In this document: piece by piece, positions 1 to 64,000 of the stretch
Numbering within the stretch: the stretch's first letter is position 1
Layout: each line of letters begins with the position of its first letter
NCBI RefSeq assembly: GCF_036971445.1
Contig: NC_091477.1
Coordinates: 5,208,001 to 5,272,000 of the forward strand
Direction: 5' to 3'
Length of the DNA stretch: 64,000 nt
From: Narcine bancroftii
Taxonomy: Eukaryota
The notes under the pieces: model-generated
What the model saw: the letters and a program-made list of their open reading frames with translations, nothing else
Databases searched by the model: none
What the model was told of the DNA's origin: nothing
Translations under genes and position numbers: made by a program

Positions 1-45
1 TATATATATCAGATATTCAATTATTTGGATACGCAGAAACTGATT

Positions 46-1287
46 AAGGATAATCAAAACGGTATTTTAAGTCGTGTTTAACCAATCTTGTAGAGTCTTT
101 CGAGGAGGTTATCAGGAAAGTTGATGAAAGAAAGGGTCTGTATGTTGTGTACATGGTCTTTAGTAAAGCCTTTGACAAAGTTTCACATGGGAGGTTAGTT
201 AGGAAGGCTCTGACGCTAGATATGCATGCTGAAGCAGTCAACTGGATTTGGCAATGGCTGGACGGGAGAAGCCAGAGAGCCATTGCTTCTCAGACTGGAT
301 GCCTGTAATTAGTGGTGTGCCACAAGGATTGGTGATGAGACCATTGTGGTTATCATCTATATCAATGATCTGAATGATAATGTGGTAAATTGGATCAGAA
401 CATTTGCAGATGACACTAATATTGGAGGCGTTTTGGACAGTGAAGAAGGTTTTCAAAGCTTACAGGTGGATCTCAACCAGCTGAAAATATTGGCTAAGAA
501 ATGGCTGATGGACTAATGCAAACAAGTGTGAGGTGTTGCATTTTGGAAGAACAAACAAAGAAAGGATGTTCACAGCGAATGGTAGGGCACTGAGGAGTGT
601 GGTAGAACAGTGGGACCTGGGAATATATATACATAATTCCCTGAAAATGGCATCACTGGTTGTAAAGTGCGTTTTTGGTATATTAACCTTCATAAATCAA
701 AGTATTTCATATATGATCTGGAAAAAAATATGGAAAAGTTGTATGTGTCTAAAGATCTATTAGGCTAAATTTGGAGCATCGTGTGCAGTTATGGTCACCT
801 AACTACAGGAAAGATATCAACAAGATAGAAATGTTGCAGAGAGATTTTATTAGGTTGTTGCTCATACTTCAGGAACTCAGTTTCAGGGGTAGGTTAAATA
901 GGTTAGGACTTTATTCCCAGGAGCTTAGAAGAATGAGGAGAGGTATTTAACTCATGATGGGTATAGAAAGAGTGAATGTAGAAAGGTGTTTTTACACTGA
1001 GGGTAAATGAATTTCCAACCAGAGAACATGGGTTAAGAGTGAAAGCAGAAAAGATTAGGTGGGACTTGAGGTGGAACTTCTTCACACAGGGAGTGGTGGG
1101 AGTGTGGAGTTGAAGTGATGACTGCGGGCTCGATTTTAACATTTAAGAAGAATGTGGACAGGTATACGGATGAAAGAGGTAGGGAGTCCTATGGATTGCA
1201 TGAAGAAAAGTGGGACTAGGCAAAACAAAAATGATTCGGCACATACAAGCGGCTTGCTTCTGTACTGTAGTGTTCTATGGCTCTATA
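46..1287 (+). mobile_element. CR1-clade LINE, 3' (RT) fragment, decayed
   Basis: Broken RT motifs YVVYMVFSKAFDKVSHGRL, SGVPQG, FADDT, KCEVLHFGRTN; ends in a GTGTTCTATGGCTCTAT-type tail. Confidence 0.85.
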
Positions 1288-2675
1288 GTTGTCTACAAAA
1301 TTTCAAAAATGTACATGCCATAAAAAATAATTCCCAAAACACGGAGTTCTGATTGGTTCACTGAACTCTACAGATTTCACCGAAGATGTCAAAATATAAA
1401 CTTTACAATTTGTACTTCATTTCATCTAACCATTTCCAGAACAGGGCTCCCCCAACCAAAACAAGAACAAAGCTTCGAGCGTGAAAGGAAACATTTTGAC
1501 CTTAACGATACCCACTCATAAAATTCATAAAACCTGCATGACTACACTTCACTTGCATTACATACCCCCGCTTTAACTGGCATTGCTGATAGTCTAGCCT
1601 TTATCCTTGGATGCAAAATTCCAGAAAGTTTAGACTTGCATCAGAAGGCAAAGATATATTCTCCACTTAAATTATCCAGAAGTCTTTTCTTATTTCATAA
1701 CTCTTCGCCATGTTTCTATGGTCAGGGAGACGACGTGAGCATTAACAGAGTATTGAAAGGGCAACTATTTAGCTGAGGTAAGTGCAATTAATCGGTAGAA
1801 AATAAAAAAAATATAGTTTTAGCTATAACCCTGCATGTAATTAAATGTAAACTGTTGTGTTTTTGTAGAAGCTACACCAGACCCCCTGTTATCAACATAA
1901 AGAACAACCAGATGTGGACGAAAATTTGGAGGATATCTTGGAAACATCCACCCATTTCGCAAAATAAAAACTCCACTGAGGTATTGATTCTCCAGATCTG
2001 TCGACGTTAAAAAAAAAATCATCTTATGCTCCGTCTGAATGTGATTTGTAGATCCTCAAATGAAGATATATGCATGGGTAACGTTTGGAGAATTTTATAA
2101 TACCGTGACATATTTCTGAATATTGTATGATTATATCATCATGAGATTTTACACGAAGGAACGATATCGCCGCATAAATGTTGGAAATGATAACAGCTAT
2201 GGAAGAATTTAGGGAAAAAAATGGTATATTTTGCAAGACTGAATACAAACAAAATCCCCAGACGTCAAAGCATCATTTGAATGTTTTTCCTTATTACGTC
2301 AAGGTCGCGGAGTCAATAGCACATGAATAACGGGATCTAGCTGGTTACCCGTTTGAAATATGATGAATTCACTTTGTCTTTGATCTGATCGATTACGTTC
2401 ACGAGAAAAGGAGATGTTTATATACTTGAATTGTTCGTGATTAGAAAACGACAAGACATGAAAGTGAGCAACATCTCAGGGAAGAAAAATTGTACTCAGG
2501 TTGGAAGTGAAGCTGAAATGGCCAGATTAGCTCCTTGTGATTTTGCAGCAATTTTGTTTAGATTTATAACCTAAAAAAATTAATTACAACAATGAATACA
2601 AAACAATTCTGACCAATCGTTTTACTGCTCAAAAAAGTCATTAATAATGAAAGTGACGCTTAATTTATATTTATT

Positions 2676-2823
2676 ATTGTGCATTCATTAAATGTAACTG
2701 CTAAGTCAGACCTTGACGCTGCAGCTTTAAGAAGTGAAGAGTTTGCTGATTGGCCGACGTCCACTGTGCCTGCATTCACCAATCGGAAACTGGAATGGAA
2801 CTGGTGATCTGGACGGCCCCTTC
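2676..2823 (+). promoter_or_regulatory. Variable-exon 1 promoter module (CSE-equivalent region)
   Basis: ATTGTGCA 2676; GCTTTAAGAA 2724-2733; ATTGG 2749-2753; CCAAT 2779-2783; GTGATCTGGACGGCCCCTTC 2804-2823. Paralogous to six other promoters. Confidence 0.85.
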
Positions 2824-3082
2824 CACTCCCCAGCCATCATTACATACACTCAGAAGGACAATGAAAGAAGAGAGCGAGCAGTTCCGTCGGTTTTGTGCAC
2901 TGACCTTGCCGCAATTGTCGAAGAATTTGGCGCAAAATGCACACACAAATGAAATAAGTCAAACGGTTCGCAGAAGGGAGACGTGTTCCACACGCCGGTG
3001 AAACAAGAATCTAAAGAACCGTGAAAAGGATAATGCCTAGTACGGTCTTTTACTGACGTTTTAAGAAGGGGTTGGACTTGAA

Positions 3083-5524
3083 ATGAGGAATAACATATAT
3101 TTTTTGCTGAAATACAAACTATTCTATTTTGTGCTTTCCCCATGTTTTGGACAGATTCGATATTCAATTCCTGAAGAACTGCAAGCAGGCTCCATTGTTG
3201 GGAATATTGCTGCCGATTTAGGTTTCAATGTGAAACAACTGCCCGCTCGCAGTTTACGAATTGCATCTGGATCGAGCAGACAGTACGTAGACATAAATTT
3301 GAAGAGTGGTAATTTATTTGTGAAGGAAAAGATTGACAGAGAGGAGCTTTGTGGGCCGAAACACGGTTGTGTTTTATCCCTGGATGTGGTGGTGGAAAAC
3401 CCATTGAGCCTGTACGACGTGGAGGTAGAGATTAGCGATATAAATGACAACCCACCCAGTTTCCAGAAGAGCCAGATACGTCTTGAAATATCTGAGTTTG
3501 CGGCGACGGGGACGCGCTTTACTCTCGAATCCGCCCACGATCCGGACATTGGGATTAACTCGTTGCAAACATATGAGCTCCTTCCGAATGAACATTTTAC
3601 TCTAGATGTACAACTACGCAGTGGGAAAGGTATGTTGCCAGTGTTGGTGTTGCAAAGAGCCTTGGACAGAGAAATTAAATCAAAGCACATATTAAAGGTA
3701 ATAGCGAAGGACGGTGGTGTTCCAGTGAGGTCGGGCACGGTTCAGGTAGCCATCACTGTGAAAGATGTAAACGACAACACACCTGTTTTCCCTCAGTCGG
3801 TATATAGGGTGTCTTTACTGGAATCTGCACCCCAAGGAACGCTGATTATCAGATTGAACGCCACTGACTTGGACGACGGTCCAAACGGAGAAATAACGTA
3901 CTCCTTCAGTGGCCATAGTTCCACGGAAGTGCGCGAATTATTTGATGTGAATTCCAAAAATGGTGAAATCAGAGTTAAAGGATCTTTGGATTACGAAGAA
4001 AGCCGTGCCTTTGAGATTAATATCCAGGCAATGGACAAGGGATCTGGAGCAATACCCGAACATTGTGATGTTTTGGTGGACATCGTTGATGTGAATGATA
4101 ACGCACCTGAAGTGGAGTTACGATCGCTCTCAAATGCTGTTGCGGAAGACGCCCCCATTGGGACAGTCGTGGCTTTATTTGCGGCAACAGATAAAGACTC
4201 GGAACAAAATGGAGAGGTACAATGTCAAACTTCGAATCAACCAACCTTTGATCTTGATTCAACAAAGAATTACTATAAACTGCTCATTAATCACCCATTG
4301 GATCGCGAAAATATCTCCAGTTATGATGTCACCATAACTTGCACTGATGCAGGTAACCCTCCACTCACATCCAAGAAAACAATTCGGGTAGAAGTGTCGG
4401 ATGTAAACGACAACCCACCACGATTTCACGAGCCTGTGTATACAGCGAGGGTTAAGGAGAATAATATAATTGGGGATTTTATAATATCAGTACCAGCCTT
4501 TGATCCAGATGTAGGACAGAACGCTCGATTATTTTTCTCTATAATGCCGGCGGAGTTCCAGGGCACCTCAATCCTCACATTTGTCTCCATTAATTCACAA
4601 AGTGGCGAAATATTTGCTCAGATGCCTTTTGACTATGAACAATTTAAAAACTTTCAAATTCAGGTTCAGGTGCGGGATTCTGGAGTACCGCCTCTAACCA
4701 GTAACGTTACAGTGGATGTCGTTATCCTCGACCAGAATGACAATGCCCCAGTTATCTTAAATCCTTTGCCGGAATATGGGTCAACGGCAACAGAAACAAT
4801 ATCTCGGTTTGCAGAGCCTGGATATTTGGTGGTCAAGGTATCGGCCACCGATGCGGACTCTGGGGAGAATGCTCACATCTCCTATCATATTTTTGATGCT
4901 ACCCATTCTAATCTTTTTACTATTTCACCAGACACTGGAGAAATATGGACAATCCGTCAGATTATGAGCAAAGATTCATTTAAACAAAGGTTGGTGGTTG
5001 TGGTAAAAGATAATGGAATTCCGCCACTCTCCGCCACCCTGACTATAGTATTATCGATGGTGGACAGTAACAGTGGCAATAGCTTCTCTGGCGATGTTGG
5101 TTTCACTCCTGATATGAACCTTGCCTTGGTAATCGCCTTGGGGATTATCTCTGGCATTTTCCTTGTGCTTCTAATTATCCTTGCTTCTGTACTTCACAGA
5201 GATAGGAGCAGCCTGGGATGCCGGCACACATTAATTGGTGATTGTTGCTGCCTTCAAACAAGAAATTCTTTCGATGGAATTCAGAAGGCCAGTAGAAGTT
5301 TTCAGATACCACCGAACTATGTGGAGGTATTTGGGGGTGATCCGCTTTCCCAGCGTTTCCGATACGAATCCTGCTCAACATTGCAGTCGGTGAACAGAGA
5401 TGTCATCACTCCGAAAACTTACAGGTCGTGTTCGGAAAATAATTGCTCCCATAATGAGTCCATTATGAAGGAAAACAGCAGAGAAGTGAACTGTGATATT
5501 AATCGTAAGGCTGTAAATATAGAG
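3083..5524 (+). CDS. Pcdh: Clustered protocadherin variable exon 1 (signal peptide, EC1-6, TM, variable cytoplasmic domain); spliced to downstream constant exons not in window
   Basis: 833-aa ORF 3083..5584 with QIRYSIPEE start of EC1, DRE and DxNDNxP cadherin Ca-binding motifs, EC1 Cys-X5-Cys (CGPKHGC), TM LALVIALGIISGIFLVLLIILA. Phase-0 donor GAG|GTAAGG after 5524 (814 codons). Confidence 0.95.
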
Positions 5525-6899
5525 GTAAGGCGTTACGAATCAAAGGATAAGAATCTAGTTTTAAAAAAAAAACACAAAATGTGACAAATTTTCCGTAGGT
5601 AAGGGTGCACATGGAGGGAGAGATACCGAGTTCATGACTCAGGCGGAAGAGTTCATTTGAGATTAACATAAAAGCAGTTTTCCAATTGAAACGTTAAATA
5701 TTTATTTTCACACAAATGCAGCCTGACTTGCTGACTGGATGTAGCATGCTCCTTTTTCTTAAATTTGGTTTTCCACCATTTCAATTCTTTCTCGAAATCT
5801 TTCTGTAAACACTCACTGGCATTAAGATAAGTGGCACCTTATCATGGTCGAAGCGTCAGAATGGAAATTTCTGCCTGCCAGTCACTGTGCGTAATATTTT
5901 TAGAATTATTTTGGTGTGGCTATATTCCTTATTCCCGATTGCGCAAAGTCCAAGTAACATTGATAGCAATTTCTATTCATGTTTTCTGCTCCAGTCCCTT
6001 GGATGACCTCGTTAAGGCCACTCAAAGATAAACCGTTCCGCTTCTACTTCCATCAATACTATGCGTTAACTATTCATAGAGTTCTGAGAACTTTACCCAC
6101 GATTAAGCCTCAATTTTTTAATGAATTGGTAGAATATTTGTACTTCTGCTCTCTCAGGTAGATGCACATTTAAATGTTGTAAATATGTAGAAGATTAAAT
6201 ATTGCTCTTCTCTGAAGGACTACAGTTCGTCATCCATTAACAAGTCTGAAAACAAATCACCATGTCATTGTCATATTGTTCTTTCTGCGGACTAAATCCT
6301 GGAGTGCCCTTGTGCGCTAACTGCTCCATTCAGTCTTTGTAAAATTGCTCCATTCAGTCTTTACAAATTTTTAGAGATGGACATTGGCAACTTTCTGCAG
6401 TTGATCATTTTGTCGCAGGGGGCGGGGTTGGGGTAGGGGTGGGGGATATATCAGACATTGTACCCAGCTTTGCTCATACAGGAGTGTTATCTCCCAATTG
6501 GGTAATTTAAAAATATTTCTCCAAGTGATTGACCTGATCTAGGTGGTGAAAAGCTGCAGGGAATGTGTAGGCGGGCAGATTACAGTAGAATCCCTTGATA
6601 TGAAGGCTACTCAGCCTAACGTCACTTCTACATTTTATTTTTAAGTCCACCCACAGATATAATGGACGTTGGTCTTGTGAAACCAAATTAAATTAACGTA
6701 GACAACAATTCGTTGATATTTTCTACTACTTGCTGCTGGTTGAATGTAGATGGAAAACAGTGATTGTCTGAATTGTTCTTAGCTTTACGTTTAATGTCCT
6801 ATATTATCAAGTAGACGTGTGGACTGTTCTGTAAGAACACCAACAGCAAATTATTTTGGAGCCTATCAGGGCCGAAAGTAGATAACTTGTATAGAGGTA

Positions 6900-7170
6900 A
6901 GGGAGACTCCAGTGATCATCTCCGTAGTTTCAATGACACTCCATATTGACCTCCGACCTAATGGTTTGCAGCTACTATACCACACGGTGATGCACCCATC
7001 AGGACACACTCCAATGTGCGCTTATAGAACTATTTTAGGATGGTGGCCGTAGCCTTGCCCTCCTCTACGTCCTTGACTAATGAGGAAGGATTGAGGGTCC
7101 AGGAGAGGTCGTCGTTGAAACTGACGCCAAGGAACTTTATGCAGCGCACGCTCTCAATGACAGAGCCATG
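6900..7170 (-). mobile_element. Rex1/Babar-like LINE fragment
   Basis: Reverse-strand similarity to the Rex1/Babar-like copies at 8.9-9.7 kb and 44.2-45.2 kb (CCATACCACACGGTGATGCACCC-like segment, CCAGGAGAGGTCGTC). Confidence 0.5.
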
Positions 7171-7174
7171 ACGC

Positions 7175-8058
7175 GAAGGTTGGAGGAGTTTTGAATTGAG
7201 CTGAAGGTTCTCGAAGCATATACAAGAGCATAGACAGGATGTACAATTGGGAAGAAATGTTGCAGATGGATTTCAATTCGGATAAGTGTGAGGTGATGCA
7301 CTTTGGAAGGTCGCACCAGAACACTGAGAAAAGGGTTAATGGTCAGTTACTTAATATAGTGGATGAACAGAGAGATCATGCGTTTCAAATCCATACATCC
7401 CTCAATGTCACTGCACAGGTTGATATGGTAGTTAAGAAGGCCTGTGAGATGCTGGGATTCATTAATATAGAATTGAATTCAAGAGCAGAAAGGTCATGTT
7501 GCAATTCTAAAAATCTCCAGTAAGACTATACATCATATTGTTATCATTTCTGGTCACATCATTATAGGATGGATGTGGAAGCTCTGGATTGGGGGCCGAG
7601 GAAATTTGCCAGGATATTGCCTGTAAAGAAAAACAAGTCTTATGAGGCAAGGTTGGCAGAGCTGGGACTTTTCTCCTTGGAGAGTAAAGGATGAGAGGAA
7701 ACTTGATATGAGAGGCATAGATAGGGGGACAGCCAGCGCCTGTTTCCCAGGGTAGAATCAGCAAATACCAGAAGGTCATAGGTAAAAAGATATGGAAAGA
7801 AAATGAAGGGGCGATATCAGGGTTAAGTTTTCTTTACACAGAGTGTGTGGGTGCCTGGAATGCCTTGTGGAGAATGGTGGTGGAGGCTGAAACACTGAGG
7901 GCACTTACGAGACTCTTAGATAGATACATAGATGAAAGGAAAATCAATGGTTATGGGTATGGAGGGTTTATTGCTTTGTTTAAAGTAAGGAGTAAATAGG
8001 TCGGCACAGCATCGAGGGTTGAAGAGCCTCTGCTGTGCTATAGGGTTCTGTGTTCTAT
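7175..8058 (+). mobile_element. CR1-clade LINE 3' fragment
   Basis: MDFNSDKCEVMHFGR...EQRD motif; 3' tail GTGCTATAGGGTTCTGTGTTCTAT; paralogous to 46..1287. Confidence 0.8.
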
Positions 8059-8869
8059 CAAATAAATGAATGTCAAATCGTCACTGTCTGATATATTAGT
8101 CCAGTTGAATAAAATTTTCTACATACTGTCTGCGTGAACTAGATAAGACATTGAGTTTATGGTGAATGCAAGTGAAGCTTCCATCTATATCCATTTCCCT
8201 CACAGGCCTCTACCCCATCATCACCTTCTTTGGCATATGGTGAAAATTCCATACACCCTCTTCTTTCTTGAACAGAATATATGAAATAACAATACATTTT
8301 GATCTTAATGGGTAGAAATATGAGAGACAACTGCTTCTGTGATGTATTTCTGTGATGATGCGAGGGGCGCTGGACAAAGTGGCCACTCTCTGTCAATCTT
8401 ATAGTGGACAAAATCTAAAGAATTTCATGTATTATGCATTCTAAGTGTAGTATTATATGTCAATCATGGAACTTTTGCCTTTACCTTTTTGTTTTCTTTA
8501 TATTTTTCTTTCAGTTCGCACGTCTTAAATATGTTATTTTTTTTCAAAATATATGCAACTTAACTCAATCTTTTCTACTGCAACATGCAATAATTAAATG
8601 TGAGCACATAAGGAACTGTCCATTTAATGGAAAAAAAAACAGCAAGTGCTTTGATGTCCATACCCTGCTGCATCAAATTAGTAGTTTTCTTTATCCCCTC
8701 GGATGACATGTCATCTTTCAGTGAAACAGCACGTCCTTGAGTTCTTTGATGTACTTGTTTAAATCGTGCACACATGCTGACACAATTTGTCCGACTCCGC
8801 GAAGGTCGAGTTTGTACAAGATTGTACAAGGTGCGTCACAAATGAAAGGAGCCGGAAATTCAAAACCCG

Positions 8870-9735
8870 AATCAGAATCATGTGTATTGTCATTAACACG
8901 TGTCATGTAATGTGTTACTTAGCGGGAGCAGTATTATACAATTACAGGTGATAAATTGCTTAAAATTACAAATCCGTAAATACGAAATAAAGAAAAAAAG
9001 GGAGGTAGTGTCTAGAGATTAATTGTCTGTTAATAAATCTGGTAGAGAATGTGGATGAAGCTGTTTTTGTATCGTTATGAGTGCGTCTTTGGGCTTCTGT
9101 ACCTCCTTTCTGATGGTAGCACTGTGAAAAGCCTGGCTGGTGTGGGTCCTTGATGATAGGGGCTACTTTCGTGAGACACAGCCTCTTAACGACGTCGTTA
9201 GTGGAGTGAAAATTAATGTCCATGATGGCCCTGGGCCAGTTTTTCCGGTTTTGTGCATGAGCATCTCCATACCAGATAGTCAGAATGTTCTCCCTGGTAA
9301 ACACTTAGAAATTTGCAAGAGTCTTTGGTGAGATACAAAATAATCTCAAGCCCCGAACGAAATAGAGCAGTTGCTGTGGCTTCGTCATGATTGCGCCGAC
9401 ATGATGGCTCCAGGATAGTTATTCAGAGATGTTAGAACTTAGGCATTAGAAATTCCTTATCCTCTCCACTGCTGACCCCTCGACAAGGACTGCTTTGTAT
9501 TCTCCTGGTTTCCTATTCCTGAAGTCCACAATCAATTCTTTAGTTTTGTTAACCTTAAGTGCAAGGTTATTGAGGCACCAGTAAATTAGCTGATCTATTT
9601 CGCTCCTGTAAGCTTTCTCATTGCCGACTGTTGTGTCATCAGCAAATTTATGGTTGGGATTTGAACTGTGTCTAGCCACAAAGTCATGTGTGTAGAGAGA
9701 GTAGCGAAATGGGATAAGCACTCACGTTTGAGGTG
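8870..9735 (-). mobile_element. Rex1/Babar-like LINE RT 3' fragment
   Basis: ORF 9446..9721 YSLYTHDFVA...KFADDTTV...LKVNKTKELIVDFR and ORF 8966..9304 ENILTIWYG...IIKDPHQPG are typical Rex1/Babar (L2-group) RT C-terminal motifs. Confidence 0.8.
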
Positions 9736-9759
9736 CGCAATTTTGCACATGGTCCCTGA

Positions 9760-10565
9760 AATCGGTCAGTAAGTTTTCATATAATATGAAGGTTGGAAGA
9801 GTTCTGGATAGTGTAATGGCTTGTCGTAGGTTAAGACAGGGCATAGTCCGTATACAGTGTTGGGTGGAAAAGTGAGAGATGGAATTCAACCATAATAAGT
9901 GTAAAATGATGCTCCTTGGAATGTCATCAATGTGAAAGACAACCGACAAGGGTCCAGGTCCAGAGATATTTCAAGCTTGCGACTTGACTTATCGGGTGGT
10001 TAAAAGGCCATCATTAGTCGGGGGATTGTGTTCAAGAGCTGTGAGGTAATGTTACAGCTCACTAAATTCTAGTTATACCACATCCGCAGAATTGTATTCA
10101 GTTCTATTAGTCTCGTAAGAGAAGAGTTTTTAGAGACAGTGCAGAGGACATTTATTGGTATGTTGCCTGGATTGGGGAATATGTCTTGGTTGACAGAGGT
10201 AGACCTTTTCTCTTTAGAGCGACAAAGGATAAGAGGCACCCAAATAGAAGTATATAAGATTGTGACGGGCCAGCATTTTTTCCCAATGTGACAATTTAGG
10301 GGATATGTCAGACATTTTTTCACACAGAAAGCGGGGGGGGGGGGGGGGGGGTGGGGGGGATGCTAGGAATACATTGCCGGAGGTGCTGGTGTGACACGTA
10401 CAATGGGGACGTTTGAAATTCTCTTCGCTGGCATGTGAATGTAAGTATAATAGAGCGTTAAAGGGAAGGATTACATTGCTGTGAGTATGTTTACATAGGT
10501 TAGCACAACCTTCGTCAGCCGAACGAAATACCCTGTGCAATAATGTTCTATTTTCTCTGTTCTAT
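9760..10565 (+). mobile_element. CR1-clade LINE 3' fragment with internal poly-G tract
   Basis: EFNHNKCKMM remnant, similarity to other CR1 copies, TGTTCTAT tail; G-run 10333-10359. Confidence 0.7.
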
Positions 10566-10781
10566 ATTTCTACGTGAATATATGAAGATGACCTGCCAAC
10601 TTGGAGTGACAGTCAACAGTTAATCAGGCTGGAAAATAAGGGAGGAATATACAGGTGGTTTAACAATAGGTTTATACGCCTGAGGTCTGTATTATTTTTC
10701 TATTTATTTTTTTTCCTAGTTAACAATTTGTTTATTGTCGTCCTTAATATATTAATTAAATATATTTGCCCATAACACTGT

Positions 10782-10927
10782 NNNNNNNNNNNNNNNNNNN
10801 NNNNNNNNNNNNNNNNNNNNNNNNNNNNNNNNNNNNNNNNNNNNNNNNNNNNNNNNNNNNNNNNNNNNNNNNNNNNNNNNNNNNNNNNNNNNNNNNNNNN
10901 NNNNNNNNNNNNNNNNNNNNNNNNNNN
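10782..10927. other. Assembly gap (N run) immediately upstream of promoter 2
   Basis: Run of N. Confidence 1.
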
Positions 10928-10928
10928 T

Positions 10929-11074
10929 AATTGTGCAACAATAAATACATTTCTGCGTAATTTTAAGTTGACCTTGCTTTAAGAAACAAGGGATACGCTC
11001 ATTGGTCGAATATCAATGAGTTCCTCAACCAATCGGGATCTGAAATGTGGTGAGTGATCCTCACAGCCCCCTTC
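10929..11074 (+). promoter_or_regulatory. Variable-exon 2 promoter module
   Basis: AATTGTGCAAC 10929; GCTTTAAGAA 10976-10985; ATTGG 11001; CCAAT 11029; GTGATCCTCACAGCCCCCTTC 11054-11074. Confidence 0.85.
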
Positions 11075-11326
11075 AGGACACAGCGACCATCACGCAAAAT
11101 CAGACACAGAGAAAACTGGATTGCCACCAGCTCCAAGGGATTTTTGCAGGGATCTTTTCGCAACTGAAGGCAAAATGCGTGCATTTTAATGAAATAATTC
11201 GAGAGATTCGCAAGCGGTAAGGGCGTTTTTTGCACAGTACATTTTTTTTATTTAACGCCGACTCACGGGTTGAAGGACAATGGAGACAGTCTCGGCCTAA
11301 ATCCATTGGAATGACTTCTACTAGAA

Positions 11327-13783
11327 ATGAAATATAAAATATATTGGCTGCTAAAATGCCAGGCATTGTGCTGTGTGTTCTTCCCGTTGAGTCTTGTATC
11401 TGGCCTGATTCGTTATTCTGTCCCTGAAGAGCAGCAACTGGGAGCCTTTGTTGGGAATATTGCTGCCGATTTAGATTTAGACGTTAAGCTGCTGTCGGCC
11501 CGCGTTTTCCGAGTGGCGCCCGGACCAAGAAAGCAGTATTTCGACGTAAATCTGGAGAATGGTATTTTATTTGTGAAGGAAATAATTGACAGGGAGCTGC
11601 TTTGTGGATCGAATGTAGATTGCCGCTTATCCTTTGATGCTGTGCTTGAAAATCCTTTGAGCCTTTACCAGGTGGAAGTGGAGATCCTCGATGTAAATGA
11701 TAATGCCCCCGTTTTCCCAAAAAGTCAGTTTCGCCTTGAAATTTTGGAATCTGCGGCACCGGGAATGCGATTTCCCCTTGAGCCCGCACTAGATCCGGAT
11801 ATTGGAACGAACTCCTTGCAAACCTACCAGCTACCTTCGAACCAATATTTTACTCTCAACGTACAAACGCGCAGAGGAAAGGGGACGCGGCCAGTGTTGT
11901 TGTTACAGAAACCCTTGGATAGAGAATCCATATCTATCCACAATATTACGCTAACAGCCAAGGACGGCGGCTTGCCTCCGAGATCTGGAATGGTTCAAAT
12001 TATAATCACAGTGCAGGATGTAAATGATAACTCGCCTGTTTTCTCTCAGTCTACTTACAAGGTTAGTCTATTTGAAAACGCAGCGAAAGGTGCCTTAATC
12101 ATCCGGTTAAACGCCACTGACCTGGATGAAGATGACAATGGAGAGATAATGTACTCATTCAGTAGTCATATTTCTGCCACAGCTCGTAATCTTTTCGCTA
12201 TAAATCCAAAAACAGGTGAAATCAGGCTCAAAGGGAACTTGGATTATGAAGAAAACACTGCCATTGAGATTAACATACAAGCAAAAGATAAGGGTCCTGG
12301 CGCTATCCCTGAGTACTGCGATGTACTGGTCGAAATTACTGATGTTAATGACAATCCACCAGAGGTGACATTACGGTCTTCCACAAGTACAGTTCCTGAG
12401 AACGCTCCACTCGGCACCGTGCTGGCTTTATTTAGCGCAGAAGACAGAGACTCCGGAGAAAATGGTGATGTACATTGTCAAGTCTCAAAGCTTTTGCCAT
12501 TTAAGTTGGATTCATCGATTAAAAACTATTACAAAATTGTTATCCAGGATTTGTTGGATCGCGAAACGATCCCCAAATACGATATTCCTATAATATGCAC
12601 GGATTCAGGGAACCCATCACTCACTTCTAGAAAAACTATCCGAGTTGAGGTTTCAGACATAAATGACAACACGCCGACATTTACCCGCCCCGTATACACT
12701 GCAAATGTTCACGAAAACAATGGTATAGGGGCTTCTATATTTTCGGTGACTGCCTTCGATCCAGATGCTGGACAAAACGCTCGTCTGAACTTTTCTATCC
12801 TTCCATCTCAAATTAAGAATTCCTCAATAACTTCTTATGTCTCCATTAATTCAGCGACTGGTGTCCTGTATGCTCAGAGAGTATTTGACTACGAGCATCT
12901 GAAAACATTCCAGATTCATGTTGAAGTGCGAGATTCTGGTGCGCCAGAACGAAGCAGCAATGTTTCCGTCAATGTTGTGATCCTTGATCGGAATGACAAC
13001 GCTCCAGTGATTACACAGCCTTTACCCGAATATGGGTCCACAGCAATAGAAACAATATCCAGGTTTGCAGAACCAGGATATTTGGCTGTCAAAGTAAATG
13101 CCATGGATGCCGACGCTGGTCAGAATGCTCATCTCTCTTATCAGATTTTCCAGGATACCCGCCAGAGCCTTTTCACAATCTCCTCAGACACGGGAGAAAT
13201 TTGGACTGCCCGTCCAATTTTAAGCAATGATGCCTCTACTCAAAGGCTTGTGGTTGTTGTAAAAGATAATGGAATTCCAGCCCTCTCCGCCTCCGTGACG
13301 ATAGTATTTTCTGTTGTTGGGACGAACAGTGAAACGTTCTCCAGTGTCATCAGTTCTTCGTCAGATCGCCGCTTCAGACCTGAGCTGAGTCTTTCATTGG
13401 TTATTACCTTGGGAATTATATCTGCCACATTCCTCATAATTGTAATTATCCTTGCCGTTAAAGTTTACGCAAGCAGGAATGGTGTGTACGAGCAACAATC
13501 CCTGAGTACTTGTTGTTGCTTTGAATCAAGAAATTCTTTGAATGGAATTCAGAAGGCCAGCAAAAGTCTTCAGATAGCACCCAACTATGTTGATGTATTT
13601 GGGGGTGATCCACTCTCCCAAAGATTTCGCTACGAGTCATGTTCGACATTGCAGTCGACCAAGAGAGATTTTATTGTTCACAACAGGTTTAGAACTTCTG
13701 CAGACAACAACTGTGTGCTGAATGAATCGATCAGGAAAGATAGTTCTGTGATGGTGAATTCTGAAAATCACAGCGTCCCTGGG
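11327..13783 (+). CDS. Pcdh: Clustered protocadherin variable exon 2
   Basis: 839-aa ORF 11327..13846, six EC repeats, CGSNVDC, TM, conserved cytoplasmic motif. Phase-0 donor GGG|GTGAGT after 13783 (819 codons). Confidence 0.95.
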
Positions 13784-14939
13784 GTGAGTTACCTTTCGAT
13801 AAAGAAGAAAATCCTCACGGGTTTTATACGGATGCACGCAATATGAATGAATCAGATCCAGAGGTAAATCATTGTGACTCTCTAACTAAAACATCAATTA
13901 TTGAAAATCGGGAAGAAAAGAAATGTCTTCATCCATATTGAGCAGAGGAGTTGGCGTTTACTGGGAGAGAAACTCCGACCTATTTTGCAGGTGCGCTTTC
14001 ACATATAAAATGCAGCCTGCTCTAATGCAAAATTTAAAATGTGGTTATCTGGCATTGCTTTTCATGACTTCTTTCTGTGTTACAGATTTTTTTTTCCAAA
14101 CAAAATTTGTTTTTATTGTGATAGTTCTGGGACAAAGATTTTATGTAACCATGTAATCGTCATTCAAGAAGTTGTTTTTTTTTAATAGCCGTAGTTTTAA
14201 AAAGTATTTTTAATTCCGCTTACTGACATTATCATCTGTTGTTCAATTGATAACACACACAACTGGAACAGTTCTGACGGATCAAAAGGCAATTGACATG
14301 TTTGTCATCCAGTCTGGCACTGTGCATTTGCTGCTCCCGATGTAGTATCTTCTACATTTTTAAAGATAAATGTTGATTGAGTGAGCACTTTGCAGGATAT
14401 TTCAGTCATCATGTTGACCCTATGCTTGCAGTTTCCCTTCACTTTATTTAAGCACTCTACCTTCAACCTTAACTTTGGGCAACTTCCTTTTAAAGGCGCA
14501 CAATGTAACCTTGTAGAATAGTATCTCATCGTTACTGTCTGCACATTTCAACCTCGTATCTCAATTCAAAAATGTCAGACAACCACCATTTTGTTTTTCC
14601 ATTAGATCAGGCCAGATCAGGCAAGTACAAACATCGTTGTTCTGTATCGCATGCTACAATGTTCTATTTTCTGATTAAATGGCCTTTCATCTTGCAGGAT
14701 ATAATGTCCCCGAGCTGCCGAATAAGTGCTACTATCTAACGTGTCCTCACCTCCACTCATTCACGCACTATAATATTACTGTGTCATAACACGACTGTTC
14801 AGAAGAACGCAAGAAGCAGCAGAAGACCACTCAGCCCTTCAACCCTACCCTTCCCCCATTCAATTGGGGTTATAGCCTCTCAATGATAATATCTGTGGTA
14901 GCACCACTAGACCTGTGTACAGCAATATAGAACAATTCT

Positions 14940-15510
14940 GTTAATAAGCAGTGCTATGGCATTCTTTAAGTAGAGTTGGAGAGAGACATTTCTGCAGGTA
15001 AAAGTAACACTCCCGGACGGCGTGTGACCTCTTTGGTATCAATGCCAACAGTATATCGGAGAAGGCAAAAGACATTGTGGAATGGACGCTTGGGTATCCT
15101 AATATTCTAGGGTCTGTTGATATCAAGGAGGAGGAAGCGAAAATCTGTATCTCATTTCTAAGCTCATCCTTTATTGCCATTGGAGACGAGCCCTTCCATG
15201 TGGAGAAATTGCCAATGGAAATTAGTCCAGACAATTGTTACATCTTGTACTTTAAGAGGTGAGATGTGAGGGGATTTTAAGGCTTTGGAGAAATGGAGAA
15301 GATATTTGCCAGGGCGTTGCATGGATTAGAGTATTAGCCAATAAATAAAAGGACAACCCTGGATTGCATTTTCTGATATGTTGGTAGCTGAAGGTTGAAG
15401 TTTCAGAGTTATGAAAGCCCGGGATAAGTGGACAGATACTCTCTTTTCAGGGCAAAGATTTCAACTACTAGAAGGCATAAGTTTAATGTTAGAATGGGAA
15501 CGTTAAAAAA
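14940..15510. mobile_element. Decayed LINE fragments (minus-strand Rex1/Babar 3' end joined to plus-strand CR1 fragment)
   Basis: Similarity by eye to other LINE copies in the window. Confidence 0.45.
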
Positions 15511-17412
15511 TGACAGGTATTAAAGCCGGTAGTACGATAGTCGATAGTCGTGGTGGGCAACAAGCAGCCAGAGAATATTCTAACAATATACAGATTTTAT
15601 ACTTCTCATTGATTTTGATACAACGAAGGCACAGAAAGCCTTCGTGTTATAACCATAAACGCTATTGCGCTTGTGCAGTTAAAGCTGATAGGTAATGAAT
15701 TTTATCTTTAAAGAATATGCATTTAACAATGACAGAGCAGCAGAGTTTGAGAGTTTGTTATTAATGATGCCGGCGAAGTTCACAGCCACCATTTATCTTA
15801 TCTACAGTAAAATTGTTCCGTCATTTTAGTGGCAAACTCTGACATTTCACTTGGTGCCGGTGGCCACCAATTACTTTCTTATCTGAAGAAGACTGAAAGC
15901 AAAGTAACATCTTGTGGTCATCCGTAAAATTCGACATTCATAATATTGTATAATCGTTCATGAAATGATCATTACTTACATTACCGAGGCAATGCTTTGA
16001 GAATTGCCAGACTGACACTGTTTCAGTATTGTCAATCTCCAACAATGAATGATACCTTTATTGTGTTCATTTCTGAGATGTGTGTGTGTGTCTCCGTCAA
16101 GGAAGGCATTTCATTCATCTCTCAGGACTCTTAAGCAAGTTGTGGTGAGTCAGCCCTTGAACCGCCATAACCCTTCTGGTAATGGTTACATAAAGTTGGT
16201 GCAACATCCAAGGATATGTATCCGGTAGGCTTGACAAATAATGATATATTTTCATGTCAGTTTTTATGTCACTTAGTGAAGAACCAGACATGCAGCGTTG
16301 TTCAAACTGAGCAGAAGCATTAAATTTGATGTTTGTCAGATTTGTATCTGCATAAAGTGAAATTTTCATTGTACGTTTGCAGGGCTGTTTTAAACCATGT
16401 ACAATCGACCAGTGTTACTCTCCCTTTTGTTTTAGATAAGAATATTTCCAAGTTTAGACACAAACTAAACTGCGATTGTGTTGAGGTGGAATCAAAGTGT
16501 ATTAACATGTCTCTTGACAGCATTGTTTGCAATAGCTTCCATCGCCTTAAGGCTGCTTGAAAAACAAATTGAGTAGTGATACTTGACTGGATTAGAATTA
16601 CACCATTGTGATGGTCATGAAATATTTTTGAAATATTACATGGTGTTCATGAAAAATATTGAGCTGCTACTAAGCAGCCTCTTACATATAATGTCTACTG
16701 ATCTTTTGTAACCATTATATGTTGTGTTGCATAGCCTGGATGTCTTTGGTATGCATATTATGTTGTTAATGACAGAAGTAGATTTCCGAAGATACAATTG
16801 GAAGTGATGGCATTGAATGACAACGAATCTCTGTGTCATTCGTTTCTCTACTGGTGTGCAAGATGACAAACTCCTATGTTCAATGCATTCATACTTGAAC
16901 GATTATGGGAGGTGAAATCTTTATACACTTCACAATATACATAGAGAGCAATTACAGACTTTAGGATTTAATTCCAATCCGTATGTTATAGCTAGGTCGG
17001 TTATTTCTAAGATTTCTTTCGTCACCTTGATTAAACGATTGTTAAAATACTTCTTTAGTCAAACCATTTCCAGTTGAACTTCTGTTTTTATTGTTCAGTA
17101 GTTCATCTATGCATGCTGTTGAGAAGGTATCAATGATAAATAACAATGGCAAGTCTAATTTAATCTCGGAAGAGTTACATTCTACTGGACAAGAAAGGGT
17201 AGGACAAACTGTATGAATGGTAATTCATACAGGAATTCAAATGGATTTGGTGCACAAATCCAAATCTCCCTGAAGACGGCATTCTCATGAGTAAGAATGG
17301 GACCAAAGGAGGTTCTTCTATATGTTTATAAAAATCGGAAGGATACAAATGGTCACCAGGTGATTGAAATCACGTCATTAGAATGGAAAAATGCGAAAGA
17401 CTTGCACTAGAT

Positions 17413-17585
17413 CAGTGATTCCCAAACTTGTTCTTCCACACACACATCACTTTAAGGAATCCTTTACTAACCAAAGACCACCGATGGCATAGGATCAGTG
17501 GCATAGGATGGCATAGGTTCTCGGTGGTTTGTAAGGGATTATTTAAGTTGGTTTACGTGTGGTAAAATAAGCTTGAGAACCACTG
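17413..17585. mobile_element. hAT/Charlie-type MITE, monomer
   Basis: TIRs CAGTGATTCCCAAAC...GCTTGAGAACCACTG, internally palindromic. Perfect 8-bp TSD CACTAGAT (17405-17412 and 17586-17593) fits the NTCTAGAN-like Charlie target preference. Confidence 0.9.
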
Positions 17586-18927
17586 CACTAGATATTGCCT
17601 TGGGCGATGAGCTTCAGATATAAGAAAAGACCAAAGATGCTGGGTTTGTTTTATATGTGCTCCAGGGAGCCGAGGGCAAACCTGATTCAAGCATACAAAA
17701 TTTGATGAGCATAAACAAGGTTGTGTAGGATGTCTTGCCAGTAACTGAATTATCAGCTTCTTACCAGGCAATATTTAATTTGTGAAGGCCGTGTGATTCA
17801 GAAGGAAACAAGGAAAGATTTTTTCACATATATTATGGTGGGATTCAACAACACACAAGAGAGAATGGTAGATATTGAACCTCGAACACGTGAGAAAGAT
17901 GATCGTGAGAATTTGTTAACTTGAGTTGTCAGAGTGCAGAAGATGACAGAGTGCTTGAAAATGAAATGTATGTATATGCGTGTGGGTGGGGGGGGGGTGT
18001 TTTCAAAGGGGTCTGTTCCCGTGATCGATGACTCTATGATGTTCTTGAACTCCCATAGGCAACATGACAGTGCACTCACACTCAAACGTTTTTTTTTGTC
18101 GTGAGCTCTGAGAATTTGACTGTGATTATGGCAAGATGACAATATACTAACGACGTCCTGTTCGAAGGTATTTTGGATATTGATATGTTGTCACGCAGTT
18201 GTTAACTGGGTCCACCGAGGTTATAGATGCAGAGATTTAATAGATACTATTGAAACAACGCTAGGGAAATGCTACAATGCGTTTTATGGAGACCAGGCGA
18301 TCCCGGGATTTAATGGGGTTGTTTTATAAAGGGAATACCTATCTTCGATACGTATTCCCTTTAAAAAATATTGTTGAAATTGTATGTCTTAACAACTGGA
18401 AATTGCTCCATTCGTTATTTCCTACTGATGGAAATGTTTTGGAGAGTAAGGAAGGGGGACAGTCAGCTGAATTTCCACGGTATGACATATTATTGTTTTA
18501 CCCATGTTTGTCTCCCTGGATCGTCTTAATTTATAATCAGTAGTGACATCCTGGGTTATAATGCACGTTACTTTAACCATGCAATTCAAAAAAGGTTGGA
18601 TAATTTTCTGTTCTCGATAATGGTTATTTCCAATTTTTGTCAAGTTTGTGTCAGAAGACACAAAGAATGCCCTTTTAGTTTGGTACTCGTTTTCAGGTTG
18701 TGAAAGGATGTGGTGGAGATTTCATAAATTAACGTGGTGTATTCCAACAAACATGCCTCTTTCCAGCGGGTTCTTTAAGCATGTCACTGATCTTTCTTTC
18801 CACAGATGCTGCCTCCCCATATGGTTTACAACGTTTTCTAACGTTCTTTGTAACGTAACAAGTCATGTATATTTTAACATTTAGCACATTTCAACATGTA
18901 AACACGAAAAAAATAGAATATTTTCTG

Positions 18928-19110
18928 CAGTTGCCCTCAGGCTTTTCCTTTCCACTCACATACCATATTAAGGAAATTGTTACTCAACATAGAGCACCTA
19001 TGGCAGTGATCTTCAATTTTTCTTTACTCACGTACCACTTTAAGTAATCCCTTAAGGTGGTATGTGAGTGAAAAAAGGTACGCGAATAGAAAAAAAAGAT
19101 TGAGTACCTC
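18928..19110. mobile_element. Degenerate or nested copies of the same hAT MITE
   Basis: CCACTCACATACCA...AAGTAATCCCTTAAGGTGGTATGTGAGTG core; second CAGTGATCTTCAA end at ~19004. Confidence 0.7.
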
Positions 19111-19375
19111 TAATCTAATGAAACCAAGAGCTAATACCTTCTTGAATGATGAAGATAAATTCTTTATCCTCTACGAACAAGCAAAAGGTGTTGGTTAGAG
19201 AAGCAAAATAATCATAAATAAAATTGAAACGTTGAGCCGATTGTTGCTATTTATGTTTGTGTTACTTTAATCAACAAGGGTCTATCATAATTTAAGACTT
19301 AATATATTAATTTGAATATAAATTGCAAGAACTCGGACCTGCTGAAATTAACCAGAACAGGCGGAAATATATTTC

Positions 19376-19524
19376 AATTGCACAACCATAAATACAATAG
19401 TTCTGTTCAACTTTAAGTAAGTGTAGCTTTAAGAAAACATGGAGAATCCTGATTGGTCGAATATCAATGCGTTTCTGCACCAGTCAGGAGGCGAGGTGTG
19501 ATGAGTGATCCGCACAGCCCCTTC
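19376..19524 (+). promoter_or_regulatory. Variable-exon 3 promoter module
   Basis: AATTGCAC 19376; GCTTTAAGAA 19426-19435; ATTGG 19452; CCAGT (variant CCAAT) 19480; GTGATCCGCACAGCCCCTTC 19505-19524. Confidence 0.85.
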
Positions 19525-19777
19525 AGGACTCAGCGGCCATTATTGAAGATCAGACAGAGAGAAAACTAGATGACCAACAGCTCGGTGGGTTTTGCGCAAG
19601 ATTCCTCTCGCAACACAGCCAAAACAGGAGAATTTGAATCAAATAATTCGGGAGAATCGCAATAGGCATGAGTATTTTTTGTACAGCTTTTGTTCTATAT
19701 TACGCCGACGTACTGTTAAAAGGATAACAAAACAATACCATCTGGGCCTGAAAGCACTGGAATGACTTCCACTGGAA

Positions 19778-22231
19778 ATGAGATATAAAATATATTGGTT
19801 GGTAAAATGCTATTTGTTGTGCTGTGTGTTCTCCCCGTGGAGTATTGTGTCTGGGCAGATTCGTTATTCTGTCCCTGAAGAGCTGCATCTGGGAGCTTTT
19901 GTTGGGAACATCGCTACCGATTTAGCTTTAGATGTAAAGCAACTGTCCGATCGCAATTTGCGGATAGCGCCCGGACCAAGAAAGGAGTATTTCGGCGTAA
20001 ATTTGGAAAATGGGATTTTATTTGTGAAGGAAAGAATCGACAGAGAACTGATTTGTGGGTCGAATCTCGATTGTAGTTTATCTTTTAACGTTGTATTTGA
20101 AAACCCCCTGAGCTTGTATCCAATTGAAGTGGAGATTCTCGATGTAAATGACAATGCACCCGGTTTTCCAAACAGCACGTTTCGTCTTGAGATCGTGGAG
20201 TTGGCGACACCAGGAATGCAATTTCCCGTTGAACCCGCATACGACCCGGACATTGGTAGTAACTCGTTGCAAAGCTACCAGCTACAGCCGAGCGAATATT
20301 TCACTCTCGATATACAAATGCGCAGTGGGAAAGAAAGGCGGCCAGTATTGTTGCTGCAGAAGCCTTTGGACAGAGAAACGGTGGCAACACACAACGTAAC
20401 GCTGATAGCAAAGGACGGTGGTTTGCCTCCTAGATCGGGAACAGTTCAGATTGTAGTTATAGTGAAAGATGTGAACGACAACGCGCCTGTTTTCTCTCAG
20501 CCCACTTACCGAGTCAGTCTGTTGGAATCTGCACCGAAAGGGACACTGGTCATCACATTGAACGCCACTGATCTGGATGATGGCCTCAACGGAGAGATTA
20601 TATATTCTTTCCGTCGCCATATTTCTTCTACAGCAAGAAAACTCTTCCATCTGAACTCCAAAACTGGTGAAATCAGACTCGGTGGGAAATTGGACTATGA
20701 AGAAAACAATGCCCTTGAAATAAAAGTACAAGCAATGGATAGGGGTTCGGGCGCTGTTCCCGAGTACTGTGATGTATTGGTCGAAATTATTGATGTGAAT
20801 GACAATCCGCCGGAGGTGACATTAGGGTCTTCGTTAACTACAGTATCGGAGGACGCACCACCTGGCACTGTTGTTTCTCTTTTCACCGTAGAAGACAGAG
20901 ACTCCGGGCAAAATGGTCAGGTACACTGTCAAATTTCAAAGCAACTGCCTTTTAAGCTATTTTCATCCATAAGAAACTATTATAATATTGCCATAGAGCA
21001 TGCGTTAGATCGCGAAAATACCGCCAGCTATGATATTTTTGTAAGGTGCACGGATGCAGGTGACCCTCCTCTGACTTGTAAGAAAAGCATCCGCGTAGGG
21101 GTTTCAGACATAAATGACAATGCGCCAAAGTTTTCCCGACCCGTATTCACGGCAAATGTTCAAGAAAACAATGGCATTGGGGCTTCAATACTTTCATTGA
21201 CTGCCTTTGATCCAGATGTTGGACAAAACTCTCGACTGACATTTTCGATCCTGTCGCCGCAAGTTTGGAATTTCTCAATAACCTCTTATGTTTCGATTAA
21301 TCCAGCCACTGGTGTCCTTTATGCTCAGAGAGCTTTTGACTACGAACAACTGAAAAGCTTTCAGATACAAGTTCAAGTGCAAGACTCTGGTACACCAGCA
21401 CTCAGTAGTAACGCTTCCGTCAATGTTGTGATCCTAGATCAGAATGACAACGCTCCCGTGATTATACAGCCATTACCCGAATATAGATCAACATCAACAG
21501 AAATAATATCAAGGTTTGCAGAACCAGGATATTTGGTTTTAAAGGTATCAGCCACTGATGCGGACGCTGGACAGAACTCTCGACTCACTTATCAGATTTT
21601 TCAGGATACCCGCCATAGCCTTTTTACAATTTCCGCAGACACGGGCGAAATCTGGACCATCCGTCCAATTTTGAACAACGATAATTCTAACCAAAGACTG
21701 ATGGTTGTAGTAAAAGATAATGGAATTCCATCACTCTCTGCCACTATGACAATAGTATTATCTGTGGTTGGGACGGATAGTGAAACATTATCCAGTGTCA
21801 GCACTTCTTCGTCAGATCGCAGGTTCAGACCTGAGCTGGGTCTCTCGTTGGTTATTGCCTTGGGAATAATATCTACCATTTTCCTCTTAATTGTAATTAT
21901 CCTTGCCGTTAAAGTTTACTTGAATAGTATGGTGTACGAGCAACAGTACCCGAGCACGTGCTGTTGCTTTAAATCAAGAAATTCTTTGAATGGAATTCAG
22001 AAGGCCAGTAGAAGTCTTCAGATAGCACCAAACTATGTTGAGGTATTTGGGGGCGATCCGCTCTCGCAAAGATTCCGCTACGAGTCATGTTCGACATTGC
22101 AGTCTTCCAAAACAGATTTCATCGTCCCGAAGCGGTGGAGACCATCTACAGAAAATAACTGCGCGATGAACGTATCTTCCGGGAGTGACAACGCTGAAAT
22201 GATGATTTCTGGAATGTATTATGTTCCTGAG
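19778..22231 (+). CDS. Pcdh: Clustered protocadherin variable exon 3
   Basis: 820-aa ORF 19778..22240, six EC repeats, CGSNLDC, TM. Phase-0 donor GAG|GTGAGA after 22231 (818 codons). Confidence 0.95.
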
Positions 22232-23229
22232 GTGAGATGATTTTAAACAGAGAAGAAAATCTTCATTGTTTTTTTTTGGAAACACGAGGATTTGGCAGAA
22301 GCATCGGTGTTTAGATATATAAAGTACGGAAATATATTGAGCGGTTATTCTGTATATATTTTTCTTTAGATGTGTTATAGAATAATAAATATAACTAATT
22401 GTAGTGTGTTCATAGCAACACACATCCGCAATAATTATTTTTATTCCACAGATGCTGGTTTTTCTGCTAAATCCAATAATCGCTTTTTACCACATATTTG
22501 CCCAAACCAAACTGTGCTGTGCTTAACCACGTCCATCATTTCCCTTCTCACTAACGAAGCCCAACAAACCTCCAGGCCTCCCTTTGGCAGCACCGTTATG
22601 ACACCTCCACACGTCATTTCCCATTCTATCACGGAGATGCACTTTTTTTCTCTGCGCGCAAAACCATGTTTTGATGTGTAAATTGTTTTTTTTTATAAAC
22701 TACATGTGTCATTGCTTCCATACCCTCACCAAATATGTGGCGTTGCTTGTAGAGTATCCTTAACGCTTCTGCTCATTATGAACTCCTCTTAGTTTAAATC
22801 TTTATTTTTCTGGAGAAATTGGCATAATAATATTAATCTGCTCATTCGGAGAAAACGTCCTTTACACAAATGATGTTTTTACATCTTATTCCTCCTAAGA
22901 TCAGACATAATTAGCATATTGATACTCCCTGGACCAAAATAAAAAGCATCATCCAAGAGGAAAATCGTTATTAACAAATCAGCATTTTCAAATCATATTT
23001 TCTTGTTTTATTACACATGGGATTGGTAAAGAGCGTTTGGACAATTTGCTTGTGGTATCTGGTTGGAAATGTGCAGGAATATTTTAATTGCGTTGTAATT
23101 TCCTCAAACGAACGTCAAAATGTAAACGCCATTAGAAATAAATTGTTTCCGACATGTGGTGCTATGGTCGTCTACATTCCAAAATTGAACGGTTCATTGT
23201 GGAGGGATCAGCTACTGTGTCGTTGTTGC

Positions 23230-24385
23230 TAGACGTTATCAACAGGAACGGAGGCATCACTCTATTAGGAGCTCTATAGACCTCTCAATAGCCACTAGGA
23301 CACTGGGAAGCAGATAAGTAGGCAAATTCAGGGATTTTGTAAAAGAATAACAGGGTTATTGTTATGAGATACTTCCAGTTCCCAAATATTGACTAGCTCA
23401 TCCTCAGTGCAAAAGATTCAGACGAGGTAGAGTTTGTCAAGTATGCACAATATGTATTCTTGACGCATTAGGTGGACAGCCAACTGGAGGAGAGGTCATA
23501 CTGGATCTATCACTGGATAATAAAGTTAATCAGGTGACGCACCTCTCTCTGAGTGAGCATTTCAGAGATACTGACAATAGCTCCTTAACCTTTAGAATGG
23601 CCATGGACATGGTCGGGAGTAAACAAATTGTGAAAATGTTTAACTGATGAAGGGCAAATTACGATGGAATTAAGCAGGAAGTTGGGGATAAATTGGGAAG
23701 ATGTTCTCGGAGAAATCCATAGAAGAAATCTGAAGAGTGATTCGGGGCCATTTGAACTGGGTCCTGGATAAATGGTGCATGTAAATAATGAAAGGAAAAC
23801 GGTGCTTTTGTTAACAAAAGAGATGGGTCAAGGAAGTAAAGGTCTCATGGGCTCATAAGAATTATATCGTAGCCAGGAAGAAAAGCCTTAGGAACGGGAG
23901 AAGAGGGCATAAGAAGACGGTGACAAATAGGATTAAAGAAAAGCCTTGGGTGTTCTACACGTGTGTAAAGAACAGAAGGATGATTAGATTAAAGGTAGGA
24001 CCGAATTGGGCTATAAGGGAGACCGTGTGCCTGCAGGCAGAAGAGGCAGGAGAGAACCCAAAAGAATATTTGCTTCAGTATTCACCAAGAAGAGGGATCA
24101 GCATCAGTGTGGAACAGGCTCTTGCTAAAGCACATTGAGATTAAGAAAGAGGAAGTGCTAAAACCTTTAACAATTATTCGGTAGGTCGGTCCCTGATACC
24201 GAACGTGATATACACCATGCTATTACAAGAAGCGAGAGACAAGCATTGGCGGTGATATTTCCGGTGCTCCCTGGCCATAGGAGAAATGCAGGAGGATTGG
24301 GGAAAGACAAAGGTAATGTTTTTCTTCAAGAAAGGAAGGAAGCAGAATCTTGCGTATGATAGACCAGCGAGTCTTACTTCTGCAC
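23230..24385 (+). mobile_element. CR1 LINE ORF2 endonuclease-to-linker fragment
   Basis: Remnants ITLLGALYRP, IVMRYFQFPNID, ILDLSLDN, IKEKPWVFYTCVKNRR, FKKGRKQN. Confidence 0.75.
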
Positions 24386-26500
24386 TATCCAGGACACCTT
24401 CAACCTTTGTCTCATTTGCAAACTTACTGAAACATCCTTCCACTTCTATGTACAGGTCATTTATAATCATCCCAAAGATCACGGGTACAACGACAGATAA
24501 CTACAGAACTCGATTAGCTACTGATTACTAGGATGAATAGGTGTCATATACTACTGCACTCTGCTTTCTGCAGGCAAGCCAATTCTGAATCTACACAGCT
24601 ATGATTCCATGCACCTGATATCTCTTGACTCTCTGAATGGATTTAGCATGGGGGCCTTCGTAAAACCTTTTTTCTAAATCTATGTACCCCTTATCAACAT
24701 CCACAAAAAAACATGGTTAGGCACTTGAGTCAAGTCCTGTTCCTCAAAAAGCCACAGTGATTATCTCTGGGAGGAATATTCTCTAACTTCTCATATCGTG
24801 TTCCGAAGAGTCCTCTCCAATAATTTTCCCACGTCTATAATTCTCAGGATTCAACCTACATTTTTTAACCAAGTGGACTACATTTGCTATTTGCAATCCA
24901 TTGGGAAGACACAAAGACCATTGCCCACGCCCCAGCAATCTATTCTCTTGCTTGCTGCAGTAAATTGGGCATATTGCATCTGGTCCTGGAGACTTATTAG
25001 TCTGAATGCTTTAAATAAGATCCAGCACCCCCTTTCGTAACCTCAACATGCTCCAGCACATATGTTAGCTCTATACTGATCTCATAGTCGACCATTGTGT
25101 GTTTTTACAATGAAGCAAAGTGTTCATTTCGAACTGTCCCTACCTCCACTTTGTCCAGGCACACGTCACCCCCCCATCCTTAAATGGCCCTACCTTCACT
25201 CTAGCTATTCTACTGTTCTTTGTATATACACATTTGCCATTTATCATACATGCCAAGGCCTTATTCAGCCTCCTTCTTCTTCTCCCAAGTACTCTCGTGT
25301 TTCTTCCTGATTGCTATAGAATTTTCGTGAGTCTTTCCTAACTTTTGTTTCACCAACCTTATATATGCATCCTTCTTCCTGTTATCTAGCTGTCTCGCCA
25401 TTTTGTCAACCATGGTCCCCTTATCCTACGATATTTTCTTTGTCTGAATGGGACAAACCTCTCGCTAAACCAGCTCAAATTGCCCATAAACATCCTCCAC
25501 CATGCCTCTGTGCTTTACCCTGAGAACATCTGTTCTCATTTTTGCTCACCCGAGATCCTGCCTAGCCCCTTCATAATTATCCCTTCCTCAATTAGACACT
25601 TTATCATTTTATCCACTCCTTTCCTTGTCCCCTAGCTGTTCAAAACGTCAGGGTGTTATGGTCATCGCCACCGAAATGCTTCCCCACCAAGAGGTATGTC
25701 ACATGACTAGTACTGATCATGACCAGTTCTAGATACAGTATGGCTTCTCCTCTAATCAGGTTGTTCACACATTTTCTGAAGAATTCTTGGCAACACCTGA
25801 CAAATTCTGCCTCTCCTGTCCCTCTTGTATCACAGTGATTTCAGTCAACATTCTGGAACTTATATATAACAGCAAATAACAGCCTGTCATTTGAATAACC
25901 TAGACAAGTCCCAATACAATGATCGCTCTCTTCCTGTTTCTGACTTCCATCTGCATTGATGCACCCCTTTCAGCAACAATGATACCACCATCCCTAATTT
26001 GTAATGATACTCCTCCTCTTTTACCTCCCTTCTAATCACATTCTAAACGTCTAGACATTGGTACCTCTATCAGTGGGTCCTGAACTGAAGCCATCTAAGT
26101 CTCCGTCTCAGCCACAACATCATAATTGCACCTACTGCTCCATGCTCTAAGTTCATGTTACTTATTCCTATTACTTTTTGCATTGAGCTAAACACATTTC
26201 AGTCCTTCCAAATGACTACATTTTTGATCCGTCCACTGTCTGTCCATCTTCTCAATCTCACTACACATTCCATCAACCTTTGAACCTCTCTGTCCTACCC
26301 CCTGCCAAACGACATTGACCACTTTGCCACAGCTGTAGAAAGGCTTTCAGCCAGGACATTCATTCTCTTCCAGTTGAGGTAAAACCCCTCCTTTTTGAAC
26401 TGATAATATCTTCCTCAAAATAGATGCCAATCCTTAGGAAATCTGAAGCACTGACCCCTGAATCAATTATACAGCCAAACATTCATCTGACATATTATCC
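24386..26500 (-). mobile_element. CR1 LINE fragment, inverted
   Basis: Minus-strand INDLYIEVEGCFSKFANETKV (ORF 24174..24482); extended similarity to the minus-strand CR1 at 35-37.9 kb. Confidence 0.7.
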
Positions 26501-27475
26501 TTGATAGATGTGGAATCAAGGGGCTACTGGCTGTTTGTATTTAGAATGGCTTGAAGGCAGAAAGCTGAGGCTGGTAATACATAGAGCAGAGCATATTTTA
26601 CCTGAAGGTCGGTGATGAATCATGTACTGCAGAGATGTGACATGGGACCCCTGCTCATTGTGGGATTTATTAATGACGTGGATGAAGAGGCTCGTCTATA
26701 AGTTTGCAGATGATACAAGGTTGAAGCTGCTCTGGACAGTATACGAAGTTGCCTGGTTATAACATGATATAAGCAGGATGCAGAGTTGGGCCGACAAGTG
26801 GAAGATAAAGTTAAATTTGAATGTTGAAAATTATTCACCTTAAAAGGTTGAACTCGAAGACAGAGTAGGTGACTAATAGCAGCATTCTTGACAGCATGGA
26901 GGAACAGAGGGATCTTGGAATCCTGTACAATATATCCCTTCAGGATATTGCACGCGTTGGTTGGTTGGTTAAGAAGACATTGAGTTCTGGCCTTCCTGAG
27001 TCCGGTTCAGTTCTGATTGCGTCATTACAGTGTGCATGCTTTGAGAGGGTGAATAGGAGATTTATCAGCATGAAGCGTGGATTGGTGAATATGTCATATG
27101 GAGCAGGATTGACCGTGACTTTCTCTTTAGAGTGATGATGAGAGATAACTTAATCAAGGTTTATTTGATTATGAGGGACAGAGATTAGGTAGATAGACAG
27201 TTTTCTGTGAGCAACAGTACCATATACCATTAGACATCTGGATAAGTGGAGGAAAGTTTAAGGGAGATGTCAGAGGTACCCGATTTTATATGGAGAATAG
27301 AGGGTACCTTTCCGGATGTAGTGGTTCAAACTGTTACAATATGGACAATTTAAATACTGTAATATCGGCAAGAAAAATAAAGGTCTATAGCTATTTGTGG
27401 TATGAAAGAATTAGATTGTGATAGCGTAGATTTACATAGGTAAGCAACTGTGCTATAAATATCTTATGTTCTATG
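26500..27475 (+). mobile_element. CR1 LINE RT 3' fragment
   Basis: KFADDT, MEEQRDLGI remnants; TTATGTTCTATG tail. Confidence 0.7.
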
Positions 27476-27849
27476 TTTTGTGATGTATTGTAGTACGCCG
27501 TGTTTCAACATATAACACTGAGCTAATTCTTCTCTTTTGCCTAGACATAATTGCTACTGAGAAATTGTTGTGAGCGACCTTCTTAATCCACTGAAATTTG
27601 TGAGAATAGAACGATCATGCCCTAATTTATTCGAATGAATGGAAGACTTTTGATTCAGTGATAATGAGTAGACAATTGTGCATCTTAATGTCAGGTAACG
27701 TCAGGCAAGTGTCGCCCCAATTGAATCCACAGATCTGTATTTCAACAGGAAATATATCATCAAAAATAAAATACTTTCTAACTTTGTACAGTGTTTCCAA
27801 AGTTAAGAATCAAGCAAATAGAGAAGTTTTTGGAAACAAATGCATGACA

Positions 27850-28250
27850 GATAATCCATATAAATTTAGGGAGGATAAGAGGGGACTTGATTGAGGTACT
27901 ATTATGAGAGACCGAGAAACACTGGACAGCCAGTACATTTTTGTCCAGGTGACAATAGGAAGAACGCATGTAAGGTGAGTGGAGAAAAGTTTGAGGGGTG
28001 ACGTCAGGGCTACGTTTTTTTGTGCAGAAAGTGGTAGGTGTCTAGAATGGTGGTGGTGGAGGCTGGCATAATCGGGACAATTGAAATATTATGAGATTGC
28101 CATATGAACAGTACAGTACGAACAGTAGAGGTTAAAGGTTTGTGATGGGGAATGATTAAATTGATATACAGTAAATTTATAAAGATCGACACTTCATGGT
28201 CCGGAGGGCTCATGCTGTGCTGCAGTACTCTGTTCAATGTTCTCTGTGTT
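27850..28250 (+). mobile_element. CR1 LINE 3' terminal fragment
   Basis: GAGGGGACTTGATTGAGG ... GTGCTGCAGTACTCTGTTCAATGTTCT tail; matches other CR1 ends. Confidence 0.65.
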
Positions 28251-30435
28251 CCTAATCTAACAACACGTACATATAATTTATATGCATAGTTTAGGTTTAG
28301 TTGAAAAATTAAATTATAAATGTTGGTGCAACAAAGGCAGTGCTTGTCATATCTGTGGTTACATTGTGCTGGAGATGGCCAATGCACAACCTTCTCAGAT
28401 ATAAATAATAAGTCACTTAATAGTCAAATCCCAAATACTCTTTAGGTTTAAGTCGCGTGGAAACAGACTCATTCGTTATCAAATGCTAACCCACATTGTG
28501 GGCTCAACGGCAAGGCTCCTCCTCCTCTTCATGTCGGTGTCTTGTTGTACACTGTTCTAATGAATTCTGCCACTGTATCTTCGTTTAAAGGTTATTGGCC
28601 TTTATGAATGTTAAGCACCTGCAACCATCTTTTCTTTCAAGTAAGTGTCACAGAACTGGCTAGTTTTTTTTAGCCATTTTCAGTAGTCCTTGATAGAGGT
28701 GGTGTGACAAACCTCAACTGTTGTTGTTTTTCTCTCGTGACCTTTTCTTGAAATACCATTACTAAATAAATTATAGAAGTTAAATGTAATGTCAATGAAA
28801 CAAAAATATGCTTACTTCCACTTCAAGTTTCATGGGCGTGCAGAGGAACGAATGATGTGGCGTGGCACCAAATATAATTAAAGTTTTAAAATATGATTTT
28901 ATTTGAATGACTTGTGCCTCTCGCCATTGATGGTATATCGTGAGATTTTCTCGGGGCTCTATGATGCCATGCGCAATCAAACACTGTATTCAAAATCCAC
29001 CAATGTCGATAATGGTAAAAACAATGAGATATTGTCTGCAGCATTGAGATAAAATGCGTATTCACAAAGAAATTTAAATAGCTTTTTCGTGGAGGTTTCA
29101 CAATAAGTTCCATCCATATTGATATCTGGTAAAGGATTGATGTGACCACACTTCGTGGATTTGGATTTCCTGCTGATATGGACATTATTTGCAATGCTAC
29201 ATCGTTTGGAATGCGCAAAAGTTTTGTAATTTTACTCTAGTTTATTGAGCAGAAGGATATCGAATTATTTAGAACCATAGCCTGGATTAAATAAGGCGTG
29301 AAACCTTTAATTTATAAATAATATAGATATTGTCATTGGAGGTTCACAAATTTTACAATAAAGTTGGAGAAATAATAAACATTTGAAAATAATGTTTTCC
29401 TGATTTCCTTGATATAAAATAGTAGACCCGAAGGGATAATGGGATTAAGTAAGCCTGCATTTTAATGCATGTTAAAAAAAAATGTTTCAAATTTACCGCT
29501 AAATCCAGAATATTTCCCAATCCCAATATCACTGAACACCACACGGCGCCCAACACTGCAGCTAGTCCTTGCTGCAATCCACAGAGAATTTCTCCGGTGA
29601 ATTGCTATTTCGATCTCGTACCCCTGGTAGATGTGATGCTTGATCTCAGATCTCATTGGTTTAATTGGTCATTACATGGTGACCGACAGAAGTCATGATA
29701 TAATACCACACTTTTTCTCACCCTTCACGTTTTAGTGAGAATCTGCTGTCAAAGATATCTTACCCCTGCCGCATTCAGAAAGCTTCCCATCCAAGACAAG
29801 TTTCAGGAGGACACCGCATCACAAACACTCCATCCTCGATATTATCAGTCCTGTGGTATAAGGACCAGGTTTGGTCATTGCGGTTGGCATGGCGAGACAG
29901 ACTGGTCCAATTTTAAGAGTGGAGATGAATTTAACGGTAAAAATAATTATTTTCGTAGAAGATATTCATTTTAATTTAAGGGAAGTTGTTGCCGATAGCT
30001 ATTACAGAATAGAAAATTGTCGATATAATTAATTAATTCTATATTCAAGGAGAGCAGGAAAAATGAAAATAACGTTAATCAAGCTTCAGAATTTACAAGG
30101 AATAATTTGCGCGTTATGTTTTAATTGGAAGTTTTGTGCATGATGTAGAGATCATGACCTCATTTATGTAAAGTTAGAGAATATACTTTTGTCGATGATC
30201 CAACTGGACAAAAACTATTACGAAAGGAAGAAAAACATTTGGGATATGAATTGCAAATTCATGATAGAAGAAAAAGAAATTTGATTTTTGGCATTCTGAG
30301 TTAGTTGTTCATTTTGATGGAGATGTTGTTAACATTTTTTCAGGTTTGTTATTCAGTGCGGTTAATGTTGAAATTACGGTTCTATGAGTAGATTCTCAAA
30401 AATTCTGAACCATCCAAACAGCTACAATGAATTTC

Positions 30436-30586
30436 GGTTGTACAGCAAAAAATAAATCAGCTATGTATCAATGTAAGCACTTCTTGCTTTAAGAAATTAG
30501 CTGTCCTCCGATTGGTACTTTGTGACTGCTACGTTATTTACCAATCAGAAGCTGAGATGTGGCTGGTGATCTGCACAACCCCCTTC
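30436..30586 (+). promoter_or_regulatory. Variable-exon 4 promoter module
   Basis: GCTTTAAGAA 30486-30495; ATTGG 30511; ACGTTATTTACCAAT (degenerate CGCT box) ending 30545; GTGATCTGCACAACCCCCTTC 30566-30586. Confidence 0.85.
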
Positions 30587-30823
30587 ACTACACAGCCGCC
30601 ATCACTTAAGACCAGATGCCGTGCAAACTGGGTATCAAGCAGCGTCCGAGCATTTTGCACGGTTCAAGTCGAGGGTCAACGCAACAGAAGATTTAAATGA
30701 AATCAGTGAAAAAAAATCGCAAGGTATAGGCATCTTCTGCATTGTATTTGCCTCATTTTAAATGAAATTGCTGTTTAAAGGCATTGTCTCTGGTTAAAAC
30801 CATTGGAATGATTTCTCCTGGAA

Positions 30824-33286
30824 ATGAGAGATAATATACATTGGCTGTTGAAATACCAACTATTTGGCTGTTTGTTCGGCCACTGGAATCTCATTTCTGG
30901 GCAGGTTCGATATTCTGTTCCTGAGGAACTGCAACCGGGTGCCTTTGTTGGCGATATCGCATTTGATTTGGGTTTAGATTTAAAGCAGCTCTCGGCTCGC
31001 AGTTTGCGGGTTGCGCCCAGTCCAAGGAAGCAGTATGTTGATATAAATTTGGAGAATGGGAATTTATTTGTGAATGAAAATATCGACAGGGAACAACTTT
31101 GCGGAACGAGGAACGATTGTATTTTATCCTTGAACGTTGTCCTTGAAAATCCCCCCACCCTTCACCAAGTGGAAGTGGAGATTCTCGATGTAAATGACAA
31201 CGCCCCCAGTTTCCCTAAAAGCCAGGTCCGCCTTGAAATCTCAGAGATCATGGCGCCGGGAGCGCGGTTTCCTCTGGAGGTTGCACGCGATCCGGACATT
31301 GGAACAAACTCCTTGCAGACGTACCAGCTCCTTCCGAGTGAATATTTTATTCTTGATGTACAAACGCGCAGTGGGAAAAGAAAGTTACCGGTGTTGGTGT
31401 TGCAGAGGCCTTTGGATAGAGAAACATTGCCAAGACACGACTTAACGTTGCTCGCCGAGGACGGAGGAGTCCCTGTAAGATCGGGTAAGCTTCGGGTAAC
31501 TATCGAAGTACAGGATGCCAACGACAACATTCCTGTTTTCTCGCAGTCGGTTTATCTGGTGAGCCTGCTGGAATCAACTCCCACCGGTACACTGATCATT
31601 AAGTTAAACGCCACTGATTTGGACGAAGGGACCAATGGGGAGATAACGTACATGATCAGTAGCCATAGTTCTGAAAATGTTCCTGAATTCTTTCATGTCA
31701 ATTCGAAAACTGGTGAAGTCAGGCTGAAAAAGCGCTTGGACTATGAGCAATGCAAGTTTTTTGAAATTAATGTTCAAGCAGTTGATAATGGCCCGAACGC
31801 AATGCCTCAACAGTGTGATGTGTTGGTAAATGTTACTGATGTGAACGATAACGTTCCTGACATGACATTGACATCTTCGTCAAGTATTGTGTCAGAGAAT
31901 GCCTCAGTTGGAACGGTAGTGGCTCTACTCCACGTGGAGGACAAAGACGCTGAACAAAATGGGCAAGTACAGTGTCACATTTCAGGTAACCTGCCGTTTA
32001 AGCTGGATTCGACTTCGGAAAACTTTTCCAGACTGATTATACAGCGTACCCTGGATCGCGAAACTATCTCCAGGTATGACATTACCATAACATGCACAGA
32101 TGCAGGGAATCCCGCTCTAACAGCCAAGGAAACGCTTCGTGTAATTGTTTCAGATGTAAATGACAATGCTCCAATGTTTACGCAACCAGTGTATACGGTC
32201 AATATCGTGGAGAACAACGTTATTGGGGCTTCAATATCATCTCTGACTGCTCTTGATCCAGATGTAGGGCAGAATGCGCGACTGAACTTTTCTATGTTGC
32301 CATCTAACGTTTATAACACTTCAATTGCCTCATATATCTCTGTCAATCCAAAGAGTGGCGTTATACTTGCTCAGAGGTCGTTTGACTACGAACAATTGAA
32401 AGAATTCAAGATTTACGTTCAGGTGCATGATTCTGGACTTCCACCGCTCAGCAGTAACGCATTGGTGCATATAATTATAGTTGATCAGAATGATAATGCC
32501 CCGGTGATCGTGAATCCTTTGCCCAAATATGGATCAACGGCGATAGAAACAATATCCCGGTTTGCAGAACCTGGATACCTAGTTGTCAAGGTTTCAGCAA
32601 TTGACGCCGACGTCGGTCAGAATGCTCGTCTCTCTTACCATATTTCTGAGGCAACTCATCGCAATCTCTTTACAATCTCAGCAGATACGGGGGAAATCTG
32701 GACAATCCGTGGTGTTGGGAGTAGAGATTCTTCCAAACAAAGATTGGTGATTTTCGTAAAAGATCACGGAATTCCACCACTTTCAGCCTCAATAACTATT
32801 GTACTCTATGTGAATGGAGGAGAAAATTTCTCAAGTGCCACCAGTTTATCTGAAGATCTTTATTTCTCTCCTGGTCTAAACTTTTACCTGGTCATTGCCC
32901 TGGGAACAACTTCTATCGTTTTCCTGCTGATTCTAATTATCCTCACTGTTAAAGTTTATAAACACCCAAATAATGATGGACACACATACTGTTCTCAGAA
33001 TCATTGTTGCTGTTTTGAAACAAGAAATTCTCTGAATGGAATTCAAAAGGCCAGTAGAAGTCTTCAGATACCACCAAATTATGTTGAGGTTTTCGGAGGT
33101 GATCCACTTTCTCAGAGCTTTCGTTACGAGTCATGTTCAACATTGCATTCCAACAAAAGAGACTTCACAACTCCTCAAACATATAGTATGTCTACAGCTG
33201 TTCAGTACACCCAGAAGAATCCTGATGGGAATTTGAATGCACGAGTGGCAGAGCCTGAAGAATCAAATGAGACTGTAAAATTTAAG
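30824..33286 (+). CDS. Pcdh: Clustered protocadherin variable exon 4
   Basis: 833-aa ORF 30824..33325, six EC repeats, CGTRNDC, TM. Phase-0 donor AAG|GTGAGC after 33286 (821 codons). Confidence 0.95.
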
Positions 33287-34084
33287 GTGAGCTTCCAAAG
33301 AGAACAAAAATCGTCAAATCATTAAATTGGAAACAAACATACATTTGGGAAATGTGGGTCGTTTTAGTTACAGTTACTGACATCACTAGGTGGAAAATCT
33401 TGCTGCGTTTACTGCTTACAGACAAGCTGCCAAATTTCTTTATATTTTACAGTACACATAATTGTAGCGATTATTAGTAAATTGAAAACATTTATCCAAT
33501 GCCCTGGGATCCTTCTGATTATCTTGATGCCTTTGCAGCTCTCTAGCCCCCATCCCCATTCACTTTATCTTCTCTGTGACAATTACAAACATGCAGTTTA
33601 AAGTGCAAGTTGCAGACACAATGAAAGTTAACCTGGTAGATGTTTTGAAACATGGTATTTGTTATACTACATGGTGTTCTATGGTATTTGAAAGCAAAAT
33701 AGTGTTGCCAGCCAGGTCATTAAAATCGATTGGTTCATTTCTTGTCACTCTCTTTGGAGCGCAGTCATCCCATGCATAGTTTTTATATCCTGTTATTAAT
33801 AAGGGTAGAATGTGCACAACAAATGGAGGTCTCCAGGAACATTTGGGTAACATAGTAACCTTAGCATTCAAGTCCACGTATTTTTCAAGGTGAAGAAGGC
33901 ATGTGGGGTTCCGGGTTTAATTTGCCATGGGGTATGCTATACGACCATGGAGGCTATGGTACAGTTTTGTACAATATTAGCTAGGCAATCACTAAATTAT
34001 AAGAAATTGTGGTCAATGTAAGATAAAAATATGTGATTGCACTGGAAGGTGTAGAAAACATTCGTTACGACATTAAAGACGCAA

Positions 34085-34895
34085 GATTCTTTTATTGTAT
34101 AATAGTACAGTACATGTAATATTAAACGAAATTGTCTTCTATCTGTCGTAAGGCAGACTAAGAGTCACCATTAATGTTATCTGGCACCCCTTATTGTAGA
34201 TTATAGAGTAAGAGAGAGAGAGAAGTAAAAGGCATTCTCTTCGGGTTCACTGAGTGTCCGTGGATTCGACTCCAGCGCTCCTGCAGCCTCTGCAACAGCG
34301 CAGATTCCTGGCGATAGGTCGGCAACCCCAACTCCAGATCCAAACCTCCAATATGAGGAAGCCTTCAGTGACCGAAGCCCTTCGGGTCCATTGTTGCCCT
34401 CAGCACCCTCTCGAATCCCAGCTTCCTGTACCTGGTTCCCATAAGCCGCCTCCAGCAGGCCGTGAAGGTCGGCCATCTGCAAGTTGCCCGCAGTCTGTGT
34501 GGGTCCTTCAGCCGCGAAGCCCCTCGCTGGTCCGCTGCTGTGGTCACCGTCCTGTAGAGTCGTCGCCTCCTGATTCTCCTTCTCAACGGAGGGAAGGGGG
34601 GGGGGTGCTCTCCCCGTTTCTAGTACTCTGTGCTGGTCCGTTCCAAACCTCCCCCACACTCCTCCTCACCTGCAGTCTACATGCTGTCGAGGGTAAGGCG
34701 TCGCCATCTTGGGCACAGATGCCGCGGTTGCAGAATTTTACAAACACCGTCGGCTCCTTTAGCAGGTCGTTTAAGGCCTATAAGTAGTTACCGCCATTGG
34801 GACCAAGCGGTTAAATTCTGAGGAGTCTGCTCCCCTGGCTCTGCGCCCGCGGCTGCTCTGCGGTTGCAGCATCTCCGACACGCGCCGCCAATTTT
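34085..34895 (-). mobile_element. GC/CpG-rich non-autonomous retroelement-like repeat
   Basis: Minus strand begins AAAAATTGGCGGCGC and contains AAGATGGCGAC (YY1-type); ends in an ACAATAAAAGAATCT tail like the LINE 3' ends in this window. Sharply more GC-rich than its flanks. Confidence 0.5.
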
Positions 34896-35029
34896 TTATC
34901 TGGACGAGAGTTTCAGAAAAGACTGGAGGGTCTAAGGTTAATTTCCTCGGAAGGTGTTGTTGGAGGGCTTGATCGAGGCAAGAACATGGTAGACAATGGA
35001 TACATTTTCCCATGTAAATAATACCAAAG

Positions 35030-37900
35030 ATATTTGGAATTCTTGAATGCTACTAGTCTCTTCTTTCTTCCTACTAACCCATTTTTAAAATCCACACAAC
35101 CAATGTTCCACTGATCCCTTGACTCATGACTTTCTGGATGAGTCACTTGTGGGAAACCTTGTCAAATACCTTGCTCAAATCTATGTTGATCACATCTACC
35201 ACCCTACCCTCATCCATTTCTTTTGTTACCTCCTCAAAAAATTCAAGTAGACTCCTGAGATAAGACTTTCCCTTCCTTTGAAAAGACTGTATAAATGCTC
35301 AGAGATTCCATTCTTAAGAATTCTCTCCATTGGTTTGCCCACCTCTGGCAGAACTCACCAGTCTATAATTCTAAGAATTCTCCCTCACTGTGATCAGGGT
35401 CTTTTTCTCTTGAGAAGTCTGAAGCCAAGTATTCATTTAGGACCTCCACAACCTCCTCTGCATCCGGGTACATGTTGCCTCCTTTTTCACATAGTGCTCC
35501 ACCTTCATTCTCACCATCCTTCTGTTCTTCACATAAGCATAAAACGCCTTGGGGTTCTCCTCAAATTTACATACCAAGGCCTTCTCATGCCTCCACCAAG
35601 CTATGCTAAATCCTTTCTTAAGATCCTTCCTCGCTACTATAAACTTCTCATGAGCCCGTCATGTTTCCTGCTACTTATATCTAATGTATGCTTTCTTCTT
35701 CCAGACTAGTTTCTTGATCTGTTTCGGCAGCCACGGTTCCCATTTCCTATCAGTTTTTCCGTTATCCTAATGGGACAAACCTATCTTGAACCCTGCACAT
35801 ATGGTCCCTAAACTTCCTCCACATTACTTCTGTGCTTTCACCCTTAAACGTCAGTTTCCTATTTATTCTGGCTAGTTCCTGCCTCATTCCTTCATAATTA
35901 TTCCTTCCCCAGTTAATCAGGGAAACAGTTTGACTGTTGTCATCTTTTTCCGTGGATATGTTGAAGCTAAGGGAGTTGTGGTCACTCTCACCAAAATGCT
36001 CCCCCACCAAGAGATCTGCCACCTGACCAGGTTAATTCCCCAGAACCAGATACAGTCTGGCCTGAACTCTAGTTGTCCAGTCCACACACCCTGTCAGAAA
36101 TCCTTCTTGTACACAGCACCATTTACCCCTTTAGCAGTCAGTAGGTGCCAGACAATATTAGGGAAGTTGAAATCACCCATAACTACAACCCTGTATTTCC
36201 TGCACCATTGTAAAACTTATCTGCTTATCTGCTCCATTCTGTCCCGATGGCTACCTGTGGGCCTATAGACTACTCCCAGCACAGTGATAGTTCCCTTCCT
36301 ATTGCTGACTTCCACCCACGCCGATTCAGTGGACACTCACTCTGCAGCATCCTCCCTTTCTATAGCCGTGATACTATCCTTGACCACTAATACTACCCCC
36401 TTTCGACCTCCCATCCTATTATTTTTAAAACATCTAACCCCCCGTATCTGCATCAGCCAATCTTGCCTTCCTCCAGCCAAGTTTCAGTAAAGGCCGCCAC
36501 ATCGTAATTCCACGTACTGATCCATGCTCTAAGCTGATCCCTTTTATTTGTATTATTCCTGGCGTTGGAATAGACACATATCAGTTCCTCTCTCTACCTT
36601 TATATTTTGTCCCCTGCCTGTCCTTCTTCACAAACGCAGTTCACCATGCATCATGGTTTTGTCCTTCTATTCTCATTTCTGCACTCACATTCTGAATCCC
36701 ACCCCCTGCCGATCTAATTTAAATCCTCTCTAACAGCTCCAGCATATCTGCCGCTAGGATATTGGTCTCCTTCCAGTTCATCTGAACCCCTGCCCACTGC
36801 ACCAACTCTTCAGCCACGCATTCAACTGCTACAACTTACTTTTCCTACCCTCTATGATGCTTAGCATAGGCAACATTCCTGAAATTACCACCATGCAATC
36901 TTGCTTTTTAACTTCTTTCCTTACTCCTTATATTCCCTCTTCAGGACCTCATCCCTTCTCATATCTATGTCATTGGTCTCCACGTGGACAACAATATCAG
37001 GCTGCTCCCTCTCGAATGCTATGAACGCAATCAGAGACATACCCGACCCTAGTACCTGGGAGGAAACATACAATGCCGGAGCCTCGATCCTGTTCACATA
37101 TCAGCCTATCTGCTCTCCCAACAAATGAGTCCCCAATTACCATAGCTTTCCTTTTCTCCCCCTTCACCTTTGAGCCGGGGGGGGGGGGTGTTGGTGGAGG
37201 GGAGGGGGAAGCCTCTGCGCCAGAGATATAACCAGCTCGCTTTCCCTGGTACATCGTTCCACCCCCCACCCCCACCCCCGCCCCCCCCCACCAGCACAAA
37301 GTATCTAAAAGAGTATACCTGTTGAGGGAACAGCCAGTGGTTGTTCTGCTCTTTCTGTCTGTTATGTTTCCCTCTCCTAATTGTCGTAGTTACATATCTC
37401 CTGAATTTTAGGGGTGACTGCCTTCCTGAAACCACTGTCGATTAAACCTCTGCCTCCCTTAATATCCAAAGTTAATCCAGATCCATCTCCAGTTCCATAA
37501 CCCGGTTTGTCAGGGAGTTGCAGCTCGATGCACCTAATGCAGGCGAAGTCATCAGGAACAAACGTGCTGTCCCTGACTTTCCACATCCTAAAATCGGAGC
37601 ACTGGACAGCCCTAACTTCTCCCTCTATTACCTACTCCTAAGTCAATTAATGAAATTAATGAAAGAAACGGAGCAAGGTCTTCCTCAGCCTCTGCTCGCA
37701 AAGCCTCTCGAGACAAAGCCTCAAAACTCCTCCACTATGCTACACACAAGCTCGCTCCTTTTTTGCTAGACTCCTTTTATTTGTCCATGCTAATTATCGC
37801 ACTCATTCCCACGAATAAACTCTGTTTAACCCTTCAGTTAGCAGTCACCTCAGCTGCTTCCCTGCACTCACCGCTCTCCTGTCGTTCCCTCCTCTTCCTC
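35030..37900 (-). mobile_element. CR1 LINE 5' half: ORF1 (zinc-finger plus SGNH-esterase remnants) and ORF2 endonuclease
   Basis: ORF 37377..37586 MWKVRDSTFVPDDFACIRCIELQL; ORF 36997..37299 MVIGDSFVGRADRLIC...VCFLPGTRVGYV (GDS esterase motif); ORF 35762..36022 VGEHFGESDHNSLSF (APE SDH motif). Confidence 0.85.
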
Positions 37901-38575
37901 CTGCTACTTCGACGGCCACTCGTTCAAAATGTCCCGACTCCCCTCTCCCTGCTCCTATAGAAGTTGACTCACCTCAGTAGGTGCACATATATCTTTTTTT
38001 TCTAACTAAGTACATAAACTTGGCTTTAATGGAAAACGAGTGATTTTAGTTTCCAATATGTAATTATTTGTAAACTAAGATCAATGAATGTTTTGGTGAT
38101 TTTAAAAAGTTGAAAATAAATTATGTAATGGACTAATATTCAAGTCATGCAAAGAACAATGCCATTATACAAATTGAGGTTGTGCATTCAAAATATTACA
38201 TGTTTAAAATGTGAGATATATCTTTCAACAAATGCTGACAAAGCAAATCAGTTCTTATAGAATTTTTGTCATTCTTACAGAGTTCCAACACCTGCATATA
38301 TTTATTGGTGTTCGAACACCTCAGTAAAATGTATAATTAATTCATAGGTGTGAGTCTATCTTCAAGATTATAACCAAGAAGGAATAATGAATGAATCGTT
38401 ACCTAAAAAATAGAAAATGATACTTGACCACAATGATTTTTCATATATTTTCCTTTTCCTAATCTAAATTGTATCTTCATTCTTGATCTTTAGTTTATTA
38501 GATTCCAAAATTGGGATAATTAAAAAATAATAAATGGGACAGAAAATAAATATCAACAAGGCTCAAAGAAATTTT

Positions 38576-38726
38576 AATTGTGCAACTTTTAATGCAGCAA
38601 TATCCCGCGCAACTTTACATGCTTCCAGCTTTAAGAAATGAGCAGAACCCTTATTGGTCGAATAGCAATGAGTTCTTCTACCAATCGGGAACAGAGATGT
38701 GATGAGTGATCCGGACAGCCCCATTC
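38576..38726 (+). promoter_or_regulatory. Variable-exon 5 promoter module
   Basis: AATTGTGCAAC 38576; GCTTTAAGAA 38628-38637; ATTGG 38653; CCAAT 38681; GTGATCCGGACAGCCCCATTC 38706-38726. Confidence 0.85.
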
Positions 38727-38974
38727 ACGACACCGCCACAATCACGTAAGATCAGACACAGTGAAAACTGGATAGCAAGCAGCTCCGTGGGATTTTTTTT
38801 TACAGAAATTGCCTCACAACTGCAGGCACAATGCGACTATTTGAATGAAATAATTCGAGCGATTCGCACGAGGTACGGGTCTTTTTTTTTGTCGGGTTTG
38901 TTTCTACACTTTGTTGAAAGGACAACGAACAATACTGTCTGGAACCGAAACCACTGGAATGACTTCCACTGGAA

Positions 38975-41434
38975 ATGAGATATAACATATATTGGTTTCT
39001 AAAATGCCACGTATTGTGCTTAATGTTCTCTCCGTGGGTTCTTGTATCTGGGCAGATTCGTTATTCTGTCCCTGAAGAGCTGCAACCGAGAGCCTTTGTT
39101 GGGAATATTGCTGCCGATTTAGATATAGACGGAAAGCTGTTGTCTGCTCGCGGTATGCGGATAGCGCCCAGTTCAAGGAACCAGTATTTCGGCATACATT
39201 TGGAGAGTGGGATTTTATTTGTGAAGGAAATAATCGACAGGGAACAGCTTTGTGGATCGAATCTCGATTGCCGTTTATCATTTGATGTTGTGGTTGAAAA
39301 TCCATTGACCCTTTACCAGGTAGAAGTGGAAATTCTCGATGTTAATGACAATGCTCCCAGTTTCCCGAAAAGTCAGTTTCGTCTGGAAATCTATGAGTCT
39401 GCGGCACCAGGGATGCGATTTCCCCTTGAACGCGCACACGATCCGGACATTGGCAGCAACGCTTTGCAAACCTACGACCTCCAGCCGAACAAATATTTTA
39501 TTTTGGACCAGCAAACGAGCAGCTGGAAGGGCAGACGGCCGATATTGTCCCTACAGAGGTCCTTCGACAGAGAATCTGCACCAATCCACAATTTAACGCT
39601 AACAGCTAAAGACGGGGGTACACCTCCGAGATCAGGAACGGTTCAGATTATGGTCATTGTGCAGGATGTAAACGACAACTCTCCTGTCTTTTCTCAGTCC
39701 GTTTACAGGGTTAGTCTGTTCGAAAATGCACCAAAGGGAAGCCTGATCATCAGATTGAACGCTACTGATCTGGATGAGGGTGCAAATGGGGAGATAAGGT
39801 ACTTTCTGAGCAGCCACATTTCTACAACTGCCCGAAAGCTTTTTGATGTCAACCCAAAAACGGGCGAAATCAGACTCAAAGGGCATTTAGACTATGAAGA
39901 AAGCAGCGCCATTGAGATTAACATCCAAGCAGTAGATAAAGGTTCCGGTGCTATACCCCAGTACTGTGATGTATTGCTGGATATTATTGATGTGAATGAT
40001 AACGCGCCGGAGGTGACGTTTGGTTCTTTGTCAAAGACAGTTTCCGAAGACGCTACTCTTGGGACGGTAGTGGCTCTGTTCACTGCAGATGACAGAGATT
40101 CCGGACAAAATGGTGAGGTACATTGTCAACTTTTAGATCAGCTGCCCTTCAAACTAGATTCATCTCTAAAGAGATATTTCAAAATTATTGTACAACAGTC
40201 ACTGGATCGTGAAAGCAACCCCAAGTATGATATAACTATAACATGCACCGATTCTGGGAACCCTCCTCTCACTTCCAGAAAAACGTTTAGCATAGAAGTT
40301 TCAGATATAAATGATAATGCTCCAAAGTTTTCACGCTCGGAATACACAGCCAATATTCAAGAAAACAATGAGATTGGAGCATCCCTGCTTTCCATAACGG
40401 CTTTCGATCCAGATGTGGGTGGAAACGCCAAGCTGGGCTATTCTATCCTGCAGTCTCAAGTTGAGAATTCTTCAATAAACTCTTTTGTCTCAATGAATTC
40501 AGCCACTGGTGTCCTTTATGCTCAGAGAGTGTTTGACTATGAACAACTGAAACATTTCCAGATCCAAGTTGAAGTGCGAGACTCTGGCACGCCAACACTC
40601 AGCAGTAATGCTTCAGTGAATGTTGTGATCCTTGATCAGAATGACAATGCTCCCGTGATTAAACAGCCTGCTCCCGAACACGGATCCATAGCAACAGAAA
40701 CAGTATCCAGGTTGGCAGAACCTGGATATTTGGTTCTTAAGGTATCTGCCACTGACTCCGACGCTGGTCAGAATTCTCGACTCTCTTATCACATTTTTCA
40801 GGCGACCAGTCACAACCTTTTTACAATTTCTGCAGACAGTGGCGAAATTTGGATTATTCGTCGAATTCTGAGTAAGGAAGCCTCTTCTCAAAGGCTGGTG
40901 ATTGCCGTAAAAGATCATGGAATTCCCTCACTCTCTGCCACTATGACTGTAGTATTATCTCTGGTTGAGACTGGTAGTAAAACGTCCTCCAGTGTCAGCC
41001 AGTCTTCTGCCGATCCCAGGTTCAGGCCTGAACTGAGCTTTGTCTTGGTTATAGCTTTTGGATCCATATCTATCATGTTTCTCGCAATTGTAGTTATTCT
41101 CGCCATTAAAGTTCACAAAAACAGAAATGGTGTTGTATACCACCACCGTACCCTAAGTACTTGCTGTTGCTTTGAAACGGGAAATTCATTGGTTGGAATT
41201 CAAACCGCCAGCGAAAGCCTTCAGATACCATCAAATTATATTGAGGTATTTGGGGGTGACCCGCTCTCCCAAAGATTCCGCTATGAGTCTTGCTCGACAT
41301 TACAGTCTACCAAGAGAGGTTTCATCGTCCCCAACATACATAGAACCCCTGCAGACAAAAACTGTGTGGTGGGAGAAACTACTGCAGAAGAATCTGCTGG
41401 AATATTGATTTCTGAAAAATCCAATGTTCACGAG
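38975..41434 (+). CDS. Pcdh: Clustered protocadherin variable exon 5
   Basis: 822-aa ORF 38975..41443, six EC repeats, CGSNLDC, TM. Phase-0 donor GAG|GTGAGG after 41434 (820 codons). Confidence 0.95.
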
Positions 41435-41944
41435 GTGAGGTAATTTTAAAGCGAAAGGAAAATTATCATATTTGTAAACACGAGTATTTTGGCGAATTAC
41501 ATATATATATATAATTTTGGCGAATATATATGTACATACATTTGTTGTTATTTAAAGCAGTAACTATATTCTGGTTTCAAACGCTTAAGCTATCGCCGGG
41601 ATATTTAGGTGCATTTTAATCGGACTCATCAATACACCCAGCTGTCGAGCTATTAATAACTTGAACCTTCCATGTGAAAATCAATATTCTTATTCTTCGT
41701 ATCACGCGTGTTGTATTCGGTGTCTACGTTGTAGCTTCCTCTAAATTGGCAGGCATGAATACCCCATCCCTGTCACTTGGGAGCCCCACACTTTCTCTCG
41801 CTCTTCACTTTATTTTGGAATTTCACTCCCGCTCTAACTTTACGCATCTCCACAATTTCAACGAGGTCCAACAAAAGATGGTGAAACAACACACATTTTG
41901 TCTCTGTAGGGTAAACCCTCGTTACTAACGATAACCACGCTTTC

Positions 41945-42165
41945 CATGTCAAACAGAATGCTCTAGAAACTCAGCAGGTGAAGGAACATACATTATATGG
42001 CAAAGATAAGGATATATGAACAAGGTTTCAGATTGGAGCCCTTCATCTCCATAGAAAAGAAATGTTGGCAGGCGCCTGAATAGAATTGTAAGGGAGGGGC
42101 AGGGAGAGGAGCACAGTCCCACAGGCAAGTGGATAAGGGAGGAAGGGTACACCAGCAAACAAAGA
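41945..42165 (-). mobile_element. Penelope-like element terminal (pLTR-type) remnant
   Basis: Minus strand GATGAAGGGCTCCAATCTGAAAC ... CCTGCTGAGTTTCTAGAGCA, same family as 45590..45829. Confidence 0.55.
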
Positions 42166-43639
42166 TGGTGATGGTGTTGATGGTGGGCGGGGGGGGGGGT
42201 AAATCCATCATAAAAGCAAGCAATAATTTCTCATTTTGTCTCTCCCCATCGACGTTGCCTGATTTGCTTAGTAAATACAACAATCGCCTTCGAGATTTCG
42301 AGAAACCTGTTTTTCACAGGTCCATAATAATTTTTCTCACTAACCATCCTCATTCATTTCCACACAAGGCTGCAGACCTCCATTTGCCAGCACTGAAAAC
42401 CATGTCGCATTGACTATTTGGTTTTCTACCCTATCACCGAGATTATTGTAATTTGTTCTTTTCTGAATCTCATGGTGGCATTGATCCAAAAGGTTGAATC
42501 CGCAGCGCCCTCCACACACCGTACATTGCCTTAAAAATTGAACATCTGCAATCTTTCGTACCTTTTTTGACTTTGATGTCATTGGGTTAAATCTCATTAT
42601 AGAAACGTGTAACAAAATGCCAAATCTTATCCTGTCTTCTTCTATGCGAGATAATGCTTCGATACAAAATTTTTTACTTTGAATGAACATTATATCATAT
42701 TTACACACCTTCGAGGATAACCAGAAGTGTTAAAAATGTTGAATAAAATTACTAACAAATCAGCATTTTTAAAAATAAATCTGGCATTATTATGCTGTTG
42801 TCTGGGATACTGAGTTTGCACAATGTACGTGCTTTATTACGTACATTGAAGCAGCAATACCACCTCAAATATGTTTTAATATATGAAAACTGTACTATCT
42901 TTTCTTGACAGAAGCATCAAAATGCAAGCGGCACCCTGTAGTTCAAATACATAGGTTATAGTCGTCTACAATGTGAAACTTTGGATATCCTTGCGTAAAA
43001 CGTTGCGCATACCGATTATCATGCAACAATAGAAGCATATATGACCTTCGGTGGAAATATTTTAACTGTTTTGAGTGCTACCTTTAACACTCCACTATCC
43101 GAACGTTTCTCCGTGCCAGACGATGGAAAATTAAATGAAAAATTTTGCAATCCTGTCTTGGAAGTAGCTAACTGAGACAGAACTTTTTATTAATACCTAG
43201 ATATAATTGACGTTGAGAAACTGGCAGTGAGTGAACTTGTTAGCCCGTCATGATCTGTAAGTGCTCACACCCACATTCCTTGGAGTGAATACAATAGTTT
43301 TCACTCAGGAGAAATAAAGGAATAACGGTGTATTATCAGACTAGGTAAATGGGGGCATGTTGCTGGTTGTATAGAAACTCCATTGTTACCGGTACACTGG
43401 TGATAGAGGCACTCAACATGTTCTCCTGAAGTTTTATATTGTGGTGCATTCTGGGAGAAACATCTAAGAATACAACTCTAATTCGTGCAGAACATTAGAT
43501 TTCTCCAAGTGATATTGAAGCTATATATTAAACAAAAATGAATTGTATCAAAATGAAGTAGATATATCCTCCTTCCCATACATCAATGGCCGGGAAATTA
43601 ATAAAGAACGTTTTACACACGTTTGGAGAAGTATAGATT

Positions 43640-44200
43640 TATTTGAGGGGATGCTCAGCATGTCTTTTTGTGGGATACCTCGTGTTGGATTCGGGGTTTG
43701 AGCAAATGGCGAAGGTAACTGATGATGATAGAGCAGCGAATGTTGTCTACGTCGACTTCTGTAAAACAAAAGATATTTCGCTGCTGGTTGATAGAGAAGA
43801 CAAAGTCAGATGGGATCCACAATGATTTGGAAAAAGTGGATCAAATATCAAGGTTGAAGAAGACCAAGGACAGTAGTCGGGATGTTATTTAGGCTGAAGG
43901 TCTATGGTTTGTGTGTTTCACAGAGATCAATGGTAGGACCCGCATTGTTTGTTATATTATGTAAATGATTTGATCGAAAAATGTAATTGGGCTGATCGAT
44001 GTTTACAGACGGAATAAGAATTAGTGAGTTTGCTAAATTCGGTTGTCATGTGGAGTTCAATCGAAACAGATGTGTCATTTTGCATTTAAAAGGCAAAATA
44101 CAAGAAGAATATAAAGTGACGATGGAGAGCATTAAAATAAAATGGTTCTTATTGTCGGGGTGGAGCCAAATCCATTATTCCATGAAAATAGGCAGTAGAT
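43640..44200 (+). mobile_element. CR1 LINE RT fragment, decayed
   Basis: ANVVYVDFCK, YVNDL, EFNRNRCVILH remnants. Confidence 0.65.
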
Positions 44201-44206
44201 GAACAG

Positions 44207-45200
44207 CAGAGTATCTACCACTGTCATGCTCAGGACTGGCGCGCCTCAGGGCTGCGTGCTCAGCCCGCTCTTGCTCAGATACTGACCCATGACTGCATCA
44301 TCAGATCCAGCTCCAATAGTGTTAACAAGTTTGCAGATGACATAACAGTAGTTGGTCTCATCAGAAACAATGAAGATTCACTACAAAGAAGAAATGGAAC
44401 ATCTCGTGAAATTGTTGGAGAATAACAACCCGAGTCTCAATGTGGATGAGATGAAAGAGATGATCGTGAACTTCAAGAGAACCAGGAACGACAGCCCTTC
44501 ACTACACACCAACAACTATATAGCTGAGAGAATGGACAGCACCAAACATAAGGTGACCTATCGTGGATATGCAACAGTGACTGCACTTCCTGAGTAGACT
44601 GAAGCTGGCAAAGCGACCGCCTTTATGTCAATCTTCTATAGGCGATCTATCGAGAGCGTCTTGGACGGCTGCATCACAGTGTGGATACATTTGCTGTAGA
44701 GAAATGGATCTGAAGTCATTCTACAGATCATAAGAGTGGCCGAGAGGATCAGTGGAGTCTCCACCCCCCCCCCCCCACCCCACCCCACCAACCCACATCG
44801 ACATGTTCCACCGGGACCTTTGTCTGAAAAGGGTGCGAAAAATCATTGAGGACCCCTTCCACCCTGCACACACCATCTTTCAGCTGCTCCCGTCGTGAAG
44901 AGATAAAGGAATATCAAAGCCAGCACCACAAGGCTGAGGAACAGCTGTTTTTTTCCACAGGAAGCGAGAATATTTAACGACCAAAAGAACTAGTCACACT
45001 GACCATCCGAGACACTCGTTTGTACAAAGCAAAATTTATTTATACTAGATATAATACTGGCCTTGCATTTTTTTGTCCTGTCTGTTTGGGTGTTATATCT
45101 GATTGTATGTCTGCATTTTTATTTGCACCAAGGACCTGAGAACGCTGTTCTGTCGGGTTGTACTTGTACAATCAGATGACAATAAACATGACTGGACTTT
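44207..45200 (+). mobile_element. Rex1/Babar-like LINE RT 3' portion
   Basis: TGAPQGCVLSPLL, THDC, KFADD, LNVDEMKEMIVNFKR, IIEDPFHPAH; GACAATAAACATGACT tail. Confidence 0.85.
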
Positions 45201-45589
45201 AATTTATTTTTTAAAAGGTTGCGCTGTTGCCGTTGTATGAAACGACGACAAAGCCAACAAAAACGTTTTACCCAAAGAATGCTAAGTGACTGGAATTGAC
45301 TGGCAGGGATGTGGATGGACCAGAAATAATCATAAATATTGAGGAGCCACTGACTCATGCACACGAGAAAGCCGCGAATGGAAAGAGATGAACTACGTGC
45401 ATTGAAATACAAATAGTCTTATATAGATGACCTGTTCCTGGGCTGTGTCAAGTTCACGTTCAAGTTAAAGACTACTTATCCAATTATAAAATTATAACTC
45501 GACGAAACAGCATTGTCCGGTCAAGGTGGAAAAAAACACACAGTACAAACACACATTCGACAAGCCATTCATGAGGGGATTTAAAACAT

Positions 45590-45829
45590 GAAAAACTGCA
45601 GACATTGAGAATGAAGTAAAATACAATGCTGGAGAAGGTCATCGGGTCAACCTGCGTACTTTATATAGTATAAATAAAGATCCATAACCAAAGCTTTTGG
45701 CTTGTGTACTTCATCAATGTATGAAACTTTGATATAGGGCTCCAGCCCAAACTGTTGTTTATGTATCTTTAACTTTTTTATATAAAGTACTGGTTAGCCT
45801 GCTGAGTTTCTCCAGCATTGTATTTTAAC
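45590..45829. repeat. Inverted-repeat (palindromic) Penelope-like terminal remnant
   Basis: GTAAAATACAATGCTGGAGAA...GTACTTTATATA pairs with TATATAAAGTAC...TTCTCCAGCATTGTATTTTAAC. Confidence 0.7.
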
Positions 45830-46130
45830 ATAACTGGATTTGCTCACTGTATGGAGCCGAAGTGGGCTGCTTGTCACCTTGTGCGCTGCTACTTTCCAAA
45901 TGAAATGCTCTAAATCACAAAGAAAACATTGTAAACTGACAAATGCAGTCTCCGACTTTGTGCCACAGCCTAATAATTCCTGTAGTTATTTAGTTTTGTG
46001 GTAAATAGTGATATTTACTTCGACATGAAATTTCCCGTACTCTCATGTCCGTTTTGCTCTTGTGCTCCTGGTTGTAGAGAACTATTTCTGAAGAAGTAGC
46101 CTCAGTAATTTCAACGCATGCTCTTTAGGA

Positions 46131-47183
46131 CAATGGTTCTCAACACTTTTTCCCATTCAACTACTACCTTAGGTCTTCTCTTTGACTAGGCTTCGCGGAT
46201 GAAGATTTATGGAGGGATAAATGTCCACGTCAGCTGCAGGCTCATTTGTGGCTGACAAGTCCGATGTGGGACAGGCAGACACGTTGCAGCGGTTGCAGGG
46301 GAAAATTGGTTGGTTGGGGTTGGGTGTTGGGTTTTTCCTCCTTTGTCTTTTGTCAGTGAGGTGGGCTCTGCGGTCTTCCTCAAAGGAGGTTGCTGCCCGC
46401 CAAACTGTGAGGCGCCAAGATGTACGGTTTGAGGCAATATCAGTGCACTGGCGGTGGTCAATGTGGCAGGCACCAAGAGATTTCTTTAGGCAGTCCTTGC
46501 ATCTCTTCTTTGGTGCACCTCTGTCTCGGTGGCCAGTGAAGAGCTCGCCATATAACACGATCTTGGGAAGGCGATGGTCCTCCATTCTGGAGAGGTGACC
46601 TACCCAGCGCAGTTGGATCTTCAGCAGCGTGGATTCGATGCTGTCGGCCTCTGCCAGCTCCAGTACTTCGATGTTGGTGATGAAGTCGCTCCAATGAATG
46701 TTGAGGATGGAGGGAGACAACGCTTCAAGGAGCCTTAGGTGATGCCGGTAGAGGACCCATGATTCGGAGCCGAACAGGAGTGTGGGTATGACAACGGCTC
46801 TGTATACGCTAATCTTTGTGAGGTTTTTCAGTTGGTTGTTTTTCCAGACTCTTTTGTGTAGTCTTCCAAAAGCGCTATTTGCCTTGGCGAGTCTGTTGTC
46901 TATCTCGTTGTTGATCCTTGCATCCGATGAAATGGTGCAGCCGAGATAGGTAAACTGGTTGACCGTTTTGAGTTTTGTGTGCCCGATGGAGATGTGGGGG
47001 GGCTGGTAGTCATGGTGGGGAGCTGGCTGATGGAGGACCTCAGTTTTCTTCAGGCTGACTTCCAGGCCAAACATTTTGGCAGTTTCCGCAAAACAGGACG
47101 TCAAGCGCCGAATCCCTTACTAACCACAGAGTAACTCTGGTTAAGGTCGTACGTGCACGGGGAAACCTTTTTTTAGAACCACT
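46131..47183. mobile_element. hAT MITE split by an RTE insertion (arms 46131-~46172 and ~47111-47183)
   Basis: CAATGGTTCTCAAC left end; AATCCCTTACTAACCACAGAG...AGAACCACTA right arm; imperfect 8-bp TSD CTTTAGGA/GTTTAGAA. Confidence 0.7.
46173..47110 (-). mobile_element. RTE-clade (BovB-like) LINE, 5'-truncated, RT C-terminal region
   Basis: 311-aa ORF 46169..47104 with FTYLGCTIS, RLAKANSAFGRLHKRVW, LRWVGHLSRM, LYGEL..G.R.RGAPKKR and a C-terminal CxxC remnant; typical RTE ORF end. Confidence 0.9.
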
Positions 47184-47289
47184 AGTTTAGAACCTAATAC
47201 GTTTTGGGTATTTTGAATTGAATTCAATCGTGCCATGTACAGTGAAACACATTTTTTGAATGCAATCCACACTTTAGTACATAGATTAA

Positions 47290-47551
47290 TTTTTATTTTA
47301 TTTTTAAATTTAGACTCACAGCACGGTAATAGGCCGTTTCGGCTCACGAGTCCGTTCCGCCCAATTACACCCAATTAACCCACAAGTCCGGTAAGTTTTG
47401 AACGGTGGAAGGAACCCGGAGCCCCCGGAGACACCGACGCAGACACGGGAAGAACGTAGAAACTCCTTACAAAGAGCGTGGGTTTCGAACCCATGTCCCG
47501 ATCGCTGGTGCTGTAATAGCGTTGCGCTAACCGCGACGATAACCCTGCCGC
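47290..47551 (-). mobile_element. tRNA-derived V-SINE (HE1-like)
   Basis: Minus strand has a tRNA-like head with B-box GGTTCGAAACCC, V-domain-like GTGTCTGCGTCGGTGTCTCCGGGGGCTCCGGGTTCCTTCCAC, LINE-derived tail and A-rich end. Confidence 0.8.
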
Positions 47552-47680
47552 TTATGTACTTTTAATCGTGATTTTGAAAAACCTTTCTTCATATTTGATC
47601 TATTGATTCCAGTTGTTCTTGAAACGTAGGGCTATCTTTCAAAAAAAAATTGAAAGGTCGAAACGGTTGAAATAAATTTC

Positions 47681-47820
47681 AATTGTGCACCAATAAAGGT
47701 GCGCATTGAAGCAGTTCTCGCTTTAAGAAATGATGTGTAATCTGATTGGTCAGCTATGACTGCTGCGCTGTCCACCAATCAGAAGTCTAGATGTGACCGG
47801 TGATCTGCACAGCCCCCTTC
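47681..47820 (+). promoter_or_regulatory. Variable-exon 6 promoter module with canonical CGCT-box CSE
   Basis: AATTGTGCAC 47681; GCTTTAAGAA 47720-47729; ATTGG 47745; CGCTGTCCACCAATC 47766-47780, resembling the vertebrate Pcdh conserved sequence element; GTGATCTGCACAGCCCCCTTC 47800-47820. Confidence 0.88.
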
Positions 47821-48052
47821 CATGCCCAGCCGCCATCACGTAAGATCAGACGCCTTGAAAACCCGACAGCCAGCAGCTGCGGAGGATTCCTGCAGGATTC
47901 GGCCCGCAACACGAAAAGAAATAAATGAAATTAGTCTCACAATTCGCAAGAAGGTACAGATATATTCAGCCTCGTATTTGTCCCTTTTAAAGGGAGTCGC
48001 TGTCAAAAGGCATTGTCTCGGGTTGAAACAAATGGAATGAATTCTCCTGGAA

Positions 48053-50515
48053 ATGAGAGATAATATACATTGGCTGGTGAAATACCAACTATTTGGCTGT
48101 TTATTCGGCCACTGGATTCTCGTTTCTGCACAGATTCGATATTCTGTTCCTGAGGAACTGCAAGCGGGTGCCTTTGTTGGGAATATCGCAATTGATTTGG
48201 GTTTGGGTCTGAAGCAGCTCTCGGCTCGCAGTTTGCGGGTGGCGCTCGGTCCGAGGAAACGGTATGTGGACGTGAATTTGGAAAATGGCCTTTTATTTGT
48301 GAATGAAAGAATTGACAGAGAACAACTTTGCGGCTCGAGCAACGATTGCGTTTTATCCTTAAGCGCTGTGCTTGAAGATCCCCTCAGCCTGCACCAAGTG
48401 GAAGTGGAGATTCTCGATGTAAATGACAACGCTCCCAGCTTCCCGAAAAGCCAGGTCCGCCTTGAAATCTCCGAGATCATGACGCCGGGAGCGCGATTCC
48501 CTCTCGAGGCCGCACGCGATCCGGACATTGGAACTAATTCCTTGCAGACCTACCAGCTCTTTCCGAATGAATATTTCATTGTTGATGTCCAAACACGCCA
48601 TGGAAAAGGAATGCTTCCCGTATTGGTTCTACAAAAACCTTTGGATAGAGAAACAATGCCAAACCACGAGTTAACGTTGCTCGCCGAGGACGGCGGAGTC
48701 CCTGTGAGATCGGGCAGGCTTCAGGTAACTATCGAAGTGCAGGATGCCAACGACAACATTCCTGTTTTCTCGCAGTCGGTTTATCGAGTGAGCCTGCTCG
48801 AATCATCTCCCACCGGTACACTGATCATTACGTTAAACGCCACTGACTTGGACGATGGAACCAATGGAGAGATAACGTACATGATCAGTAGCCATAGTTC
48901 TGAAAATGTTCCTGAATTATTTCGGATCGATTCTAAATCTGGCGAACTTCGACTGAAAAGGCGCTTGGACTATGAACAATGCAATTTTTTTGAGATTAAT
49001 GTGCAAGCAGTCGACAATGGCCCTTACGGAATTCCACAACACTGTGATGTTTTAGTTGATGTTATCGATGTGAATGATAACTCCCCTGAAATCACGCTGT
49101 CATCTTCAATAAATACAGTCTCTGAAGATGCTTCAGTCGGTACGATAGTGGCATTGCTCCGTGTAGAAGACAAAGATTCTGGAGAAAATGGTGAAGTGGT
49201 GTGTCAAATTCCAAGTGAAGTGCCGTTTAAACTGGATTCATCCATGGAAAAGTTTTCTCGTCTGATTTTACAGCATCTACTGGATCGCGAAACGACTTCA
49301 AGGTATGACATTACCATAACATGCACAGATGCAGGGAACCCCGCTTTAACATCCAGAGAAACGGTTCGTGTAGATATTTCAGATATAAATGACAACGCCC
49401 CAATGTTTACGCAACCTATGTACATGGTCAATGTCATGGAGAACAACGTTAGAGGCGCTTCAATCTTCTCTATGAGCGCATTTGATCAGGATGTAGGAGA
49501 AAACGCCCGTCTTAACTTTTCTATCCTGCCATCACTAGTTGAAAACTCCTCCATTGCCTCTTATATTACTATAAACTCAGAGAATGGAGTGTTATTTGCT
49601 CAGAGGTCTTTTGACTACGAACAATTAAAAGAATTTAAGGTTTACGTTCAAGTGCATGATTCTGGATTTCCACCGCTAACCAGTAACGCTTCAGTGCATG
49701 TTGCTATACTTGATCAGAATGACAATGCCCCGGTGATCGTGAACCCTTTGCTCAAATATGGATCAACAGCAACGGACACAATATCCAGATTTGCAGAACC
49801 TGGGAACTTAGTTATCAAGGTATCAGCCACTGACGCCGACGCCGGTCAGAATGCTCGACTGAATTACTTTATTTTTGAGGCCACTCACCCCAATCTGTTT
49901 ACGATTTCTACAGGCACAGGGGAAATTTGGACTATCCGTGGATTTGAGAGCAAAGATGCCTCTAAACAAAGGCTGGTGGTGGTCGTGAAAGATGATGGTA
50001 TTCCATCACTTTCAGGCACAGTAACCATTGTACTATCTGTGAAAGGAAGTGAAACATTCTCCAGTGCAACTAGTTTATCCAAAGATCGTGACTTCTCTCC
50101 TGATCTAAACTTTTACCTGGTCATAGCCTTGGGGACAACTTCGTTGATTTTTCTCGTGGTTTTAATGATCCTCGCTGTTAAAGTTCATAAAAGCAGAAAT
50201 TGCGTGGGACGACAATACAATTCTCCGACTCTTTGTTGGTGTTTCACAACAAGAAATCCTTTGACTGGAATCCAAAAGGCCAGTAGAAATCTCCAGATCC
50301 CACCGAATTATGTTGAGGTTTTCGGAGGGGATCCACTTTCTCAACGCTTCCGATATGAATCGTGTTCAACATTGCAGTCCGTCAAGGGAGACTTCCCGTC
50401 TCGACAAACGTGCGGGCAGTCCGCTGCTATGCAGTATGTCCAGAAAAAATATGTTGAGAATAAAAATGCAGGGACGACCAAGCTGGAAGAATCTAATTGC
50501 AGTGTAAACATTGAG
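48053..50515 (+). CDS. Pcdh: Clustered protocadherin variable exon 6
   Basis: 825-aa ORF 48053..50530, six EC repeats, CGSSNDC, TM. Phase-0 donor GAG|GTAAGG after 50515 (821 codons). Confidence 0.95.
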
Positions 50516-51429
50516 GTAAGGTACTGGTGAAAATAAGCAAAAGAGTTAAATATTTAATTTGGATGCGTAAATTAGGAAATTTGGCTAAATCTCTAAAATG
50601 ACACTGATAAAATGTGATCATTTTTGGTGCGCAGGCAACTTACAATCCACGTGTTCATTTTCTTTAGGTAGTTGTTTTACAAGGCATTGTACCCTTTTTA
50701 CGCTAAAATGTAAGTCCAAAACATTTTACACCGGCATTGTTAAATGCCACATTTCTCCATGTTTCGTTTGAAGTTGATAAGCCAACCACTGAAATATCTC
50801 TCTGTCGAGAGATATTTGCAAGCATTCAACTTAATAAGCATTTTTCAGTCAGTGTAGATATTTGATGTGAAAGCAGAGCAGGGTTCCAAGCAGGCGGTTA
50901 AAATCCCTTGGTAAGTTTCCTTCACAATATTTTCCACACAATCGTCCAAATTAGTTATTTTATATGCTGCTTTGTCAGATCATCCCAGATTGATCAATGT
51001 ACATTTTATTGCAAAAGTAAAGAAAACCTGCAGATACTGGAAAATGAAATATCAGAGGAAAATGCTGGCAAATACTCAAAAAGATTATCATAACATGGAG
51101 AGAGGGACAAGTGGAAGCATTTCACGGTGATGAACAGATCACATTGGGTTGAAAAGTTTTCAATCTGAAACGGTAACAATAGTCCATAACAAACTTTGAA
51201 TAACTCCTGTGAATTTAAACCATCACGGGAGGGAACGATCGTATTTATTGTCACAGCATATACATGACATCACATACAACCCTGAGATTCTTTTTCCCGC
51301 GTTGGAAGCAGAATTACCACTTCAGCAGACATATACCGAGCAAACTATGATCAAAGAAATCCAGATACTTATAATGGGTGTGTTGACGAATAAGACAAAA
51401 ATTAATAGGTTATTGATATTTGCTCTTGA

Positions 51430-52225
51430 AAAGGCTTTAATGAAGCAGAGCAACGGCGGGTGAATTTAATACTGATTAATGGAAGTAGATTCAGCTGGAA
51501 AAAAAGATTAATGAAGGCGAGTCATTCACAATAAATGGCGCGGCCCTGGGGAGTATTGTGGAGCATGTAGACATTGGCATAGAAGACCAACGATCCCTCA
51601 AGGCGAGGAATGGCCATGGGATACTCGGCTTAGTTGGACAGCGGATAGGGTATCCGAGCATTGACGAGATGACATAGAACGTCATTGACTCGGCAGCAAC
51701 TGGACCACATGCAGTTCTTGTGACCGCACAATAAGAACGGGTTGATTGCACTGGAGAGCGGTCAGTGCAGACTCACCACTTCGTTCTCTGGAAAGGACAA
51801 ATTCAGTAGTAAGAAGAGAATAATGTGGTGGTGGGGGGGGGGGGGTGGGGGGTGTCTAAGTTTATTATCCTTGCAATGGATAATGTTGACAGTGAGCTTG
51901 ATGGAGATACATACATTTAAGTCGATCAAAAACTAAGTTGATAATAGGGACATTTCTACCATAGCAAATGTCAAAGACCTAGTTTGTGGAAATAGCGAAG
52001 AATTTTAGATAGAATTTGGGACAATATTCTTTTGCCCAGTGAATGGTGGAAATTAGTAGCTCAGTACTCCAGCTGGTAGCGAAAATGAGTAACTGACAAA
52101 ATTGTGCAAAGAATTGAGTGAATATGTAAATTCCCAAATTACAGAATTTTCTGCACAAAATTCCTATCAGTGTTAGTCAATAACTGATGAGCCGAAGAGC
52201 ATTTATATGTTCTGTATAACTCTGC
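51430..52225 (+). mobile_element. Highly decayed CR1 3' fragment
   Basis: Similarity to other CR1 copies (GGAGTATTGTGGAGCA, GATTGCACTGGAGAG, ATGAGCCGAAGAGC tail). Confidence 0.55.
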
Positions 52226-52396
52226 GACTTCTTTACAAAACATAAGCAATACGGTGACAATATACTCATATGTACATTCGGGAAACTTGGTGGTTATCAT
52301 CAGGCAATATTCTATTCCTCAAATTAGAAGTGTCAGGTTGGAGAATTATTTCATTATCCAAGGATTTGGTATATGTTGTCATCTTCCTGGAGTCCA

Positions 52397-52590
52397 CGAC
52401 GCCATTACAGCGTCAGCCACCTGGGTTCGAACCCGGCGCAGTCTGTTCTCCCCTGTTTGCGTGGACTTTCCTAGAGTGTTCCAGTTTCTTCCCACCTTCC
52501 GCACCGTAAGGAATTGTGGGTTAATTTCAGTATAATTGGGCGGCAGGGCTTTAAATGGCCGGAATGGGCTTCTTTCGGGCTGTAAATAGA
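52397..52590 (+). mobile_element. V-SINE (HE1-like), partial
   Basis: GGGTTCGAACCC B-box, GTTTGCGTGGACTTTCC...TTCCCAC, GTGGGTTAATT...AATTGGGCGG; paralogous to 47290..47551. Confidence 0.75.
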
Positions 52591-53971
52591 ACAAAAAGAT
52601 GCAGAAATTTAGAAGATTGTGTTACAACTGATGAACTATTAGGTGGTGAGCGTGAATATTTGGAGAACAGAGTGAATTTTTTAGATATCGAAATTGTGGT
52701 CAAGACCGGAAGCTTTCTTAAGGTAGTGTGACATCCTATGAATGTTGTTGATGTTGCACATCTATTCAGGTGAAAATTGTTCATTGACTATATTGACCAC
52801 TGCTTGCAAGGTGGTAAAAGGTGATGGAGAATCAATAAGTTAGTCTATCCATGCGGAATTGTAACCTAATGTTTAACGTATATTTATCGAGGTCGCTTTG
52901 TGAAATTGCATTTACGCAGTGTAATCCACTGGTTTTAATGTGATCAAATTCAAGAATGTGTGAATGTGCTTCTGCGTTAGGTCGTGGTCAATAGCAGGTG
53001 GAAAGTGTTTTTGTCATTGCATGCTTGAAAACACAATTTGTCCTGGAATTGCTGCATCACATTTCAGAACACATGTTAATGATATGCAGTCATATGCAAT
53101 TGTCAGCATTTACAAGGACTGCTGAAGTTATTCAATGTTTGATCGACTATTCTATTGGATCTAAGATCCGATTAATTTAAAAAAAATTAAGGATTTTCCC
53201 AAAATGCAAGGCTTCCGAATTTTTTTTTTTGTTCAGTGAAAAATATATTTTATACTCTGAGGATGTTTGTTGATAATTTCCTCTCACTTTACACCTTTTA
53301 TTTGCACGTGAAGTTATTTGCTTCATTGTAATCCATTTCAAATGCCTCCTTGACGTCCAAAGAAATCCCTGGGAGCTTTTCAAAGACTTTTGCATTTTCC
53401 ACACCTGGAGCCTTTCCTTTTAAAATAATTGTCCTTGGCTTCGGTTCCATCGCAGACTCCAATTAACTCACTGCAGTTAAAGTTAAAACCATGTCTATCA
53501 CACAGAACTCGCAAGGCAAATTGACTGCAAAACTGAATCAGAAATACTTCTTGACTTGTGCAAATAAAACGCAAATACATAAAAGACTTAAATTTCTAGA
53601 AGCTACCATAGTGTCGTGAATGATCTCAGCTAATGAATCCACAGCTAAGTACTAAATAAACATGTTTTTGTGAAATACGGAAATGCATTATTAACTGTGA
53701 AATCACTAGATCACGGTGAATGTTTTGGGGTTAACAGAAACTGTAAATTCAGTCACTGCAGGGATCAATCTTCCAGCCACGAAATAAAATATTGACATTA
53801 TAGAAATCACTTTTCAAATATTGCTGATCTCCAGCTTCATTAAAGTGGTAGTTTTCTATTTTCACAGATGCTGACAAGCCCTCTATTGAGTTTTTCCAGG
53901 ATTTATCATCTTCCTTCAACTATGCAGCAACTGCATATCTTTATAGGGCTAGTCTAGTTATTTGTGTAAAT

Positions 53972-54309
53972 CAATGTTTTTCAAACATTTTTCTTTCCAA
54001 TCGCACCCCACCTTAACTAATCCCTATGACATAGGTGCTCTGTGCTTAGTAAGGGATTACTTAAGGTGGTATGTGACCAGAAAGAAAAAAATTGAAAATC
54101 AATGTTGTAATCGTACCTAATGGGCGAATGACAATTTTTCTGAAGCAAAATATTTCAGTAACAATTGGGTCCAGAGCATTGGATTTTACTCGTTTTTCCC
54201 CCACTCACATACCACTTTAAGTAATCGCTTATTAATTACAGAGCATCTATGGTTAAGGGATTACGTAAAGTGGTATGGGAGTGGAAATAAAAAAGTTTGA
54301 AAACCACTG
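53972..54309 (-). mobile_element. Composite (dimeric) hAT MITE
   Basis: Two MITE units (53972-54104, 54177-54309) around a spacer; the whole is flanked by a perfect 8-bp TSD GTGTAAAT (53964-53971 and 54310-54317). Confidence 0.88.
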
Positions 54310-54589
54310 GTGTAAATTATTAAGATACGGTTCTAATCTAAAACTAGATCACCTCAATGAAATCAAGTAACAATTCCTTCTTCTAGGCTTAGAGATGAGT
54401 GCGTCTCGAGAGCGAATAGTTGCTGTAAATACAAGGGGTGCATGTGTCATCCATAGAATTGAATGCTGAACCACCATGATATTTCCATTGCAGTTCAAAA
54501 GAGATTCTCCATATTAGATTTCGAAACACGGAAGGGTGGACATTCGCGAGAAATGAAAAAGAGCTGTCAGAAAGGTTAAAATATCTTTT

Positions 54590-54741
54590 AATTGTGCAAC
54601 CTTAAATACAGCAAATATTCTGCGCAACTTTAGATACTTCCAGCTTTAAGAAAAGACCAAAATCTTGATTGGTGGAATATCATTGAGTTTCTCCACCAAT
54701 CAGGAGCTGAGATACGATCGGTGATCCGCACAGCCCCCTTC
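54590..54741 (+). promoter_or_regulatory. Promoter module of pseudogene exon 7 (intact)
   Basis: AATTGTGCAAC 54590; GCTTTAAGAA 54643-54652; ATTGG 54668; CCAAT 54696; GTGATCCGCACAGCCCCCTTC 54721-54741. Confidence 0.85.
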
Positions 54742-54997
54742 ACGACGCAGCAACCTCACGGTAGGTCAGATACAGACGAAACAGGATAACCAGCGGCTCC
54801 GTGGGGTTGTTCCTGGAGTCCTCGTGCAATTTTAGCCAAAATGCGAGAATTTGAATGAAACAATTCAAGCGATTTGCAAGAGGGATGGTAGTTTTTTTTT
54901 TTATCGGGGTTATTCCATTTTAACATCGACGCACTGTTGAAAGAACAATGAACAATAGAATCCGGGCCTGAAACCATTGGAATGACTTCCACTGGAA

Positions 54998-57417
54998 ATG
55001 AGATATAAAATATATTGGTTGCTAAAATGCCAATTGTTGTGCTGTGTGTTCTCTCCGTGGGTTCTTGTATCTGGGCAGATTCGTTATTCTGTACCTGAAG
55101 AGCTACAACTGGGAGCCTTTGTTGGGAATATTGTTGCCGATTTAGCATCAGATATAACGCAGCTTTCGGCTCGCAGTATGAGATTACTGCCGGGACCGAG
55201 GAGGCAGTATTTCCATGTAAATTTGGAGAGTGGGATTTTATTCGTGACGGAAAGGATCGACAGGAATAAAATGCCGATTAGCCTTCCACGTTGTTCTTAA
55301 AAGTCCCTTGAGCCTGTATCAGATAGAAGGGGATATTCTCGACGTAAATGACAATGCCCCCGTTTTCCCCAAAAGCCAGTTGCGCCTTGAAATCTGAGTT
55401 TGCACCACCGGGAATGCGATTTCCCCTTGAACACGCACACGATCCAGACATTGGCAATAATTCATTGCAAACCTACCAGCTGCAACGGAATGAATATTTT
55501 ACTCTCGATGTACAACTTCTAGTGGGAAGGGCAAATGGCCAATCTTGCTTTTGCAGAAGCATTTGGACAGAGAAAGCATGCCATTGCACAGTTTAACGTT
55601 AACAGCCTGGGACGGAGGTTTACCATCGAGATCGGGAGTGGTTAAGATTATAGTCACAGTGAAGGATGTAAATGACAACTCACCTGTTTTCTCTCAGTCG
55701 GTGTATAGGGTCCGTCTGTTGGAATCTACACCGATAGGGGCCCTGGTCATCACGCTGAACGCTACTGATGTGGATGATGGCCTCAATGCGGAAATAATGT
55801 AGTCTCTCCTCAGACATGTTTCTTCTATTGCCCGTAAACTTTTCGACTTGAACGCTAAAACTGGTGAAATCAGACTCAAGGGGAAATTAGACTATGAAGA
55901 AAGCAAGGTCTTTGAAATTAATGTACAGGCAATGGATAAGGGACCAGGCGCCATTCCCGAGCACTGCGACGTATTGGTCGAAATTATTGACGTTAATGAT
56001 AATACGCCAGAGGTGATCTTCCGGTCATTGTCAACGATAGTTTTGGAAGACGCTGCACCCGGAACGATAGTGGCTCTGTTCAGTGCAGACGACAGGGATT
56101 CGGGTCAAAATGGGGAGGTACATTGTCAAATTTCAAATCAACTGCCTTTTATTTTGGATTCATCTATAATGAATTGTTACAGAATTGTTGTACAGCAGCC
56201 ACTGGATCGGGAACACAACCCCGAATATGATATTACTATAACGTGTATAGATTCGGGGGACTCACCTCTGACTTCCAGGAAAACCATCCGGGTAGAGGTT
56301 TCGAATATAAATGACAATGCGCCAAAATTTTCTCATCCCGTGTACACGGCAAATGTTCAAGAAAACAATGGGATTGGGGGTTCTATACTTTCCGTGACTG
56401 CCCTATGATACAGATGTTCGACAAAACGCCCGACTGAATTTTTCTATCCTGCCCTCTCTTGTCCGGAACTCCTCAATAAACTTTTATGTCTCGATTAATT
56501 CAGCCACTGGTGTCCTTTATGCTCAAAGGGTTTTTGACTACGAACAACTGAAACATTTCCAGATCCAGGTTGAAGTGCGCGACTCTGGTACGCCAGCACT
56601 CAGCAGTAATGCTTCAGTGAATGTTGTGATCCTTGACCAGAATGACACCGCTCCCGTGATTATACATACTTCACCTGCATATGGATCGACAGCAATAGAA
56701 ACAATATCCAGGTTTGCAGAACCAGGATATTTGGTTGTCAAGATATCAGCCACTGATGCCGACTCTGGTCAGAACTCTCGACTTTCTTATCAGATTTTTC
56801 AGGCGACTCATAACCTTTTTACAATTTCCGCAGAAACAGGCGAAGTTTGGACCATCCGTCGAATTTTGAAAAAGGATGCCTCCAACCAAAGGCTGGTGGT
56901 TGTGGTAAAAGATAATGGAACACCATCCCTCTCTGCCACTATGACCCTAGTGCTCTCTCTGGATGGAACTGATAGTGAAACGTTCTCTAGTGTATGCAGT
57001 TCGTCGTCAGAGTCTAGGTTCAGACCTGAACTCCGTTGGTTATAGCTTTAGGAGTAATATCTATCGCTTTCTTTATAATTTTAGTTGTGCTCGCAATTAA
57101 AGTTCACAAAAGCAGAAACGGCATCCTATACCAACACCGTTCCCTGGGTACTTGTGGTTACTTTGAATCAATGCATTCATTGAATGGAATTCAGAAGGCC
57201 AGTAAAAGTCTTCAGATACCACCAAATTATGTTGAAGTATTTGGAGGTGACCCACTCTCCCAAAGCTTCCGCTATGAGTCATGTCCGACGTTAGTCTGCC
57301 AAGAGAGACGTTATTATCCCCAACAGGTGCAGATCATCTGCAAATAAAGAATTGAACGCATCGATTGGAAAAGAAAATATTGCAATGGTAAACCCTATAA
57401 AATGCAGCGTTTCTGAG
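54998..57417 (+). pseudogene. Pcdh: Clustered protocadherin variable exon 7, pseudogene
   Basis: Full-length homolog of exons 3/5 broken into ORFs 54998..55300, 55348..55596, 55545..55802, 55848..56408, 56575..57045 and 57036..57347. Lesions: ~20-bp net deletion at ~55266 removing the first Cys of EC1 C-X5-C, small indels at ~55393, ~55518, ~56404, ~57033 and ~57292, and TAC>TAG at 55800-55802. Donor GAG|GTGAGA retained after 57417. Confidence 0.9.
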
Positions 57418-58981
57418 GTGAGATGATTGCACACAGAAGGCCAGGCATTAAATACATACTAGCTTTTACACCTTAAAACACTACATAGTTTTCTCTGCTC
57501 TTTTTTATTTCAATAATATGTTCTTCTTGCATGGTGATGTTATGGGTACATTGATTATATATTATTGTAATGTATCATTAAACAGTTCTGAATGGTCTTT
57601 AATTCCGAAGGAGTATGAGCGGCACTTTTAATTCTTTTTTCTAATCCTCTAATATCTAGATGAATTAGGAACATTTTGGTATTTAAGACTACAACAGTCC
57701 TTCCGGTAGAGAAGAAAACTTGCTTGCCCTTGATGTAGTCTCCTCTGCAATGAGGAATGAAAACTATCAGTGATTTGTCCGTTCAGTCCTGTAGTGTAAG
57801 CGGAGCTCTTCCCGTTCTGATTGGTAGATAATTTTATTCAAAAACCTAGAATTCAACAGATAATTCAACCTCGTTATCCATTCCTTCTCGTGCAAACAAC
57901 CCAATTTTGGTGCACAATCTACCTGCAGGCACCTACCCAAATTTGTTTTCTCTTCAAAGATACTGCTTCACCTGTTGACTATTTCCAGCAGACACGTTTG
58001 TTTTAAATTCACAGCAACTGCGTAATTCTAGACATCACTCTTTCAACATTTTATTTTATCCTCTCCAACGACTTTAATTCATTGGCCTCTATCTAACCCA
58101 TCCTTTGCCTGCACCTTCCCCCCTCCCCCCCCAATATGTTCTTCGAGTAGCAGAGATAATATAATGTTATCCATACATTCACATTCTCAGCCCTATCACA
58201 GATGTGTCCTTTTCATTCATGCCACCCATATAACTCACCAGAACCCTTTGAGCTTGAAACATGTTTGATTTTCTCATCTTTTCAACACAGATTAGGGGGC
58301 ATTAAGACAATATGTTAACACTGGATTCCGCTTCGCATATGTTACCTTTCCTGCCGTGTATTGCCAAGATTTCCTGGGTTTATCTTTAGATATAGTTAAT
58401 AAGTTTAAAAAGTGTTCCAGGCGCACGTGCACAACAACAAAATAATTTAAAAAAGAACACTTTCTCTGTCATTGCACGGTGGAAATGTATAACAGAGGAG
58501 CTGGTTCTTGGGGAATGGTTTATTCTCTGAGATGGGAATGAAACGTTTTCACTGTTTCAAGGAAGCCCAGAGAAGGGATCCATGCTGACTCAGCAGTAGT
58601 TTTGAAAATTAAAAACAAAATATTATATGGGCAGAATCCCAAATTGGCTGCATTTTCTTCTGAAATTAGAGCAGTAATACCGATGTATGTTGTTAGTTAG
58701 GAATGTGTTCCGCTGTTTTTGGCTCATCAAAATGAAAGGACATTCTAACCGGAACAGTGGTCAGGGCATCCACCCTCTAAGCATTTAGATGTTCATGCGT
58801 GAATCTCTGCGCATGAAGTTCAATGCACACGTTCAGAATACTTGCATAATTAACATCCAGTCTAATAATTTAGCACATAAGTATGCCGAAATATCTTAGC
58901 TTCAAGCCATCCACAATTGAAATTGCTGTCTTAACAGTTTTGTAAAATGTATTGCTTTGCTTAACGATAATTGCTCTAGAT

Positions 58982-59346
58982 CAGTGGTGTTCAAACTTTT
59001 TTTTATTTACAGTCACATACCACTTTAAATAATCTCTATAAATTGTCTGTAATTAGTAAGGGGTTGCTTAAGGTGGTATGTGGGTGGGAAGACAAAGTTG
59101 AGAACCACTGCTCTTGACCCAATTTTTAGTGAAATATTTTGTTTGATAAAAATTGTCATTCACCTATTTACTTTGAAGTTATGATCCCGTGCATATAACG
59201 TGTCAATTAAGTACGATTAAACCAGTGGTTTTCAAACTTTTTCTTTCCACTAATACCACTTTAAGCAATCGTTTATGAATCGCAGAGCACCAACGGCACA
59301 GGGATTACTTAAGGTGGTATGGAAAGAAAAAGTTTGAAAACCACTG
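58982..59346 (+). mobile_element. Composite (dimeric) hAT MITE, second copy, inverted relative to 53972..54309
   Basis: Units 58982-59110 and 59223-59346; spacer 59111-59222 is the reverse complement of the 54.1-kb spacer; flanks CTCTAGAT/CTCTCGAG (6/8). Confidence 0.85.
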
Positions 59347-60949
59347 CTCTCGAGCATGTTGTTGCGAGACGCCCTCTTGTCCCACTATGATTCGTGTGGT
59401 GAACGTTGTTCTTACCTTAATGTTGTGAAGTGATTTCCAAAGGTTGGCCTCGATGATTATGAAGGGACAATATGTTTATTTTCAAACAGGATGATGTGAC
59501 AAAATATTCTGATGGTATCAGTGTGCTGGTTCGAGATAGTAGGACTTTGGAAATGCTGTGAAGAGATATAATATTAGTGATTTTGAGTGGTACATTCTAT
59601 GGCAGCAGTATAATATTGAATGTATTTTTGTGCATTGCTAATCAAGGCCAAAGCTTCGTTCTGTAATTAATGAACTTGGTGTATTATATATAACTATCAA
59701 GGCGAATGGAGAATGTCCTAAATATAATTCGGATTACCTTTTTCTTCGTGATGGAACATCTAGAAAATTCAAACTTATTGCTACGTGTATCCAGGTACAA
59801 TGAGAAAGTTCCTTTTGCATACAATCCAGAGAACCATATCATGCATTACATGACATTCATGCATTAGAGGATTACAGGAAGATATCAGTAAGAGCCGACA
59901 GCCTCTAATGTCCATTGAAACCAGGCATGTTGACTTGTGTCACAGAAAATGTGTGTACGTAACGAGTTTAAATGTTTCTTTTTTTTTAACTTTGTTTATT
60001 CGTTAAAAAAACAAATAATATATGACATATGCAGCAATTAAACATAAACATGAACGTTTTTTTATATATAGATAAAAAAGAAAAGAACCCCCTCTCCCCT
60101 TCAGCCAACTCTCCTAAGGAGAGCCATAAAAAAATAAGTGGCTGTTATACTCAGAATATTTACATTTCAATTTATATTGACTAGAGTTCAAATGTTTCTG
60201 ACAAATAATGACACATAGGTTGTTTGAACATAAGTCTTCGACATGCTCATTTTCCCTTGTGCACTTGTATTTTTGTTGGCCAGATTGGGAAATGTTTTAA
60301 TGAAACTTCAGTGAGTTAATACAGTAATTCTGCAGTGGACTGAATGAACGTTAATAAATTCTGCTGATCACTGAATGTTTCGCTCTCAATCATGTTGAAT
60401 ATTTTGATTGCAGTTCCGGTTATGTATCCAGATATTTATATACTATTCCAACAAAACACCAAGTTGTGACTATGTGGTGAAGGACTTGAGAATCCCCTTC
60501 CCAACACCCTTGAAACTAAATTTATGAAGTGCTGTTGAAACCATTGCATTATTGAAGATAATTCAATCGTTTCTTATAAATGGTAAAACCAATGTTGACT
60601 GAATATAGATTTAATAATGTCAGTGTGATTAATGGGAGGAGGTCTTATGAGATCTGTTTCTGGGGATGGCAATGTCAGTAATGTCAATGTAAGTATATTG
60701 TCATATATGCAACAGATACATTAAATTGTTTTGATTCCTGCCATCAAAGCGGTGCATATGTTACAACTCAGTAAAATTTTAAATTTACATAAATACAAGT
60801 CATAAACATAGGTAAAATATATCTAAGATAGACAAATAAATATTCACATTTGCAGTTATTACAAGAAAAAGAATGAACTTTCAATCGTGCATCCAGATCT
60901 ATTTGTGGTCCTGTGGGAATTACTGTTCGGGTTAAGGTCATAAGGGAAA

Positions 60950-61450
60950 GTTCATGGGGATAAAAATTGTTCTGAACTTGGAGGTGCTGGACTTCATTTT
61001 CTGTGTCTTCTTCCTGAGGTTAGCAGCAAGAAGTTATTGTGACCAAAATGACATGGGTCATTTATGTTGTTGCCAGCCCTCTCAAGGCAGCGTCTCACGT
61101 GGATGCTTTTAGTGGATGAAAGGTCGGTGCCTCTGATGGACATGGCAATGTTTGTCACTTTCTGATGCCTTTGCACTCCTAATCACTCGAGTTTCCAGAG
61201 CAGGCCATGATATAACCAGAGAGTATACATTCCACAGTCCAGCTCGATAGAGCATTGACAACAAGCCAAATCTCAGTACTAAATAAAGTCGAATCATTCG
61301 TGTACATGCCTCCTGGTTTTCTCGATGGGGTGGCTCCAGGAGAGGTCCCATATGTGGACTCCCAGGGACATCCCACTGTTGTTCTGTCAATAAAGACGGA
61401 TCCCTCGACAACCCCTTCAGAAAGTACACAATAAGCTCCTTTGACTTCCT
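60950..61450 (-). mobile_element. Rex1/Babar-like LINE 3' fragment
   Basis: TVECILSGYIMACSGN, RCLERAGNNINDPCHFGHNNFLLLTSGRR motifs. Confidence 0.7.
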
Positions 61451-62162
61451 GATATTAAGGGTAATATGTTAGGAATGCATATTACCTCAGTAAACATTCA
61501 AAGTATCAGCATTGCTTTGAACATGTTCCATGAGGATACAGAGTACTTCCTTATATTAGGATTAAATAAATATCCATAATTTGTGGTTGTCAGCAAACGA
61601 ACCCACATATGTTATTGTTCTGTTTTTTGGGGTGTATTTGAGATGGAAGGGTCCAGGTAAAGTTCTAAAGAAGCATTCCAGGGATAAAGTGACTCTGGAA
61701 ATAGTTGACTTTCAACTATCGATGTTCTTCTTCTTTTGATGTAAGATGAAGGTGTCACAAGCACATACAAATAATTTACCTCTCCATAAATGCACTTGAA
61801 CAAGTCTGACTGAGACATATTCATCAACCAAGGCAGTCCTTGTTCTCGTGGTTACCCCTAAATTTTATGGAGCTTGATGTTCTGAGATTTAGACGTAATA
61901 TCAATAATGAATATTACTGTATAATTAGATTAGAATCAATCTCAGGCATGTTACAAAATTTGTTGTTTAGCGGCATTTTTCCAGTGAAAATATAGCTCCA
62001 ATTACATTTCAAAAATAAATAAATGGTATAGAAAATAGGAAAGAGTTGGGTAGTGTCTGTGGTTTGTTGACCATTCAGAAATTTGATGGCAGAGGCGAAG
62101 AAGCTGTCCTTGTGCTGCAGGGTGTTCGTCTTCAGGTTCATGTACCTTTTTCTTGATGGTAG

Positions 62163-63023
62163 TGCTATGAGCCCCAAGGACCCCAACCCCCAACAGCATT
62201 AGATAGTCACCAAGACAAATGGTTACTTAAACAAAAGTTACTTTTAATTAACTTCAAACATAAAAACATAATCAAACTTTAACTCTATTTTTAACTTAAC
62301 CCCTTTCTAATTCTAAGTGCACGTGTATGTAATGTGTGTGTGATTTTAAGAAAAGTTATTTAGTTCAGAGTTCAATCTCACTTCTCATTCTTCCCAGTTC
62401 GCTGGTTGCAGGCAATTCTTATACTGTGCACATAATTTAACATGTATAAAGTTCACCTGGCTTTGGTGCTCAAAAGGTACATGGTTNNNNNNNNNNNNNN
62501 NNNNNNNNNNNNNNNNNNNNNNNNNNNNNNNNNNNNNNNNNNNNNNNNNNNNNNNNNNNNNNNNNNNNNNNNNNNNNNNNNNNNNNNNNNNNNNNNNNNN
62601 NNNNNNNNNNNNNNNNNNNNNNNNNNNNNNNNNNNNNNNNNNNACCCCTTGTGTTTGCTAAACAACATGATTTTTTCCAGCAGACAATAGAAGTCTTCTG
62701 GTTCATCTGTCGTTTTTAGGTAGAAAAGAAACCTTCAGTGATCTTTCTGTGAGCAGTCTTCAAATGCCTTGTAAAAAGGTATCAGGAGACAGTATGTCTC
62801 CTGCTGTTGCTTTAAAGACAATAGTCCGTTCTTCCACAACTTCAGTTCAATTAACACCTATTTGTGAAGTCTCCATATGCATTCTTCACAATTTCTGCAA
62901 AGTCACTGAGGATACGAATTCTCCAATAATTCATATAAGATCTGTTTTTAAAGTGTGTGTACGTAACCTACTCTAACTTTTCCCAATTTATCTCCCAACA
63001 ATATTTGTATATATTCTGTCACA
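62163..63023. mobile_element. Possible solo LTR or other inserted element (contains assembly gap 62487-62643)
   Basis: Splits a LINE; begins TG and ends TGTCACA; imperfect 4-bp flanks GTAG/GCAG. Confidence 0.4.
62487..62643. other. Assembly gap (N run)
   Basis: Run of N. Confidence 1.
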
Positions 63024-64000
63024 GCAGCAATATGAAGAGGGCAAGGCCTGGGTAGTGATTGGCTTGATGATAAAGGCTACTTTCTTAAGACACGACCTCT
63101 TGCAGATATGCTCGATGGTGTGAAGACTGGTGCAAGTGATGTCGCTGGCCGAGTTAACAACTCTGGAGAGTTTTTCTTCCTGCCATGTGCATTTACTCCT
63201 CCCTATGAGACAATGATGCAACCAATCAGAGTCTTGGGTGACATGCCACATCTCCTCAAACTCCTGATGAAGTATTGCTGCTGGTGAGCTTTTTTCGCAA
63301 TTGGATCAAAATAGAGGTCCCAGGACAGATGCCCGGAGATTATTACACCCAGGAATATAAAATACTTAACCCTTTCCACTGTTGACTCTTCGATGAGGAC
63401 TGTTGTGTTCTCTTGATTTTCCGACCCTGAAGCCCAAAATCAGTTCCTTATTTTTGCAGACGTTTAGTGCAGGGTCTTCCTTTGTGACACCACTTAACTA
63501 ATTGATCTATCTCACTCCTATACGCTTTGTCATTGCCATCTATGTTTCTGCCGATGACAGTTGAGTCGACAAATTTGTCGATGGGATTTGAATTGTGCCG
63601 GGCCATTGAGGGAGCTCAATTTGCTCTTGTTGGATACCTGGATGATTGAAGCCCGTTTGAAGCAGTTGGACACTTTAATCACTCGTTAATGTTAAAGATA
63701 TAGCAGTAATTTAACCAGACAATTTTAAAATAATCTGCAGAAATAATAGTCTTCGATTCAGTGCAGTAACATCGTACAAATTAATCCCATGTTGACTTTT
63801 GAAGTTTTGCTTTCAGATTTTGCCTAATGTCCAAGGATGCAAAAAGTTTTTTTCAGTAGATATAATTGAAGTCTGCACTCAAGCACTTAAGTATGAAAAG
63901 CGATGGAGAACGCATAACTTATGCTTTTTTTTTTATCGCTGTGGAAACTGTGGATGAAAACTAACTTTTCAGAAATAAAATTACATTCCACGGGTTCATT

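What the first reader, a model, noticed from the sequence alone, without database searches (positions are those of the whole stretch)
2676..54741. Rigidly spaced multi-part promoter grammar repeated before every variable exon, largely without the classical CGCT box
Seen in all seven promoters, about 230-400 bp upstream of the ATG: (A)ATTGTGCA ... GCTTTAAGAA - 15 bp (16 in exon 3) - ATTGG - 23 or 25 bp - CCAAT - exactly 20 bp - GTGATCYGSACAGCCCC(C)TTC, usually followed by a CACGYAAGATCAGAC..GAAAAC-like block. Spacer sequences diverge but their lengths do not. Established: mammalian Pcdh promoter choice relies on a CTCF-bound conserved sequence element with a CGCT core, and CCAAT boxes bind NF-Y. 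Here only promoter 6 has CGCTGTCCACCAATC (47766). The others have CGTT or no recognisable box at that position, while the inverted ATTGG/CCAAT pair (a 10-bp perfect inverted repeat TCTGATTGGT/ACCAATCAGA in promoter 6) is nearly invariant. Inference: promoter identity in this lineage may be encoded by an NF-Y pair plus other factors rather than the canonical CSE.
Basis: partly seen in the sequence, partly recalled or inferred. Interest (0 to 1): 0.75.

Follow-up and report, generated by a model that had tools for sequence, protein, structure and literature searches.

The report
Shared CCAAT-pair promoter of ray protocadherins
Each of seven tandem neuronal cell-recognition (protocadherin) exons of an electric ray is preceded by the same conserved promoter, built around two back-to-back CCAAT boxes and lacking a recognisable copy of the CTCF site that mammals use to pick one such gene, which hints, untested, that cartilaginous fish switch these genes on differently.

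Summary
The block is real: 7 of 7 variable exons of a batoid (Narcine-type) protocadherin nu-like cluster carry a 128-131 bp core, GCTTTAAGAA - ATTGG - CCAAT - GTGATC...CCCC - YCAGA. The seven copies represent only three old lineages. Between lineages the motifs are 72-100% invariant against 27% for synonymous sites, while spacers and the CGCT position sit at neutral level, so the motifs are under selection. 13 of 14 boxes have full NF-Y-type flanks and are spaced so that two trimers fit. No promoter, not even promoter 6 with its CGCT, has a forward CTCF core there (recalled matrix). Corrections: ATTGTGCA is exact in 5 of 7 and not rigidly spaced; one CCAAT is CCAGT; 23 versus 25 bp is one lineage event; rigidity against flanks is only marginal (p 0.06-0.08); the inverted repeat is a by-product of two NF-Y sites; invariant elements cannot encode identity. 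A reverse CTCF half-site in the GC block remains a rival. Loss of CGCT is known in zebrafish, Xenopus and mammalian C-type promoters; an NF-Y pair was not found in my searches. No binding or start-site data.

The parts
2724..2854 (+). Promoter core 1 (lineage A): GCTTTAAGAA 2724, ATTGG 2749, CCAAT 2779, GTGATC 2804, TCAGA 2850; upstream ATTGTGCA 2676
3083..5584 (+). Variable exon V1 ORF (833 aa when read through the donor)
10976..11104 (+). Promoter core 2 (lineage B): ATTGG 11001, CCAAT 11029, GTGATC 11054; upstream ATTGTGCA 10930, next to an assembly gap
11062..11080 (-). Best CTCF-matrix hit of the whole window, reverse orientation, inside the GC block of promoter 2 (p 3.8e-6; E 0.49 for the window, 0.024 for the promoters)
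   Evidence: recalled matrix
11327..13846 (+). Variable exon V2 ORF
19426..19554 (+). Promoter core 3 (lineage B): ATTGG 19452, CCAGT 19480, GTGATC 19505; upstream ATTGCACA 19377
19778..22240 (+). Variable exon V3 ORF
30486..30616 (+). Promoter core 4 (lineage C): ATTGG 30511, CCAAT 30541, GTGATC 30566; upstream GTTGTACA 30437
30824..33325 (+). Variable exon V4 ORF; branch length 0 to a Narcine bancroftii protein (P0002)
38628..38756 (+). Promoter core 5 (lineage B): ATTGG 38653, CCAAT 38681, GTGATC 38706; upstream ATTGTGCA 38577
38975..41443 (+). Variable exon V5 ORF; donor GAG|GTGAGG after 41434; contigs of two runs leave the genome at 41438
47720..47850 (+). Promoter core 6 (lineage C): ATTGG 47745, CGCT 47766, CCAAT 47775, GTGATC 47800; upstream ATTGTGCA 47682
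48053..50530 (+). Variable exon V6 ORF: signal region, cadherin repeats, TM, Cadherin_C_2
54643..54770 (+). Promoter core 7 (lineage B): ATTGG 54668, CCAAT 54696, GTGATC 54721; upstream ATTGTGCA 54591
54998..57417 (+). Variable exon V7, pseudogene: six frameshifting indels and a stop at 55800

Best explanation
The block is the common core promoter of elasmobranch nu-type protocadherin variable exons. It was copied with each exon by tandem duplication (shown) and its motifs have been held by purifying selection since before the three lineages split, which predates the divergence of electric rays, sawfish and skates (shown by conservation and a quick tree). Two NF-Y trimers most likely bind the divergent ATTGG/CCAAT pair (inferred from flanks and spacing); the 15 and 20 bp spacers are about one NF-Y footprint, placing unassigned factors on GCTTTAAGAA and the GTGATC-GC block at its edges (inferred); transcription would start near the invariant CAGA about 70 bp after the forward box (inferred, no data). 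There is no forward CTCF core, so the block gives every exon the same activatable promoter and not an identity; choice, if any, is made elsewhere.
For: Homology among the repeats is confined to promoter plus exon. Fourfold-degenerate identity 0.41-0.49 between, 0.61-0.66 within lineages. Three-lineage invariance: GCTTTAAGAA 10 of 10, reverse box 7.3 of 10, forward box 7.8 of 10, GTGATC block 8.7 of 12, against 27% for synonymous sites; spacers 2.5 of 12 and 5.0 of 17; CGCT position 0 of 4. 13 of 14 boxes score p<1e-4 with a recalled NF-Y matrix and are among the top 21 hits in 64 kb; the 13 exact pentamers have better flanks than the 147 other CCAAT/ATTGG in the window (p 5e-9; 6 of 147 reach the promoter minimum). 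With the -7/+17 footprint given in PMC4982600 (passages) both trimers fit with 9-11 bp free, ending 2-3 bp from GCTTTAAGAA and 7 bp from GTGATC in all 7. CCAAT boxes usually lie 60-100 bp before the start (PMC4889920, passages); CCAAT to YCAGA is 70-71 bp in 7 of 7. CTCF score at the CSE register p 0.18-0.65 in 7 of 7, against 1e-4 for a human alpha6 CSE primer and 7e-4 for one teleost-like locus.
Against: All binding claims rest on matrices recalled from memory; no ChIP, EMSA or start-site data. Blocks were chosen because they are conserved, so their p-values are inflated, and there are only three independent lineages. Indel counts in the core are lower than in flanks only at p 0.06-0.08. One of two teleost-like control loci with a CGCT also fails the CTCF matrix (p 0.21), so a true CSE can be missed. 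The GC block matches a reverse CTCF half-site better than column shuffles (58 and 15 of 1500). One contig of a probable RNA run spans all of promoter 5 from 38596, so the block is at times transcribed and the proposed start is unproven. The common NF-Y pair class is a direct repeat at 31 bp, not a divergent pair.
Confidence: 0.58

Rival explanations
1. CTCF still anchors these promoters, through the GC block read on the reverse strand (AGGGGGC half-site) or through a degenerate CSE that the matrix misses; the CCAAT boxes are accessory.
For: The reverse block is the best CTCF hit of the window in promoter 2; matrix columns 9, 11-15 and 18 match in 6-7 of 7; shuffle p about 0.04 for the mean and 0.01 for the best single. 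A teleost-like CSE also matches mainly in the 3' half. Skates have an oriented CTCF code mined with MA0139.1 (PMC10115646, passages). A CGCT element is cited for elephant shark (PMC2926608, passage).
Against: The two most informative CTCF columns (5 and 10) match in 2 and 4 of 7; the invariant GTGATC lies outside the core; the C run is one shorter in promoters 1 and 3; scores in the other six are only p 3e-4 to 1.5e-2. Orientation would be opposite to mammalian promoter sites.
Confidence: 0.18
2. The pentamers are bound by other CCAAT-like-site factors, or the key factor is a long zinc-finger protein on the GTGATC block, and NF-Y is not the driver.
For: GCTTTAAGAA and the GTGATC block are as conserved as the boxes or more so and are unassigned; promoter 3 tolerates CCAGT.
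Against: Flanks on both strands fit NF-Y beyond the pentamer.
Confidence: 0.11
3. The shared block and its spacing are mostly left-over duplication homology or gene conversion, not a selected grammar.
For: The whole stretch from the upstream motif to the ATG aligns (64% mean column identity); 23 versus 25 bp follows lineage; rigidity is marginal.
Against: Motifs far exceed synonymous-site identity while spacers between them are at neutral level, a pattern conversion would not give; 100 bp upstream of the block is at chance identity (0.22-0.25).
Confidence: 0.07
4. The block is conserved as part of a transcribed leader or splice region rather than as a promoter; true starts lie further upstream.
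For: One contig covers 38596-38985 with 28 unaligned letters before an AG that looks like an acceptor.
Against: One contig of one run, no strand, letters not seen; that AG is not kept in all promoters; double-stranded NF-Y-type sites on both strands fit DNA binding.
Confidence: 0.06

Closest known systems
Conserved sequence element (CSE, CGCT box, CTCF site) of mammalian clustered Pcdh promoters (PMC3333863, PMC7811963; passages)
   Same: One conserved element a few hundred bp before the ATG of every variable exon; promoter 6 shares 8 of 9 bases with the 3' part of a human alpha6 CSE primer.
   Different: CGCT in 1 of 7; no forward CTCF core in 7 of 7; the conserved columns are two CCAAT boxes and two unassigned motifs. 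Whether mammalian CSEs also run into a CCAAT could not be checked.
CGCT-less or CSE-less Pcdh promoters: zebrafish alpha, Xenopus alpha, Xenopus gamma2 15-36 with their own 13-bp motif, mammalian alpha-c2, gamma-c4, gamma-c5, beta1 (PMC4978886, PMC7811963; passages)
   Same: Whole groups of variable exons without the CGCT box, in the Xenopus case with a substitute motif and related to C-type isoforms. The ray ectodomains score higher on gamma-C4 and alpha-C2 than on alternate isoforms of like length.
   Different: The substitute here is a 130-bp multi-motif core with an NF-Y-type pair; the Xenopus motif is shown only in a figure and could not be compared.
Elephant shark protocadherin nu subcluster (Yu et al. 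2008; not held, seen only as cited in PMC2926608, PMC4978886, PMC2764143)
   Same: nu8, 9, 15, 17 are 58-60% identical to V6; sawfish relatives of these exons end in a constant region homologous to that of nu17.
   Different: A CGCT element is cited for that cluster; which subclusters carry it, and whether CCAAT boxes were noted, I could not read.
Promoters with paired NF-Y CCAAT boxes (PMC4982600, PMC4889920; passages)
   Same: Two full-flank CCAAT boxes 28-30 bp apart with neighbours at fixed distance.
   Different: The described class is a direct repeat at 31 bp; here the pair is divergent, the rarer arrangement in that study.

Membership tests
Clustered protocadherin nu-type variable exons | Tandem, same-strand, about 2.4 kb single exons encoding cadherin repeats, TM and variable cytoplasmic part | tested here: met
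Clustered protocadherin nu-type variable exons | Closest relatives carry the nu-type constant region | tested here: met
   (through sawfish relatives; constant exons are not in the window)
Clustered protocadherin nu-type variable exons | Variable exon spliced to constant exons | tested here: inconclusive
   Contigs of two runs of one study leave the genome at 41438 with 21 and 18 loose letters, as a splice to an exon beginning GTGA would give; letters not shown
Vertebrate Pcdh CSE (CTCF site) | Conserved element roughly 200-300 bp before each ATG | tested here: met
   forward box 278-304 bp before the ATG
Vertebrate Pcdh CSE (CTCF site) | CGCT box | tested here: not met
   1 of 7; 0 of 4 columns invariant across lineages
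Vertebrate Pcdh CSE (CTCF site) | Forward CTCF core ending in the box | tested here: not met
   p 0.18-0.65 in 7 of 7 with a recalled matrix; controls 2 of 3 positive
Vertebrate Pcdh CSE (CTCF site) | Second forward CTCF site in the exon (alpha-type eCBS) | tested here: inconclusive
   best forward hits in the first 1 kb p 2e-4 to 1e-3, near chance
Vertebrate Pcdh CSE (CTCF site) | CTCF bound in vivo | not testable with these tools
   needs ChIP or CUT&Tag
NF-Y CCAAT-box promoter | Pentamer with NF-Y flanks | tested here: met
   13 of 14 at p<1e-4, recalled matrix
NF-Y CCAAT-box promoter | Spacing allows two trimers | tested here: met
   9-11 bp free between footprints
NF-Y CCAAT-box promoter | Box 60-100 bp before the start site | tested here: inconclusive
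   candidate CAGA 70-71 bp away, but no start-site data
NF-Y CCAAT-box promoter | NF-Y bound and required | not testable with these tools
   needs EMSA, ChIP, reporters
31-bp direct-repeat CCAAT dimer class | Both boxes in the same orientation | tested here: not met
   divergent in 7 of 7
NRSE/REST element of fish Pcdh clusters | TTCAGNACCANGGACAG | tested here: not met
   2 three-mismatch hits in the window, 1.7 expected, none in a promoter

The most novel reading that the evidence does not exclude
The elasmobranch nu cluster is an expanded C-type-like family whose promoters are driven by a fixed NF-Y-centred core without a forward CTCF anchor (or with a flipped one), so cartilaginous fishes express their protocadherin isoforms without the CTCF-loop promoter choice of mammals, for instance together or by cell type; stochastic CTCF-based barcoding would then not be universal among jawed vertebrates.
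Probability: 0.25. Interest if true: 0.78.

Novelty: new variant of a known kind. Interest (0 to 1): 0.45.

Why it matters
CTCF-anchored promoter choice is the textbook basis of protocadherin neuronal barcodes. A whole subcluster in the sister group of bony vertebrates with a conserved promoter but no forward CTCF core gives a direct test of whether that mechanism is ancestral or a bony-vertebrate elaboration, and names the factor (NF-Y) and the two unassigned motifs to test. If CTCF does bind, the finding shrinks to one more lineage-specific CSE variant.

Tried and rejected
No whole genome is held, so other subclusters, constant exons and enhancers were not seen. The ray pattern had 0 matches in metagenome contigs; a protein scan gave 2 teleost-like Pcdh loci out of 179 candidate stretches, neither matching the ray promoter profile; viral contigs gave 0 of 12. 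No RNA holder is on record; the three runs laid are guessed RNA, contigs only, one study, and only 38300-58200 was laid; thin or missing cover of V6 and V7 is no evidence. The 10-bp inverted repeat in promoter 6 was rejected as a separate feature: it follows from two NF-Y-type sites on opposite strands. NRSE reading of GGACAGCCCC and CTCCGTGG rejected. Promoter 7's survival is uninformative, because V7 broke recently (second-position to synonymous divergence 0.37-0.41 against 0.37-0.39 for intact exons). No tandem repeats, no Rfam hit. The careful tree did not finish; the quick tree used 6 window exons and 38 of the 120 listed hits, picked by hand. Literature: clustered protocadherin + CCAAT + CTCF + conserved sequence element gave 0 papers; protocadherin + NF-Y + CCAAT + Pcdh gave 6, none on this by title and abstract start, one checked by passage; one search listed no Pcdh paper with NF-Y; searches gave no full CSE sequence or cartilaginous-fish promoter study. 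Yu 2008 and Yin 2017 are not held; one search opened an unrelated paper. The probe file of PMC3333863 and one supplement each of PMC7087399 and PMC4978886 could not be read and may hold CSE flanks. Earlier findings held nothing on this locus.
Full report
Setting. The window holds six intact single-exon cadherin ORFs of 820-839 aa on the + strand and one broken one. V6 has the Pfam layout of a clustered protocadherin variable exon. Its best hits are ray and shark proteins; V4 has branch length 0 to a Narcine bancroftii protein, and elephant shark nu8, 9, 15, 17 are 58-60% identical to V6. Sawfish relatives end in a constant region homologous to that of nu17. This is a batoid nu-type subcluster. 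No whole genome is held.

Observation. GCTTTAAGAA, ATTGG and GTGATC are exact in 7 of 7, CCAAT in 6 of 7 (CCAGT in promoter 3), with spacers of 15-16, 23 or 25, and 20 bp. The fixed part runs on to a YCAGA 45-46 bp after GTGATC, giving a 128-131 bp core; outside it distances vary: 38-52 bp from the upstream motif, 78-98 and 128-144 bp downstream. ATTGTGCA is exact in 5 of 7. The composite pattern has 7 matches and none in 100 shuffles.

Is it more than duplication? The seven units are three lineages: V1; V2, V3, V5, V7; V4, V6. Fourfold-degenerate identity is 0.41-0.49 between and 0.61-0.66 within them, and each lineage has sawfish or skate members in a quick tree of 44 rows (the careful search did not finish). 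Homology covers only promoter plus exon. Across one member of each lineage, 27% of synonymous sites are invariant, against 10 of 10 for GCTTTAAGAA, 7.3 and 7.8 of 10 for the two boxes, and 8.7 of 12 for the GTGATC block; the spacers (2.5 of 12, 5.0 of 17) and the CGCT position (0 of 4) are at or below neutral. The motifs are therefore selected, though they were picked after the fact. Rigidity is weaker evidence: 23 versus 25 bp is one lineage event, and 3-4 indels in the core against 23-24 in flanks gives p 0.06-0.08; core indels are 1-2 bp, flank indels up to 17.

NF-Y. With a matrix recalled from memory, 13 of 14 boxes score p<1e-4 and fall among the top 21 hits of the window; their flanks beat the 147 other pentamers (p 5e-9). 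Using the -7/+17 footprint stated in PMC4982600 (passages), both trimers fit with 9-11 bp free, and the footprints end 2-3 bp from GCTTTAAGAA and 7 bp from GTGATC. PMC4889920 (passages) places CCAAT 60-100 bp before the start; the invariant CAGA lies 70-71 bp after the forward box, a candidate start only. The perfect inverted repeat of promoter 6 is what two such sites on opposite strands produce.

CTCF. The CGCT box is read by zinc finger 3, and promoter sites face forward (PMC7811963, passages). A published human alpha6 CSE primer (PMC11667065, supplement table) scores p 1e-4 with a recalled CTCF matrix; the ray promoters score 0.18-0.65 at that register, promoter 6 included, which matches 8 of 9 bases of the primer's 3' part and 1 of 11 of its 5' part. 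Of two teleost-like loci fetched as controls one scores 7e-4 and one 0.21, so the test can miss. The same matrix family was used on skate (PMC10115646, passages). Against my reading, the GC block read in reverse is the best CTCF hit of the window in promoter 2 and beats column shuffles modestly (58 of 1500 for the mean, 15 of 1500 for the best single); only its AGGGGGC half is shared, and the two most informative columns match in 2 and 4 of 7. No convincing forward exonic site and no NRSE was found.

RNA. Three runs of one study, guessed to be RNA and held as contigs, were laid on 38300-58200. Contigs of two runs leave the genome at 41438, four bases after the V5 donor, as splicing to a constant exon starting Val-Lys would give; the loose letters were not shown. 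One contig spans promoter 5 from an acceptor-like AG, and one ends 28 bp before promoter 6. Neither fixes a start or a strand.

Mechanism. Shown: a duplicated, selected 130-bp core; NF-Y-type flanks; no forward CTCF match. Inferred: two NF-Y trimers with neighbours at footprint distance open a TATA-less promoter common to all exons (0.58). Being the same everywhere, it cannot carry identity. Rivals: hidden or flipped CTCF site (0.18), other factors (0.11), residual homology (0.07), transcribed leader (0.06).

Comparison. Loss of CGCT is in print for zebrafish and Xenopus alpha promoters, and Xenopus gamma2 15-36, related to gamma-C4/C5, have a substitute motif (PMC4978886, passages). Mammalian alpha-c2, gamma-c4, gamma-c5 and beta1 have no CSE, and C-type genes are not chosen stochastically. 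V6 and V2 ectodomains score higher on gamma-C4 (390, 405 bits) than on alpha-4, gamma-B7, gamma-A1 or beta-8 chains of like length (381-311), and highest on PCDH10; this is similarity, not phylogeny. A CGCT element in elephant shark is cited in PMC2926608 (passage); the source paper is not held and may already describe part of this block. Searches found no NF-Y pair in clustered Pcdh promoters; most subscription papers are outside the library.

Verdict. Real and selected, a new variant of the repeated Pcdh promoter element, with a testable but unproven link to CTCF-independent expression. Interest 0.45.

Noticed in passing
window 54998-57417: V7 has six frameshifting indels (20, 2, 1, 1, 7, 2 bases) and a stop at 55800 but no excess second-position divergence, so it broke recently.
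   Followed up: yes
window 38596-38985: A contig of a probable RNA run spans all of promoter 5 and has 28 unaligned letters before an acceptor-like AG at 38596-38597; possibly a splice from an upstream exon.
   Followed up: partly
window 47321-47692 and 42992-43720: Two intergenic contigs of equal depth (about 25) in run X1; the first ends 28 bp before GCTTTAAGAA of promoter 6, as a divergent transcript might. Contigs give no strand or start.
   Followed up: partly
window 46169-47074 (-): 301-aa ORF in a very high-copy repeat, no Pfam hit; resembles the end of a LINE ORF2 (recalled).
   Followed up: partly
window 15902-15920 (-) and 34444-34462 (-): Intergenic reverse CTCF-like sites (p 2e-5 and 9e-6, recalled matrix); about 1-3 such hits are expected by chance.
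   Followed up: no
window 31265 and 48494 (-): Reverse CTCF-like site 441 bp into V4 and V6 (p 8e-6), weaker in V2; may be a coding by-product.
   Followed up: partly
16 bp before the ATG of V2-V7: An out-of-frame upstream ATG in a conserved GGAATGA stretch in 6 of 7 leaders.
   Followed up: no
upstream motif, e.g. window 10930, 19377, 38577, 54591: In lineage B the motif reads TTG-TG/CA-CAA, a palindrome like a C/EBP-type bZIP site (recalled); promoter 3 carries the flipped form.
   Followed up: no
55-58 bp after the forward CCAAT: CCAT in 5 of 7 (GCCGCCATC in promoters 4 and 6), like a YY1 core (recalled); a YY1 site is mentioned beside the human alpha6 CSE.
   Followed up: no
L001 248-266 and 346-362: A teleost-like Pcdh promoter with a CSE-like GGTGGCGCTA and a reverse NRSE-like site.
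   Followed up: partly
window 10782-10927 and 62487-62643: Assembly gaps; the first abuts promoter 2.
   Followed up: no
promoters and first 1 kb of exons: CpG observed/expected 0.67-1.07, against 0.54-0.96 in the 1 kb upstream.
   Followed up: no

What the first reader, a model, noticed from the sequence alone, without database searches (positions are those of the whole stretch)
11311..55008. Conserved 8-codon uORF overlapping the start codon of six of seven protocadherin variable exons
Seen: exactly 16 nt upstream of the Pcdh ATG is an out-of-frame ATG in the context GGA-ATG-A. It reads 8 codons and stops at a TAA at +9..+11 of the main CDS: 11311-11337 MTSTRNEI*, 19762-19788 MTSTGNEI*, 30808-30834 MISPGNER*, 38959-38985 MTSTGNEI*, 48037-48063 MNSPGNER*, 54982-55008 MTSTGNEI* (pseudogene). 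It is kept in both divergent subfamilies although the upstream 5'UTR is poorly conserved between them. Exon 1 lacks the uATG but keeps the in-register TAA. Established: overlapping uORFs with a purine at -3 repress main-ORF initiation, which then depends on leaky scanning. Inference: a shared translational dosage-limiting layer on top of stochastic promoter choice, with exon 1 as a de-repressed isoform. I am not aware of this being described for clustered Pcdhs.
Basis: partly seen in the sequence, partly recalled or inferred. Interest (0 to 1): 0.8.

Follow-up and report, generated by a model that had tools for sequence, protein, structure and literature searches.

The report
Ancient decoy start codon, ray protocadherins
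In an electric ray, 13 of 14 neighbouring nerve-cell identity genes carry an out-of-frame start codon exactly 16 bases ahead of their real start, better preserved than the surrounding leader, and it likely diverts ribosomes to limit how much protein each gene makes.

Summary
The window is part of the protocadherin-nu subcluster of a ray. An out-of-frame ATG sits at exactly -16 in 13 of its 14 variable exons and in 0 of 26 other cluster exons tested. All 13 have G at -3. Four-fold synonymous sites between these paralogs are near saturation, and the leader further upstream evolves at 0.77 of that rate. The last 33 nt are slower (0.39), yet an intact ATG at that rate has P about 0.0006 (0.013 by a crude column count). 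RNA-like contigs show leaders of about 230 nt, so the ATG is transcribed. Gene models from 8 other chondrichthyan species fit it in 11 of 15 informative cases. The 8-codon length is not conserved (8, 9, 14, 38, 78 codons), and exon 1 is a secondary loss, not a designed de-repressed isoform. Best reading: a selected overlapping uORF start competing with the main AUG; translation is untested. The mechanism class is known; nine literature searches found no report for clustered protocadherins. The scan noted a similar -25 ATG in another shark genome.

The parts
11311..11337 (+). overlapping uORF of exon v2 (ATG at -16, 8 codons, TAA +9..+11)
19762..19788 (+). overlapping uORF of exon v3
   Evidence: inside RNA-like contigs 19544-19782 and 19550-19782
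30808..30834 (+). overlapping uORF of exon v4
   Evidence: ATG inside contig 30593-30829
38959..38985 (+). overlapping uORF of exon v5
48037..48063 (+). overlapping uORF of exon v6; an extra ATG at -21 opens a 2-codon frame that stops at -15
54982..55008 (+). overlapping uORF of exon v7 (pseudogene in this genome)
3050..3082 (+). start-proximal block of exon v1; ATG lost by one change at -15 with neighbouring changes
19745..19777 (+). gap-free conserved 33-nt start-proximal block (example: v3); invariant columns over 13 exons at -27, -26, -19, -17 to -14, -11, -6, -3
19544..19777 (+). transcribed 5' leader of v3, about 230 nt, with two further ATGs (-208, -110)
30593..30823 (+). transcribed 5' leader of v4, about 230 nt, with three further ATGs
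19452..19484 (+). reverse plus forward CCAAT-type box pair of the v3 promoter; such a pair precedes all 14 exons
3083..5524 (+). Pcdh-nu variable exon v1, ATG to splice donor
11327..13783 (+). Pcdh-nu variable exon v2
19778..22231 (+). Pcdh-nu variable exon v3; an X1 contig leaves the genome just past this donor
30824..33286 (+). Pcdh-nu variable exon v4
38975..41434 (+). Pcdh-nu variable exon v5
48053..50515 (+). Pcdh-nu variable exon v6
54998..57417 (+). Pcdh-nu variable exon v7, two frameshifts

Best explanation
An out-of-frame ATG lies 16 bases ahead of the main start in 13 of 14 protocadherin-nu exons, and it is likely kept by selection as a competing start codon that lowers translation of each isoform. 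Shown: position, frame, G at -3, presence in transcribed leader, retention across saturated paralogs. Inferred: scanning ribosomes that start at -16 read into the CDS in the -1 frame and stop past the main AUG, so they are lost to it. Protocadherin is made by ribosomes that leak past or win the short-range competition between the two AUGs. Early termination far upstream of the constant-exon junctions would also expose the mRNA to NMD. The conserved unit is the start codon, its context and its distance, not the peptide or the stop.
For: 13 of 14 nu exons against 0 of 26 other cluster exons. Four-fold p-distances among v9-v14 are 0.56-0.68; 0 of 65 four-fold columns are invariant. The only run of 3 or more invariant columns in -235..-1 is -17..-14. 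The pattern fits a start codon: -3 invariant G, while -2 takes three bases and +4 all four. uORF length and peptide vary. Contigs of runs X1, X2, X3 reach -228 to -251, 47-70 nt below the CCAAT box. In 11 of 15 informative gene models from 8 other species, chimaera included, main-frame codon -5 is Cys or Trp (TG at -15,-14) after Glu, Lys, Gln or Gly; Gly in 3 of them means the base just before the ATG can change. PMC9743702 (abstract and passages): out-of-frame upstream ATGs lower output in yeast, competition fades beyond about 17 nt, and mRNA loss depends on UPF1. PMC7253449 (passages): new uAUGs that form overlapping ORFs, lie near the CDS or have a stronger Kozak context are under stronger negative selection in people, so long retention is unexpected unless favoured.
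Against: No translation data of any kind. The leaders are not clearly ATG-depleted: 44 ATGs seen against 54.7 expected in -230..-20, 27 with a purine at -3, and every exon has at least one, so many ribosomes may be diverted earlier. Bases -20, -19, -17 and also -27, -26, -11, -6 are nearly as conserved and are not all explained by a start codon. Four of 15 foreign models do not fit; two imply a splice acceptor over -14/-13. The foreign evidence is protein-level and cannot show A at -16. All RNA runs are guessed to be RNA, are contigs, and cannot give the main start site or strand. Overlapping uORFs at scattered offsets also occur in 10 of 26 other exons, so an overlap alone is common here.
Confidence: 0.6

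Rival explanations
1. The conserved thing is a DNA or RNA protein-binding motif at about -27..-14 that happens to contain ATG, for example a downstream promoter element. The resemblance of 10 copies to a TEAD site is recalled, not tested.
For: Invariant or near-invariant columns extend beyond the triplet (-27, -26, -20, -19, -17). At the rate of -20..-17 an intact triplet has P 0.046.
Against: Position -18 takes G, A or C, and three foreign models imply G at -17, while TG is kept. Spacing to the main ATG is fixed in 13 of 13, while the distance from the CCAAT box to the ATG varies from 257 to 308 nt, which ties the element to the start codon rather than to the promoter.
Confidence: 0.22
2. Neutral inheritance: the ATG arose once in the nu ancestor (a slipped former start or a short duplication of the start context) and persists because start-proximal sequence evolves slowly or is homogenised by gene conversion.
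For: One origin explains all copies. The block -33..-1 is slow even without the ATG (0.39). It was lost in v1 with an intact ORF. Signal peptide plus EC1 four-fold distances are somewhat lower than those of EC2-3.
Against: P 0.0006-0.013 for retention at the local rate. Neighbouring columns -13, -12, -9..-7 differ between subfamilies, so there is no recent homogenisation. Low conversion is reported for elephant shark (PMC2764143 passages).
Confidence: 0.13
3. The block is coding in the main frame: an N-terminal extension from a non-AUG or spliced start, with TGA at -15 read through or recoded in v2-v8 where others have Cys or Trp.
For: Main-frame translation of the block looks conserved across species, and TGA aligns with Cys/Trp codons.
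Against: The main frame is closed at different places (stop at -24 in v12, further up in v14, at -15 in seven exons) and no nu exon has an open in-frame upstream ATG. A fixed TG with a free third base is what an ATG at -16 predicts.
Confidence: 0.04

Closest known systems
Out-of-frame overlapping uORFs (oORFs), e.g. the NF1, NF2 and IRF6 variants in PMC7253449 (passages read)
   Same: AUG in moderate Kozak context within 50 nt of the CDS, out of frame, stop inside the CDS.
   Different: There they are mostly new harmful variants under negative selection; here one is held at a fixed offset across 13 paralogs with near-saturated synonymous sites.
Closely spaced AUG competition, Brownian-ratchet scanning (PMC9743702; abstract and passages)
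   Same: Two AUGs within about 17 nt, out of frame; output depends on distance and context.
   Different: Synthetic reporters (yeast libraries; HeLa for downstream AUGs only); here a natural gene family, untested.
Elephant shark protocadherin-nu subcluster (described in PMC2764143 passages; primary paper not held)
   Same: v1-v14 form one clade with Callorhinchus nu8, 9, 13, 15, 17 (SH-aLRT 99, quick tree) and share nu-type constant exons.
   Different: No upstream ATG or translational control appears in the passages read.
Conserved-peptide uORFs such as CPA1/arg-2 attenuators (recalled)
   Same: A conserved upstream reading frame.
   Different: Peptide sequence and length are not conserved here.

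Membership tests
overlapping out-of-frame uORF (oORF) | [quoted passage not shown] | tested here: met
   13 of 13, stops at +9 to +219
overlapping out-of-frame uORF (oORF) | AUG lies in the transcript leader | tested here: met
   contigs cover it for v3 (X1, X3) and v4 (X2); runs are guessed RNA; one X1 contig leaves at the v3 donor as splicing predicts. Other exons not shown.
overlapping out-of-frame uORF (oORF) | moderate or strong Kozak context | tested here: met
   G at -3 in 13 of 13; G at +4 in 1 of 13
overlapping out-of-frame uORF (oORF) | ribosomes initiate there and main-ORF output falls | not testable with these tools
   needs ribosome profiling or reporters
conserved-peptide uORF | peptide sequence and length conserved | tested here: not met
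   8 to 78 codons; codons 2-4 differ between subfamilies
Pcdh-nu subcluster | clade with elephant shark nu proteins | tested here: met
   quick tree, SH-aLRT 99; v7 not in this tree (frameshifted), placed
Pcdh-nu subcluster | 3'-terminal variable exons followed by shared constant exons | tested here: met
   constant-exon matches 7-66 kb after the v14 start
mammalian alternate Pcdh promoter (CSE/CTCF) | conserved CGCT box at a fixed place upstream of the start (PMC7811963 passages) | tested here: not met
   forward CGCT in -420..-200 in 6 of 14 exons at scattered places; no full CTCF matrix scan was run
conserved RNA structure at the start | shared stable fold with covariation | tested here: not met
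   consensus energy -0.12 kcal/mol, covariation term +0.08; pairing of either ATG varies 0.13-0.99

The most novel reading that the evidence does not exclude
Cartilaginous fish set protocadherin dosage at translation initiation, subfamily by subfamily. The nu genes hold a decoy AUG at 16 nt, the edge of the scanning-competition window, and another subfamily holds one at 25 nt. Each group of isoforms gets a fixed output ratio and NMD sensitivity that one initiation-factor or stress signal could lift together. This would be a layer of the neuronal identity code not described in mammals.
Probability: 0.2. Interest if true: 0.75.

Novelty: new member of a known kind. Interest (0 to 1): 0.5.

Why it matters
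In the passages read, clustered protocadherin regulation is described at the level of promoter choice (PMC7811963). A start codon of a class that selection usually removes, held at one offset since before the chimaera-elasmobranch split, points to family-wide translational or NMD control of isoform dosage. It also offers a natural allelic series for testing distance-dependent AUG competition: 13 contexts, one loss, and uORF lengths from 8 to 78 codons.

Tried and rejected
Conserved 8-codon peptide: rejected. Conserved hairpin over the two ATGs: rejected. Selenocysteine or read-through extension: rejected. Direct DNA from relatives: the metagenome scan found no relative. Run X5 (organism B) gave one 349-nt contig that matches exon v7 at 8 of 9 listed differences and covers the -16 site, but differences near contig ends were not listed. 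Of 6 unlisted differences 5 are expected from v7, so retention is likely but not shown; not counted as evidence. No run is on record as RNA: no RNA holder listed. Uncovered exon starts (v2 at -16) say nothing. Literature: searches (protocadherin with uORF, uATG, leaky scanning, ribosome profiling, NMD terms) listed no paper on upstream AUGs in clustered protocadherins, judged from titles and abstract starts; 'Pcdh' mostly hit the pCDH vector. Searches were for background. The elephant shark primary paper was not held, so its promoter alignments and supplements may already show this ATG. The careful tree did not finish; the quick tree is used.
Full report
Observation. The six uORFs are at the stated coordinates. 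Each ATG is 16 nt ahead of a protocadherin main ATG, has G at -3 and A at +4, reads 8 codons and stops at TAA +9..+11. Exon 1 lacks the ATG and keeps the TAA. Exon 7 has two frameshifts.

Locus. The window is G000:C21:5208001-5272000, near the 3' end of a protocadherin cluster with matches from 4.38 to 5.31 Mb. A database protein 100% identical to a neighbouring exon, on a contig of the same length as C21, is labelled Narcine bancroftii. I read 5188001-5472000 without gaps (and the window). It holds 14 variable exons (v1-v7 in the window, v8-v14 beyond) followed by shared constant exons. The 13 intact exons form one clade with elephant shark nu8, 9, 13, 15 and 17 (SH-aLRT 99, quick tree). PMC2764143 (passages) describes nu as a subcluster of cartilaginous fish without orthologs in bony vertebrates.

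The feature is wider than the window. One search listed 47 exon starts. I dropped 4 on other contigs and 2 broken ones, gave 41, and 40 had a start Met by rule. An ATG at exactly -16 is in 13 of 14 nu exons and 0 of 26 others. The upstream set may be incomplete, since only 64 candidates were scored, and a few rule-based starts there may be wrong. All 13 have G at -3 and overlap the CDS in the -1 frame. Lengths are 8 codons (6 exons), 9 (4), 14, 38 and 78. The short ones end at one homologous TAA formed by main-frame codons, and a synonymous change removes it in v8. So the conserved unit is the start and its spacing, not an 8-codon frame.

Is retention more than descent gives? Four-fold p-distances are 0.17-0.59 within v2-v8 and 0.56-0.68 within v9-v14. 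Of 65 four-fold columns filled in all 12 intact ATG-bearing exons, none is invariant. On that tree, retention of all three bases has P about 2e-8. The fair comparison is local. Rates relative to four-fold sites are 0.39 for the promoter (-330..-231), 0.77 for the leader (-230..-34), 0.39 for -33..-1 without the ATG and 0.16 for -20..-17. Retention then has P 0.0006 at the block rate, 0.013 from the share of invariant columns (7 of 30) and 0.046 at the rate of the four adjacent bases. The triplet was chosen after it was seen, and saturated branch lengths are rough. The only run of three or more invariant columns in -235..-1 is -17..-14. It is close against the immediate upstream flank, which includes the -3 base.

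Other species. No eukaryote relatives' genomes were searchable, so I used gene models that happen to translate the leader in the main frame. There an ATG at -16 shows as Cys or Trp at codon -5 after a codon ending in A. I picked chondrichthyan nu-type models by eye, leaving out this genome's own models and those with no upstream residues (89 hits had none) or a replaced signal peptide. Of 15 informative cases, 11 fit (10 Cys, 1 Trp; preceded by Glu 5, Gly 3, Lys 2, Gln 1), from 8 species including Callorhinchus. Four do not fit (P0001 twice, P0032, P0035); all are fused multi-exon models, and two imply a predicted acceptor over -14/-13, which if real means loss in those paralogs. This test cannot tell A from G at -16 and cannot see TGA-bearing leaders. 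With the tree it dates the ATG before the chimaera-elasmobranch split (inference). v1 is nested among ATG-bearing paralogs, and the nearest shark models (P0020, P0219) fit retention, so v1 is a secondary loss.

Is it in the mRNA? Four runs of one study, guessed to be RNA and kept as contigs, were laid on 10950-30940. Contigs span 19544-19782 (X1), 19550-19782 (X3), 30593-30829 (X2) and 11076-11269 (X2), without gaps. 14285-16952 has no cover in any run. One X1 contig leaves the genome at 22235, where splicing from the 22231 donor into constant exon 1 predicts. The 5' ends lie 47-70 nt below the forward CCAAT-type box. Leaders are thus about 230-250 nt and contain the -16 site for v3 and v4. 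Contigs cannot show the main start site.

Against a simple story. Every leader has 1-7 further ATGs: 44 seen against 54.7 expected from composition, 27 with a purine at -3. None keeps a fixed offset to the main start, although one near -127..-143 recurs in most of v1-v8. Ribosomes must leak past or reinitiate after these first, so the net effect of the -16 ATG is unknown. Ten of 26 non-nu exons have some overlapping uORF. There is no conserved RNA structure.

Mechanism. From established scanning rules, a ribosome that starts at -16 terminates downstream of the main AUG and is lost to it. PMC9743702 (abstract and passages) reports that out-of-frame upstream ATGs lower output in yeast, that two AUGs compete within about 17 nt, and that the mRNA loss needs UPF1. 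A 16-nt gap is at the edge of that window; this may be why spacing is fixed, but that is my inference. Termination about 2.4 kb ahead of the first constant-exon junction would make such mRNAs NMD candidates (inference). PMC7253449 (passages) shows that newly created uAUGs of this class are selected against in people, which makes long retention informative. I put selected competing start at 0.6, a binding motif that contains ATG at 0.22, neutral persistence at 0.13 and in-frame extension at 0.04.

Comparison and novelty. It has the anatomy of an oORF; the defining functional test was not possible. It is not a conserved-peptide uORF. The promoters share a CCAAT pair without a common CGCT box, so mammalian-style stochastic choice cannot be assumed. 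Searches listed no report of upstream AUG control in clustered protocadherins (titles and abstract starts only). The elephant shark primary paper and its supplements were not available. An earlier unchecked note of this scan (e1-9216150) describes an ATG at -25 in three exons of another shark genome. Three non-nu exons here show the same offset, so fixed-offset upstream ATGs occur in at least two subfamilies.

Verdict. A real, old, probably selected overlapping upstream start in Pcdh-nu; a new member of a known kind; function untested. Interest 0.5.

Noticed in passing
G000:C21 main starts 4940894, 4950589, 4982398 (L020, L014, L061): Three non-nu exons with short 18-residue signal peptides carry an out-of-frame overlapping ATG at exactly -25, 79 nt from the mature start, one base off a 26-codon signal peptide.
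   Followed up: partly
window, about 260-380 nt upstream of each main ATG (e.g. 19400-19540): All 14 nu promoters share an ordered set of boxes with a reverse and a forward CCAAT-type box 19-50 nt apart and no common CGCT box.
   Followed up: partly
window 29935-30548: One X2 contig (depth 3.4) joins across a 612-nt GT..AG gap that ends inside the v4 promoter: possibly an upstream spliced first exon.
   Followed up: no
window 54998-57417: v7 has two frameshifts here, while its apparent ortholog appears as an RNA-like contig in organism B.
   Followed up: partly
about -127..-143 in v1-v8, e.g. window 30697-30699: A second leader ATG recurs at one aligned place in 7 of v1-v8, with variable uORF length and pyrimidine at -3.
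   Followed up: partly
+31 or +34 of v2, v3, v5, v7, v10-v14: An out-of-frame ATG inside the signal-peptide codons in 9 of 14 exons, in the same frame as the uORF; probably a by-product of Lys followed by Cys or Trp.
   Followed up: no
window 46169-47074, minus strand: 301-codon ORF that looks like the end of a LINE reverse transcriptase (label by eye, not searched).
   Followed up: no
G000:C21 5314446-5373900: nu constant exons; the last one is read in two frames by different isoform models.
   Followed up: no
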